From positions 2,542,001 through 2,606,000 of the forward strand of contig CM075989.1 of NCBI GenBank assembly GCA_038087875.1: 64,000 bases of DNA, written 5' to 3'. Shown here in pieces: positions 1 to 64,000 of this stretch. The notes beneath the pieces are model-generated. The model was given only the letters and a program-made list of their open reading frames with translations. It was not told the DNA's origin and searched no databases. The translations under genes were made by a program, and so were the position numbers. Position 1 is the first letter of the stretch. Each line of letters opens with the position of its first letter. Source of the stretch: Malacoraja senta (taxonomy: Eukaryota).

Positions 1-559
1 CGGTCTGACAAACCCATCATCCCAGAAATCAAACCGGTGAACCAGAACTGGAGTTCCTCGCATGTTTATGAAGTCTGGGGATTAGACACAACACTTCAAA
101 TATAGTATGACCAGAGAATCTCTGCAAGTCATCTGGCAATAAAGGTTAACATATTCTTTGCTGCCTGACTCACTGAAATTCTCCCCAGCAGTTTGTTTTT
201 TGCTCAAGATTTTTGAACTGCAGTCACTTGGGTCTCTTGTTAACATGTTAACCTTTTAGTGATTTGAGTACGAGGACATCCAGGTCCCTCTGAACCCCAA
301 CTTTGATCAGTCGCTCACCATTAATAGAACACTACGCTGGTCTAATGTTTGTGTTTTGTAGTTCTGTCTTCATACACTGACTAGCTCTAGTAACATCACA
401 CCCAGTCCAGACGTGACCAACACATAGATTAACTGTTGTGCTTCTGCCATCAGGCTATTAAACACTATAACTCCAAATAAGCTCTGAACTGCATGGACTT
501 GGGGGCATTGGTTTTGTCTTTTTACACTATTATTGTTTGTTTGTTTGTTTTATGTGTGC

Positions 560-560
<1 letters not shown>

Positions 561-627
<67 letters not shown>

Positions 628-629
628 GC
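561..629 (+). repeat. (TCTG)n microsatellite
   Basis: About 17 perfect TCTG units; explains the SVCL repeat in ORF 533..730. Confidence 0.95.
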
Positions 630-1544
630 ATAGTGTTAGTGTGCAGGGATCGCTGGTTGGTACGGACTCGGTGAGCCAAAGGACCTATTTCCACGCTGTA
701 TCTCTAAACTCTGCAGAAGCACCTTATTGACAGTAAAGTGGTTGGTTACCCTTGGGAAAGCCGCTCGTAATATGTTCTACTGAAATGTAGCATTATTTCT
801 CTCTACCGTGAGGTGCGTTCCATTGTGTTCGGCCTGCGTTGAATGTTTGGCTTGCAGTTTAACATCATTAGCAGTAATCATTCATTTCCATTAGGTGGGT
901 CAATAACAAATCTGTTTAAGCGAATAAGAGGCAGCAGGGAATTGCAATGTGATAATCGCTCATGATTGCATTTTCCCACAGGTGAAGTGGGCAAATCGCT
1001 GATGCATAAAAACATAAACCAGTTCGGAAAGTTAATCAGTGGCTGCTTCTTAACACAGGAGACCACAAGTTGTAAGATCAATGTTAGATTAGATTTTGTA
1101 TTGCGAATACCTGAAATAACTAGGGAGTATCAGGTAACTAAAGGCTAATTACCACACTTAATGATAATGTTACAGAAGCAGGCATCATTTCCATTGGGGC
1201 CATCACAACTTCACTATTTTTTTAGCAACTGGTAGCTAATCATTTTAACTCCCCTTCCCATACCAGCCTTCTGTTGCTTGGCCTCCTCCATTGCCTTAGT
1301 GAGGTTACCGGTTGCTAACCATTTCAGTTAAGTTTAATATTGACACGTGTACTGAGGTACAGTGAAAAGCTTTTTGTTGCGTGCTATCCAGCCTGCAAAA
1401 AGGACTATACATGACAACAATCAAGCTGTCCACAGTGTACAGACACAGGATTTTAACGCCCCTCCCATTCCCTCGCTGAACTTTGGGCCTTGTACTCCTC
1501 CATTGACAGAATGAGGCCACATAACTGAAGGAACAGCACCTCGT

Positions 1545-2605
1545 GGGGGAAGGTGAGCAGTCGGAAGTAGTTGTGCATGTTGACCAAATGACGTGGATAA
1601 GAGGAGGAAGGAGGTTCTGCAACGTGAGTATAGAGAACAAGGCAGGAGGCTGAAGAGCAGGACTTCTAGGATGGTTATCTCTGGGTTGCTTCCAGTACCT
1701 CGTGCTAGTGAGGGTAGGAACAGGGAGATAGGGGATCTGAATGTGTGGCTGAGAGGTTGGTGCAGGGGGCAGGGATTTAGATTTCTAGATCACTGGAATC
1801 TCTTCTGGGGCAGGGGTGACCTGCACTAAAGGGACAGGTTGCACCTTAATTGGAAGGGGGCCGACATTCTGGCAGGCAGGTTTGCTACACGGGTGGATTT
1901 AAACTAAACAGTGGGGGGTGGAGTCAACAACGTGGATGCGTGTGCGTGCAGTTTACGGGAAAGAGAGTGTAGGAAAGGTCACGTTTAAACTAACAGGGCA
2001 GGGGGATGGGAACTAATGCAAGGAGACAGAGGTTCTTAAAAGGACAGAAGCAAAAGGTAGAAGAGAGATAAGAAAAACAAACCTGAAAGCTTTGTGCCTT
2101 AATGCGAGGAGCATTCGTAATAAGGTGGATGAATTGAATGCTCAGTTAGTAGTTAAGGGACATGATATAGTTGGAATTAGGGAGACAAGGCTCCAGGGTG
2201 ACCAAGGCTGGGAGCTGAACAAGCAGGGGTATTTGATATTCAGGAAGAATAGACAGAAAGGGAGGTGGGGTGGCATTGCTGGTTAAAGAGGAGATTAATG
2301 CAATAGCAAGGAGAGACATTAGCTTGGATGCTGTAGAATCAGTCTGGGTAGAACTGCGAAATAGCCAAGGGCAGAATACGCTTGTTGGAGTTGTATACAG
2401 ACCACCAAACAGCAGTAGGGAGGTTGGGGATAACAAGTTGTGCAAGGCCCCTTGGGCAACAGTGACCATAATATGGTGGAATTCTGCATTGGATGGAGAG
2501 TGACATGGTTAATTCAGAGACTAGGGTCCTGACTTAAACAAAGGAAACTTTGAAATTATGAGACTGGAATTGGCTCGGATAGACGGGCAAATTATACTTA
2601 AAGCA
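1545..2605 (+). mobile_element. CR1 (HER1-like) LINE 5' fragment: ORF1 SGNH-esterase plus ORF2 APE endonuclease, degenerate
   Basis: ORF1-like RMVISGLLPVPRASEGRNREIGDLNVWLRGWCRGQGFRFLDHW; ORF2-like CLNARSIRNKVDEL, ESVWVELRNSQG and VGVVYRPPNS; stops and frameshifts present. Confidence 0.9.
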
Positions 2606-3194
2606 AATTAATGCTGGTTTAAATTAATATTCTGTAAATTGGCCCTAGTGTCTCGAGGATGAATGCGAAAGTGGGATAACATAGAACTGGTGTGAATGGT
2701 TGATCATTGATTGGAGTGGACTCCATGGGCCGCCGGGACTGTTTCAGTGATGTGTCTCTAAACAAAACCAAAGTTTAGTGGAAAGTTCAATGAGATCAGG
2801 ACTTGGTGAGTTGATTGGTCATCTTCAGCAAATTCTAACTCATCAACTTCAACGAAACCCCCAGTAACATTGGAACAAAGGGTGAACACTGGGCCAGGAG
2901 GGAATCAGGCATGTTACAGGACAACCAGACTTTGGAAGGGCCCCAACCTCAAACGTCACCTCTCCATGTTCTCCAGAGATGCTGCCTGACCTGCTGAGTT
3001 ACTCCAGCACTCTGTGTCTTTTTTGTAAACCAGCACCTGTGTGTTTGAACCAGACGTTCCTTCTATTTTTTTATTTTTTATTTTTATTATTATCATTATT
3101 TTTTTTAATTCCTTCTATTCAGATGAACACAAATTAAGCAGATGAGTTCTATGGTCATGTCGAAAATTCTTTACTCAGTAAGTTTTCACGTGTT

Positions 3195-3402
3195 TTCTGC
3201 AGTTCCCAGGATCCGTCGCTTGCCCCGGGATTGGCTGCTGTGCCCAGTTCACCTGTGTGCCCCAGGACTAGTTGCAGTTCCCAGATCAGCTCGCGTGCCC
3301 CCGGGACTGGTCGCAGTTCCCAGGTCGTAAAAACGAATTGAAAAAAAACACGGCTGCGGGCCGGATGATTTCGGGTTACGGGCCGGATGCGGCCAGTGGG
3401 CT
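3195..3402. mobile_element. hAT/Charlie-like subterminal fragment with a degenerate ~41-bp tandem repeat
   Basis: GCGGGCCGGAT...CGGGCCGGATGCGGCC motifs typical of Charlie termini; repeated GCAGTTCCCAG units (PGLVAVPRS x2). The other end was not found. Confidence 0.45.
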
Positions 3403-3795
3403 CTGCTTTACTGTTTAATGCAGGAGTTTCTTAAATGTACTCCTGCCTCTTGAGCCATCCATTGCCATTAAAGAGTGGCGCAGTGTACAATAACGGCAGA
3501 GAAAATCCAGACAATGGGAAAATGCGCCATTAAACTTAAATATCCAAACATTTCTGTCCAAGTCTGCAGCAACAACTGTCTTCAGTTGGAAGGGACATCA
3601 GTGAAATGCATTGAATAGCAAAATTTGTCACAATAAGTCTTCATCATTTCAGTCTATAAACCCCTAATGTGTTCATTTTTGACAATCATTATCCTATTAT
3701 CGTGTGTACTTATCGAGCTGTGACCTTTCAGCTTAGTTGAGTTTAGAGATACAGTGTGGAATCAGGCCTTTTGGCCCACCGAGTCCACACCGATC

Positions 3796-4740
3796 AATGA
3801 TTTGGATGAGAACAAGATTAGCAAGTTTGCTGATGATACAAAAGTTAGTGGTTTTGCAGATAGTGAAGATGGTTGTGAACGATTGCAGCAGGATCTGGAT
3901 CGATTGGCCAGGTGGGCGGAGGAATGGTTGATGGAATTTAATACAGAGAAGTGTGAGGTGTTGCATTTTGGGACGTCGAACAAGGGCAGGGCCTACACAG
4001 TGAATGGTAGGCTGGGTAGTGTTGTAGAGCAGAGGGATCTAGGAGTACAGGTGCATGGTTCCTTGAAGGTCGAGTCACAGGTAGATACGGTGATCAAAAA
4101 GGCTTTTGTCACTTTGGCCTTCATCAGTCAGAGTATTGAGTATAGAAGTTGGGAGGTCATGTTGCAGTTGTATAAGACGCTGGTGAGACCGCCTTTAGAA
4201 TATTATGTTCAGTTCTGGGCACCATGTTATAGGAAAGATATTGTCAAGCTTGCAAGGGTTCAGAAAAGATTTATGAGGATGTTGCCAGGACTAGAGGGTG
4301 TGACCTAGGGAGTTGAGTAGGCTGGGTCTCTATTCCGTGGAGTGCAGGAGGATGAGGGGGGATCTTATAGAGGTGTGTAAGATCATGAGAGGAATAGATC
4401 GGGTAGATGTACAGAGTCTTTTCCCCGAGTAGGGGAATCGAGGACCAGAGGACATAGGTTCAAGGTGAAGGGGAAAAGATTTAATAGGAATCGGAGTGTT
4501 AACTTTTTCACACAAAGAGTGGTGGGTGTATGGAACAAGCTGCTAGAGGAGGTAGTTGAGGCTGGGACTTTCCCATCATTTAAGAAACAGTTAGACAGGT
4601 ACATGGATAGGACAGATTTGGAGGGGTATGGACTAAGTGCAGGCAAGTGGGACTAGTGTAGCTGGGACATTGTTAGCCGGTGTGGGCGAGTTGGGCTGAA
4701 GGGCCTGTTTCCACACTGTATCACTCTGTGACTCTATGAC
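3796..4740 (+). mobile_element. 5'-truncated CR1 LINE (RT C-terminus plus 3'UTR) inserted into a minus-strand HE1 SINE (3733-3795 and 4741-4965)
   Basis: ISKFADDTK, LQQDLDRL, MEFNTEKCEVLHFG, LYKTLVRPPLEYYVQFW; ends in the GGGCTGAAGGGCCTGTTTCC hairpin and (TGACTCTA)-like tail. Confidence 0.93.
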
Positions 4741-5587
4741 CAGCGATCCACGCACACTAACACAACCCTACACCCTAGGGACTATTTTATATTTATACCA
4801 AGCCAAACCTGCACATCTTTATAGTGTGGGACGAAACTGAAAATCTCAGAGAAAACCAACGCAGGTCACAGGGAGAACGTACCAACTCCGCACCTGTAGT
4901 CAGGATCGAACCAGGATCTCTGGCACTGTAAGACAGTAACTCTACTGCTACACCACTGTGCCGGCCTGAAGGATGAAATGCTGGAACGTTGGACACAGCC
5001 AGGTAGCTTTTCTTTGATTGGAATGAACGTAATGGGCTGCATTGCCGTTCTCCATGCCATTAGTTGAGAAGGAAAGAGAGATCTGCCATGATTGATGGCG
5101 GAGTAGACGATGGGCCGAATGGCCTAATTCAGCTTCTATGACTTCTGAATTTATGAACATATTAGTTCCTACGATTCTCTGACTGGTGGCAAGCAATTTC
5201 CATCGTGGGATAAATCAAGTTGTATGGTATGGTATCGTATTGTGTTAGGACTGCAGTAATGCACACCGGGAGATTAAAGCACCTGCTCGCATTTGTCACC
5301 AAGCCTCTCCTCCTCCTCTCCCAAGGCAGTCGGAATATTCACAGGGACCTCATCTCGCAGTTTCATTAACATACATTTTAAAATAATAGTGCTGTCAATA
5401 CATGTGCAGGATAACCGAGCATTCGAGGAAGTAAACATCAATACCAAAGTTAAGCAGTGATGAAGCATCTGTTATGCCAATAAGCATCACACTACAGTAT
5501 TGGAGAAAACATCAAGTGTGTTATTCATCCTTAGCTTCCCTCATAAATGTGTGGATGCTAAATCAAGTGCTGCTTTAGGTTCAAGGA

Positions 5588-6020
5588 TGGGCAGCACGAT
5601 GACGCAGCGGTAGAATTACTGCCTTACAGCACTTGCAGCGCCAGAGACCCAGGTTTCTATCCCGACTACAGCTGTCTGTATGGAGTTTGTACCTTCTCCC
5701 CGTGACCACGTGGGTTTTCTCCGAGATCTTCGGTTTCCTCCCACACTCCAAGTCTGTAGGTTAATTGGCTTTGGTAAAATTGTAAATGATCCCTAGTGTG
5801 TAGGATAGTTCTAGTGTGCAGGGTGATCGCTGGTTGGCACATACTCGGTGGGCCGAAGGGCTGGTTTCCACGATGTATCTATACAAAGATGCACAGGTTT
5901 GTAGGTTAATTGGCTTGGTATAAGCGTAAATTGTCCCTAGTGTGTGTGGGAGAGTGTGCAGCGATCGCTGGGTGTGGATCCGGTGGTCCGAAGGACTTGT
6001 TTCCATGCTGTATTACTAAA
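5588..6020 (+). mobile_element. HE1-type tRNA-derived V-SINE with a duplicated 3' half
   Basis: tRNA-like head, V-domain GGTTTCCTCCCACACTCCAA, and two consecutive copies of the tail. Confidence 0.85.
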
Positions 6021-7405
6021 GTAAAAAGGATATTGGGGAAGATATTAGCAGAATCAAAATACAAGGAGACATATGGGTGAGTGGAACAAGATTTAATAGG
6101 AAACTGAGTTTTTGTTTTTTTAGTTTAGAGATACAGCACGGACACAGGCCCTTTGACCAACCAATTTCGCACTGACCAGCGATCTCCGCACACTAACACT
6201 ATCCTACACACACTAGGGACTATTTCCATTTATACCAAGCCAATTAACCTCCAGACCTGTACATCTTCGGAGTGTGGGAGGAAAACGAATATCTCGAAGA
6301 AATCCCACGCAGGTCACAGGGAGAACGTACAAACTCCGTACACATAAGAACTCTGGTCTCTGGCACCGCAAGGCAGCAGCTCTACAGTGCGGCCAGAGGG
6401 GCAACATATTCACTCGGAGGGTGGTGGGTGTATGGAACGAGCTGCCAGAGGAGGTCGTCGAGGCAGGTTCTATAATAATATTTAAAAGACGTGTGGATAG
6501 GAAAGGTTTAGAGGGATATAGGACAAATGCAGGCCTATATCCTTGGGGCATCTTGGTCGGCAAGGACGAGTTGGGCCGAAGGGCCTGTTTCAGTGCTGTT
6601 GGACTCCCCGGATCTAAGTAAACCACGAGTTGACAATGAATAGCAGGACAAGACTTTAAATAAACTAAAATGAAAGTGCAAGAGGTGACGTGCCAGTGGA
6701 GAACAAAATGTGGTGAAACAATCATTTAAAGAAGTAGCAGGAACCCAAGGAAATACTTGACTGGGTTCCAGAGAGAATAGACGACATGAAAATGTTCCCT
6801 GTACTAATGCTTAAAACCTTTTCCCCATGCACTGGTGCCAAATACATTATCCAGTGGTGTCATCAATATACTGTCTCTGGTGTTGACCCTGTACACTTCC
6901 TTCAATGGTACAATGTGCTGGTGCTACTGTATCAAATAGCTCGCTGCCCTGATGTGGGAAGAATGAAACTTTTTTTTAATTAAAGAAAGAGATAGGGTAA
7001 TTACTCAATTAGGAAGAGTATCAGGGGTTATGGGGTGAAGGAAGGAGAATGGGGTTGAGAGGGAAAGATAGATCAGCCATGATTGAATGGCGGAGTAGAC
7101 TTGATGGGTCGAATTGCCTAATTCTGCTCCTAGAACTTTTGAACATATTACAGGCCAGTTCATTTCACATTAATGGCAGGAAAGTTCTGGTTTCTTTCAT
7201 TCAAAATGACATTGCTAGATATTGAGATAAAGAGCGAACAAGCACAAGAAGCTAACGTGGATTCCTGCAAGGAAGATTCTGTTTGGCACTTCCAAGAGTT
7301 TGTTAAGGTGACAGACTTGAACAAAGTGAGATGTGGCGTGCATGGAGTCTTTGATAAGATTGCACTAGAAAAGAATGAAGGGGTCATGGAATTGGGTGAA
7401 TAATA

Positions 7406-7735
7406 GGGCAGCAGGGTGGCACAGCGGTAGAGTTGCTGCCTTACTGTGCTTACATCGCCAAACACCCAGGTCCGATCCCGACTACGGGTGCTGTCTGTAC
7501 GGAGTTTTACCTTCTCCCCGTGACCGCAGGGTTTTTCTCCGAGATCTTCGGTTTCCTCCCACACTCCAAAGACATACAAGACATACAAGTCTGTAGGGTA
7601 ATTGGCTTCGGTAAAATTGTAAATGATCCCTAGTGTGTATCACAGTGCTAGTGTGCAGGGTGATCGCTGGTTGGCACGGACTCGGTGGGCCAAAGGGCTG
7701 GTTTCCATGATGTATCTTTCAAGTGAAGTCTAAAG
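7406..7735 (+). mobile_element. HE1-type V-SINE, full length
   Basis: A-box-like GTGGCACAGCGG, B-box-like GGTCCGATCCC, V-domain and CR1-derived tail. Confidence 0.9.
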
Positions 7736-8711
7736 TCTGTTCCTTTAGCAAAGCCATGGATTTTACAACCCTGTGAGGGCATTGGGAGCTTGGTTTTCCA
7801 TCTGATCTAAAGGCTGCAAATATCAGCGATGCCTTTCACTGGAGACCCATTCAGTGCGCGCCACATCTCGCTTCACACCTTCCCCACCAGCAAAGAGCAC
7901 AACCCACACTGGCAGGCGTCCAGGTGTAGCCCAACCACCAAGGTGGATTGGACGTCCTCCTAAAGTCATTATTCAGTCAGCAATCACTATCCTGAGGAAA
8001 CCTCATCATAAAAATCGACAGTCACATTTCAAAGAAAGCGATGACAAGGACGTGCAGGTTTGTAGGTTAATTGGCTTGGTATAAATGTAAAATTGTCCCT
8101 GGTGTGTGTAGGATAGCGTTAGTGTGCCAGGATCGCTGGTCAGCACAGACTCGGCCGGACGAAGGGCCTGTTTCCACGCTGTATCTCTAAACTAAACTGA
8201 ATTAAACTAAACCATTCTACATAATTGTGCAAGCCCCATAATCAGCACCACACGTGCGTCAGAATAATGCTGCCGAGGATCGTCAGAAACTGCCCAGGAA
8301 TATATTTTCCTGGAGGTTTTCCGTGTAATTCATAATTCCATAAGACATAGGAGCAAAATTAGGCCATTTGGCCCATCAAGTCTACTCTGCCATTCAATCA
8401 TGGCTGATCTATTTTTCTCTCTCATGCACAATCTCCTGCCTTCTCCCCATAACCTTTACTAATCAAGAATCTGTCAAACTCCGCTGTAATTATATTCTCA
8501 CCTCAGGAAATTGTTGAAATTTGCAAATATATCACATGTCAAATGCACATTATAGTGACATTAAATGGCAGATAATATATTACTGATATCGTTTGTGTGG
8601 GGTTATTTTCACGATGCAAACATGAAGCGAGCAAGCCTTGATTACAGATGCAGACTTTAATCAGGAGACTTACTTCTGTGCTACAGAGAGGATGCATGCT
8701 GTTAGGTTTCT

Positions 8712-9262
8712 TTTAGAACCTAGAACATGGAACAGTACAGCACAGGAACAGGCCCTTCGGCCCACAATGTCTGTGCTGAACATGTTGCCAAGACCAGCTC
8801 GTCCCTGCGCATAATCCACATCCCTCGATTCCTTCCATGTTCCTGTACAAAAACTCAAACACTGCTATTGTATCTGCCATCCCCACCATCCCGGCTATGC
8901 GTTCCAGGCACTCACCACCCTCTCCGTAAAAAAAACCTGCCCCGCACATCTCCTCTGTACTTTGCTCCTCTCATCTTAAAGCTGTGCCCTCTACTATTTT
9001 GGTATGTCCATCCGGGGACAAAGGTTATGTGTGTCCTATCTATGCCTCTCAACTTTATACACTTCATTCAGATCACACTTCAACCTCTGGCATTCCAGAG
9101 AAAACAATCCAAGTCTGTCCAACCTCTCCCTGTTGCTAACACCCCCCAATCCAGGCATCATTCTGGTAAACCTCCCCTTCAATCTCCACTGCACTCCACA
9201 TCTCCAGAGCCTCCACATCCTTACTGTAATGGGGTGACCACAACTCCACACAATACTCCAAT
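8712..9262 (-). mobile_element. Older CR1 LINE 3' fragment
   Basis: RFTRMMPGLGGVSNRERLDRLGLFSLE; (TTCTA) tail at the left end. Confidence 0.85.
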
Positions 9263-9334
9263 TTCTGTAACAGTATGCGCCCTCACCAATTTTCGAAGAT
9301 CATCCCTGCACATCAGTGTGAAAGTTACAATTCC

Positions 9335-9890
9335 CATCACTGTCATCCTCCAACCTCATCTACTAAAGCAATTGTTCAAGATGTGGACTCTTATACATTG
9401 GCGAGACCAAACGTAGACTGGGCGATCGTTTCGCTGAACACCTTCGCTCAGTCGCTTGGGCCTACCTGATCTCCCGGTTGCCAAACACTTTAGTTCCCCT
9501 TCTCATTCCCACATTGACATTTCTGTCCTAGGTCTCCTCCATGGTCAGAGTGAGGATAAATGCAAATTGGAGGAACAGCATCTCATATTTCGCTTGGGCA
9601 GCTTACAGCCCATTGGTATGAATATAAATGTCTCTAACTTCAAGTAACCCCTGGCATTCACTGACATAACCCGACCCAAGTTGCACCAGCTTCTCGTTTT
9701 CACCCAACAAACAGCTAACAATGGCCTGTTTCCTTTATCTTTGTTACTTTTTTGCATATCTTTCTTTCATTGTTCTTTATCTCTCTACATCATCTTCGAT
9801 ATCTCTCGACCAGAAACGTCACCCATTCCTTCTATCCAGAGAGCTGCCTGTATGGCTGAGTTACTCCAGCCTTTTGTGTCTATCTTCAGT
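9335..9890 (+). mobile_element. Penelope-like element 3' part (GIY-YIG end plus pLTR)
   Basis: LYIGETKRRLGDRFAEHL, DLPVAKHF and KLEEQHLIFRLGSLQP, followed by the GATGCTGCCTG...GAGTTACTCCAGC-type tail. Confidence 0.9.
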
Positions 9891-9916
9891 GTTATCCTCA
9901 GGCTCCTTTGTGTAAA

Positions 9917-10236
9917 GGCGGTACGGTGGCATAGCAGTAGAGTTGCTGCCTTACAGCGCAAACAGCGCTAGAGACCCGGGTTTGATCCTGACTACGGGTG
10001 CTGTCTGCGCAGAGTTTGTACGTTCTCCCTGTGATCTGTGTGGGTTTTCTCCGAGATCTTCAGTTTCCTCCCACACTCCAAAGACATATTGGTTTGTAGG
10101 TTAATTGGATTGGTAGAAATGTATATTGTCCCCAGTGTGTGTAGGATAGTGTTAGTGTGCGGGGATCACTGGTCGGTGCAGACTCGGTGGGCCGAAGGGC
10201 CTGTTTCAGCGCTGTATCTTTAAACTAAACTAAACT
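9917..10236 (+). mobile_element. HE1-type V-SINE, full length. Other copies at about 6115-6395(-), 8045-8210, 14398-14708, 21313-21646(-), 22960-23265(-), 33938-34256, 36442-36770(-), 53900-54175(-), 54220-54502, 58626-58960, 59080-59428
   Basis: Shared ~320-bp consensus: GGGCGGCACGGTGGCGCAGCGG head, GGTTCGATCC B box, V-domain, GGGCCGAAGGGCCTGTTTCC hairpin, (TAAAC)n tail. Confidence 0.92.
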
Positions 10237-11714
10237 ATTTAATGTCAATTAATACAAGTTATGAGATTTCCACACTTGCTAATAAATAACAATGGTGAGA
10301 ATGGATAGTGGAGTGAATGATTGAAGGCAGTTTGGATATGGAGGCAGAGTAAACAATTGTATGGTAAAGATTTGTATATTCCCATTTAGGAAGTACAGTT
10401 TATGCAGAACATCACAGGGACCTTGATGAGGGTCGCTTCAAGGGTGATACCAGGGCCAAGTGATTTAACACATTGAAAGGAATGGGTAGGAAGGAACTGC
10501 AGATGCTGGTTTACACTGAAGATAGAAACAAAATGCTGGAGTAACTCAGGGAGACAGGCAGCATCTCTGGAGAGAAGGGATGGGTGATGTTTCAGGTCAA
10601 GGCCCTTTGGGTTGTTTCCCCATTCAAAACTCTTTCATTAACGGATAATCATCTTCACAATGCCTCATCACTTTTCGTTTTACGTGAGTGTAAGATTAAG
10701 AAGTGACTTGTTTGAACTTGTGCCAGAAAGAAATGTGGAATCACATCAAACTGAGAACCGAATAGACTCCCCAAACTCACAGAGAAGGGATGTTGCTTCA
10801 CCACTCTGAACTGATTTGGACACTTCATCCCCAATAGAAGAGAGAAGCTACAAAAGCCAAGTAATCTCAAGTGCAGAGCACATCCGTGATTGCAGTCAAG
10901 GTATCTGTGGCTATTTGCAGGGCTGACACATTGCTGACTAATGGCCAAGTCAAAGGTCCGTCACACACATGTAAACCTTTCAAAATCCACTCTGATATCA
11001 CCGCTGACATGGTGTGTCAAGGAAAATCTGTATTTATCTGGAAAATGCCAGACACATAGTTATACCCTGGCAGAGTTGACACATTCAAATGAATAGTTCA
11101 ATAAATAAATTAAGATAGCGCCCACAGGAATATTGTAACATATTAAGCTGGGCATTATTACTGCCAGAGGTGATGGTTCATAATTACCGTAGACTCCCTG
11201 GCTGGATTTAAAGAAGCAAATGCTTCCCTTTGAGCAGAAAAGGAGGCGGAGAAGGAACAAAAGGTCTTCAGAAACAGCAAAATAATTTTCTTTTGCATTT
11301 CCTTTGAAAACGCAAAAACGCAAAGCGCAAAACTCAAAGTGCTGGAGGAACTCAACGGGTCAGGCAGCATCTGTGGAGGAAATGGATAGGCGACGTTTAG
11401 GGCCGGGACATTTCTTCAGATTGATTGTAGTGGGAGGGAGAAAGCGGGAAAAGAGAAGTGGGTTGGTCAGAGGGTGGCGAATGTGGAATTCTTCCCCACA
11501 GAAGGCTGTGGAGGCCAAGTCAATGGATATTTTTAAGGCAGAGATAGATAGATTCTTGATTAGTACAGGTGTCAGGGGAGGAGGAGAATGGGGTTAGGAG
11601 GGAGATATAGATCAGCCATGATTGAATGGCGGTGGATTTGATGGGCCAAATGGCTTAATTCTGCTCCTATCACATGACATGAAGTGGGGGGGAGTCAAAG
11701 CCTGGCGAGTGATA

Positions 11715-12862
11715 TGTTTAAGAAAGAACTGCAGATGCTGGTAAAATCGAAGGTAGACACAAAATGCTGGAGAAACTCAGCGGGTGAGACAGCATCTATG
11801 GAGAGGAGGAATTGGCGGCGTTTCGGGTCGAGACCCTTCTTCAGACTGATGACAGGGGAGGGGGTAGGACAAAGAAAGAAAGTGGGCTGAGACAGTGGGA
11901 CTAGTGGGAGGACTGGGAAGGGGGAGGGGATTAGAGAGAGAGAGAACAAGGGCTACCTGAAGCTACAGAAGTCAATGTTCATACCACTGGGGTGTAAACT
12001 ATCCAAGCAAAATATGAGGACTGTCACTTGGACCATCTCCGACATCTCCCTACCGTTTCTAGATCTCACCGTCTCCATCACAGGAAAGACCAATGACCGA
12101 CATCTACTATAAACCTACTGACTCCCACAGCTAACTTGACTACACTTCTTCCCACCCTTTTTCTTGCAAAGACTCTATCCCATACTCCCAATTCCTCTGT
12201 CTACACCGCATCTGCGCCCAGGATGAGGTTTTCCACACCAGGGCATTGGAGATGTCCTCATTATTTAGGGAACGGGGGTTCCCCTCTTCCATTATAGATG
12301 AAGCTCTCACGAGGGTTTCCTCGATATCCCGCAGCTCTGCTCTTACTCCCCCTCCCCCCTCTCGTAACAAGGACAGAGTCCCCCTTGTCTCTACCTTCCA
12401 CCCCATCAGCCGCCGCTAACAACATATAATCCTCCACCATTTTCACCACCTCCAAAGGGATCCCACTACTGGTCACATCTTCCCATCTCCATTCCGTTCT
12501 GCATTCCACAGAGACCGTTCCCTCCGTAACTCCCTGGTCAACTCGTCCCTTCCTACCCAAACCTCCCCCTCCCCAGGTACTTTCCCCTGTAACCGCAGGA
12601 GATGCAACACCTGTCACTTTACCTCCCCCCTTGACTCCCTCCAAGGACCCAAACAGTCCTTCCAGGTGAGGTAGAGGTTCACTTGCACCTCCTCCAACCT
12701 CATCTACTGCATCCACTGTTCCAGGTGTCAACCTCTCTACATCGGCGAGACCAAGCGCAGGCTCGGCGATCATTTCGTTGAACACCTCCGCTCAGTCCGT
12801 CTTAACCTACCTGATCTCCCGGTGGCTCAGCACTTCAACTCCCCCTCCCATTCCCAATCTAC
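11715..12862 (+). mobile_element. Penelope-like (Neptune-type) element: inverted 5' pLTR (11715-12020, minus) plus RT thumb, Cys linker and GIY-YIG (12021-12862, plus)
   Basis: LPFLDLTVSI, TDIYYKPTDSH, SIPYSQF, CNRRRCNTC and LYIGETKRRLGD; an upstream inverted partial pLTR is typical of PLE insertions. Confidence 0.9.
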
Positions 12863-15252
12863 CCTAACAATGCTTCTCTTAATCTTATACATAGTCGTGG
12901 AGCACGGAAACAGGCACCTCGGCACGACTCCTTCATGCCAACCAAGATGCCCGAGCTAATCTAGTCCCATTTGCCCGCATTTGGCCCAAATCCCTCTCAA
13001 CCTTTCCGATCCATGAACCTATCCAAGTACTTCTATCAGCCTGGATGTTCCTGAGAAAATAATCCAACTTGTCCAACCTGTCCTATAGCAAATACCCTCT
13101 AACCCAGGCAGTATTTTAGTCAGCCAGTACCTTGCCTGCCACAGTGAGTATGGAGAACTGCAAACAGGTTCAAGGTGAATTTGGGATCATCATCTGAAAC
13201 ACTGCCTATTCAAAGAAGCCATTACAGAAGCTACATAAATAGTGTCAGAGGTAATGTTTCAGGTTGGGATCCTTCTTCATATTGACCCAAAATGTTGCCT
13301 ATCCATTTTCTCCAGAGGTGCCACTTGGCTCACTCGGTTACTCCAGCACTTTGTATTTTTTTCTGCAATTCCTTGTTCTTAACTAGCGTTAAAGGCGGAG
13401 TAAACCACGTTGTTTGGGGCAGGTCATGGGGAAGAATGAACACGAGGAGGTGGGAAATGGTGCCAAAGAGAGGTAGAGATGGACAATATAATTACCAAGA
13501 GAAGTGAGAAGCAGAAAGAAGTTCACAAAGATCTAGAGAACTGGGTGCAGGTAGATGAAGAGAGGAAGGTGGAAATCCAAGAAAGGAAGAGAGAGATGTA
13601 CGAAACACTGACATGAAAGAGTGGTGATCGAGCGGGATATAGAGGAGACTATTAAAGAAAGAGTGAGGAACATGAGACAGATAGAGGAAGAGGGGTTTGC
13701 ACAAAGACTCAATGAGGCAGGAAAATAGCAGCATCAAAGTACAAGCTGCTGGAAAATGAGTCGTCCAGCATCTTCTGTTCAGCTCCAGATTGCAGCATCT
13801 GCAGTCTCTTGTGTCTCCAACTATATCAGCATTGTGGTGGGACTTCCAACTGGCTACAGTCCATTATGTTTAAATAATGGAACAAAGCATATTATGTTTT
13901 TGCTGAAACATTCTCCTTGGTGAAGGAAGCCAAGCTCAGCTGATTTCCTTGAGATTGAAGGGTGTGAGGGAAGTGCCAAGCTGTACGTCTCGCAGCTCAC
14001 TGGCAGCAGCCTGACGAACACACAGACCAAAGCTATTGATCACACCCGGGAGCAGAGAGAGGGAACCATGGCCCCTGCAAATGGACCCGATCCAGGACAT
14101 GAATGTGACTGAGAAGGTCAAATGGATAATGTGTTTTGTCAATTTGTCAAGTGGTCCCGAAGGACCAGAGCCCAGTTGTTTGTATTGAGCGTCTAGTTTT
14201 TAAATGGAGACATGACCAACTGCAGATACTGGAATCTTGAGCGAAACAGAAAGTGCTGGAGGAACTCTGCCGTGAATGGGTGTTTCAGGTTGGGTCTGAA
14301 GAAGGATCCCGGGCCGAAACATTACCCATCCATTCCCTCCACAGATGCTGCCTGGCCTGCTGAGTTCCTCCAGCACATTCTGCTTTAATCCAGTTTAGAC
14401 AGCACAGTGGCACAGCGGTAGAGTTGCTGTCTAGTAGCGCCAGAGACGTGGGTTCGATCTTGACTATGGGTGTTGTCTGTACGGAGTTTGTACGTTCTCC
14501 CTGTGACCACGTGGGTTTCCTCTGGATGCTCCGGTTTCCTCCCACACTCCAAAGACAGATATTGTAGGTTAATTGGCTTGATAAAATTGTAATTGTACCT
14601 AGTGTGTGTAGGATAGTGTAATTGTGTGGGGATCACTGGTCGGCACAGACCCAGTGGGCCGAAGGGCCTGTTTCCGCGCTGTATCTCTAAACTACACTAA
14701 ACTAAACCAACTTTTAACACATTGCAGCCTCCAAATCCATTTCCATTCATTCGGAAGATTAGCCTTACTGTTTACCATGTACGACATACATGTAATATTT
14801 CCTTCAAATCTGCAGGGCAAATATTTTCCTGACAGTCACGTAATTTCTAAATACTTGCTGAGTATCTATGGCCAAGGGCATGCTTGAAATCCCAGTAAAT
14901 ACCACAATTTCCAAATATTTCCAGGTGGGTAATGGAAGCTCCTGGTGCTAGTTTGTAAATGTCCACACTGTCTTTGTTGATTTTGTTTGCGTAAATCTAA
15001 CGCGTGGTCTACTAAACTAATAGTGAATAAGTAATCTTTTCCATGCTGTTAATCCAATGATTTCATAAGCAGCTGATCGGTGTCCAAAAGGCCCACCCTC
15101 AGTACAGTGCTGGTGTTGCCAATGGGATTGCATTAATATGTGAGGAAGATTTTGTAATAAACAACTAAGCTCTTTGATGCCAGGATACTTCAGCCAGCTT
15201 CAATTGTAATTTAAATATTGTACTTTATGGATATAAAACCATGGCGGTCTTA

Positions 15253-15516
15253 TGGGCCGGTCCCACTTGGCGATTTTTTTCGGCGTCTGCCGCCATCATT
15301 GACGTATCAGGGCACCGAAACGTCGCAGCGTGATGCGGCGTGACAGTCGCTGATGCGCCGTGACACGTTGGTGACGCAGCGTGACGCAGCATGATGCGCG
15401 GTGTTTTTCGAGTGTCTTAACGTTTTATTTTTGTCGCCGCTGGATTTTGAAATGTTCAAAATCTTTTGGCGACACTGATATGACGCCGAAAAAAATCGCC
15501 AAGTGGGACAGGCCCT
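15253..15516. mobile_element. PIF/Harbinger-type MITE
   Basis: ~35-bp TIR GGGCC(G/T)GTCCCACTTGGCGATTTTTTTCGGCGTC; TTA duplicated at 15250-52 and 15517-19. Confidence 0.9.
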
Positions 15517-18214
15517 TTAGCTTCTGTTTGGAGCAACAGCTCAAAGTGGCACCCACTGTGGTAATACCACCCGTGTAATGAACGCCCCCTTTCATCTTAT
15601 GTTTGAGGCCAGTCAGTCGACGTCAACATGGTTTCAGCTCCTGAATCAATCAAGTTGGATGTACAAAGATAGACACAAAAAGCTGGAGTCACTCAGCGGG
15701 TCACGCAGCATCTCTGGACAAAAGGAATAGGTGACGTTGTGGCTCGAGACCTTTCTTCAGACTGAGAGTCAGGGAGAGGGAAACTAGAGATCTAGAAGGT
15801 ACATCGAATGAATGAATGTAAGATATGCAAAGAGCAACGATGATCAGAGAAAGGTGGATCCCACAGTTGTTGGCTGTGGGGTAGATGATAATGAATGACA
15901 GGGTGAAATTCACCAGGACAACAGTGAAACTAGTACAAGGACTAGGGTGGGGGAGGGATGGAGAGAGAGAGGATGCAAGGGTTACTTGAAGTTAGAGAAA
16001 TCAATATTCAAACCGCTGGCTTGTACCGTCTGATCAAAAAGTGATTTAGATACTCGTCTTCACACGGCAACCTCCCCCACAGTTTGATCGCAGCCATTTT
16101 GCTCTGAGACCATGTACTTTAGTTAACTCCCTCTCTAGGGCTCTTCTGATGTAATGTTAAGATGCTGGGATTCCTGTGGTAATACTCTCCACAGGATTTC
16201 GACTTGGACCTCTGAGCAGCGTACGATTCAGTAAATGGCAATGAAATAAGCCTGCATTTGGAAACATTCTCACTTCCGCATCGATTTGCCTTGTTAACAT
16301 TTGAGGATCAATGATCAAATGGCTATAGACAGCACATATTAGAAATCTGAAATATAAACAGTCAACGCTGCAAGTACCCAGTGGGTGAGGCAGCTTCTGA
16401 GGAGGAAGAATCAGAATTAAAGTTTCAGTTTGACCTTCCCTCACAATGTTTCATTGACATTTCCTAGGTTTCTAGATCTCAGCCGGTCATATTCCCCAAG
16501 CCCTCTTCTCTCCTCTATCCTAGGCCCCTCCCATGGAGACAGAGAGTCATAGAGTCACACAACATGGAAACAGGCCCTTCGGCCCAACGCACTAATGCCC
16601 GTCTACACTAGTCATATTTGCCCATGTTTGGACCGTATCAGCTCGAAATGCTTCCTATCCATGGACCTGCGCAAGCATTTTTGTAAAGTTGCTCTAGTAT
16701 TTGCCTCAACTACTTCCTCTGGCAGCTCTGTACATAAACTGTGATAAACTGTCCCCTCAGGTTCAATTAAATCTTTTCTCTCTCACATCGTCAGACTGAA
16801 GAAGGGTTCTGAACCGAAACGTCACCCATCCATGTTGTAAATGGATGCTGCTTGACCCGCTGAGTTACTTAAGAAATTTATGTCTTACTTTAGTAAACCA
16901 GTATTTTCTTCTCTCTGCTGTTATACTTGTGTACAGCTTGATATTGCCCCTATATAGAATGATTTGATTGGAGACCATGCAAACAAAGCGTTTTGGAATC
17001 AAACCAATACCAAATAAAAATGGCAATTCAAACACAAGGCCTGTGACTTGTTCACATCTTAAATGGAAAGTGTGCAGATACCTTTTAGGGTCAATAATAC
17101 TCTGGAGTTTAGGTGAGAAACATATTGGCATTGGTTACCGTGAGAAAGCAATATTACACATGGAAATCAATCCTGAAGTGTGCTTCACACACAATAAGTT
17201 AATAATACCTCGGAGAACTAGATACTTCTTTGTATTATACTTCATTTCCCCCCACTCCCTCATCTTTGCATAATGAGTTCCGTTTTTCTTTACACCCATT
17301 GTTTCTGCTTGCTCCTGTCCCATTGAATTAAACTTCACATACCTTGACTCCATCCTATCCACACGGGTGCAAACCCTCCCTACCCATGTCCAAGACACCT
17401 GACACGTCCTTCCTCTCTTCAATGACCTCCGTTTTCCAGGCCCCCACTCCCTCATCGTTACCCAGTCTGAAGAAGGGTCTCGACCCGAAACATCGCCCAT
17501 TCCTTCTCTCCAGAGATGCTGCCTGTCCCGCTGAGTTACTCCAGCATTTTGTGTCTATCTTCAATTTAAACCAGCATCTGCAATTCCTTCCAACACATGA
17601 GGTCAGTTTAACTTGGCATTATGTTTGGCACAAACGTTGTGGGCTGTAGGGCCCATTCCTGTACTGTTCTATCTTCTGTGTAAGTCCATGATCTGGAATC
17701 CCACTTCCATCTGAAGATGCTGGAGGAACACAGATGGACATGTAGTCAGTTTGAATAAGGGTCCCGACCTGAACCATTGCCTATCCATTCCCTCCACATG
17801 CTGCTCGACCTGCTGAGTTACTCCAGCACGTTGTGATCTGTTCAGGGAGATCAAGTTCAGTTTCAGTTCAGTTTCATTTATTGTCACATGTATCGAGGTA
17901 CAGTGAAAATCTTTTGTTGTGTGCTAACCAGTCAGCGGAAAGACAATACATGATTACAATCGCGCCAGTTACAGTGTATGGATACATGATAAAGGAATAA
18001 CGTTTAGTGCAAGGTAAACATTTCGTGTATGTTTAGTGCGAGGGTCACCAATGAGGAAGTTAGTAGTTCTGGACTGCTCTCTAGTTGTGGTTTCTTACAT
18101 ATAGGAAGTCACAAGCAGGGCATCCACACTCTATTACAGATATGAGAGAGTTTACCATGCAATGCACTCATTAGACATGCAACTGCAGTGTGAGGCAAGA
18201 ACGTGTTAGAGTTA

Positions 18215-18440
18215 CGGGCCTGTCCCACTTTCACGACCTAATTCACGACCTCTGCCGAGTTTGCCCTTGACTCGTACTCGCAGCATGGTCGTCATGAGGT
18301 CGTAGGAGGTCGTAGGTAGATCGTGATGCTAGTCGTAGGTACTAGTGGCATCAAGTAGGTCAGGCGTTTTTCCAGCCTGATGAAAAATGTCCACGAATAA
18401 AAAAGGTCGTGAATTAGGTCGTGAAAGTGGGACAGGCCCT
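18215..18440. mobile_element. PIF/Harbinger-type MITE
   Basis: TIR GGGCCTGTCCCACTTTCACGACCTAATTCACGACC; flanks TTA/TCA. Confidence 0.88.
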
Positions 18441-18599
18441 TCATGGTCCTAACTGATGGGTAGCCATTGGGGGTGCAGTTTGACAGCATGCAGGCCGTTC
18501 TCACACAAGTAAGGTCACATATGAGCCAAATATATTAGAGTAAAAAACAAAGTCAGTTTTTGGATGTTTTCAGGACAAGTTTTGAAAATCTTGACATAA

Positions 18600-19050
18600 A
18601 TACAAATCAATGTATATTATGGAGGGCAGAACCTAAAACTTCCCACAGTGGTGGTGACTGCACCAAACATCAGCTTCTGATGGGAAGCATTGGCCTGAAA
18701 CTCCTTTGGGAGGATGCATTTACTATTTGTCCATCTGTAAAATAAAATCACATCTGGAGCCTTATTTTTCCAAATTCAAAGAATCTTCAAAAATGGCAAA
18801 ACAGGAATTACAAGATGATATAGAACAAGTCCCACATAAATCTCCTCAAAAGCCGAGGCCAGTTCATTATTCATTGAAGAACCAAGGGGAAGAAGAACGT
18901 AACAAATTGGACAAGATGCTTTGCATCAAAGTGATGGAAAAGAATCTGTCATTGATTACAGATAACGAGTAAGATTGTGTGGTGACACAAGACCTGGCTG
19001 TTATTGATGAACTATTTCCACAGTTAATGGGCTCCAAGTATTTTGTTTAT
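18600..19050 (+). mobile_element. Highly decayed Gypsy pol (start of RT) fragment
   Basis: KPRPVHYSLKNQGEEERNKL resembles KPRPVPYALKxKVExEL; downstream VRLCGD and VIDELFPQLMGSKYF resemble Gypsy RT motifs. Confidence 0.65.
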
Positions 19051-19404
19051 GAGCCTTGATTTGTTGCTCATTACATGCAGTTGGCTTAATATGGATAAGT
19101 CCAGTCAGGAGGTTGTAGTGCAACCTTCAGGAGGCCTTGCAGGACAGTGACAACTGCTTATGAAATCAAATCAATCTTCTAATCAAGACCATTACACCAG
19201 CACCTCATGAAACTGAAACAGTCCAAGCACCTGCTGATGCAGCCCGTTGTATCGATATCTGAAGGTAGACATTAATGGACTAAGCACAAAATGAGAATAG
19301 CTCAGCAAGTAACTCAGAAAGTAACTTAATCAGGCAGCATCCCTGGAGGACAAAGATATCTGATGCTTCATGTCAGACTTAAGAAAAGTCATGACCCTAT
19401 CATG

Positions 19405-19880
19405 TCATAGAGTCATAGAGTCTTACAGCATGGAAGCAGGCCCTTTGGCCCAACTTGCCTACACTGGCCAACATGCCCTATCTACACTCGTCCCACCTGC
19501 TTCCGTTTGACCTATATCCCTCTAAGCCCAGCCTATCCATGTACCTGTCTAAATGTTGAGATAATACCTGCCTCAACTACCACCTCCAGCAGCTCGTTCC
19601 ATACACCCACCACCCTTTGTGTGAAAAAGTTACCCCTCAGGTTCCAATTAAATCTTTCCCCCCTCACCTTAAGCCTGTATCCTCTGGTTCTCGATTCCCC
19701 TACTGTGGGCAAGAGAATCTGTGCGTCTATCCGATCTATTCCTTTCATGATTTTGTATAACTCTATAAGATCAACCCTCATCCCCCTGCACTCCAAGGAA
19801 TAGTGTCCTAGCCTGCTCAACCTCTCCCTACAGCTCAGGCCCTCGAGTCCGGCAACATCCATCTCTGCACTTTCCAGCGT
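19405..19880 (-). mobile_element. CR1 LINE 3' fragment
   Basis: RERLSRLG, DLIELYKIMKG, RTRGYRLK, FFTQRVVGVWNEL. Confidence 0.9.
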
Positions 19881-20459
19881 GTCCTCCAGAGATGCTGCCT
19901 GACCCACTGAGTTACTCCAGCACTTTGTGTTCTACGCAAGATTCCAGCATCTGCAGTTCCATCTCCAATAATGGACTGAGACCTGCTAAAGACAAGGTTG
20001 AAGAAAGACACAAAATGCTGGAGTAACTCAGCGTCACAGGCAGCATCTCTGGAGAGAAGGAGTGGGTGACGTTTCAAGTCGAGACCCTTCTTCAGACTGA
20101 CCCTAGATTAAAAGCAAGGAAAAGATGCAGAGCTTTATTCTGTTCTTGGAATCATTTAACACAATTACAGATTCTTGGCTGATGGCACCTTACATCTCTG
20201 CATCAAGATCTTCAGAAGAGTGAGAAATAGAAATGGACTGATCAACAGAAAGCTTTTTGTGCAGTTTGTGTAACAACTCTCTACGGGTTCACAATGATAT
20301 GACAAGAACATCAGAGCTAACATATGATGTGTCCACGTTCACAGTCGTTGCTGCCAGCAGCCATGTTCTGGGTGACGGAACAACCTATTGCAATTGCTTC
20401 ATGCTCTCTCAACAAACTCAAACAAAAATACATACAGATAGAGAAAGCAATTAGGAAAG

Positions 20460-21011
20460 CAATTCCTAATTTGAGGAAGGACAACCTTGCTATTGAGGCA
20501 GTGCAGCGTAGGGTCACGAGGTTAATCCCCGGGATGGCGGCACTGTCATATGAGGTAAGATTGGAAAGACTGGGCTTGGATTCACTGGAAATTAGAAGGA
20601 TGAGAGGGTATCGTATAGAAACGTATGAAATTATAAAAGGACCGGACAAGCTAGATGCAGGAAAAATGTTCCCAATGTTGGGGGAGTCCAGAACCAGGGG
20701 CCACAGTCTAAGAATAAAGGGGAGGCTATTTAAAATGGAGATGAGAAAAAACGTTTTCACCCAGAGAGTTGTGAATTTGTGGAATTCTCTGCCACAGAAG
20801 GCAGTGGAGGCCAATTCACTGGATGGATTTAAGAGAGAGTTAGATAGAGCTCTTGGGGCTAGTGGAATCAAGGGATATGGGGAGAAGGCAGGCACGGGTT
20901 ATTGACTGTGGATGATCAGCCATGATCACAATGAATGGCGGTGCTGGTACAAAGGGCCAAATGGCTTCCACCTGCACCTATTTTCTATGTTTCTATGTTT
21001 CTATGTTTCTA
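20460..21011 (+). mobile_element. CR1 LINE 3' fragment with (TTTCTATG)n tail
   Basis: AIEAVQRRVTRLIPG, RTRGHSLRI, FTQRVVNLWNSLP; octamer tail. Confidence 0.93.
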
Positions 21012-22637
21012 ATGCAAGCAATTATTTGTAGTGTGAAGCTGTTCCATTGGGCTGTCTGATCACAGGCACTTACTGGCACAAAGGTGGGCTGTTGAACAGT
21101 TTTGTTGTCAGAATCATATAATACAACTGATCAAAGCTAAACGTAGCAGCTGATGGCCTGTGCAGATAACTGCATGAATCAGTTTGATTGTCATACTGCC
21201 ATTTCCTGACAGATACTTCCCAGAAACAGCCTCCGCCATCGGTCCACTGTTGAAGACACTTTAAGAGGATGGACCAGTTTGGAAAAGCGACTAAATGAAG
21301 CCTTATAACTATTTAGTTTAGTTTAGTTTAGTTTAGAGATACAGCGTGGAAACAGGCCTTTCGCCCACCGAGTCCGCGCCGACCAGCCATCCCCGCACAC
21401 TAACACTATCCCACAAACACCAGAGACAATCTACAATTTTACCAAAACCAATTAACCTACAAACCTGTCGGTCTTTGGAGTGTGGGAGGAAACCGGAGCA
21501 CCCGGAGAAAACCCACGCAGGTCACGGGGAGAACGTACAAACTCCATATATATAAACATAGCACCCATAGTCAGGATCGAACCCGGGTCTCTGGCGCTGT
21601 AGGGCAGCAACTCCACCGCTGCGCCACCGTGCCACCGTGCTGCCCGCAGTGCAGATGTGAAATATTGGGAGCCCATCACGGTGCAGATTGGGGACATTGA
21701 GAAGTCAATTCAAGTGTTCCCAGAAAAATTATTGTTTAATGGCTCAGTGGTTCAATGGTACTTTCTTTATCACATGTACTGAGGTACAGTGACATTCATT
21801 TTTGTAAACAGTTCAGTATGTTTCACTATACAGAAGCAATTACAATCAATATTAATTTCTCTAACTTCAAGTAACCCTTACATCCCCTCTCTCCCCACCC
21901 AAGTCGTACTAGCTTCAAAATCATTTTGTCTGTAATCTTGTCAAAATCTCATTGTCTGTAACTCGTTTTCATCTAGTCCACAACAAACAATGGCCTGTAT
22001 CTTTTATCATTGTTTTCATGACATATCCTTCATTCAATTGTTCTATATCTCTCTATATCATCTCGTGTTTCCCTTTCCCCTGACTCTCAGTCTGAAGAAG
22101 GGTCTCGACCCAAAACGTCACCTATTCCTTTTCTCCAGAGATGCTCCCTGACCCATTGAGTTACTCCAGCTTTTTGTGTCTATCTTCAGCACTTAGATAC
22201 CTTAGATAAGCATCTCAGAGACAGTAAAGTGTACAGCAGTGGTACACTGAGATTTACAGAGTGTATACAGTATGTGTATACAGAGTCGCTAGATTGCTAT
22301 AGGAGTATAGAGTTCTTAACATGACCATGAAGGCCCGTTGTCCTGGCGGCGTTGCTGGGTCAGCCTGGCCAAGTGTGGCCATAGGTGACCTTCATCGCTG
22401 AATTGTTGATGAGTTATATGCCTAACGCACTGGGTTTGTCAATATGAAGTATCTTGCCAGAAGTTTTGACCGATAGCTGAGCACGAGATAAAGAATGGGT
22501 GAAAGTTGTTGTCAAGGGACACCATGGGTTAAGGCAGATAATGGTTAAAGTGGACAGTGGGTTAAGGCCGATCAGCCCAAGATGTAAGATGATCCCCATG
22601 CCTGAGTCAGGGACCTCACTTAAACCTGGTAAGTCAG

Positions 22638-22859
22638 AGATAGACACAAAATGCTGGAGGAACTCAGCGGATAGGCAGCATCTCTGGATAGTAGGAATGG
22701 GTGATGTTTCGGCTTGAGACCCTTCTTCAGACTGCAGGGTCTCAACCTAACATGTCACCCATTCCTTATCTAGAGATGCTGCCTGTCCCGCTGAGGTACT
22801 CTAGTATTTTGTGTCTATCTTCGGTTTAAACCAGCATCTGCAGTTCCTGCCTATGACCT
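22638..22859. mobile_element. Palindromic Penelope pLTR-derived element with TSD TAAGTCAG
   Basis: Arms ~22640-22710 and ~22750-22820 are inverted; TAAGTCAG at 22630-37 and 22860-67. Confidence 0.8.
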
Positions 22860-24529
22860 TAAGTCAGTCCATGCTTCAATACTGCCTGGCAATCACTCCA
22901 GACTTCAGAAGAGGGTAAATGTAAATATGGGGTAGTATAAAAAGTGACATTTGCGTTGTGTTTAGTTTAGTTTAGTTTAGAGATACAGTGCAGAAACAAG
23001 CCCTATGGTCCTCTAAGTCCACACCGACCAGCGATCCTGGGACATTAACACTATCCTACACACTAGAAACAATTTACAATTTTATCAAGCCAATTAGCCT
23101 ACAAACCTTGGAATGTGGGAGGAAACAGGAGATCCTGGAGAAGACCCACACAGGTCACAGGGAGAATGTACAAACTCCGCCCAGACAGCACCCGTAGTCA
23201 GGATCGAACCCACGTCTCTGGCGCTGTAAGGCAGGCAGCAACTCTACCGCTGCACCACCGTGTCGGCCAGAGATCCATACCGTATCAAAGAGCATATTCC
23301 CTAGGGCAAGAGAGCATCAGTCCTAGGACACTCAAGTCCCAAACTGGCCAAATTGTAATAATGAGAGTTTGTTCTGAAAGTAATTCCCGGATTCCACGTG
23401 AATTTTTCCCGTCTACAGTTGTGCTGAAGTGGTCACTTTGCCAGCAATCCGAGCAGTTCTACCAGATGCACTAACACCAGGGGAATGACTGACTTGGCCA
23501 TTCCAATGTGCCCATTTTGTCAAAAGGGGAACAGTTATTCCCTTTTCCACAGGCAAGGTGGATTGTGATCAGAGGAGCGGAATGCACCAGTGAAGTAGTG
23601 AGATAGATGTTTGTTATGATTAGAACACCATCTGAATTAATGTCCAACAATGGATCACAGTTCACTTTGCATTTATTTAAGAATTTATGGCATTGAACAT
23701 TTATTGATTACTCTTCAACACTCTGCGTCTGAAGAGGCAGCTGAGATCTGTACAAGCGTCTAAAGTAGCCTTGAAGAAGCAACTGTTTCAAGGTTGTTGT
23801 AGCTTCAAGATGGGTCATCGATTGGCTTACTTCTTATTTAAATTCCACACAAATCTGCACTTTAAGTCTGGTTCTACATGAGCAGTGATAAATGCTTTCT
23901 CCTCACATATTAACTGGTGTCATTCTAGCCTAAGCGAGGAGGGAGTGTAAAGAGGCAGCAATTGAAGCATAAGGCAATATTTGGAGAGGAAGAGAAACAC
24001 TTTCCGCAGAGAGAGAGAATTAGGGTCAATGATCAGAGTCAAAACTCGGCACTGGGTGGCCAGATCTGTCATCCAAAAGGAGACCTTGTTCGGATTGGAA
24101 ATGTCCATGCAGGTGAAATGTTCACAGCAAGAGACGTATCAGTTGGCTGGGTACAATAACAAATCTATTCATGATGATAATCTGGAGACAACAATTACTG
24201 AAGAGTCACGGCTTCGCTGTCACGAGCTCAAGGGTTCTTCAGTTCCTGGAACAAGTATAATGTCAAACACAAGTGCATGGTTGCGGAGGTCAAATCTACT
24301 CAGTAAGCCAGTCAATGGTCTGAATCTATAATGACTGGTGACTTATTTATTGTTGTAAAAGAGAAAGGGGTTCACGTTGTGTTTGTCCACAGCCATGTGG
24401 AGGATTCATGTGGGTAGAGGACGTGAAGACATATTATCTCATGTAGGCTCCATGTTTGTGAGTTTGCATGCACACCCTGTTTGAAGCTCTTGCATCCAGC
24501 AACGGAATACAGGTCAGAAACACAGAAAG

Positions 24530-25275
24530 TGTAATGAAATTCCGTCTTCACAAGAAGCTCACAGAGTGAACAATATATGTAGCAAATACATGAAGAAGTG
24601 CCACACAACATAATGGTGCAAGATTACAGTGCATAAAACAGTGCAAAATAATTTAAAGTACAATAATGGAAAAACAGAATGAGGTAGGAACAAGAACAAG
24701 AATATGTTGCAGTGCCTCTGGGAATGAGGTGTGAAAGAAAGATTGGTCTCGGTACCTATTAAAAGCCCTGTCCCACGGTACGAGTTCATTCCAAGAGCTC
24801 TCCCGAGTTTAAAAAAAATCAAACTCGTGGTAAGCACGGTGAATGAACGTAGCGGGTACGTCGGAGCTCGGGGACGTCTCTTAGCGGCTCGTAACACTAA
24901 CAGCAGGTACTCGGGAAGACTCGCTAACTAACGGCAGGTAAGCTCGGGAAGACTCGTGAAGATTTTTCAACGTTGAAAAATGTCCACGAGAGCCCTGAGT
25001 GCCGACGAGTGGCCGTTACCGTAAATCTCCGAGTTCGAATCAGGGCAAACTCGGGGAGAGCTCTTGGAATGAACTCGTACCGTGGGACAGGGCTTTAAGA
25101 GTGGGGAAGAATCTGTTCTGAAGTCTGCAGATCTGGGCTTTCAAGCTCCTGCTTTTTCTCCCATAAGGTAGGAGAGAGAAAGGGAATGGCCAGAGTGGTG
25201 GACACCCTTAACAATACTTCCAGCCTTCCTGATGCAACGTGCCGTGAAGATGGACTGGATGGAAGGAAGTGAGGA
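24530..25275 (-). mobile_element. Rex1/Babar-type LINE 3' fragment interrupted by a MITE
   Basis: Minus strand reads like SLPSIQSIFTARCIRKAGSIVK...HPFSLLP..RSLKAQ..RLQNRFFP, the Rex1 C-terminus. Confidence 0.7.
24763..25095. mobile_element. PIF/Harbinger-type MITE (same family as 60581-60876, opposite orientation)
   Basis: ~50-bp TIR AAGCCCTGTCCCACGGTACGAGTTCATTCCAAGAGCTCTCCC; TAA at 24760-62 and 25096-98. Confidence 0.92.
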
Positions 25276-25289
25276 AGGAGGGGGGGGAG

Positions 25290-25748
25290 TTACTTTTAAG
25301 AAGCCGGACAACTTTTAATAAGCCAGAGATACACAGCTGTGAAGTTTAGCGGGCATTTAACATTACCGGTCGGTTATCCTTGGTTCTGAAAACTCGTGCT
25401 TACATTTTTTTTCTCCAATGAACCAATGCCTGGTCTGCAAGGGAGATTAACTACTATCTCAACTACCTATAACTACATGGCGACCCCACTACCACTGCAC
25501 CTACGACTGCAGGATTATTGATTTTCTCCATGGCGACCAATTTTCTCCATGGCGACCAATTTTCTCCATGGCGACCAATTTTCTCCATGGCGACCAATTT
25601 TCTCCATGGCGACCATGAAGGAGACTCACCAGAGACCACCAGCGAACATGTAGCGACCATGAGGCAATCATGAGGCAAGCACAGAGTCTCCTGCACTAAG
25701 TGGGACAGGCCCTTTACACAAAAGTCGCCCAAGTGGGACAGGCCCTTA
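25290..25748. mobile_element. Partial Harbinger-type MITE with two tandem right TIRs and an internal 19-bp minisatellite
   Basis: AAGTGGGACAGGCCCTT at ~25698 and ~25731; interior homologous to 57160-57335; left TIR missing. Confidence 0.75.
25521..25615 (+). repeat. Five copies of the 19-bp unit ATTTTCTCCATGGCGACCA
   Basis: Perfect direct repeats with no spacers. Confidence 0.95.
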
Positions 25749-25839
25749 GCGCAATTCTAACCATGGTGATCAATTCTAACCAACTGATCTCTGCGAGTTA
25801 AAAAGTCCAGAAGCCAGTTGTTAATGAAGACCCTATCAC

Positions 25840-26879
25840 TAGGTATGTTACAATACTTGCCTTCAGCGGCGCTGTAATTCTGTCACTGGCCGTGTGCGCG
25901 ATTTTGGCGCCTTTAAGGGGGGGGCGGGGTTAAAACGCGGTTTCTCCTACCTTGTCCTGAATTATATTTTGTTGGAGTACAAGCGTTTGCGGTAGAATCG
26001 TTCCGAGGGGCGTTTTGAGTATTTTGTTTAAAAAATCTCCCGACAAGTTCAGCGTTGGAATCATTTTAAAATCATCTTCTGAACCCGTCAACGCCAACAA
26101 CGGGGACGGATTTCACACACGGGAAAGGTAAACGAAAGTGCTTTATTTTTATGTATAATCGTTCTCCTTAAGAGGCCTTTAATTCACATTTTTACATGCG
26201 ACACGGTGATTTTTTCCCCCGAACTAACGGCGATAATTTTCATGCCGATACGGGGTTAAATTCACCGCAAATGAACGTTCCAAATGATCGCGTTCCAGAA
26301 ATCCCCATTCGCAAGATGATATAAATTCCCATTAATTTACAGATATTAAACATTCAATTTCTTCCATTTGGCCTGTAAATCCATGACAATGAGATAAAAA
26401 AATTATGTTATATTGTGAATTCTTGTGTGAATGTTATTTGGATACTTGGGTTATTTAAAAATGTTAATCTATTCTTAAGAAATTGATAGATGTTTAGATC
26501 TAGTAATTGAATTTTGTAATTAGCTACAATTAGGTAACTAACTAATTATATGCTTTAATTTCATGTCATCTAAGTAAGATTGTTTCATATTTGTTTCAGA
26601 ATGCTTCAATCTATAATAACTGAAAATTTCTTTCAGTTCTCTTAATTTTTAAGAAAGTTATGGGCTTTTGACTGTCCTCGATCACAGCTTTTGTGTTGTC
26701 AATGGAAAAGCAATAGGGAACAAGATGCTAATTGCCGAGTATGAAAATGGCCATAACTTTTTTAATACTGAAGATATGAAAGTGAATTAGGTGTCAAATT
26801 AAACTTCTTTTTATGCTTTATCTGATGGGATAAATTACAGACTTGATTTTTAAAATCTCAAAATTTTGTAACATTGCTA
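25840..26879. mobile_element. Non-autonomous TIR DNA transposon, TAG...CTA termini, 7-bp TSD
   Basis: TAGGTATGTTACAA vs TTGTAACATTGCTA (12/14 match); CTATCAC at 25833-39 and 26880-86. Confidence 0.8.
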
Positions 26880-27149
26880 CTATCACCAAGGTCTTGGTAT
26901 AGGGATGAGCTTATTCGATATATGGTATTGAAAGCTGTAGTCAATGTAAAGTATTGTGATGTAGGTATTCTTACTGTCAAGGTATTGCAAGCGAGATAGC
27001 AACTTTCAGAGACCAACTATTCTTGTATGTAAGTTGAATGGGGCTAAATAATCTGAAGAAGGGTCTCGACCCGAAACATCACCTATTCCTATTCTCCAGA
27101 GAAGCTGCCTGACCCGCTGAGTTACTCCAGCATTAAACCAGCATCTGTA

Positions 27150-27610
27150 GCTCCTTCCTACACAACATTGTCTTGTCAGACTGACACAAATCTGGGCCAT
27201 TTTTAAAGCACTTCCTTGCGGTCAATGTTAGGGATACTGGACGCTAGTCATTGATGCAGGTCACCTTATTTTTCCTGGGGACTGGAATGATGGAGGTCTC
27301 CTTGAAGATGAGGATGGAAGTCAGTTTAAGTGACGTGATGAAGATGTTGATGGGGAATGTGACTAATAGTTCGGCGCAGCATTTTACTGCCCATCCGGGA
27401 TCTCCATCCAGTCCAGCCACCTTCTGAGAAGTTACCTGCATGAAAATAGACCTGACTTCTGCCACAGAGATATACGGACAGAGCCAGGGGGATGGGAGAA
27501 CGAGCCTGTTCAGGGCGGGCACATCCAGTAGGGTTGCATTGTTGGCAGAGATCTCCCCCCCATTTTGGCTTGCAGTCCATATTGCTATTCAGGCTCTGCC
27601 ACAGTCACCT
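27150..27610 (-). mobile_element. Rex1/Babar LINE RT fragment
   Basis: KVAGLDGDPGWAVKCCAELL, FKETSIIPVPRKNKVTCIND*RPVSLT. Confidence 0.85.
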
Positions 27611-28075
27611 GCACCTGCATTCCTGATTTCCTTATGGTCATACTTCATGGAAACAGGCCCTTTGGCCCAACTTGCCCATGCTGACCAACTTGCCCAATCT
27701 ATGTTAGTCCCACCTGCCAGCGTTTGGCTCAATCTCGCAAGACACAATCTTAGGTAACTAACTTGGGTACCACAATTTTCGGTAACTAATCTATAACCAT
27801 TCTCCCCCCACCCCCCCTTTATATCGTCCACTCTTCCCTGTGCTACACCTGGATTCACACCCAATACTCCTCTTCCCCCTCCCTCTTCCCCTTTCAATTG
27901 TATTCCTTTCTCTGGCTTCATATTTCTTCTATCCCTATCTCCTAATCTCACACTTTTTGTATTTTCATCTCTGGCTTTTGTCCAACCAACTGCCAATAAA
28001 TCCCCCCGCTTTGTCCTCCTTCCAGTTTCCCTCCAGTCCCCTCCCCCACATTACAATTAGTTTGAAGAAGGGTCC

Positions 28076-29436
28076 TGTAAACGGCTCAACAGATACAGGT
28101 CTGAAGTTTAAATCATCTTTAATCATATAGTGTAGCAGAGCGGTACAGTGGGTTGTTAGTTCATTGCTACCGCTAACATAACTATGTAATGTAGGAAATG
28201 GATGTTAATATAAAGTGTACAGTAAGGTGGAGTTAATGATGCTACACTACTCTGATTGGTTCACATGCAATAACAAATCTACATCCTTCCCCGTAAAGAG
28301 AAAAGGTTGTTAAACAAATGTTAAACACATACAGTTAAACGTACTCGCCATACCTGTCAGGTGGTCTACTAATTCGACCCGAGCACGTACGGACAAACCC
28401 CTCCCCCTCCATGCCAGAAAAGTTAGTGGGAGTGGGAGGCAGGGAACCCGAAAAGGAGAATGCAGTCCTATTGAACGTTTTATTTGCGATTTAAAATACA
28501 TGGCTCAGCGATGTCGTTTTGGGGAAATTTCGAATGAGCTGATACGGGACAAACTTGTTAGTGGTATGTCTGTTCAGAAGCTCAAGACAGAGCTACTTCG
28601 TAATGCCGATCTAACTCTCGAACAAGCTGTGCATGCCTGCCGCACGTCGGAGGTGGTGGCCCCACTAAGCGACCAGTTTGACACACAGAAAAAGAGTATA
28701 AACCAGACAGGCTTCACTAAACAAGCCACGTCGACAGCAAACAGAAGATTTATGAATGAACCGCCGCAAAGGTGTCCTAACTGTAACTACTTCCACAACA
28801 AAGGTCGGCTATTCTGTCCAGCGAACGGCAAGCCATGCAACTACTGCAAGAAGATGAACCATTTAGCCATTTGCTGCAGGTCCCGTGGGAACCACAATTC
28901 CAGTTCGGCGTCTAATCTGCACCTGCTGCAACAAGACCAAACATTTTCCGACTCCCAAGAACAGCTCGAAGATGCCCACGAGGATGATCCAATTAGCTCA
29001 TATGAAGAGTCTACTGTTCACACCCTCCTCCACACTGCTGGTAAGCTTTTGGATCCCTCTGTGTCATGCTAATTAATAACAAGCCTGTGAAGGCCAAATT
29101 GGATACCGGGGCGTGAGTGAATGTAATGTCCCTGAACATCTATAACAAGATAAGAAATAATGAGACCTTGACTAGAGACGGCTCCATCTTGCATGCCTAT
29201 GGGGGGGGGAGGTGCTCCATCCCACTTCTGACACCATGTAAATGACTTAACAGACACAGTTCTGAAGTTTAAATCATCTTTAATCATATAGTATAGCAGA
29301 GTGGGTTGTTAGTTCATTGCTACCACTAACATAACTACGTAATGTAGGGAAATGGGTGTTAATATAAAGTGTACTGTAAGGTGGAGTTAATAATGCTACA
29401 CTACTCTGATTGATTCACATGCAATAACCATCTACA
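28076..29436 (-). mobile_element. Internally deleted and inverted Gypsy LTR retrotransposon (LTRs 28076-28283 and 29237-29436; TSD GGTCC)
   Basis: Direct ~200-bp TG...CA LTRs; GGTCC at 28071-75 and 29437-41; minus-strand PBS TGGTGTCAGAAGTGGGAT (29219-36); minus-strand PPT GGGGAAGGA (28284-92). Confidence 0.93.
28450..29200 (+). pseudogene. Gypsy gag C-terminus (CCHC zinc knuckles) and start of protease
   Basis: ERFICDLKYMAQRCRFG, IRDKLVSG, DLTLEQAV, CPANGKPCNYCKKMNHLAICC; then frameshifted AKLDTGA*VNVM. Confidence 0.9.
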
Positions 29437-30386
29437 GGTCCCAACCTGAAACATCTCCTATCCATGTTCTTCAGAGATGCTGCCTTAGACGTTGGCAGAG
29501 ACACTGAATTACTCCAGCACTTTGTGCCTTTATTTGTAACCAGCACCCGCAGTCCCTTGAACCGTGTCTTTCTTTCTATTTAGAGTTACTCCAGCACTTT
29601 GTCTCTTTTCATGTCATTGTCAGTAGAACTTCCAAAAGCTCCAATATTAGGATATGGAACAGAATGTTAAACCAAGGCTCAATTTACCCTCTCAAGTAAA
29701 TGTGGGACCAGAGATTTGAAGATTATTCTGGCAGGGAGGGAGATTGTTTTAGGGTTTTAATAGAAAGACATGCATTTGTAATAACACTAGAGGAGTGAGT
29801 GATATATAGTTAATGCACGCCTTTCTATTTTGGCTGAATGATCGTCATCACGCATCCAGATATTTACCCTTTCTGGATAATGAGGCAGTATAGCTTCCAC
29901 GGGAGCTGGGCTGTGGGCCAACAAATTGAAATGATCTGACTGGACCACGAAAGAAAATGACGTCTAGAATCTTTCAAAATGACGAGATTGATGCCAGTCT
30001 TAGAAAACAACTTCCCACTCATCCGCATACCGATCAAATTCATCATGTACTTGGCATCTCCTCCAGGAAGGCCACTTGGAATCTGTCCAGCCAAGGTTTT
30101 TTATTAATTGCTGTCAAATGACCAGGAGGATCAGATAATTCACAATCTGTGGTTAAATGGGGCAATAAAACTCGTGTCAGTAGGAACGGATTTCTGGGAC
30201 TGGTTTGCATGCTTAATAACAAAAAAATCCAATTATCACATCCAGAGTGAGACAATATGGTCAAATATTCCTCTCTTACTTCTGTTTCTTTCCTCCGTAT
30301 GCCCTAGAGGAATATGGGCCAAACGCTGGTCAATGGAACCAGTTTAGATGAAGCATTATGGTCTGTATGGATGACTTGGGCCGAAG

Positions 30387-30594
30387 CGCGTGCGGACGGA
30401 GTGTCGAAGGACGGGAAGCCAAAGCGAGGAAGTGGAAGCCAAGATACCTACCGGAAACGACGCCGAAAAGCCAAATAACTGAACGGACACGGCGTTTGTT
30501 TGGTCATTTGGATTTCGGCATCGTTTCCGTTCGGTAACTTGGCTTCCACTTCTTCACTTCGGCTTGTCGTCCTTTGATGTCCCATCCGGGTACC
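30387..30594. mobile_element. ~208-bp foldback (fully palindromic) element inserted in a CR1 3' tail
   Basis: Arms ~100 bp, e.g. GAAGTGGAAGCCAAG vs CTTGGCTTCCACTTC; flanks GGGCCGAAG (30378-86) and GGGCTAAAG (30595-603). Confidence 0.75.
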
Positions 30595-31244
30595 GGGCTA
30601 AAGTGCTTGTTTCTGCGCTGTTTGAATCTATGACTGGTTGAAGTCATGAATTCATAGGGAATTCTTGAACTATCATCATCAATTGGAATAGCTAGGAGCA
30701 TGTCACTTTAAATAAGGTCATCCTCCCCTTGACAATAAAGATTTCGGGAGCAGTGTTCCAAGATACCCCTGTGGAAGTTGCTAAACCTTGCTGAGAATGT
30801 CGGAAGCCTCCAATCTTATCTGCAGTGACGTTTTCCTTCTCTTTTGCTCCATGTCTCTGAAGACACTGCACACCAATCACTGATTTAATTTGTTTCTCAC
30901 CAAACAATTTCCATTAAAATTAGTATCTTAATAGCACAAATTAGGAGCTACTACCCTTGTAGGTATTTCGCACCAACAATCAAATAGAAATGAGAGAATG
31001 CAGATGTTGGAATCTTAAGCAAAAAACAAACAGCTAGAGGAACTCAACAGGTCAGGCGGCATCTTGGAGAGATTGGACAGATGGCGTTTTGAGTCAGGAC
31101 CCTTCTTCGGGTCAAATCGGTATATTGTACTGAAGGAGTTAATGCTTCCACTTGTTTTGTATGAACTGGTTCAATTTCAAAATGTACCATGGATAGCATG
31201 CCAAAGCTTTTCCAAACCCTCAATTGAATGTTCTGATGAAAATC

Positions 31245-31700
31245 TTAGTCATAGAGTGGAAACAGTCTCTTCTGCCCAACTTGCCCATACGGACCAACAT
31301 GTCCCAGCTACACTAGTGCCTGCATTTGGCCCATATCCCTCTAAGCCTGCCCTATTCATGTACCCATCTAATTGTTTCTTAAATGTTGGGATAGTCCCTG
31401 CCTCAACTACCTCCTCTGGCAGCTTGTTCCATACACCCACCACCCCTTGTGTGAAAAAGTCACCCCTCAGATTTATATTAAATCATCTCACCTTCACCTT
31501 AAACCTATATCCTCTGGTTCTGGATTCCCCTACTATGGGCAAGAGACTCTGTGCATCAATCCGATCTATTCCTCCGATCTATACACCACAGTAAATTCAC
31601 CCCTCATCCTCCTGAGCTCAAAGGAATAGTCCCAGCCTGTCCCTATAGCCCAGCCCTTCGAATCCTAGCAACCTTGTAAACCTTGTAAACATTCTTGTAA
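31245..31700 (-). mobile_element. CR1 LINE 3' fragment
   Basis: VVGVWNKLPEEVVEAGTIPTFKKQLD. Confidence 0.9.
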
Positions 31701-32104
31701 AGCTTTGATCTGAAATGTTATCTGTTATATTTTCCCCAGATGATGCCTGACCTGCTTCGCGTTTCCAGCATTTTTAATATTTAATTCAGATTTGCAGTAT
31801 TTTTTTAAATGTTCTTTTTGCAGTCTGCTTGTCAGGAAACTCGAACGGTCCAAAACAACACATGAGGACTATCATCAACAAAGAGGGTTGAGTTGTTTGG
31901 ATGGTGCTGCAGCAATAGCCACAGTCCAAACTCTAAAGGGTCACAATGACCTTGGATGGATCTGCTAAAGCAACAATTTCTGCAGTGCCGCTCGCCTCAT
32001 TACAGGAAGGATGAAGAGGCTTTGGAGAGAATTCAGAGGAGGTTTACCAGAATGCTGCCTGGATCAGAGGATATGAGATACAAAGAGATGTTGGACAAAC
32101 CTAA

Positions 32105-33101
32105 TGTTTAAGAAAGAACTGCAGATGCTGGAAAATCGAAGGTAGGCAAAAATGCTGGAGAAACTCAGCGGGTGAGGCAGCATCTATGGAGCGAAGGAAA
32201 TAGGCAACGTTTCGGGTCGAGACCTTCAGACTGATGTGAGGGTGGGAAGAAGAAAGGAAGAGGCGGAGACAGTGGGCTGAGGGAGAGCTGGGTAGGGGTG
32301 GAGAAAGCAGGGACTACCTGAAATTGGAGGTCATTGTTCATACCGCTGGGGTGTAAACTGCCCAAGCGAAATATGAGGTGCTGCTCCTCCAACTTATGGT
32401 GTGCTTCATAATGGCCATGGAGGAGGCCCAGGACAGAAAGGTCGGATTCGGAATGGGAGTGGGAGTTGAAGTGCTGGGCCACCGGGAGATCAGGTTGGTT
32501 AATGCGAACCGAGCGGAGGTGTTGGGCGAAGCGATCGCCAAGCCTACGCTTGGTCTCACCGATGTAGAGCAGCTGACACCTAGAGGAGCGGATGCAATAG
32601 ATGAGGTTGGAGGAGGTGCAGGTGAACCTCTGCCGCACCTGGAAAGACTGCTTGGGTCCTTGGATGGAGTCAAGGGGGGAGGTAAAGCGACAAGTGTAGC
32701 ATTTCCTGCGGTTGCAAGGGAAAGTGCCAGGGGAGGGGGTGGTTTGGGTGGGAAGGGGCGAATTGACCAGGGAGTTACGAAGGGAGCGGTCTCTGCCGAA
32801 AGCAGACAGGGGAGGAGGTGGGAGGATGTGGCCAGTGGTGGGATCCCGTTGGAGGTGGTGAAAATGTCGGAGGATTATTTGTTGCTGGTAGTGTGGAAAG
32901 TGAGGACAAGGGGGACTCTGTCCTTGTTACGAGTGGGGGGATGGGGAGTGAGAGCAGAGTCACAGGGTATAGAAGAGACCCTGGTGAGAGCCTCATCTAT
33001 AGTAGAAGAGGGGAACCCCCGTTCCCTGAAGAATAAGGACATCTCCGATGCCCTGGTTTGGAAAACCTCATCCTGGGTGCAGATGCGGCGTAGACGGAGG
33101 A
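32105..33101 (-). mobile_element. Penelope-like element (RT thumb, linker, GIY-YIG, pLTR), 5'-truncated
   Basis: FLRLRRICTQDEVF; ORF 32165-32638 NLIYCIR...LLYIGETKRRLGDRFAQHL...KLEEQHLIFRLGSLHPSGMN. Confidence 0.93.
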
Positions 33102-35378
33102 ACAAAGTTTAAAGGAGATGTGCGGGGAAGCATTTTTTACACAGAGGGAGGTGGGTGCCTGGAACACACTGCCAGGGGTGGTGGTGGAAGCAGATACGAT
33201 AGTGGCATTTAAGAGGTTTTTGGATAAGCACGTTGTTATGCAGGGAATGGAGGAGTATGGGTCAAATGCAGGCAAGGAGATTGGTTTAACTTAGCATCAT
33301 GTTGACACAGGCAATGTGGGCAGAAGGACACGTTCTACTGCTGCGTTGTTCTATGTCATGATCTAACTAGCTACATTCAGTTGAATATGTGGGAACACCA
33401 GTGAGAGCTAACAGTTTGGCAAGTAGCCATTGTTATTTGTGTCATTAAATTTACAAACCATTCGCAGAAATAAAAGCTACTTGCAAATAGTTTGCCAAAG
33501 AATGCATAGCTTCATTACAGTGTAATAATTGCAAATGTTATTAGACAACACCATCAGTTATCAAATTGTCTTTTCCATAAAAATAGCGTTTGCCATTTAA
33601 AGGTCTTTTATTTATGTTGATTTTTAATGCTTCGCACATTTTGCAGAAATATCTTAAGCCACAGTGTGTGGAGGAAATTAAATGAGCTGTGCAGGAAGAA
33701 AAGTCTGAAGAAGGGTCTCGACCAGAAACGTCACCCATTCCTTCTCTCCAGAGATGCTGCCTGTCCCGCTGAGTTACTCCAGCATTTTGTGTCTATCTTC
33801 GGTTTAAACCAGCATCTGCAGTTCCTTTCACTGAGTGCCCTTGAAGCACAATTGGCACCAATCCCACTCGGCTGTGTCTAGGTTCCCGTCAACACCTCCC
33901 AGCTTCTATCACTCAGCTACACACTAGGGACACACAAGGGCGGGCACGGTGGCACAGCGGTGGAGTTGCTGCCTTACAGCGTTTACAGTGCCAGAGACGG
34001 GGCTTCGATCCTGAACATGGTTGCATGGAGTTTACACGTCCTCCCCGTGACCGCGTTGGTTTTCTCCGAGATCTTTGGTTTCCTCCCACACTCCAAAGAC
34101 TTACTGGTTTGTAGTTTAATTGGTTTTGTATCAATGTAAATTGTCCCTAGCGTGTGTAGGATAGTGTTAATGCGCGGGGATCGCTGGTCGGTGCCGACTC
34201 GGTGGGCCGAAGGGCCTGTTTCTGTGCTGTATGTCTAAACTAAACTAAACTAAACTTACTCCGGATATTTACCGAGTGGCAGGTCTTTGGGAGTGGTGGG
34301 AGTATTCCCAGAGGAAACACACACACTGCACAGGGGGAAGCTACACCCTCCACAGTCAGGATTGTACCCAGGATACTGGAGGTGTGAAGCAGCAGCTCGA
34401 CTAGCTGCCCACACAGAGTGACTCATTGTCTCACTCCATCTAAAGAACTGAGTCATGAGTGCATGGGCAATAAGTGGTGTCTCTATGTGTGGCCACATGC
34501 TGCCTGACCCATTGCGTTACTCCAGCTTTTGGTGTCTACCCTGAAAATAAATGCAATCATAACACCCACAGGAGTCACTAGAACAGGCAGAAAATTCCTC
34601 AATATAGAGCCGAAGAGACAATCAAATGTCAGCACGTCCTCAGTATTTCTTCGTAGCTTAGGTTTAGTTTAGTTTAGTTTGGAGGTCCAGCGTGGAAACA
34701 GGCCCTTCGGCCCACTGTGTCCACACCGGCCAGCGATCCCCGCACATTCACTATCCTACACACACCAGAGGCCATTTAAAAAAAAAAAAATTACATTTAT
34801 ACCAAGCCAATTGCATCAATACAGTAAAATAAATATGGCTTAGGTATTAAGAGGAATAATATCCAATAATCTGGAAAAATCTACCTGTCTAGAAGGTACT
34901 AGATTAGCAGATTAGCGGATTTCTAATAATATCAGTGGATATTATACAGAGAGTGGTGGGTGCCTGGAACATGCTTCCAGGGGTGATGGTGGAGGCAGAT
35001 ATGTTGGTGGGATTTAAGAGGCTTTTAGAAAGGCCCTTGGATATGCAGGAAAAGGAAGGTTACACTACTCAAAGGAAGGTCCAGGAACAGCTTCTTCCCT
35101 GCGGCGGTTACACTACTCAACACTGTACCTCGGTGACTGCCAATCACACCCCCCCCCCACCCCCGGACACTCCTCCCACCAGGATTTATTAGATTAGATT
35201 TATTTATTTACAGCTCATATTTATGTCGCTCTTCTAGGGAGATGCTAACTGCATTTCGTTGTCTCTGTACTGTACACTGCACAATGACAATAAAGTTGAA
35301 TCTGAATCTGAATCTGAATCTGAATCTGTTATGGATCATGTACAAGCAGAGGAGTTTTGTTTAACTTGGTTTCATGTT

Positions 35379-35563
35379 CGGGGGGGGTGGGGTGGGGTGG
35401 GGAGGGGGCTGGGGGGGTGGGGTGGGGCGTTGGGGGAGTGGGGTGGGGCCAGGGGGGTGGCGAGGGGGCTGGGGGTGGGGCGGGGGGTTTGGTGGGGTGG
35501 GGTGGGGAGGCATTCGGCGGTGGGGTGGGGCAGGGGGGTGCGGGGTGGGGTGGGGCGGGGGGA
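35379..35563 (+). repeat. G-rich low-complexity tract, G-quadruplex prone
   Basis: More than 20 runs of G4-G9 (GGGGTGGGGTGGGG...). Confidence 0.9.
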
Positions 35564-36979
35564 ATGTACCAGACTCTATAGAATTTTGTCGGAGAGTCAG
35601 AGACATATGTGGCATCAGAACACAATTACAGTTTCAAAACCGTTTCCGTGCGGAAGCACCAATTCTACACTGTTAATATGCAAATATAATCAGCTCAGAA
35701 CAAGTATGTCAGACAATTAACATTTTCATTTAACATGTATTTGACATAAGTTGACAAATTCTAGCTTGCTGGCATTGCTTTTCTTCATTAATTTTAATGA
35801 AATGCTTTATCTACTCGTACAATTCACCTGAAACAGACAAAGCTCACAAAGAAAATGTCTCCGTGGCACAGCTGGCAAAGATGCTGCCTCAAGCAACCAG
35901 AGGTCTGGGTTCGATCCTGACCTCAGGTGCTGTCTGTGTGGAGTTTGCACAATCTCCCCGTGACCCCGTGGGTTTCTACCAGGTGCTACGGTTTCTTCCC
36001 ACATCCCAAAGACGTGCGGGTTTGTAGGTCAATTGGCCTCTGGAAATGATCCCTAATGTATAGGGAGTAGATGAGAATGTGGGATAACATCACACTAGAG
36101 TGAACAGGCAATACATGGTCAGTGTGGCCTTGGTGAGCTGAACAAAATGTGTAGAAAAGAACTGCAGATGCTGGTTTAAACCGAAGATAGACACAAATAG
36201 CTGGAGCAACTCAGTGGGACAGGCAGTATCTCTGTAGAAAAGGAATGGGTGACGTTCCGGGCCGACCCGAAACATCACCCATTCCTTTTCTCTAGAGATG
36301 CTGCCTATCCCGCTGAGTTACTCCAGCTTTTTGTGTCTATCTTCGGTGAGCCAAACAGCCTCCTTCCATGCAGTATCTCCAAAGCTAAATTAATGCATTG
36401 TAACTGTTGAGAAACTTTATTTGTCAGACTGGAAAGTCAACTTTAGTTTAGTTTAGTTTAGTTTAGAGATACAGCGCGGAAACAGGCCCTTCGACCCACC
36501 AAGACCACGCCGACCAGACATCCCCCCATATTAACACTGTCCTACACATACTAGTGACAATTTACACTTGTACCAAGTATACAAACCCAAGCCTGTACGT
36601 CTTTGGAGTGTGGGAGGAAACCGAAGATCTTGGAGAAAACCCATGCAAGTAACGGGGAGAAGGTACAAACTCCGCACAGACAGCATCTGTGGTCGTGATC
36701 GAACCCCCGTCATCTGGCTCTGCAAGCACTGGCAGCGCCAGATAACGGCAGCTGTGCCACCGTGCCACCCTTTCTTTGTAACTTTCTTACATTGCAGGGA
36801 TTAATTACAATGGATCGCATTACTCAAGCTGCTCAACACTCATCCCAACCATTCCCACCAACACCAGCCTCCAGTAGAGACTGGGGAGATGTTCACCTCT
36901 TTGTGTCCCGGAACATTGTGTTTCTATTTCCACTGGAGTAACACAGGTCCGATACGTTGATGCTTCTGAGTGCAACCAA

Positions 36980-37965
36980 AATAAAGACTTGTGTTTGTAT
37001 AGTGCGTGTCACTAACTACAAAGTCCCAAAGCACTGTAAGGACAATTAAGAATTTTGATCACAGAGAACTGCAGATGTTGGAATCATGAACAAAACACAA
37101 GATTCCAGCTGCAGCAACTCAAGGGGTCAGCTAGCATCTGTGGGGGGGGGGGGGGAGTGGACAGGTAACCTCAGCTCAGGACACTTACATAGAAACATAG
37201 AAAATAGGTGCAGGAGGAGGCCATTCGGCCCTTCGAGCCAGCACCGCCATTCATTGTGATCATGGCTGATCGTCCCCAATCAATAACCCGTGCCTGCCTT
37301 CTCCCCATATCCCTTGATTCCACTAGCCCCTAGAGCTCTATCTAACTCTCTCTTAAATCCATCCAGTGATTTGGCCTCCACTGCCCTCTGTGGCAGGGAA
37401 TTCCACAAATTCACAACTCTCTGGGTGGAAAAGTTTTTTCTCACCTCAGTCTTAAATTAAGTCACCTCAGCCAGGCCCCTTTATTTTTAAGACTGTGGCC
37501 CCTGGTTCTGGACTCGCCCAACATTGGGATCATTTTTCCTGCATCCAGCTTGTCCAGTCCTTTTATAATTAGACTGGAGGTCGTGTAGAAGGGTCAGCTC
37601 AGTTCAGTTTAGTACAGTTTAGTTTATTGTCACGTGTACTGAGGTACAGTGAAAAGCCTTTGTTGCGTGCTAACCAGTCAGCGGAAAGACAATACATGAT
37701 TACAATCGAGCCAGTTACAGGACCCTTCTTTAGACTGGAGTTTCTGAGCAAGGGTCCCGACCAGGTTTTCTGAATTTTGCTGTGGTTAATTGAAGGAGTA
37801 ATAATGACCAGGGCATCCCTAAAAACTCTTTGTCAAAATGATACCACAAGAGATGGCTCTTTGTCTAAAGTCTCCACCAGAAGTTGATATCATCATCAAT
37901 GCTGCTGTCTCTCTGTACTGCACTGGAATGACAGCAGATATTTTTTCTGCTCAGATTTTTGGATT
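36980..37965 (-). mobile_element. Old DeuSINE (SacSINE1/AmnSINE-like) split by nested pLTR, CR1 (37188-37570) and a Rex-type tail
   Basis: 36980-37057 resembles the reverse complement of the GCTTTGGGAC...ATATAAATGCAAGTC tail; 37780-37960 resembles the reverse-complemented Deu domain (GTACTGCACTGGA). Confidence 0.6.
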
Positions 37966-38195
37966 TTTGGTCTTTTGTAGGTTGTGGTTGTCAGCAATGT
38001 GAGAAATGAAGGGGCATAGCTTAAAGATGAGAGGGACAACATTGAACGGAGATGTGCGGGGTGTGTGTTTGAGTGCAGCTATAAAGTTGTGAGAGACACA
38101 GATAGGGTAGACAGTCAGAATCAATTTCTCGGGGTGTAAATGCCAATGACTAGAGGCATGGTTACTGAGATGAAAGGGAACAAATTTAAAGGAGA

Positions 38196-38790
38196 CCAGA
38201 CCAAGTGCAGCCCCGTTGGGTCTGCTTCCCCAACGCAAGATTCCACCACACACCCGTTCCCCCAATGCAAGCCGTTCCCCCAGCGCGGTATTGGACCACT
38301 CAGGCATAGCCCCCAACTGCGCATCTTTCTTTCCAGCCGTGGCTTTTTTTTCGGCCGCGGGCTCGTCTCTCACTCCAGCTCGAGCACCAGGCTCGGCTCC
38401 AGCCAGGCCCCGTGGCACCACCTTCGCCACCAGATGTCGGGCGCCGCCAGCCGGCGCACGAGCGCTGGAGTGCCCCTCCCTCCCGGAGTGTCCCGTCCTG
38501 CCTTGCGAGTCCATTGAGACGTCACTCAGGTTTTTTTTCCGAAATGGGTGAGTTTTCTGGCTTTTTAAAAAACTTTAAATGATTTAAAAGTGCGGACATA
38601 TAGGTGGGAATGCGACGGGAAGATGTTTATCGCCTCGACGGGAAAAATGTGAGTAGAATGTGTGAAAATGGGAAGGCTGTGGCCTAGTGTTTTGGAACAA
38701 AATAGGAAAATAGAAATTGGCACACACACAGACAGCCACAAACAAGACAAAGTGTTTTAGTCATAGTATAGATAGATAGATATAGATAGA
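38196..38790 (-). mobile_element. Non-autonomous Helitron
   Basis: Minus strand starts TC, ends CTGG (CTRR) after the GCAGACCC-AAC-GGGGCTGC hairpin; sits between A and T of a CR1 (GGAGA|TGTGCAG) with no TSD. Confidence 0.88.
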
Positions 38791-39047
38791 TGTGCAGTAG
38801 CAAGTTTTTTTTACGCAGAGGGAGGTAGGTGGCTGGAATGGGCTCTCACAGGTGGTGGTGGAAGCAGATACAATGGTGATAATTAAGATGCTTTTAGATA
38901 GGCACATGGAGATGCAGGGAATGGAGGGATATGGATGAAGGGCAGGCAGAGGACTTGGCATTATCTTCGGCATGGACATTGTGGGCCAAAGGGCCTGTTT
39001 GTTTTGTTTTTTAGTTTAGAGATACAGGCATTTTCGGCCCACTGATT

Positions 39048-41755
39048 CTTTTTTAAAAATTTTTTATTTTTATTTATTGGAAGTACATTACATTACAACC
39101 AATTACATTAGTACTCATCACGTATATCTTATTACAATTAATGTACTCCGTCATTTTTTACACTGATAAAAAGGAAAGGTTGAGATTAAGAAAAAAGAGA
39201 AAGTGAAGGAAAATAGTGAAGGTGTAAAAACGTGACAACAGGAAAGAACAGAGACCCTGTAGAAAAGAAATTAAAAAGAAAGGATTAAGAGATAGACCCT
39301 AAAGAAGAAAAAAAAGAGAAAGAGGAAAAAAGAGAAAAACAAATACTTTGTTATAAGCATCACGCAAATGGGATATACCAACTCTCCAGCTTTCATCCCC
39401 CTTTACCTGACCTCAGTTTTTTTTTTAAAGTACTTTTGCACCCTATACTTGTAATAATTCTATAAATGCAGACCACGTCAGGTGGAAGTGATCTGGTTTA
39501 CCTGCCAGGAGGAGTCTTATCTCTTCCAGGTGTAATGTTTCAAACATATTTGAAATCCACATGTTTATAGTTGGTATTGGAGCGTTTTCCCAGAATTTTA
39601 GGATTAACTTTTTTCCAGTTATTAACCCGTAATCTATTAATTTCTTTTGAAACACATTTAGTTCAGGACTATCTTCCGTAGTTCCGAAGATAATCCATTC
39701 TGCTTTTGGTATCAGTTTTATTTTAAATAATTTTGTAAAGATTTCAAAAATTTAAATCCAAAATTTTTGGATTTTTGTACAAAAAACAAATGAGTGCGCT
39801 ATAGTAGCTTCTTGAGATTGATATTTATCACAAATGGATGTTACATTGGGGAAAATTTTATTAATTTTAGTTTTTGAATAATATAATCTATGTAAAATTT
39901 TAAATTGTATTAAAGTGTGTCTTACATTAATCGAACATTTATACACGTTTAATAAATGTTCATTCCACCTTTCCTTTGAGATTTTAATAGCTAATTCTTG
40001 TTCCCAGTCTCTTCTAATACCTTCCGTAGATGGTATTTCTACATTTAAGATAATATCATACAAATATGATATTAAGTTTGCTGATTCAGCTTTTATCTGC
40101 ATTGCTTCATCCAATACATCTGCTGGGATATTATAATGATCTTTTGTATATTTTTTCAAATAGTCACATATTTGAAAATATTTAAAATATTGATTATTTC
40201 CCAGTTTATATTTTATTTGTAATTGTTGGAATGATAGTAATTTTCCATTTTCATACAAGTCACCGAACGTTTTAATTCCTAGTCTATCCCATTGTGTAAA
40301 AGATTTGTCTGTAATAGAAGGATTAAACGAAGGGTTATTAACTATTGGAGATAAAAGCGATAGATTTCTTAATTTTAAATTTTGTTTTATTTGTTTCCAA
40401 GTTCTGATTGTACTATGTATAATTGGGTTTTTGTTATAATTTATGTTATTCAGTTTCATTGGTGAGAGGAAGGTCGCTCCAATATTACCAGAGGAGCAGT
40501 CCTCTCTCTCCATTACAATCCAGTCCACTTGCTGGGCAGAGTTGTCCATCAGTTGGATCATATTTTTAATATTTACTGACCAATAATAATACATGAAGTT
40601 AGGGAGTGCTAAGCTTTGTTCAAGTGTGTTCTTTGTATTCTATGGGATTTATAATCCCATATAAAATTAATAATGTCTGAGTCCAATTAAAAAAAAAACT
40701 TATTTGGTAGGTATATAGGAATCAATTGAAATAGGTATAGAATTTGTGGTAAGAAGATCATTTTTATTGCATTTATTCGGCCTATTAAAGACATCGGAAG
40801 CGTTTTCCAAAATGTAATTAATGTATTTAATATATTAAGTAGAGGATCAAAATTTGCTTTGAACATGCCTTGATATGTTCTGGTGATTTCAATACCCAAG
40901 TATTTAAATTTTTCTGTAGCTATTTTAAAAGGGAATTTTAAAAGATGTGTTGAGTCTTTTGGTTTTATTGACATAATTTCACTTTTATTCCAATTTATTC
41001 CAGAAAAGGATCCAAGGTCCTCAATTAGATTTAGTATGTTTGGTATAGTAATTTGAGGTTTTGTAATGTACAATAATATATCATCCGCGTATAAAGATAT
41101 TTTATTATTTGAGTATTTAGTTTTATACCCATAGATATCTGGATGTGTTCTAATTTTTTCTGCGAAAGGTTCAATTATGAGAGCAAACAACTGTGGTGAT
41201 AATGAGCATCCTTGTCTGTTTCCCCTTGATAGTTGAAATTTCGAGGATAATATGTTATTAGTTAGTATTCTAGCTGTAGGTTTATTATATAATAATTTAA
41301 TCCATAAAATAAAATTCTCTCCTAGTTGGAATTTTTGTAATACTTTATCCATATAATTCCATTCTACTTGGTCAAATGCTTTTTCAGCATCCAACGAAAT
41401 AATTGATAATTCTTGTTCTTCAATTTTGTGTGAGTGCATTATATTGAGTAGACGTCTAATATATTATTAGATGAATATCTCTTAGGGATAAACCCGTCTG
41501 ATCTGGGTTTATTAATTTACTAATATATTTACTTAATCTTCTAGCTAATGTTTTCGCTAATATTTTTTGAGCTGTATTTAACAATGCTATAGCTCTATAT
41601 AAACCCGGTTCTTCTATATCTTTGTCTTTTTTAAGTATTAGTGTGATCATTGATTCAGCTAATGTATCAGGTAATATTTGTTTTTTAAAAGCATATTGAT
41701 ACATTTTTTGTAACCATGGTATAATTTTGTCATAAAAGCTTTTATAAAATTCATT
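39048..41755 (-). mobile_element. 5'-truncated L1-clade LINE (ORF2 RT and C-terminus, 3'UTR, A-rich tail) inside an HE1 SINE
   Basis: NEFYKSF, YRAIALLN, SLDAEKAFDQVEW, RGNRQGCSLSP, LYADD, KYLGI, YYWSV, FKILHRLY; TSD GGCCCACTGATT at 39036-47 and 41756-67. Confidence 0.96.
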
Positions 41756-42146
41756 GGCCCACTGATTTTGTACAACAAGCGATCCCCACACATTAACACA
41801 ACCCCGCACACACAGGGGACAATTTTACATTTACTCCAAACCAATAAACCCACGCTGGTTACGGGGAGAACATACAAACTCTGTACAGACAAGCACCCGT
41901 AGTCAGGATCGAACCTGAATCTCTGGCGCTGTAAGGCAGTAGTTCTACCGCTGTGCATTCTATGAGGGAGCTGAATATATGCCATTGGCTACAAGTTCTA
42001 AACATGGAGGTTAATAAATTAGCCTAGGCAATATTCTGCAAATTATGGGCAGGAAATAAATGTCAGATGACAAAATATGTATTGGGTTTTCCTCTCACTA
42101 TCCCATAATGCAGTAGCACACTTCCAATAAGCAAGCTCAAATCTTC

Positions 42147-42918
42147 ATGGAATTAAGAAAGGATGTACTGGCCCTGGAGGCAGTGCAGCGAAGGTTTACA
42201 AGATTAATTCCTGCAATGAGGGGATTGACATATGAGGAAAGGTTAAGTAGGCTGGAACTCTACTCTTTGGAGTTTAGAAGAATGAGAGGCGATCTCATTG
42301 AAACATATAAGATCGTGAGGGGCCTTGATCGGGTGGATGCACCGAGGATGTTCCCAATGATCGGGGAAACTAGAACTAGGGGACATAGTTGTAGAATAAG
42401 AGGGGGCTCTTTTAAAACTGAGATGAGGAAGAACTTCTTCACCCAGAGGGTGGTTAATTTATGGAATTCACTGCCCCAGGGAGCAGTGGAAGCAGAAACA
42501 TTAAATATATTTAAGTCAAAAATAGATGGTTTTTTAGCTGCCAAGGGGATAAGGGGCTATGGGGAGAGGGCAGGGATATGGACCTAGGTATGGTTAGTAT
42601 AGTAAGACCTGAGTGATCTCCTGGACAAGTGTCGATCGCCTGGATTGGGGTCGGAGAGGAATTTCCCGGATTTTTTTCCCGAATTGGACATGGGTTTTTA
42701 TCCGGTTTTTGCCTCCCCCAGGAGATCACGCGGTTCTTGGGGTGGAGAGGGGTGATAGCGATATAAAGGGGAGGGTAGTGTCTTGTGTTCTGTGTCTTGT
42801 GTCTACTGTTTGTGGGTAAGGGTGTCTGTTTAGTGTTCAGCCATGAGCGAATGGCGGTGCGGGCTCGATGGGCCTGGTGGTCTACTCTCGCACCTACTTT
42901 CTATGTTTCTATGTTTCT
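42147..42918 (+). mobile_element. CR1 LINE 3' fragment with an extended 3'UTR
   Basis: Open 146-aa frame LEAVQRRFTRLIP...RGDLIETYKI...FFTQRVVNLWNSLP; (TTTCTATG)n tail. Confidence 0.93.
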
Positions 42919-44403
42919 AAAGAGATGGAAGATAACTAAGTGTGTCTGGAAGGCTGTAATTTATATATTTTGAATAGCTGAGCTTCTGCCATTGAAGTTA
43001 AAGTAAATGTTAAAGACCTGGCATGGTGGAAGAGGAACAAGGCAGTTACATGCTGACTGAAAGAAGACCCTTCAAAATTCTGTTTAATTCTTGCTGTATC
43101 GCAAAGGAAACTGTGCCTTTGTGGGATATTAAGGGCATCAGTTAACGCTCAGCATCACCAAGAAGAGATGCTACAACTGGCAAAATTCCCCAACCAACTT
43201 CAGTGTAAATCCTTTCCTCATTGTAATTGCTCCTGTTCATTTTCATTTTCTCGGTGTGTGTCATAGAGTCATAGTTATAGAGTGATACAGCATGGAAACT
43301 GGCCCAACTTGCCCGCACCAGCCAACATGTCCGAGCTACACTTGTCCGCGTTTGGCCCATATCCCTCCAAACCTGTCCTATCCATGTACCTGTCTAATTG
43401 TTTCTTAAATGTTGGGATAGTCCCTGCCTCAACCACCTCCTCTGGCAGCTTGCCAGTGGCTAGTTCAAGGACCCAGATCCCTGCAGAGTTCCTCCACCTC
43501 ACCCACCTTGCTGTTCCTCAGATGCTTTTACTAACTTTTGCTGAGCTTGGCACCAGTGAAAGGTCTACCTGACCCAATGCCACCTCTTTGCCCAGATCCT
43601 GGTGGCATTGGCCATGATGTTCATAGGTTCATAAGTCCTAGGAGCACAATTAGGCCATTCAGCCCATCAAGTCTATTCCGCCATTCAGTCAGGACTGATT
43701 TATCTTACCATCTCAACGCATTCTCCTGTCTTCTCCCAATAATCTCTAACACCCTTACTAATCAAGAATCTGTCAATCTCCATCTTAAAAATATCCATTG
43801 ACTTGGTCTCCTCAGCCTTCTGTGGCAATGAGTTCCGCAGATTCACCACTCTCTGACTAAAGAAGTTCCTCCTCATCTTCTTTCTAAAGGTACAACCTTT
43901 TATTCTGAGCCAATGGCCTTTGGTCATAGATGTTAATGATATAAGGGTGCAGTGAAACTGGTGAACCTGCACTGTAATATTGTCTACTGCTGAAGTGTAG
44001 TTCTGGGTCGGCATAGCAGTGCAGCCGATAGAACTGCTGCCTCACAACGATGTGCGGGGTTGTAGGTTAATTGGCATCTGCAAAATTGCCCCTGGTGTGT
44101 CGAAAGAGTATGCAAAAGTGGAATAACATTGAATTGAAAAATCAGTATTGAAACAGACCCAACAGCTGACTGGGTCCACACTGATTATCCACCATCCGCT
44201 CACGCTAGTCTTTGTTGTGCCACTTTTGCACACACTCCCAACACACAAGGGCTAATTTACAAAGCCAATTATCCTACAAACCCGCAGAACTTTGGAAGAT
44301 GGGAGAAAACTGGAGAGCCCAGAGGAAATCCATGTGGTCACATGCAAACTCAACACAGGCAGTTCCCGAGGACAGGATCGAACCGGGGTCTCTGGCACTG
44401 TAA

Positions 44404-45007
44404 AGGGCCTGCCCACTTGGGCATCATTTACGCGACAGGCCGGTAGTGACTGACGCACGACTGTGGCGCGAAAATCGTCTAGCAGTACGACAGTCGCGCG
44501 CCAAGTGCTCTTGAGGGCCCTGCTTGTTTTGGGAGCCATTTGCGATGTCATTCGTGGCAAGGATTTTCCCAGTGAAAAATTTTCAAAACTACGTGCGCTT
44601 TATACCCGGGTGGTCACGTGGTGCGGCGCTCAAATGACGCGCAAATGGCGCGCCGACGGCGTACGGGCGGCGCATGGTTACATACTGTCGTGATGAGCAC
44701 ATGGTTACATATCGCCACGGTGAAGCATAATAAATTAGCATAGGCAATGTTCGTGCGTCACCATGCATAACCATGCATCACCACGCGCTACACGTATGCC
44801 GTCAGTACGTCAGAGTACGCAAGGGATACGTCACGCAGGTGGCGTGCGAGGATTTTGAGCCACCGCACGTTGAGGCATCGCACGTTACCGCGAGTCACTG
44901 CATACGCTCGTCACGTCTCACCACGCGCCATGCGATCGTCACGATGCGCCAACTTTTAGCCTGTCGCGTAAATGACGAGCAAATGACGCCCAAGTGGGAC
45001 TGGTCCT
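44404..45007. mobile_element. PIF/Harbinger-type MITE, CpG-rich, inside a minus-strand HE1 SINE
   Basis: AGGGCCTGCCCACTTGGGCATCATTT...AAATGACGCCCAAGTGGGACTGGTCCT; flanks TAA/TGA. Confidence 0.88.
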
Positions 45008-48000
45008 TGAGGCAGCAGGTCTACCAGCTGTGCCACTGGGTCACCATGGAATTAGAACTAGTGTGAATGGATGATTAATGGTTTGCATGGATTGGTTGGG
45101 CCGAAGGGCCTGCTTCCATGCTGTATCTTTCAACCAATCAAAACAAAGTGGATTAGCTTGAATTGTGATCATTCATTTATTACTGTGACATGCACGGAGA
45201 TACAGTGAGAAGGTTTGTTTATGCGCTCTCCCGACAAATCATACATAATACAATCAATCTGTCAACAAATACAACAGGTAGTGGAAAGATAAAATACCAG
45301 AGTGCAGAATATGGTGTTACAGCATTATTGAGTTAATTACAGAGAAAACGCAGATTAAATAACAAGCAAGTCTGCAATGAGGTAGTTTGGGAGATCAGGA
45401 CCACAGAGGGGAAGAATCTGGTCCTGAGTCTGGTGGTATGTGTTTTCAAGATTTTGTATCTCCTGCCCAACAGGAGAGGAAATAACTGGGATGAAAACAG
45501 TTAGAACATAGAACATGAAACAGTACAGCACAGGAACAGGCCCTTCGGCCCACAATGTCTATGCTGAACATGATGCCAAGATAAACTAGTCTCGTCAGCC
45601 TGCACATGATCCACATCCTTACACTTCCCGCATGTCCATGCGCCTATCTAAAAACCTCTAAAAGTTTTTGATTATGTTGCCGTCTTTCCTGAGACAGGGT
45701 GAAGTGTAGATGGAGTCAATGGTGGGGAGTTAGATCTGTATCGGACCGGGCTACATCAACAGTTCTCTGCAGTTTCTTGCGATCTTGGGCAGCTTTTGCG
45801 AAACCAAGCTGTGATGAATTCCGATCGAACGCCTTCTATGGAACTTCTGTAGTTCCATGCACTCATCGCACCTCAGAAAAGCTGAGGCTAACTTTGTGGA
45901 GCAACCTTCAATCCCTACCTCTTGCCAATCCCAAAATATTGCTCCACCACTGGTCCACTTCTAAATCCTAAGTCCATTTCAAAACCTACCTATTTGAGTG
46001 CTTTGGATCAAAACACAAAGTGCTGGAAGAACTCAGTGGGTCGGGCAGCATCAGTGGAAGGAATAGACAGGTGATGTTTTGGGTTAGGCCCCTTTTTCAG
46101 CCTGAAAATCATCGCTCTTCATATCACCATGGGAGCTTCAGAGACAAACCTTGATGGCTTCTCTGCAAACTGCCTTCAGAAGTGTTGCCGTGTTCAACCG
46201 CTATTTCAACATAATGCTATTTTAGCTGCAATAAAATGCACCAAGCATCTTCATTGTATGACAAAACAAAACTAGAAATGGATAGGAAAGAACTGAGATG
46301 CCAGTTTATACCAAATACAGGCATAAAGTGCTGGAGTAATTCAGCGGGTCAGGCAGCATCTCTGGAGAAAGGGAATAGGTGACGTTTCGGATCGAGGTCC
46401 TCCTTAAGACTACTAATGGATCTATTTCAGGATGGACAGCCAAAGGTTTGGCTAAAACAATCTATTTTTAGGAGCACATTAAAGGAGAAACAAAGGCAAA
46501 AATGTTGGGAAGGGGATTCCTGGAGTGTAAGGCACTGCTGTCAATGTGCAATGGTACAATGGTTTCATCATATTCGCAGGTACCAGGTACAGTGAAATAC
46601 ATTTTTGCATTCAGCTGGTGGTGAAACAATCAAAATCAGGGAAGCTCAAAAGAAATGAGTGATTGCGGTGGTGTAGAGGGAAGAGACCATCAGGAAATTG
46701 AAAATAATGCATGATAACGATGCCACAAATGGAAGTTTGTGGAATGATACAGCAGGAAGACAGACCCTTCAGCCCACCACGCACACCATTAGGCCCCCAT
46801 GTACACTGATCCTATACTCATCCCATGTTTCATGAACATGATGCTAAGTTAAACCAATCTCCTTGCCTGCATTTGATCCATATTCCTCCATTCCCTGCAT
46901 AACAACGTGCTTATCTAAAAGCCTCTTAAATGCCACTATCGTATCTGCTTCCACCACCACCCCTGGCAGTGTGTTCCAGGCACCCACCTCCCTCTGTGTA
47001 AAAAATGCTTCCCCACACATCTCCTTTAAACTTTGTCCCTTTCACATCAAATCTAGTCATTGACATTTCCACCCTGGGACATTGGTTCTGATTGTCTACC
47101 CCATCAATGGCTCTCTCAACTTTATATCATTCTCTCAGGTCTCCCCTCACCCTCTGATGCTCCAGTGAAAGCAATCTAGGTTTGTCCATGCATTAGGGTC
47201 TGAAGACAGGTCTCGACCCGGAACGTCATCTATTCCTTTTCTCCACGATGCTGCCTGTCCCGCTGAGTTACTCCAGCATTTTGTGTCTATCTTCTTTCAA
47301 CTCCCCCAGATTCTGTAACTTATCTACGCTAGAGGCAGGTTGTGGTGACCAATTAACCTTTCAATGTGCATCTTTGGGATGTGGGAGGAAGCTGGAGCAC
47401 CTAAAGGAAACCCACACATCAGGAGAAACTTCTCCCTGTGAGCTACTGACACATGGAGCGCCCGAGGTCAGGATCGAACCGGGGTCTCTGGAACTGCTGG
47501 GCAGCGGCTCGACTAGCTGTGCCACTCTACCATCAGAGTTCCCGCCGTAACCATCCTGTGCTCATTGGAACCAAAACAGAAAAGCGCCAAGATACAGTCA
47601 GGTGCACCTTTTCGATTTGATTCTCTCCAGGGGAGAGGAGAAAGGAAATGCAGTTGAGCCAACTCTTCTGTCTGTGTCAAGAAGATGGATGAGCGAACGG
47701 AACAACTCATTGATTCATATTCAGCCCAGCTTTGGCATCCAGTCAATGGGAAACATTGTCTGCTCATCGCTCTTGGATTAATCACTGTCCAATGCCACCA
47801 CTGAAGGGTCAATTGGATCAAAAGCTCAGGATCAAGATCGTCCAAATCTGCCAGGGCCTCACTGACAATTATTATGTTTGCACCTGAGTTATAGTTTGTA
47901 ACTGATGGCAGCAGAGTAATTTCTCACACAGGACTGTCCAATAACACTTTGTTGATCTGCTACAGTTGAAGGTGAGAATACTGCGGGATTAAGGCAGGAA

Positions 48001-48054
48001 CACTGATAATCCTGGGTCACTTCAGGTCCTTGGCTCCACTAATACTGTTGGGTA

Positions 48055-50010
48055 TCACAACTTGGTTTGCGAACAGCTCTGCCCAAGAGCAAGAGATTGC
48101 AGAGAATTGTAGACATAGCCCGGTCCATCACACAGACCAGGCTTCCCACCATTGACTCCATCTACACTTCACGCTGCCTCTAAAAAGCAGCCAATGTAAT
48201 CAAAGACATCCCATCCTGGTCATTCCTTCTTCTCCCCACTCCTGTTGGGCAAAAGGAACAGAAGCTTAAATGTGCACACCATTTGATGGACGGAAATCCC
48301 GGGTGGGATGGGTGGGACATGTCCCTTCCGTGTTTGAGAGGTGGGGGACAATCCCCCCCTGTTTTGTAATCCGGACTTTGAAATTTGGTTTAAAAAAATC
48401 TATTAAAATCTCCGCTTTCTGCAAGACTGTGACCTGAATCCGGAGGCTCAGCCGCGGGCCTGGTGGACGACATCGTCGGGAGCTCGCAGGTCACAGGTGG
48501 GTGACCTGTTTTTCTGGGGCTCCCGCAACTACAGCCGCGTCCGCTGGACTGGAGGGCGGCAGCTTCGGCCAACCCGGGCCGCGGAGTTTGAACCGGCCCG
48601 TCGCGGAGCGGAGCACGGATTCAGCCGCGGGACTGACTTGCCATCACCCGGCGGGGTCACAGCGTCAGAAGCCTGGATCGCCTCAGCGCAGAGGGAGAAC
48701 AAAGAGGGAAGAGACAGAGACTTTAAGACTTTTGCCTCCATCACAGTGAGGAGGTGCCTGGTGAACTCATTGTGGTGGATGTTAATTTGTGTTTATTGTG
48801 TGTTTTGTTATTTATTATATGTATGACTGCAGGCAACGAAATTTCGTTCAGACCGAAAGGTCTGAATGACAATAAAGGAATCTATGTCTAAGTCTAAGTC
48901 ACTGTTAAGCGCTTGTTAAATGTCTCTATTAACATCGTATTAACACGATGTGTCACCAATTATGTTTTGACCTTCAAGTATTACTGAAGGTATTCACGGA
49001 AAATTTCTTAAAGCTGTCTGATGCGGGTACAATTACCATTTGAACTAATTTAATGTATTGGTGGATGGGAAAGATTTAAACGGGTATCGGATTTAAACGG
49101 GTCAGGTCATTAAGGGCTCCGGTCGAACGGGTTTCCTGGCTGGCTTGCAGGTGAGTCCATCATTCACGGTCACTCACGTTACTTAGTATTTTTTTCCCAT
49201 CTCTCTCTCTCCCCTCCAAGGTTAGTTCTTCTGTTTGCCTTTATTTGCTTCAGTTTTATTTGTTTAAGTGTTATTCATCACAAAGTAGCTTTTCAAAGAT
49301 TCAAGCGGGTATCAGATGCTTTCTAAGAGTTGAATCGGCCCGTTCGCTGGGCCTTTCATCGCCCGGCGCGGCTTAAAATCGATCGCAGAATCTTCCATCG
49401 CCCCATGGTCAGGCAGTCAAACTGCCGTGTCGAGGCGAGTGAGGCTCCCGATGTTGAAGCTCCCGCTGGCCGATTTTAAGCCATGCCGGGCGATAAAAGG
49501 CCCCGCGAACGGACCGATTCAAGCCCCACGATTCGGGGCGGACAAAGCTGTTGTTGCTGAAGTTTGGAGTCAGTCACCAACCAGGTCAGCTCCCGATGTT
49601 ACCATGCACGGGGTCCACGGCCGAAGCCTCCGAAGCCTCGCATGTGTGTGTGTGTGTGTGTGTGTGCGTGTGTGGTCACCAAGAAATTGTGTCCCCCCCA
49701 TGTTTTGATAGTGATTTCTGCCCCTAACACCATCAGCCTCAGGAACAGCTTTATCCCTTCTGTTATCAAGCTCCTTCCGTTAGCTAAGGTACTGTCAGAT
49801 TCACCTCCAACCCATTGTGAACTTTGGACTTAGTTGATGGAACTGATGCGCTACAATGCTGAGAACTATATTCTGCACTCTGCATCTATCTCCCCCTTCG
49901 CTCTACCTATTGCACTTGTGTTTGGCCTAATTGTATTTAGGTACAGTATTATCTGACCACATGGGATTGCATGTAAAACAATTCTTGTACCAAAGACATA
50001 CAGATTTGTA
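48055..50010 (+). mobile_element. Rex1/Babar LINE 3' end interrupted by a hAT-like element
   Basis: RLQRIVDIARSITQTRLPTIDSIYTSRCL...HPGHSFFSPL..., resuming at 49735 with LRNSFIPSVIKLL. Confidence 0.85.
48284..49726. mobile_element. hAT-like non-autonomous DNA transposon, 8-bp TSD, with a nested Rex-tailed insert (~48410-48900)
   Basis: ACACCATT (48276-83) and ACACCATC (49727-34); degenerate TIR GGACGGAAATC vs GATTTCTGCCCC; GGGGGAC/GTCCCCC subterminal motifs. Confidence 0.75.
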
Positions 50011-50017
50011 CACATAC

Positions 50018-50592
50018 AGAAATGCTACACTTGTCGCTTTACCTCCCCCCTCGACTCCATCCAAGGACCCAAGCAGTCTTTCCAGGTGAGGCAGAGGTTC
50101 ACCAGCACCTCCTCCAATCTCATCTACTGCATCTGCTGTTCCGGTTGTCAACTTCTCTACATCGGTGAGACCAAGCGCAGGCCTCCGCTCGGTCTGCAAT
50201 AACAAACCTGATTTCCCAGTGGCTCAGCACTTCAATTCCCCCTCCCATTCTGAATCCGACCTTTCTGTCCTGTGCCTCTTCCATTGCCAGAGTGAGGCCC
50301 AGCACAAATTGGAGGATCAGCACCTCACATTTCGCTTGGGTAGTTTACACCCCAGTGGTATGAACATTGACCTCCAATTTCAGATAGTCCTTGCTTTCTC
50401 CCTTCTTCCCCTCCCCTTCCCAGCTCTCCCACAAGCCCACTGTCTCCGCCTCTTCCTTTCTTTTTCCCGTCCCCCCCCCCCCCCCCCACATCAGTCTGAA
50501 GAAGGGTCTCGAACCCGAAACGTCACCTAATCCTTCTCACCATAGATGCTGCCTCACCCGCTATGTTTCTCCAGCATTTTTTGTCTACCTTC
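50018..50592 (+). mobile_element. Penelope-like element 3' part (GIY-YIG plus pLTR)
   Basis: NLIYCI, LYIGETKRR, PVAQHFNSPSH, KLEDQHLTFRLGSLHPSGMN. Confidence 0.9.
50493..50528 (+). ncRNA. Minimal type I hammerhead ribozyme motif in a PLE pLTR (best-preserved copy)
   Basis: CTGAAGA-A-GGGT(CTCGA)ACCC-GAA-ACGT-C: CUGANGA and GAAA cores, stem II, palindromic ACGT stem III, GUC cleavage triplet. Confidence 0.7.
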
Positions 50593-51667
50593 AGATTTGT
50601 AGGTTCATTAGCATGGTGTAAATGTTCAAAAATGTCCCTATGTCTGTAGGGTAGTATTAATGTGTGAGGATCGCTGGTCGGTGGGCTGAAGGGCCTGTTT
50701 CCATGCTGTATCTAAACTAAACTAAACTAAAGGTGAGCATAATAAATGTAAACCTAATTCAGTTCAACAACAAAGAGAGAAATGGGACAAAAGTAAGATT
50801 TCCTCCTATTCCTAAAAAGACACAAAGTGCTGGAATAACTCAGCAGGTCAGGCAGCATCACTGGAGGAAATGGATAGGTAATGTTTCGTGTCAGGACCCT
50901 TCTTCAGCCCTATCTGTCAAGTTACTCCAGCACTCTGCATCCTTTTGTGTAAACACGCACCTGCAATTCCTTCTTTCTACATTCTTCCTATTCTGTGGGC
51001 AACCTGTCTGGTGGTGACTCTTTATGCGCTGGTCCCGGCAATGGATCTGTTCTCATTCATGACAACTGCTCCACTCTCTTAACTCGTTCTTTATTCCCTT
51101 CATTCTGTATCTGTACACTGCGGAAGGCTTGATTGTAATCGTGTATAATATTTTTGCTGACTGGTTAGCACTCAACAAAAAATCTGTACACTGTACCTTG
51201 GTACATGTGACAATAAATTAAACTAGTCACAAAATGCTGTAGTAACTCAGCGGGACAGGCAGCATCTCTGGAGAGAAGGAATGGGTGACGTTTAGAAGGG
51301 TCTCGACCCATTCCTTCTCTCCAGAGATACTGCCTGTCCCGCAGAGTTACTCCAGCATTTTGTGTCTACCTTCGATTTTAAACCAGCATCAGCAGTTCTT
51401 TCCTAAACTAAACTAGACAGCACTAGCACACCCAACACAGTTTAAGCCCTCATAAGGAATGATCTCCAGGGAGTCAGCATTTAATTCAATGGACCTGAAT
51501 TCACTGAAAGGTCAACAAGATGACATGGATCAAGTGTTTGATTAATGGTTCGCACTCCACCCAGCATTATTGATGAATTGATATTTAATTTGTATGTAAA
51601 CGCAACATAAAATAGATAGAGAGAGAGGAACTGTGATTTCAGATCGGGCATCACATAGAAGGAGTAA

Positions 51668-52221
51668 TGGGCCTGTCCCACTTAGACGATTTTTTTCGGC
51701 GACTGTCATAGTCGTAGCAGGTCACCGAAAAACTAGCGACTGGACCCCCCTAACGACAATGTCTCCGACAATGTCTACAACAACCTACCGCCTAGTCGAC
51801 ATCAAGCTACCGACAACTGGCGACCATTAATATGTTCACCTATGACCACACCTACGACAACTTATGTCCACCCGCGCGCGACAAGCTACGACAAGGTACG
51901 ACCCTGTCGGCGACAACTGAAGACAACTTAAGACAATTCAGTCGCCGGTACCAGTCGGCGGTTGACGTAGCACCCGGCGACAACCTACGTCATCCTGGCG
52001 ACAACCTACGACAGCACCTACGTCAGGCTACGATCGTTGGAGTCAAGGGGCGCCGACTGTCTCCGAAAAGTTTTGAACATTTCAAAATCCAGCGGCGACC
52101 AGAAAAAAGGGTTGACTCTTTGGGCGACTGAGAAGACCATCCAGGCGACATCTGGAGACCATGCGGCAACAGCCGAGTCACCTGTAGTCGCCTAAAAAAT
52201 CACCTAAGTGGGACAGGGACA
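51668..52221. mobile_element. PIF/Harbinger-type MITE
   Basis: GGGCCTGTCCCACTTAGACGATTTTTT...AAAAAATCACCTAAGTGGGACAGG; TAA at 51665-67 and 52222-24; CGACAA-rich interior. Confidence 0.9.
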
Positions 52222-53499
52222 TAAGAAAATGTCACTAGACTCTCTGGCAAATGGCACAGCACGTATGGCATCAGCAGCACAAGCATTCATCTGCCACAAA
52301 CAATAATCTTAAAGATGGTTCTGAGAAAACCAGTATCATCTTGGTACCAGTTATACTGGAATTAATTAAATCTCTGATCAGGCAATGAACCCAAGAGGAA
52401 ATATTATGGCAATTCAGAATGAGTTCATTGGGAATTTAAGTTTTTTTTTAAATCTATCGAGGTGACTAAATCCTAATATTTTCTTTTACATGACGTTCAA
52501 CTCTAATTAGATGGCATATCATGAAAGGGATGTAAGTAGACCATTTGGATCTCAGCACTTCATGGGGAACAATGATAATTGTGACTGATTGCCCAGGGTG
52601 CTACAAGAGCAGATAGTGCCATTAACTTTATTTAAAAAAAGACTGAATCAGAGTCATGTGGCCCATCATATCGATGCTGACAGACAAGGCAACTCCGCCA
52701 ATCTCATTGTGTAGGAAGGAACAGCAGAAGCTGGTTTAAACCGAAGTTAGACACAAAATGCTGGAGTAACTCAGCGGGACAAGCAGCATCTCTGGAGCGA
52801 AGGAATAGGTGACTTTCCGGGTCTGAAGAAGGTTTTCGACCCGAAACGTCACACGTCCCTCCTCTCCAGAGATGTTGCCTGTCCCGCAGAGTTACTCCAG
52901 CTTTTTGTGTCTATCTTCCATCTATTTCATTCCTCTCTCTGTTCCTCCCCCAGCCCCTACACCCATCCATCAATAAATTATTTCCTCATGTCTATGCAAT
53001 ATTTTTTTAAAGGAGTTGAAAGGTTCAAAGGTATTTTATTGTCACGTGTACCAATTAAGGTACAGTGAAACTCGATTTACCAAAGTGGATTCGGCTTCTG
53101 ACTCCAACACACATTGGGCAGTGAGTTTGGATCATAACCATTGTTTGGGAGAAAGGCTTCTCTTCACAACCCCTTGTATCTCAGGTCCAAAATGTTACGT
53201 CTGTGTTCTAACTGGATAGAATTGATCGATTGAAAGATACAGCATGGAAACAGGCCCTTTGGCCCATCGAGAGCGCACCACCTGTTCACACTAGTTCTAT
53301 GTTATCCCACAGTCGCATCCACTCCCAACATACTCGGGGCATTTCACAGAAGCCAATTAACCTACAAGGCCACACGTCTTTGAGATGTGGGAGGAACCTG
53401 GAGCACCTGGGTCTCTGGAACTATTAGGTTCAATATACAGAGAGAAGCAGAGTAAAGGCACAGAGCAAACCAGTAGGTGATGCTGGCCGTGAAAACCGT

Positions 53500-53900
53500 T
53501 CAATTGTTGGACTTTGCGGTCTGAATGAGAGTTCAAGTTCCCATCCAGAGATGTGAGCACCACAGTCCCAGTCCCAGAACACAGGCACTTGCACTGTTGG
53601 AGATTCTGCTTTTCGAGTAAAATATTAAACTGAGTCCCCTCCTCATGTCCTTCTGATGTATAATATTACAGGTATATTAGCTATGTACCTGTACCTGTAT
53701 ATAACTGGACATATACAGGTATATAACTGTCTGGGCCCTCTCAGTTGCATATAAAAGATCCCATTACACTCTTTCAAGGAAGAACAGGGGTCACCATTGA
53801 TATCATAGTCAAGTTACACCTCAATCCACCCCACTAAAACGGATTAACTGGTGACCATCACAGTGCTCCTCATGCTAGCTTGCTATATACAAATTGATTG
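53500..53900 (+). mobile_element. DeuSINE (SacSINE1-like), old
   Basis: TGCACTGTTGGGAG, TTAAACTGAGTCCC, TAAAAGATCCCAT, GAAGAACAGGGG and CACTAAAACGGATTAACTGGT follow the Deu-domain consensus as I recall it. Confidence 0.75.
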
Positions 53901-54724
53901 ATTAGTATGTAGCATGGAAGCAGGCACTTCATCCTGCTGAGTCTATGTTCACACTAGTTCTACCTTATCACACTTTCCATCCACTCCCTACATACTAGGA
54001 GAAATTGACAGAAGCCAATTAACCTACAAACCCGCACGTCTTTGGTATGTAGGTGCAAATGGAGGGAACCCAAGGGAGAACACAGGGAGAACATGCAGAC
54101 TCCACACAGACAGCACCCGAGGACAGGATTGAACCTGGGTCTCTGGTGCTGTGAGGCAGCAGTTGTGTTACCATGATCCCCACAACACAACAATAACGAT
54201 ACTTCCAAAGTGCATATTTGGGGGCGGCACGGTGGGTCAGTGGTAGGGTTGCTGCCTTACAGCGCCAGAGACCTGGGTTCCATCCTGACTATGGGTGTTG
54301 TCTGTACGGAGTTTGCATGTTCTCCCCATGACCAGTGTGGATTCTCTCCAGAATCTCCTGTTTCCTCCCACACTCCTAAGACGTTCATTGGCTTAATTGT
54401 AAATTGTCCCGAGTGTGTAGAGGATAGTGAGGTGATCGCTGGTCGGTACAGACTCGGTGGACCGAAGGGCCAGTCTCCACGTTGCATCTCTAAACTAAAC
54501 TACATTTGTTGGCCAGTTCTTTGGAATGAGTTGTGAAAGGCACCAGATAATTGCATAGCTTCCTTTTATATTGTTCATGAATCCTCATCCTGTGCATCTC
54601 CTTGGTACGACGATGGAACTAGGTTGAGAACGGGCAGCTAAGAACGAAACAGTTACAAACTTGGCAGGGAGTGAAGAGGATTCAGGAGCACTGACACTGT
54701 CAGAAGCACAGACAATTCAGGAGC

Positions 54725-54927
54725 ATCAGTCACTGAAAGTAAGCGTGCAGGTACAGCAGGCAGTGAAGAAAGCCAATGGCATGTTGGCCTTCATAACAAG
54801 AGGAGTTGAGTATAGGAGCAAAGAGGTCCTTCTGCAATTGTACAGTGCCCTAGAGAGACGACACCTGGAGTATTGTGTGCAGTTTTGGTCTCCAAATTTG
54901 AGGAAGGACATTCTTGCTATTGAGGGT
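54725..54927 (+). mobile_element. CR1 ORF2 internal fragment
   Basis: VKKANGMLAFI, RHLEYCVQFWSP. Confidence 0.88.
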
Positions 54928-55122
54928 AGAGAAAAGTGCTGGAGAAACTCATCGGGTGCAGCAGCATCTATGGAGCGAAGGAAATAGGCAACGTTTCGGC
55001 CCGAAATCTTTCGGCCCGAATCGTTGCCAAACCTTTCGGCCCGAAATGCCCGCTAAACTTTATTAAACATTGTCTGGCTTCTTAAATGTCTCTCCAATCC
55101 TTCTCCCTCCCTCCCTCTCTCT

Positions 55123-57565
<2,443 letters not shown>

Positions 57566-60500
57566 TAATTCTGCTCCTATCACTTATGACCTGCTTCCTG
57601 CCTGGGCAGCGATTGTCGCAGCTCTTTCACTTGCTGACCCTGAGGTCTGTTACTACCAGGCACTATACCTGGCAAGCTGAAAGTGCAGCCCTTAGGACAA
57701 GTGACACTTGCACAGAGAGAGGCAAGAGGTGAGGCTATTTCACACGGCAATCATCTCTGATCAAACCTGTGTCCGTGTGAGTCAACTAGGGTCAGACAAA
57801 CTCGTGAATAAGGGAGCAGGCGCGCAAAGGCTCTCTGCTCCATTTAACCTGCCCAACATGGTTCAAATAGCTAGAGAAGTGCATGCCCCACTCCACTCAA
57901 AACCATCTAATCTCTGGGAAGGAAAGAAAGAACAAACATTCTCCGAAACAATGTGGGAGGAAAATACTCATTCCAAACCCATTACGCACTTGAATCTAAT
58001 TCAGGAGATAATACTAGCCTTGATAATTCCTTTAACTATCACCTTCAATAACATTAATAATAGCTACTGCTGGTCTCACTAATTGAACAAACACTTTATG
58101 AATGGGTCCTTGTTTTAATATTTATTCCAGTAATTCTAAATTGGAAATTCCACTGGACTCCAGGGTAAAATTCCAATAATCTAACCATCCCATTTGTTCC
58201 TAATCCAACACACCAGTATTCCCACTTGAAGTGTGCATCAGTCAAAATTCAATCAGATAGAAAATAGAATGAGGCTGAGTTAGAGAGAAGGCAGGAATTT
58301 TAAGCAGGGAGCATTGTGAGAGGTTTGGTACATTTGGTAAGATAGCAAGTGTCGTCTTTTTTAGCTGGAAGGGTGCATGGGGGAGGTAGACTTTGTCTAA
58401 AAGCATGAGTCATCCTGTGGTTGCCTGTGGCGAACTGAATCTATGCAGAGTGAGCACTTGACAAGGATTCAGGCTGCATTATCAAACCTCAAAAGGTATA
58501 CACAGAAGTCCAAGTGCTTCATCTGAGTCATCAACATAAACACAAAGTGCTGGAGCAACTCAGCGGGTCAGGCAGCATCTCTGGAGAAAAAGGATGGGTG
58601 GCGTTTTGTGTCTGAAGAAGGGTCTGGGCATGGCCAGGGCAGCTCAGTGGTGCAGCAGTAGAGTTGCTGCCTTACAGCACCAGAGTCCCGGGTTCGATCC
58701 TGACTACGGGTGCTGTCCGTACGGAGTTTGTACATTCTCCCCGTGACCTACATGGGTTTTCTCCGGATGCTCCGGTTTCCTCCCACACTCGAAAGATGTA
58801 CAGGTTTGTAGGTTGATCGGCTTGGTATAATTGTAAATTGTCCCTAGTGTGTGTAGGATAGAGTCAATGTACGGGGATCACTGGTCGGCACGGACTCGGT
58901 GGGCCGAAGGGCCTGCTTCCATGCTGTAATTCTAAACTAAACTAAACTAAACTAAACTAAAAGATGTTGCCTGTCCTGCTGAGTTACTCCAGCTGAGTCA
59001 CATTCATGCAGCACGGAAACAGGCCCTTCGGCCCAACTTGCCTACACCCACCAGGATGCCCCATCTACACTAGTCCTGTCGAGGCGCAGTGATACTGTTG
59101 CTGCCTTACAGCGCTTACAGTGCCGGAGACCCGGGTTCGATCCTAACTATGGGGGCTGTGTGAACGGAGTTTGCACGTTCTCCCTGTGACCGCGTGGGTT
59201 ATCTCCGAGGTCTTCAGTTTCCTCCCACGGTGCTGGCTCGATGGGCCGAATGGCCTCCTCCTGCACCTATTTTCTACTACAAAGACATACAGGTGTGTAG
59301 GTTACTTGGCTTGGTATAAATTTAAATTGTCCCTAGTGTGTGTGGGATAGTGTTAATGTGCGGGGATTGCTGGTCGGTGTGGACTCAGTGGGCCGAATGG
59401 CCTGTTTCCGCGTTGTATCTCTAAACTATTTAATGTGGAGATAGATACATTATTGAGAGGTTTGGGGATTGAGGGTGACGGAGACCAGGGGGAGAGGAGG
59501 ATGTGGACTGTGTCTTTGCACTAGAGACTTCGCCTTTTGCACCATTCTAGTTACCAGATATTATGGTTATGACTCTATTGCATTTTTGATTATTATATAT
59601 GTGTGTAATTGTGTTTACAGGCTTGATAAGCTGCAGCAAGTAACAAATGGCATTATTCCATTGTTGGTGTTGCCTGATTCTTGACTGAAGTAAATCAGCC
59701 ATGATCATAGTGAATATAGGGCAGGACTCCATTAGATATTTCTTGATTAGAATGGGTGTCAAGGGTTATGGGGAGAACGCAGGAAGATGGGATTAGAAGG
59801 CAGAGATCAGCCATGATTGAATGGGCCGATAGTAGGCTCAATGGGCCGAATGACCTAATTCTACTCCTATAACTTGTGAACTGGTGACTCGAGGGGGCAA
59901 GTGGGCCTCTCCTATTATTTCCTTGGTTCTTGTGTGGACTCAGAGCCACATCGTTGCAGATCAGGCAAAGGGGAAACAGAATCCATCAGCATCATTGGAT
60001 TATCTCCCACATTGCCCCCCACTTTCCCCTCACTCTGATCCATGAGGGAAACGTCATCCCGGGAGCTACTCCCATGAGAGGATGGGAGGGGAAGGACGAG
60101 GATGGAGAACGAGTGACAGCCTAGTGTTACATATAGTTCACAGGAATAACACATTATAAATGTTAAACAGAGGCACAGACAAAGGGAAGCAAATATGCTG
60201 ACAGTGAGTAAGCATTGTGAAGGTGGCTGTGGGGGCGTTTAGTCTGTTTTTAAAAACACATATGGATTTTTTTCTCCACCAAAGACATGCATCGGTATTA
60301 CGGCATGATAGTTAATATTCCGTTGCCAATCAACTGAGCTGAGCAACAGCTCAACGAGTGTCACACCAACGCCCCCGACAATGCATCGTGCTGTGCCTGA
60401 AGGTATCTGTTGCTATATAACCCACTTCCACCCTATCCCAGGGCATCCGTGGCTTCCAGAGTCATCTCAAGCCCCATCAATGGAAGAAGCACCAGGCTTC

Positions 60501-60580
60501 AATATTCACACTGTGATAACAACCCTGATTATAGCCCCGTATGGGCGGCACGGTGGCGCAGCGGTAGAGTTGCTGCCTTA

Positions 60581-60876
60581 AGGGCCTGTCCCACTGTACG
60601 AGGTAATTCAAGAGTTCTCCCGAGTTTCCCCTGATTTGAACTCAGAGAATTACGGTAATAGCCGTTCGTAGCTACTCGGGGCTCTCGTGGACATTTTTCA
60701 CACTGTTGAAAAAACGTCACAAGCTTACCGCGTTTCCCGAGTACCTGCCGTTAGCGTTACGAGCCGCTAATAGACGTCCCGAGCTCCAACGTACATTCTT
60801 TGTACTTACCACAAGTTTGATTTTTTTTTTTACTCGGGAGAGCTCTTGGGTAAACACGTATAGTGGGACAGGCCCT
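60581..60876. mobile_element. PIF/Harbinger-type MITE inside an HE1 SINE head
   Basis: AGGGCCTGTCCCACT...AGTGGGACAGGCCCT; TTA at 60578-80 and 60877-79; the SINE resumes with CAGTGCCAG. Confidence 0.92.
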
Positions 60877-62729
60877 TTACAGTGCCAGGTTCCATCCTGA
60901 CTACACGTTCTGCCTGTATGAAGTTTGTACATTCTGCCCCGACCTGTGTGGGTTTTCTCCGGTTTCTCTGCTTTCCTCCCACACTCCAAAGACGTACAGG
61001 TTTGTAGGAAGGTTGGCTTTGGTTATAAAAATTGTGCATTGTCCCTAATGTGAAGGATGGTGCTCCCTATACACAATATAGAGTCATAGAGTGATACAGT
61101 GTGGAAACAGGCCCTTCGGCCCAACTTGCCCACACCGGCCAACAATGTCCCAGCTACTCTAGTTCCACTTGCCTACGCTTGGTCCATATCCCTCCAAATC
61201 TGTCCTATCCATGTACCTGTCCAACTGTCTCTTAAACAATGGGATTAGCCCCACCACCCTTTGTGTGAAAAAGTTACCCCTCGGATCCCAATTAAATCTT
61301 TTCCCCTTCACCTTGAACCTATGTCCTCTGGCCCTTGATTCCCCTACTCTGGGCAAAACTACTATTGCTCTCATGATTTTGTATACCTCTATAAGATTCC
61401 CCCCTCATAGGTGGGTCGAAGGGCCAGTTTCCACACTGTTTCTCTAAACTAATCTAAACTAAACTAGTCGGTTGAATCAGCCCGTACAGCTGCTACACTG
61501 GTCAATGAGATCATGGCTGATCTGACCTCTGCCTCAGCTGCACTGCCCTGTCTGTTCCCCAGAGTCTTTAACCCTCCCTGCACTCTTAACGTCGATCTGA
61601 AAATGAGCTTGATTATTAGATCATCAATAACGGGCAAGTGATGGCATTTGAGGAACATCGCTGCGTAATGCCTCACACCCTTTACTGCACCAATTTTAGA
61701 ATTACCTGGTCACTTCTTATAGATTGATTGATGGCGCACACAGTGGACACGATTTGACTTTGATGGGGAAGGGGAAACAAATGTGGGAGTATCAGCCAGT
61801 GAGATCGCTCACCTTCACACACTGAGCCCATTTGTAATCACCCCTGAGAGTTTGTTCGATGGAACTCAGTGTGTGGGGGAAAGGCAACCAGAAATCATCG
61901 GACAGAGAACAACACGGCACAGGAACAGGCCCTTCAGCCCACAATGTCCATGCTCAACATGATGCTATGGGCAACACAATGGCTCAGCTGCTGCCTCACT
62001 GCGCCAGTGACCCGGCTTCGATCCTGACCTTGGGTGCTGTCTGTGTGGAGTTTGCTTGGTCACAACGTGAACATGCAAACTCCACACAAACAGCACCCAA
62101 GATCCGAATAGGACACGGGTCACTGGTGCTGTGAGGCAGCAGTTCTGTTACCATGCTCGCACGTTCTCCCTGTGACCGCATGAGTTTCCTCCGGGTGCTC
62201 CGGTTTCCCTCCACATCCCCAAAAAGTGTGGGTTTGTGGGTTAATTGGCTTCTGTAAATTGCCCCTTGTGTCTAGGGTGTGGATGAGCAGTGGAATAACA
62301 TAGAACTAATGTGAACGGGTTTTCGATGGTCAGCATAATCTCGGTGGGCCAAAGGCCTGATTCCATTCTGTATCTCCAAAAAAAATAAGATAAACTAATC
62401 TCATCTGCCTGGACATGATCCCTCCATTCCTTAAACATTCCTTGTACCCTAGACAGGTACATGGATTGAACAGGTTTAAGGGGATATGGACCAAATACAG
62501 GCTGGTGGGAATAGTGTAGATGGGACATGTTGGCTGGTGTGGGCAAGTTGGGCCGAAGGGCGTGTTTATCTACAGGTGACTACAGTGAAGTGGTGGCCAA
62601 AGGCAAATTTTCCCCCTTGGGCTCCATGGCCTACCTATTCCTCGAAGCAGAGGCCTTTGTCATATTCCTGCAGGTTCCATTGCATGGTTGAACAGTTCCA
62701 TCCCCACACACTAGTTGTTCATTGCTTAG

Positions 62730-63100
62730 AGAGTTATAGAGTGATACGGTGTGGAAACAGGCCCTACGACCCAACAATGTCCCAGCTACTCGAGTCATAG
62801 AGTGATACAGTGTGGAAACAGGCCCTGCAGCCCAACTTGCCCACATCGGCCAACATATCCCATCTACACTAGTCCCACCTGCCCCCATTTGGTCCATATC
62901 CCTCCAAACCTGTCCTATCCATGTACCTGTCTAACTGTTTCTTAAACATTGGGATAGTCCCAGCCTCAACTACCTCCTCTGGAAACTTGTCCAAACACCC
63001 ACCACCCTTTGTGTGAAAAAGTTACCCCTCAGATTCCTACTAAATCTTTTCCCCTTCACCTTAAACTTATGTCCTCTGGTCCTCGGTTCCCCTACTCTGA
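62730..63100 (-). mobile_element. CR1 3' fragment with a duplicated tail (similar fragments at 43262-43450 and 61080-61405)
   Basis: TAGAGTGATAC(G/A)GTGTGGAAACAGGCCCT occurs twice; body matches the other CR1 3' ends. Confidence 0.85.
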
Positions 63101-63881
63101 ATCACCTACTATAAATCCTCGCTGCTTACTGCCTTCCTCCTCCAACCATTCACTGTCGAACTGTCCCTCCAAAACCTTCCCTTCCCCCAAGCCTCAATGA
63201 ACTTTTATAACCACAGTGGAAGAGCATTCACCAAAAATGAAACAAAGGCATTCTTCTCGTGTGGGAAAGGGTTAATTCCTTCTAGTTCACCCCAATGAAT
63301 CAGAGGCAGTTAGCAATGAGTTGGATATTTATCCAGCAGAAAGACTTGTATCCCATTTACATTCCAAAATGGTAAAATGCAAATAGCAAACACTTAAGAT
63401 AGCGGAACAGTTATGCATAGCTGTCATACCACCCTCTGCTCGAGTAAGTCCTGAAAATTCTACAGGGACTCACTCAGGGCAAGGGAGTATTTTGCAACCT
63501 TCAATGATGCTATCGTGTCGAGAGGCCATTATCTGCAAAAAAAGCCTCTTACCAAACCTTTTTCCTCTTTATAAACACATTATATTATTTACATCATCAC
63601 ATCTTTTGTACACAGTGACAGGATTAAAATTACACAGCTAATGTTTCTCCTGCATTTGCCGAACAATTTGTCCGGGATATAGTGCTCCTTTAATGGGTAC
63701 TGCTTTGATTTTGTTTTTGTTTTTGCGGGAGATAATAGCAACATTCTACAGCAACAATATAATTAACGAGCTGCAAGCGAGACAACCTGGAAACAAATTA
63801 ATGTTTGCAATATTAGTAAACTGGAGGTGGGACCAGCAGGGAAATAGAGATGAAAGTGAGAGGAAAGAGAGTAAAGCAGAT

Positions 63882-63916
<35 letters not shown>

Positions 63917-64000
63917 GAATGCGAGAATGAGAGAGAGAAAGAATGAAAGAGGAAAAGTGAAATAGAGAGAGAGGGAAAGGGAGGTGAGAGAACCAAAGTA

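What the first reader, a model, noticed from the sequence alone, without database searches (positions are those of the whole stretch)
11800..58630. About 20 hammerhead-ribozyme motifs carried by short Penelope-derived repeats
Seen: a recurring consensus GTCTGAAGAAGGGTCTCGACCCGAAACGTCACC. Plus-strand copies start near 14296, 16796, 17467, 22092, 27053, 33705, 47200, 50496 and 52823. Minus-strand copies lie near 11400, 11830, 15745, 20080, 22720, 31095, 32220, 46390 and 50895. It has the CUGANGA and GAAA cores, a GGGT/ACCC stem II, one extra A after A9, a palindromic ACGT stem III and a GUC site. The motif lies just downstream of the GIY-YIG ORF at 50018-50592 and 32105-33101. Established: Penelope-like element pLTRs carry minimal hammerheads that cleave as dimers. 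Inference: most copies here have no ORF and behave like a retrozyme/SINE-like family mobilised by the resident PLE. At about one copy per 3 kb, any host transcript crossing this region could be self-cleaved.
Basis: partly seen in the sequence, partly recalled or inferred. Interest (0 to 1): 0.7.

Follow-up and report, generated by a model that had tools for sequence, protein, structure and literature searches.

The report
Decayed Penelope retrotransposon ends with hammerheads
The repeats are the short, mostly decayed tail ends of a known kind of jumping gene in a shark-or-ray genome, each carrying that element's minimal self-cutting RNA motif; this is largely ordinary, but their sharply shared starting point hints at how the element copies itself.

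Summary
Real. All 18 listed copies are present. A profile finds 44 pieces at 37 loci of a ~135-nt repeat: the 3' end (pLTR) of Neptune-type Penelope-like elements (PLEs) of a cartilaginous fish, with the described minimal type I hammerhead. Target-site duplications, two 3' ends 30-35 nt apart (the PLE 'tail') and 11 head-to-head fold-back loci match published PLE insertions.

Not supported: retrozyme (no tandem units), a separate SINE lineage (short and long copies mix in a weak tree), and cleavage of host RNA. Only 2 of 23 hammerheads are intact, helix I is 2 bp, copies decay neutrally, and one related RNA run shows no read ends at the cut site.

Unexplained extra: 9 solo copies start within 5 nt at TCAGT, about 30 nt upstream of the cut site (0.2 expected), and no fold-back arm passes that point. 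Best guess: reverse transcription starts inside the RNA and runs off its 5' end, like strong-stop DNA; two such cDNAs join through the ribozyme's palindromes. The scan noted similar fold-back PLE ends in two other shark-type genomes.

The parts
32106..33102 (-). Longest PLE remnant: RT C-terminal part, CX4CXXC linker, GIY-YIG endonuclease, pyrimidine-rich 3' UTR, hammerhead with 4-nt core deletion (32203-32235), long 3' tail
50017..50595 (+). 5'-truncated PLE remnant (broken EN, UTR, tail with short 3' end), flanked by a 10-bp TSD
50494..50526 (+). One of two intact minimal hammerheads (extra A in loop II); predicted cut between 50524 and 50525
19998..20100 (-). Solo copy starting at TCAGT with the second intact hammerhead (two G-U pairs in stem II; cut predicted between 20068 and 20067)
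11714..12019 (-). PLE 3' end (EN C-terminus, UTR, hammerhead with U16.1 changed, long tail)
12020..12884 (+). PLE body fragment (RT C-terminal part to EN) joined in opposite orientation to 11714-12019
9343..9890 (+). 5'-truncated PLE remnant with EN C-terminus; 5' half of hammerhead deleted; 10-bp TSD with 1 mismatch
15664..16029 (-). PLE 3' end with UTR, decayed hammerhead
21835..22190 (+). PLE 3' end with UTR, hammerhead with G12 lost
11325..11467 (-). Older-subfamily tail with about 40 nt of pyrimidine-rich UTR
33702..33830 (+). Near-consensus solo copy starting at the TCAGT boundary, long tail; G10.1-C11.1 pair broken
17463..17596 (+). Solo copy starting at the boundary, directly preceded by a PLE RT fragment (17295-17456)
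2926..3050 (+). Old solo copy starting at the boundary, TSD 8-11 bp
16791..16922 (+). Old solo copy starting at the boundary
27051..27166 (+). Solo copy starting at the boundary, 19-nt internal deletion in the tail
46005..46105 (-). Old solo copy starting at the boundary
46280..46412 (-). Solo copy starting at the boundary, 7-bp TSD
47198..47298 (+). Solo copy starting at the boundary, short 3' end
10482..10607 (-). Solo copy starting inside the hammerhead (consensus position 12)
29436..29562 (+). Old solo copy starting inside the hammerhead (position about 15)
30995..31110 (-). Old solo copy starting inside the hammerhead (position about 8)
16336..16443 (-). Very decayed solo copy
31702..31774 (+). 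Very decayed solo copy
37062..37186 (-). Very decayed solo copy
159..213 (+). Tail fragment without hammerhead
19879..19961 (+). Tail fragment without hammerhead, tail-to-tail with 19998-20100
34497..34549 (+). Tail fragment without hammerhead
58960..58994 (+). Tail fragment without hammerhead
22636..22856 (.). Head-to-head fold-back pair (short + long arm), junction in the hammerhead, exact 8-bp TSD; folds at -139 kcal/mol
36149..36348 (.). Fold-back pair joined at the TCGA palindrome of loop II (long + short arm)
50812..50975 (.). Fold-back pair of an older subfamily, 12-bp TSD with 1 mismatch
51222..51408 (.). Fold-back pair, 13-bp TSD with 1 mismatch; source of the below-threshold Rfam miRNA hit
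52708..52920 (.). Fold-back pair joined through a 3-nt GTC/GAC overlap
14216..14395 (.). Fold-back pair of an older subfamily, followed by a SINE
13247..13385 (.). Old fold-back pair, one arm only about 37 nt
17708..17840 (.). Old fold-back pair, second arm weak (E 0.07)
19308..19398 (.). Old fold-back remnant, second arm weak
54908..55045 (.). Fold-back remnant whose junction 15-mer is repeated about 4 times
58531..58626 (.). Fold-back remnant, second arm 16 nt, cut by a SINE
37716..37765 (.). Possible twelfth fold-back remnant (both arms below the E<1e-3 cut)

Best explanation
The repeats are dead-on-arrival insertions of the 3' end (pLTR) of several subfamilies of an endonuclease-bearing, Neptune-type Penelope-like element. 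The hammerhead belongs to the parent element's own RNA, where it probably works as a weak, protein-assisted or dimeric ribozyme; in the scattered copies it is a decaying passenger. Steps: (1) The element's protein nicks both strands of the target and starts reverse transcription inside the RNA at one of two sites about 30-35 nt apart. Shown for the anole PLE in PMC11167929; inferred here from the two 3' ends. (2) Most cDNAs stop at a fixed point, the TCAGT just 5' of the hammerhead core and about 30 nt upstream of the cut site. The pile-up is shown; its cause is inferred. [quoted passage not shown] (3) When both target strands prime, the two cDNAs join head to head through short self-complementary words in the ribozyme (TCGA, GTC/GAC, TCAG/CTGA), giving a TSD-flanked hairpin with one long and one short arm (geometry shown, joining inferred). 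(4) Long copies come from priming in the downstream pLTR with ordinary 5' truncation. Confidence 0.85 is for the identity and passenger status; the run-off cause alone is about 0.4.
For: The motif sits 90-250 nt downstream of the EN coding end in 5 remnants; closest proteins are chondrichthyan PLE fragments, 54-65% identical. A zebra-shark homologue reads through into a peptide that fits the same motif (P0003). 3' ends are bimodal in the window (about 95-106 vs 124-135) and in other runs (loose ends at 33789-33800 vs 33827). Arms are one long, one short in 6 of 6 measurable pairs (P about 0.014; one of the six may be cut by a SINE). TSD-like repeats scoring >=8 flank 6 of 31 loci vs 2% by chance (P 3e-5), three of them whole fold-back units. 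9 solos start in positions 1-5 against 0.2 expected (P 2e-12; 7e-7 if three doubtful ones are moved). Their upstream 200 nt share no similarity. None of the 44 pieces starts at the cut site. Neutral decay: core 6.5% vs private non-core 7.6%, CpG G12 changed in 6 of 22. Arms within a pair are no more alike (0.07-0.16) than between pairs (0.13).
Against: No full-length or tandem element is in the window and no whole genome was held, so the parent, its ORF start and its promoter were not seen. The profile begins at the TCAGT, so the pile-up rests on the upstream comparison, and fast-changing pyrimidine UTRs could hide short extensions (3 of 9 solos have pyrimidine-rich flanks). Upstream lengths for the Poisson test were read by hand. 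The RNA run shows no pile of molecule starts at TCAGT, though fragmented poly(A) reads from another species are a weak test. In D. virilis the start site is 46 nt before a 75-nt intron that ends at helix I (PMC2377424, PMC4209133). By that analogy the CAG here is a splice acceptor, not a start site. Two old copies have A, not T, at position 5, which breaks both the initiator-like word and the first pair of helix I.
Confidence: 0.85

Rival explanations
1. Same insertions, but the fixed 5' end is a roadblock and not an RNA end: the pyrimidine tract plus CAG is the 3' splice site of a PLE intron, or a stretch the enzyme cannot cross, and reverse transcription of unspliced RNA stalls there.
For: Long copies have a 75-94% pyrimidine tract ending in CAG right before the core; a GT follows the EN stop region about 85-250 nt upstream. 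In D. virilis the intron ends at helix I (PMC4209133). The base after AG varies (T, A, G) while CAG stays.
Against: No matching skip is among the 15 best-supported joints (1820 not shown). Only 1 of 7 long copies stops inside the tract, where stalls would be expected (11423).
Confidence: 0.35
2. The short form is a self-propagating non-autonomous element (SINE-like, driven by an internal polymerase II promoter at TCAGT) that has its own lineages and borrows the PLE protein.
For: Fixed 5' and 3' ends, TSDs, and tail depth about 23-fold over the EN body in a DNA run and 37-fold in the RNA run (rough, not copy numbers). An ATG frame in the tail is open in 2 long-tailed copies (19879, 32233) but has an in-frame stop in the commonest subfamily.
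Against: EN-bearing 9804 falls among the commonest short copies and short 55012 among the long ones. Loose ends upstream of the solo copy are pyrimidine-rich PLE-type UTR in RNA runs. Flanks are not shared between copies. The tail frame does not resemble N-termini of 82 full-length homologues.
Confidence: 0.2
3. One reading: the copies are live ribozymes that cut host transcripts crossing the region, or a retrozyme family.
For: The consensus has all core nucleotides; 2 copies are intact; 5 of 22 catalytic halves are intact. On paper a hybrid site can be drawn between same-strand neighbours 425 nt (11848/11423) and 671 nt (17463/16792) apart. A few head-to-tail joints exist elsewhere in a DNA run (52 contigs).
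Against: Helices I and III give only 2 bp each per site. The dimer fold lies about 14 kcal/mol above the best co-fold for 50492 (nearest-neighbour model). No tandem units in the window. Sense/antisense read ratio is 0.93 over the hammerhead vs 0.98 over the tail, and 0.93 vs 0.90 on the other copy. Published minimal motifs are inactive as monomers and weak as dimers (PMC4209133); the anole one needs protein (PMC11167929); 8 of 9 Xenopus dimers did not cut (10.64898/2026.07.22.740005).
Confidence: 0.07
4. The fold-back units are a MITE-like or hairpin-RNA family amplified or kept as palindromes.
For: About 80-90 pairs, -113 to -142 kcal/mol for the four youngest units; TSDs flank whole units; 52.8 kb and 58.6 kb share one junction.
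Against: The other junctions all differ; the two that agree have different tail variants; arms are not kept alike; arm ends follow the PLE tail rule.
Confidence: 0.05

Closest known systems
Minimal type I hammerheads of metazoan Penelope-like elements (Cervera and de la Pena 2014, PMC4209133)
   Same: Core boxes, extra base between A9 and G10.1, G10.1-C11.1, palindromic 15.2-16.2 without loop 3, place in the pLTR, mostly single dispersed copies, pairs on opposite strands
   Different: Stem II 4 bp and stem I only 2 bp (as in D. virilis) instead of 7-8 and 4-5 bp; cartilaginous fishes are not named in the main-text parts I read (supplements not seen)
Canonical EN+ PLE insertions, Neptune type (Craig et al. 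2021, PMC8557442; Arkhipova et al. 2013, PMC3846280)
   Same: C-terminal GIY-YIG with CX4CXXC linker, heavy 5' truncation, adjacent inverted 5'-truncated copy, optional 30-40 nt tail at one end, 8-13 bp TSDs, solo pLTRs
   Different: Here most insertions are pLTR-only, and their 5' ends and inversion junctions pile up at the 5' edge of the hammerhead; I found no report of that
Anolis Poseidon element PAc (Frangieh et al. 2024, PMC11167929)
   Same: Two internal priming sites give the tail; both strands are cut and extended; uncleaved RNA is the template; no RNA-seq ends at the cut site
   Different: Different clade; in PAc the ORF starts inside the hammerhead, here the ORF start was not located
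Non-LTR retrozymes (Cervera and de la Pena 2020, PMC7229834; Li et al. 2026, 10.64898/2026.07.22.740005)
   Same: Non-coding, type I hammerhead, related to PLE pLTRs, reported in one chondrichthyan genome
   Different: Retrozymes are head-to-tail tandems of 150-450 nt, mostly with canonical motifs and circular RNAs; these copies are single or head-to-head, with minimal motifs

Membership tests
PLE minimal type I hammerhead | Core CUGANGA, GAAA and UH in type I order | tested here: met
   Met in the consensus; only 2 of 23 copies keep the whole motif
PLE minimal type I hammerhead | Extra base between A9 and G10.1; G10.1-C11.1 pair; palindromic 15.2-16.2 without loop 3 | tested here: met
   Consensus; first stem II pair standard in 16 of 22 rows
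PLE minimal type I hammerhead | Helix I | tested here: inconclusive
   Only 2 bp possible; first pair U-A or U-G in 15 of 21 rows, unpaired in 5; a 2-bp helix I is described for D. virilis (PMC4209133)
PLE minimal type I hammerhead | Covariation in the stems | tested here: not met
   Covariation score 0.101 vs 0.093 in shuffles, 78 of 500 reach it. Copies of one genome have little power; no DNA of relatives could be fetched
PLE minimal type I hammerhead | Self-cleavage as dimer or with protein | not testable with these tools
   Needs in vitro assay; RNA run shows no end pile-up
EN+ Penelope-like element (Neptune type) | RT followed by C-terminal GIY-YIG | tested here: met
   Remnants align to the C-terminal third of 890-aa RT+EN proteins; Pfam GIY-YIG E 4e-4, below cut-off
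EN+ Penelope-like element (Neptune type) | CX2-5CxxC linker before the EN (Neptune, Nematis) | tested here: met
   CX4CXXC in the 32 kb remnant and in homologues
EN+ Penelope-like element (Neptune type) | Placement in the Neptune clade by RT phylogeny | not tested
   No named reference set at hand; Nematis not excluded
EN+ Penelope-like element (Neptune type) | Optional 30-40 nt tail, inverted 5'-truncated copy, TSD | tested here: met
EN+ Penelope-like element (Neptune type) | Partial tandem with pLTRs on both sides of a full ORF | tested here: inconclusive
   None in the window; no genome held; some head-to-tail joints in a DNA run
Non-LTR retrozyme | At least two consecutive head-to-tail units, each with a complete hammerhead | tested here: not met
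   No such array among 25 tandem-repeat rows or in the 55 profile hits
Non-LTR retrozyme | Canonical type I motif with a 6-bp helix I and loop 1-loop 2 contacts | tested here: not met
   Helix I 2 bp; no Rfam hammerhead hit at E<=1
Non-LTR retrozyme | Abundant circular RNA | not testable with these tools
   Only a poly(A) run with raw reads was on offer
SINE / non-autonomous retroposon | Own lineage, separate from the autonomous partner | tested here: inconclusive
   Short and EN-bearing copies mix in a 35-row tree of about 70 columns with low support; leans against
SINE / non-autonomous retroposon | Polymerase III head from tRNA, 5S or 7SL RNA | tested here: not met
   The unit begins at the hammerhead and is wholly pLTR; no such Rfam hit

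The most novel reading that the evidence does not exclude
The most abundant short repeat of this genome is the Penelope counterpart of retroviral strong-stop DNA. The element's protein primes 100-135 nt inside its own capped RNA, runs off a start site at TCAGT and integrates the product, singly or as two cDNAs annealed through the ribozyme's palindromes. The copies would then map the promoter in vivo, place the hammerhead about 30 nt behind the cap (so that cleavage decaps and silences the mRNA instead of freeing it), and could re-transcribe themselves as a polymerase II, ribozyme-headed SINE.
Probability: 0.3. Interest if true: 0.6.

Novelty: new member of a known kind. Interest (0 to 1): 0.3.

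Why it matters
As found, it extends PLE minimal hammerheads to a cartilaginous fish at very high density, which is expected, and it removes the worry of region-wide host RNA cleavage. The useful part is mechanistic. What PLE hammerheads do, and how inverted pLTRs arise, are open questions. A genome with this many insertions whose 5' ends and inversion junctions fall in one 27-nt stretch, upstream of the cut site, lets both be tested by counting. It agrees with in vitro data that uncleaved RNA is the template, and it points to two-strand priming followed by annealing at the ribozyme's palindromes.

Tried and rejected
No whole genome was held, so no genome-wide counts. Exact and degenerate pattern scans found nothing in viral contigs, metagenome contigs or prokaryote genomes; the EN query found no confirmed locus in metagenomes. 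Cross-species covariation therefore stays untested. Rfam gave only three below-threshold miRNA hits caused by hairpins. RNAalifold on 22 copies did not recover the hammerhead fold, only a 4-bp tail hairpin; single-copy folds were not better than shuffles (z -1.4 to +0.6). A long-range tail stem (8 bp, 93% paired) has no compensatory change. The idea that the tail ATG is the ORF start found no support: no likeness to N-termini of 82 full-length homologues and no N-terminal PLE fragment in the window. A downstream-promoter-element match at +28 to +32 is 4 of 5 letters by eye and is not counted. No RNA holder was listed as such. Splicing of the putative intron was not among the joints shown. No sign of A-to-I editing: A>G is 92 of 623 places in the RNA run vs 50 of 314 in the DNA run. 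Host genes: 150 of 211 candidate ORFs scanned, only LINE-type hits; short exons would be missed. Rejected: 5' ends made by ribozyme cleavage (none start at the cut), amplified palindromic units (junctions differ), retrozyme arrays.
Full report
OBSERVATION. The 33-nt motif occurs 8 times at up to 3 mismatches and 22 times at up to 9; shuffles give none. The motif heads a repeat of about 135 nt. A profile from 12 copies finds 55 hits, 44 at E<1e-3, and nothing better than E 5.5 in the reversed window. I number the tail consensus from T1 of TCAGT: C3 of the ribozyme is position 6 and the cut falls between 33 and 34. The 44 pieces make 37 loci (sorted by hand): 7 reach upstream into PLE UTR or coding sequence, 19 are solo pieces, and 18 are arms of 11 head-to-head pairs (7 with both arms at E<1e-3). 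A twelfth, weaker pair lies at 37.7 kb.

WHAT THE REPEAT IS. It is the 3' end of a Penelope-like element. Remnants at 9343-9653, 12020-12884, 32108-33102 and 50017-50599 align to the C-terminal third of 890-aa RT+endonuclease proteins, and a further RT piece lies at 17295-17456. The best named relatives are PLE fragments of whale shark, stingray, zebra shark and bamboo shark, 54-65% identical, so the host is a cartilaginous fish. That it is a skate is my recollection of the repeat, not a tool result. The CX4CXXC linker before the GIY-YIG domain marks Neptune or Nematis (PMC8557442, passages); I ran no clade tree. None of the remnants is an intact ORF. Pfam gives GIY-YIG at E 4e-4, under its cut-off. 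A zebra-shark homologue reads through past the EN into a peptide that fits the same motif (P0003): indirect evidence that the arrangement is shared across the group.

THE RIBOZYME. The consensus meets the description of PLE minimal hammerheads in PMC4209133 (parts 1-2 of 4 read): core boxes, an extra base after A9, G10.1-C11.1, and palindromic 15.2-16.2 with no loop 3. Helix I can form only 2 bp, as described there for D. virilis. Rfam has no matching hit. In the copies the motif is decaying. Of 23 that span it, 2 are intact (20099, 50492, 25 rows scored, 2 dropped as junction artefacts). Non-CpG core positions differ in 14 of 216 cells against 89 of 1168 for non-core columns without shared variants (p 0.67), and G12, in a CpG, is changed in 6 of 22. 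Against all non-core columns the core is more conserved (6.5% vs 13.4%, p 0.003). That difference comes from variants shared by three or more copies, which touch 20 of 74 non-core and 0 of 10 core columns (p 0.11). This fits selection on parent elements and none on the copies, but the test is weak. Stem covariation does not exceed shuffles.

INSERTION SIGNATURES. 3' ends fall in two groups, about 95-106 and 124-135. Contigs and reads of four runs show the same two ends. This is the PLE 'tail', which PMC11167929 (parts 1-2 of 4 read) ties to two internal priming sites. In 6 of 6 measurable fold-back pairs one arm is long and one short (P about 0.014; the 14.3-kb arm may be cut by a SINE). That matches the tail 'present only at one end' (PMC8557442; PMC3846280, parts 1-2 of 5 read). 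Direct repeats scoring 8 or more flank 6 of 31 loci tested, against 2% by chance (P 3e-5); three enclose a whole fold-back unit, so each such unit is one insertion. Arms within a pair differ by 0.07-0.16, arms of different pairs by 0.13, and junctions differ from locus to locus except one shared by two different tail variants. The hairpins are therefore made anew each time and are not maintained.

THE 5' ENDS. Nine solos start at positions 1-5, six more probably inside the ribozyme (three very decayed), four downstream of position 40, and none at the cut site. The nine share no upstream similarity with each other or with the long copies, whereas five pairs of long copies do. With a truncation rate taken from the seven long copies, 0.2 starts are expected in those 5 nt (P 2e-12; lengths read by hand). 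If three solos with pyrimidine-rich flanks are treated as slightly longer, P is 7e-7. In the pairs, arm ends lie at positions 1-27 apart from two at about 33-35, and none passes position 1 (read by eye). The joins use 0-4 nt overlaps, among them the TCGA palindrome of loop II and GTC/GAC. So cleaved RNA is not the template, as in the anole work, and something ends the cDNA about 30 nt upstream of the cut.

MECHANISM. Shown: geometry, ends, TSDs, decay. Taken from PMC11167929: both strands are nicked and extended from internal sites on uncleaved RNA. Inferred: two cDNAs of the same sense can only be joined head to head through self-complementary words, which the ribozyme supplies. For the stop at TCAGT I prefer a template 5' end (about 0.4). 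An mRNA that starts in the upstream pLTR carries the priming sites 100-135 nt from its cap, and priming there runs off at once. TCAGT resembles an initiator (consensus recalled); PLE pLTRs are reported to hold initiator-type promoters (PMC2377424, passages; PMC3846280). The rival (about 0.35) is a roadblock at a 3' splice site or pyrimidine tract. The tract plus CAG looks like an acceptor, the D. virilis intron ends at helix I, and two old copies have A at position 5. The RNA run shows neither a start pile-up nor the intron skip among the joints listed.

HOST CLEAVAGE AND RETROZYME CLAIMS. No head-to-tail unit exists in the window, so the criterion of Li et al. (10.64898/2026.07.22.740005, parts 1-3 of 5 read) and the description in PMC7229834 (passages) are not met. 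A few head-to-tail joints occur elsewhere in a DNA run (52 contigs, spacer unknown). Eleven loci place the motif in hairpins; the four youngest fold at -113 to -142 kcal/mol. Five of 22 catalytic halves are intact, and hybrid sites can be drawn between neighbours 425 and 671 nt apart, but each rests on 2+2 bp. The dimer fold of 50492 is about 14 kcal/mol above the best co-fold. In the poly(A) run (another organism, 6% of the run read, 31,092 reads laid, strand inferred from a 6:1 LINE control) no place has a pile of ends. Sense/antisense depth is 0.93 over the ribozyme and 0.98 over the tail for one copy, 0.93 and 0.90 for the other. Fragmented reads and fold-back copies blunt this test. No host domain was found in 150 of 211 candidate ORFs. 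A separate SINE-like lineage is not shown: EN-bearing 9804 groups with the commonest short copies and short 55012 with long ones (low support). Tail depth exceeds body depth about 23-fold in DNA contigs and 37-fold in RNA, which run-off and a SINE would both produce.

NOVELTY. PLE hammerheads, their dispersed single copies, opposite-strand pairs, tails and solo pLTRs are in print. Searches for this family in sharks or skates and for the 5'-end pile-up or a strong-stop reading found nothing specific, but the library lacks most subscription papers. The dimer-cleavage paper of Lunse et al. 2017 was not held (recalled only). PMC6155905 (passages) added nothing. I did not see the supplements of PMC4209133 or of the Li preprint, which covers one chondrichthyan genome; they may list this motif. 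Two earlier scan reports on other shark-type genomes reached the same ordinary reading (seen after my own analysis); they are unchecked notes, not support.

VERDICT. Observation confirmed, interpretation partly supported. A new member of a known kind, interest 0.3. The fixed 5' end upstream of the cut site is the part worth a genome-wide count and a 5'-end experiment.

Noticed in passing
window 17295-17465: A PLE RT fragment is joined directly to a tail at the TCAG boundary, with a 15-16 nt duplicate of its end about 190 nt upstream (near 17250): possible template jump.
   Followed up: partly
window 54994-55047: About four tandem copies of a 15-nt fold-back junction of the hammerhead stem, next to a long (AC)n array.
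   Followed up: partly
window 55123-56976: (AC)n array of about 936 units.
   Followed up: no
window 28314-29069 (+): 252-aa open frame that looks by eye like a gag protein of an LTR retrotransposon, with a cysteine knuckle; no Pfam hit.
   Followed up: partly
window 39443-41988 (-): AT-rich L1/Tx1-type LINE fragment with RVT_1 (E 1e-25) and weak zf-RVT hits.
   Followed up: partly
window 30403-30578: Long imperfect palindrome unrelated to the PLE (below-threshold Rfam MIR847 hit); MITE-like.
   Followed up: no
window-wide, e.g. 9925-10237, 33944-34253, 58674-58961; 3724-4670, 20321-20905, 42117-42587: Many copies of a SINE-type repeat ending in (CTAAA)n and of CR1-type LINE 3' ends (names recalled). 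Several SINEs sit right at PLE tail ends (14396, 50600, 58626, 58960).
   Followed up: no
window 32308-33051: Poly(A) reads on the PLE body run about 2:1 antisense to the element, while the tail shows no strand bias.
   Followed up: partly
window 33792-33827; 19879-20100: Tail-to-tail joints (short 3' end against long 3' end) recur in DNA contigs, and one such pair of different subfamilies is in the window: possible insertion preference for the element's own tail.
   Followed up: no
tail positions 55-125, e.g. window 33754-33830: An ATG-started frame in the tail is open in two long-tailed copies and stopped in frame in the commonest subfamily; a conserved 8-bp long-range stem spans the same stretch.
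   Followed up: partly
window 25521-25615: Five perfect copies of a 19-nt unit.
   Followed up: no
window 1584-1826 (+): Weak GDSL-lipase-like hit (E 5e-4), probably ORF1 of a LINE (attribution recalled).
   Followed up: no

What the first reader, a model, noticed from the sequence alone, without database searches (positions are those of the whole stretch)
28071..29441. Mini Gypsy element whose gag-protease is inverted relative to its own LTRs, PBS and PPT
Seen on the minus strand: 5' LTR, then an 18-nt PBS (the plus strand reads ATCCCACTTCTGACACCA, the tRNA-Leu 3' end as I recall it). An ATG overlaps the PBS end and reads MEHLPPP, a plausible gag start. At the far end is an integrase-type C-terminal motif (VRTCSGRISRPPDRYGEYV*), then PPT and 3' LTR. 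The ~750 bp between (about 28450-29205) encodes Gag zinc knuckles and protease DTG on the PLUS strand, and RT, RNase H and most of IN are missing. All cis signals and the 5-bp TSD are retained. Inference: either a non-autonomous family that transposed in this form and makes antisense-gag RNA (a built-in silencing trigger against its helper), or a one-off inversion-deletion after insertion.
Basis: partly seen in the sequence, partly recalled or inferred. Interest (0 to 1): 0.72.

Follow-up and report, generated by a model that had tools for sequence, protein, structure and literature searches.

The report
Old chimeric Gypsy retrotransposon relic
A shrunken jumping-gene copy in a skate-like fish genome carries, backwards, a piece that probably came from a different retrotransposon family; it is real and old, but looks like one inherited relic rather than a spreading or working silencer.

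Summary
The anatomy is real: two 200/208-nt LTRs (6.5% apart), a 5-bp target duplication, tRNA-Leu(CAA) primer site, gag-type start, integrase tail and PPT on the minus strand, and about 740 bp of broken gag-protease on the plus strand. It is not a misassembly: contigs from two other organisms bridge one junction each. (1) The inverted piece is probably not the element's own gag. Its closest relatives (75% and 40% identical) begin MAESYRKP/MSNSCRKP, not MEHLPPP, so it looks like a chimera of two Mag-like Gypsy families. (2) There is no sign of an amplified family. The bridging contigs have single-copy depth, differ from the window by 6.4-6.9% (unrearranged relatives 10-16%), and rare window letters are carried by about one copy, which fits one orthologous old insertion. 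Whether it was rearranged before or just after integration is open. Antisense RNA and silencing are unshown. No genome was held, so the genome-wide junction count could not be run.

The parts
28071..28075 (.). Left copy of 5-bp target-site duplication (GGTCC), inside a high-copy host repeat
   Evidence: uninterrupted copies of the host repeat elsewhere in the window and empty-site-like joints in other runs (table 5)
28076..28283 (-). 3' LTR, 208 nt, TG...CA (family A shell)
28284..28292 (-). Polypurine tract (9 purines) abutting the 3' LTR
   Evidence: sequence
28335..28465 (-). C-terminal tail of pol/integrase with stop codon (family A)
   Evidence: tblastn to residues 1384-1415 of 1417 of Gag-Pol P0134, 47%, pairwise E 0.002; similar motif ends 3 of the 14 hits of 1100-1500 aa; unrearranged relatives match LTR end-PPT-tail and stop at 28465 (X3 record 9; X5 record 19 likewise from 28276)
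28465..28467 (.). Junction 1 (integrase tail, minus, against gag, plus); no evident microhomology, one base unassigned
   Evidence: table 8 (records stop at 28465 or start at 28467-28471; X5 record 18 bridges it); skate Gag P0009 aligns from 28467
28467..29069 (+). Antisense-oriented gag fragment lacking about the first 119 codons; two Cys/His knuckles at 28773-28877 (probably family B)
   Evidence: 75% identical over 169 aa to skate Gag proteins; 5686 HMMER hits at E<=0.001
29045..29207 (+). N-terminal part of the aspartic protease (DTG at 29102-29110), out of frame with gag and with an in-frame stop at 29114-29116
29201..29209 (.). Junction 2: a G-run readable as protease Gly codons (plus) or gag Pro codons (minus); possible microhomology
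   Evidence: X1 record 8 matches to 29207; X3 record 16 bridges it
29200..29220 (-). Gag-type start ATG and about six codons (MEHLPP), overlapping the PBS (family A)
   Evidence: 18 of 148 Gag hits begin M[EDS]x1-3PP
29219..29236 (-). Primer-binding site, 18 nt, complementary to the tRNA-Leu(CAA) 3' end
   Evidence: identical to the 5' 18 nt of a tRNA-Leu(CAA) probe in PMC7997516
29237..29436 (-). 5' LTR, 200 nt, TG...CA (family A shell)
29437..29441 (.). Right copy of the target-site duplication (GGTCC)

Best explanation
An old, single-locus, internally replaced Gypsy (Mag-like) LTR element. The shell (LTRs, Leu PBS, first gag codons, integrase tail, PPT) comes from one family (A). Nearly all of its coding interior was replaced by about 740 bp of gag-protease from a second, related family (B) in the opposite orientation. 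Integration here was done by a normal integrase (TG...CA ends, 5-bp TSD: shown). The swap is an illegitimate recombination with a G-run overlap at one junction and a blunt join at the other (junctions shown, mechanism inferred). It happened either in a precursor (template switching during reverse transcription, or an earlier nested B-in-A insertion trimmed by deletions, then copied once in trans) or just after integration (break repair with filler DNA, or nesting plus two deletions); I put these at about even odds. The rearranged copy was inherited by at least three organisms and has decayed (frame break, stop, 6-7% divergence). It codes for nothing and most likely does nothing now.
For: Junction 1 is bridged by X5 record 18 (520 of 520 nt aligned, 28276-28795, 33 differences, depth 6.56) and junction 2 by X3 record 16 (363 of 363 nt, 29031-29388, 24 differences, depth 10): 2 of the 24 pieces listed. 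Their depths equal single-copy depth (medians 10.0 and 8.6). They differ from the window by 6.4% and 6.9%, about the LTR-LTR value of 6.5% (CI 3.5-10.9%). Six unrearranged pieces that end at junction 1 differ by 10.5-16% (pooled 57/868 against 169/1306; listed pieces are the longest, not a random sample). At 28685 the window's letter can be carried by at most 0.7 of 71 copy-units in X5, 1.1 of 123 in X3 and 0 of 139 in X1; at 28573 by 0.6 of 20 in X5. For two families: on a tree of the gag core with the N-terminus left out, the window piece falls in a 99-support clade with P0005, P0009 and P0031. All three begin with an RKP..L.FDSDI motif that is kept even between proteins only 42% identical, while MEHLPPP resembles starts of other lineages (MEALPPP, MEHLRAP).
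Against: No flank-bridging contig was listed, so orthology is inferred from shared rare letters and divergence, not shown. Only 24 of 30,264 pieces, 40 of 733 letter rows and 15 of 36 joints were printed. At 28470, X5 has 10 contigs, of which at most three are identified among the listed pieces, so a few sibling copies are possible. At one site shared by both LTRs (28136/29297) up to 32 of 89 units in X5 lack the commonest other letter, so the source LTR lineage may not be small everywhere. The two-family claim rests on protein N-termini; no DNA of an intact family A or B element was seen. The tree is the quick version with 52 of 79 branches open. X1 showed no bridging contig and none of the window's letters at several inner sites, with 88% of the run read.
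Confidence: 0.6

Rival explanations
1. One-family inversion-deletion at a single locus: gag codons about 8-119 and most of pol were deleted, and the element's own gag-protease was flipped.
For: Both pieces belong to the same broad Gag-Pol group. Summed depths over the inner LTR and over gag are of the same order in three runs (table 2), as expected for one family. Internal inversions with deletions are a recognised class of defective provirus (PMC8473067, passages seen).
Against: The 75%-identical Gags start MAESYRKP, and 17 in-frame residues upstream of that start (P0008) match none of the three frames of the shell's PBS-leader. The N-terminal signature is conserved out to 42% identity. No strand-change joint is among the 15 of 36 joints printed, though contigs are too short for that to weigh much.
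Confidence: 0.2
2. A non-autonomous mini-family that transposed repeatedly in this form (all cis signals are kept), of which this is one member.
For: Perfect cis anatomy and TSD. Both junctions appear to predate a split that is about as old as the LTR pair (6.4-6.9% against 6.5%), leaving little time for rearrangement after insertion. At four sites both LTRs share a letter that is uncommon in the family, as if copied from an aged, low-copy source.
Against: Bridging contigs are at single-copy depth, and window letters at 28573 and 28685 sit in about one copy. At the shared LTR site 28150/29303 only 1.4 of 136 units (X5), 3.0 of 90 (X3) and 5.7 of 155 (X1) lack the commonest other letter. Depth dips at junction 1 rather than staying level. 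No second copy in 64 kb.
Confidence: 0.13
3. The locus is kept because LTR-driven RNA is antisense to family B gag-protease and feeds piRNA/siRNA silencing of family B, or of the expressed skate gag-only gene.
For: Geometry only: a transcript from the 5' LTR would be antisense to a gag with many relatives in three genomes and to a transcribed skate gene. The locus seems to have persisted in at least three organisms.
Against: Its divergence from the bridging contigs equals neutral-looking LTR divergence, with no sign of constraint. The element has no self-complementarity longer than 18 nt, so it makes no hairpin. It sits among ordinary repeats. Persistence of a neutral insertion needs no selection.
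Confidence: 0.05
4. Assembly artefact.
For: The window's own reads were not available (best run holds 0.21 of the sampled words).
Against: Each junction is bridged by a full-length-aligned contig from another organism and study, with 31 or more letters on both sides.
Confidence: 0.01

Closest known systems
Mag lineage of Ty3/Gypsy LTR retrotransposons
   Same: Short LTRs (119-304 nt in the Culex table), mostly 5-bp TSD, tRNA-Leu or -Ser PBS (PMC3286476, passages and Table 1 seen). Full-length protein relatives have the order PR-RT-RNase H-IN (4 long proteins with RT, RNase H and integrase).
   Different: No RT, RNase H or integrase core is left, so RT-based placement is impossible. The interior is antisense and probably from a second family.
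Internally deleted non-autonomous LTR elements (deletion derivatives; TRIM/LARD-type elements, names recalled)
   Same: Small element keeping LTRs, PBS, PPT and TSD with no coding capacity. Non-autonomous LTR elements with unrelated interiors are described (PMC3286476; PMC11963269).
   Different: No evidence of amplification. The interior is a recognisable antisense gag-protease fragment rather than tandem repeats or non-coding DNA.
Retand elements with antisense ORFs (plants)
   Same: Gypsy elements carrying coding-like sequence antisense to gag-pol (PMC11963269, abstract and passages seen).
   Different: There the antisense ORFs are intact, conserved (TRP28 in 97% of clusters) and in recently active families; here the piece is a broken gag-protease in one old copy.
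Defective proviruses with internal inversion and large deletion; filler DNA at repaired breaks
   Same: Inversion plus deletion is a standard defect class of HIV proviruses (PMC8473067, passages); deletion with copied filler is a known repair outcome (PMC2686159, passages).
   Different: The maize fillers cited are 1-131 bp and come from nearby; this insert is about 740 bp and probably from another family, and it was fixed in a germ line.

Membership tests
LTR retrotransposon insertion | Two direct LTRs with TG...CA ends | tested here: met
LTR retrotransposon insertion | Target-site duplication | tested here: met
   GGTCC both sides, splitting a host repeat
LTR retrotransposon insertion | PBS after the 5' LTR and PPT before the 3' LTR on one strand | tested here: met
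Ty3/Gypsy | pol order PR-RT-RNase H-IN | tested here: inconclusive
   Absent from the element. Relatives of the gag piece show this order, and the minus-strand tail matches the post-integrase C-terminus of one.
Mag lineage | RT/RNase H/IN phylogeny | not testable with these tools
   The element has no RT; no intact parent DNA was obtained
Mag lineage | Short LTRs, 5-bp TSD, Leu/Ser PBS | tested here: met
   against PMC3286476 Table 1; typical of Mag but not exclusive to it
Mobile non-autonomous family | Several loci with the same junctions and different TSDs | tested here: inconclusive
   No genome held; none in the window; read-depth evidence points to about one copy per genome
Inversion of the element's own gag | Inverted gag belongs to the lineage of the start next to the PBS | tested here: not met
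   Protein level only: closest Gags start with RKP..L.FDSDI, not MEHLPPP; not confirmed on DNA
Antisense silencing locus (piRNA/siRNA source) | Antisense transcript and small RNAs from this locus | not testable with these tools
   No small-RNA or same-species RNA run was listed

The most novel reading that the evidence does not exclude
A non-autonomous mini-element that travels with family A's cis signals while carrying family B's gag-protease in antisense: a mobile silencer aimed at a rival retrotransposon family (and at the expressed skate gag-only gene derived from that family), copied at least once in this form and kept across several cartilaginous-fish species.
Probability: 0.07. Interest if true: 0.62.

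Novelty: new variant of a known kind. Interest (0 to 1): 0.2.

Why it matters
As it stands it is a tidy example of how two Gypsy families can recombine into a compact chimera that keeps every cis signal, and a dated shared insertion usable as a phylogenetic marker in skate-like fishes. It would matter more only if the junctions recur at other sites or the locus yields antisense small RNAs, because a mobile element that silences another family in trans would link non-autonomous transposition to the birth of piRNA sources. The side finding, a transcribed gag-only gene shared by two skate genera, may be the better lead.

Tried and rejected
Genome-wide junction count: no genome is held for this window. 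Search of the 64-kb window for a second LTR or interior copy: none. tRNA genes in the window: 0. Search for the shell family's own protein with the 43-residue integrase tail: 12 candidates, none at E<=10, weak evidence. PBS+ATG pattern in viral contigs: 0 matches. Skate Gag against metagenome contigs: 1 locus at 30% identity, uninformative (a crude PBS look in its first 1200 nt found nothing). Earlier findings of this scan: nothing in 3 look-ups. No RNA holder listed. One poly(A) raw-read run of another organism (X23, about 6% read) gave depth 0-1 over the interior and no listed junction read; that organism was not shown to carry the copy, so this says nothing on expression. Hairpin/dsRNA within the element: longest self-complement 18 nt, E 0.79, rejected. 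A plus-strand orientation of the LTRs was rejected: no PBS or PPT on that strand. The careful tree did not finish; the quick tree was used (82 rows kept out of 168 proteins: only those with their own N-terminus, near-duplicate skate rows dropped). Pfam found no curated-score hit for the gag; ESM Atlas features put the skate protein with Gag/CCHC clusters (0.97). Literature: searches listed no paper whose title or abstract start describes an LTR element with an inverted gag from its own or another family, and search 47 none on a co-opted gag in skates. These cover only the held open-access library, and listings were read, not full texts. No supplements were opened.

Full report
Observation. The element spans 28076-29436 between two copies of GGTCC (28071-28075, 29437-29441). 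The LTRs are 208 and 200 nt, both TG...CA, with 13 mismatches in 199 paired columns (10 transitions; K2P 0.069) and 10 gap columns. The insertion splits a host repeat of which many uninterrupted copies lie in the window, so the site is a true insertion. On the minus strand an 18-nt PBS follows the 5' LTR; it is identical to the start of a published tRNA-Leu(CAA) probe (PMC7997516, passage seen). An ATG overlaps it and reads MEHLPPP-stop. At the other end a short ORF matches the last 32 residues of a Gag-Pol relative (47%, pairwise E 0.002) and is followed by a 9-purine PPT. Between them, on the plus strand, lie a gag fragment with two Cys/His knuckles and the first part of a protease (PF13975, E 4.5e-4, under the curated cut-off), out of frame and with one stop.

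Host. No genome is held. The closest named proteins are from the skates Leucoraja erinacea and Amblyraja radiata, so the window is probably from a skate or a relative (inference). Twenty runs of 10 studies and 8 coded organisms hold part of the stretch, the best 0.21 of its words; none is the window's own species at close identity.

Junctions are real. I laid 4 of the 24 listed runs on 28020-29490 at 80% likeness. Of the 24 pieces printed (of 30,264), two bridge a junction. X5 record 18 (organism D) aligns over all 520 nt, 28276-28795, across junction 1. X3 record 16 (organism B) aligns over all 363 nt, 29031-29388, across junction 2. The distance-to-end column suggests that a further X3 contig runs from 28365 or lower to 28497 across junction 1 (28431+66 = 28470+27 = 28497; my reading of that column). 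Seven other pieces end at junction 1 with an unmatched tail: two stop at 28465 and five start at 28467-28471. These are unrearranged relatives, and they fix the break at 28465/28467; the skate Gag also aligns from 28467. Junction 2 lies in the G-run 29201-29209, which reads as protease Gly codons on one strand and gag Pro codons on the other. Misassembly is excluded.

One locus or a family? The bridging records have depths 6.56 and 10, against single-copy medians of 10.0 and 8.6. They differ from the window by 6.4% and 6.9%. Six unrearranged pieces differ by 10.5-16% (pooled 57/868 against 169/1306; the seventh, X5 record 22, was not pooled; listed pieces are the longest, so this is descriptive). 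I took 22 of the 40 printed letter rows (of 733). At 28685 the depth left for the window's letter is 0.7 of 71 copy-units in X5, 1.1 of 123 in X3 and 0 of 139 in X1; at 28573 it is 0.6 of 20 in X5, and 0 in X3 and X1. Other rows leave more (up to 13 of 83 at 28739 in X5) and do not discriminate. Letters shared with the window by only one copy's depth are what an orthologue gives; a family would carry them at family depth. At sites where both window LTRs share an uncommon letter, the remainder is 1.4-5.7 units at 28150/29303 and 4.8-7.7 at 28128/29289, but 32 of 89 in X5 at 28136/29297 (remainders include third letters, and summed depth is no true copy number). So the source LTR lineage looks small, with one row against. 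No flank-bridging contig was printed, and most contigs at 28470 are unidentified, so orthology is inferred and a few siblings are possible. X1 (88% read) showed no bridge.

Whose gag? The inverted piece is 75% identical over 169 aa to skate Gags that begin MAESYRKPAQLIFDSDI. On a quick tree of the gag core, N-terminus excluded (82 rows; 6 of 79 branches starred), it falls in a 99-support clade with P0005, P0009 and P0031. P0031 is only 42% identical to P0009 yet keeps RKP..L.FDSDI. MEHLPPP instead fits the start of other lineages: 18 of 148 hits begin M[EDS]x1-3PP, and examples such as MEALPPP and MEHLRAP are 32-34% identical to the window's gag. One hit (P0098) even carries the translated PBS, WCQKW, just before its gag start. 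The simplest reading is a family A shell with a family B insert. I could not see DNA of an intact A or B element (searches gave none), so an own-gene inversion keeps about 20-25%.

How it arose. Shown: integrase-type insertion, two precise junctions, decay. Inferred: an illegitimate recombination that replaced several kb of A by about 740 bp of B in antisense. Before integration, this could be a template switch during reverse transcription, or an older nested B-in-A locus trimmed by deletions and then copied once in trans. This is favoured by the near equality of LTR-LTR divergence (6.5%, CI 3.5-10.9%) and window-to-bridging-contig divergence (6.4-6.9%), which leaves little time after insertion, and by the uncommon letters shared by both LTRs. 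After integration, it could be break repair with filler, or nesting plus two deletions; the wide interval allows this. I rate the two about equal. Deletion with inversion is a known defect class of proviruses (PMC8473067, passages), and deletion with filler a known repair outcome (PMC2686159, passages; fillers there are 1-131 bp).

Function. A transcript from the 5' LTR would be antisense to B's gag-protease, but nothing shows it exists. The element forms no hairpin, and divergence looks neutral.

Comparison. Short LTRs, 5-bp TSD and a Leu PBS match the Mag lineage as tabulated for Culex (PMC3286476, passages and Table 1), and long relatives have the Gypsy order PR-RT-RNase H-IN; membership cannot be tested without RT. 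Retand elements carry antisense ORFs, but intact and conserved (PMC11963269, abstract and passages). Searches listed no described case of this exact architecture, judged from titles and abstract starts in the held library only.

Verdict. A real, old, probably single-locus chimeric relic: a new variant of a known kind, interest 0.2. The most novel reading not excluded, a mobile antisense silencer of a second family, has probability about 0.07 and would deserve about 0.6. A side lead, a transcribed gag-only gene shared by two skate genera (12 of 288 residues differ), may repay a closer look.

Noticed in passing
Proteins P0005, P0007-P0020 (relatives of window 28467-28937): The closest relatives form one cluster of 15 with annotated genes LOC129710199 (Leucoraja erinacea) and LOC116981896 (Amblyraja radiata): a gag-only ORF of 288-305 aa that ends at the same residue in both genera, differs at 12 of 288 residues, has annotated isoforms, and has 10 Logan members. 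Candidate co-opted Gag in skates; selection not tested. One literature search listed no paper on it.
   Followed up: partly
P0006 (LOC129709725, Leucoraja erinacea): Another copy of the same gag family in which the gag end runs straight into what looks like the start of RT (resemblance recalled; no Pfam hit), i.e. probably a different internal deletion.
   Followed up: no
window 28220-28369 and 29220-29269: Summed contig depth is far higher over one end of the LTR/PPT and over the PBS than over the rest of the LTR, suggesting that other, more abundant families share these ends.
   Followed up: no
window 30393-30588: Inverted repeat with 76-nt arms, 80% complementary, 44 nt apart; G+C-richer than its surroundings by eye; possibly a small DNA-transposon relic.
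   Followed up: no
window about 55050-57200: About 2 kb of (CA)n-type microsatellite with strong GC and AT skew, giving spurious long ORFs.
   Followed up: no
window 39752-41463 (-), 3724-4308 (+), 32165-32926 (-): Non-LTR retroelement remnants: RT (PF00078 E 1e-25) with zf-RVT in an A+T-rich block, a weaker RT piece, and a GIY-YIG ORF (Penelope-like; label recalled) (4 of 6 ORFs scanned had a hit).
   Followed up: partly
window, many sites (e.g. 2939-3068, 27062-27110, 50816-50898): The host repeat that the element interrupts occurs in dozens of short copies in the window. In the RNA run it shows a tandem-like joint 29485 to 29447 in 123 reads.
   Followed up: no
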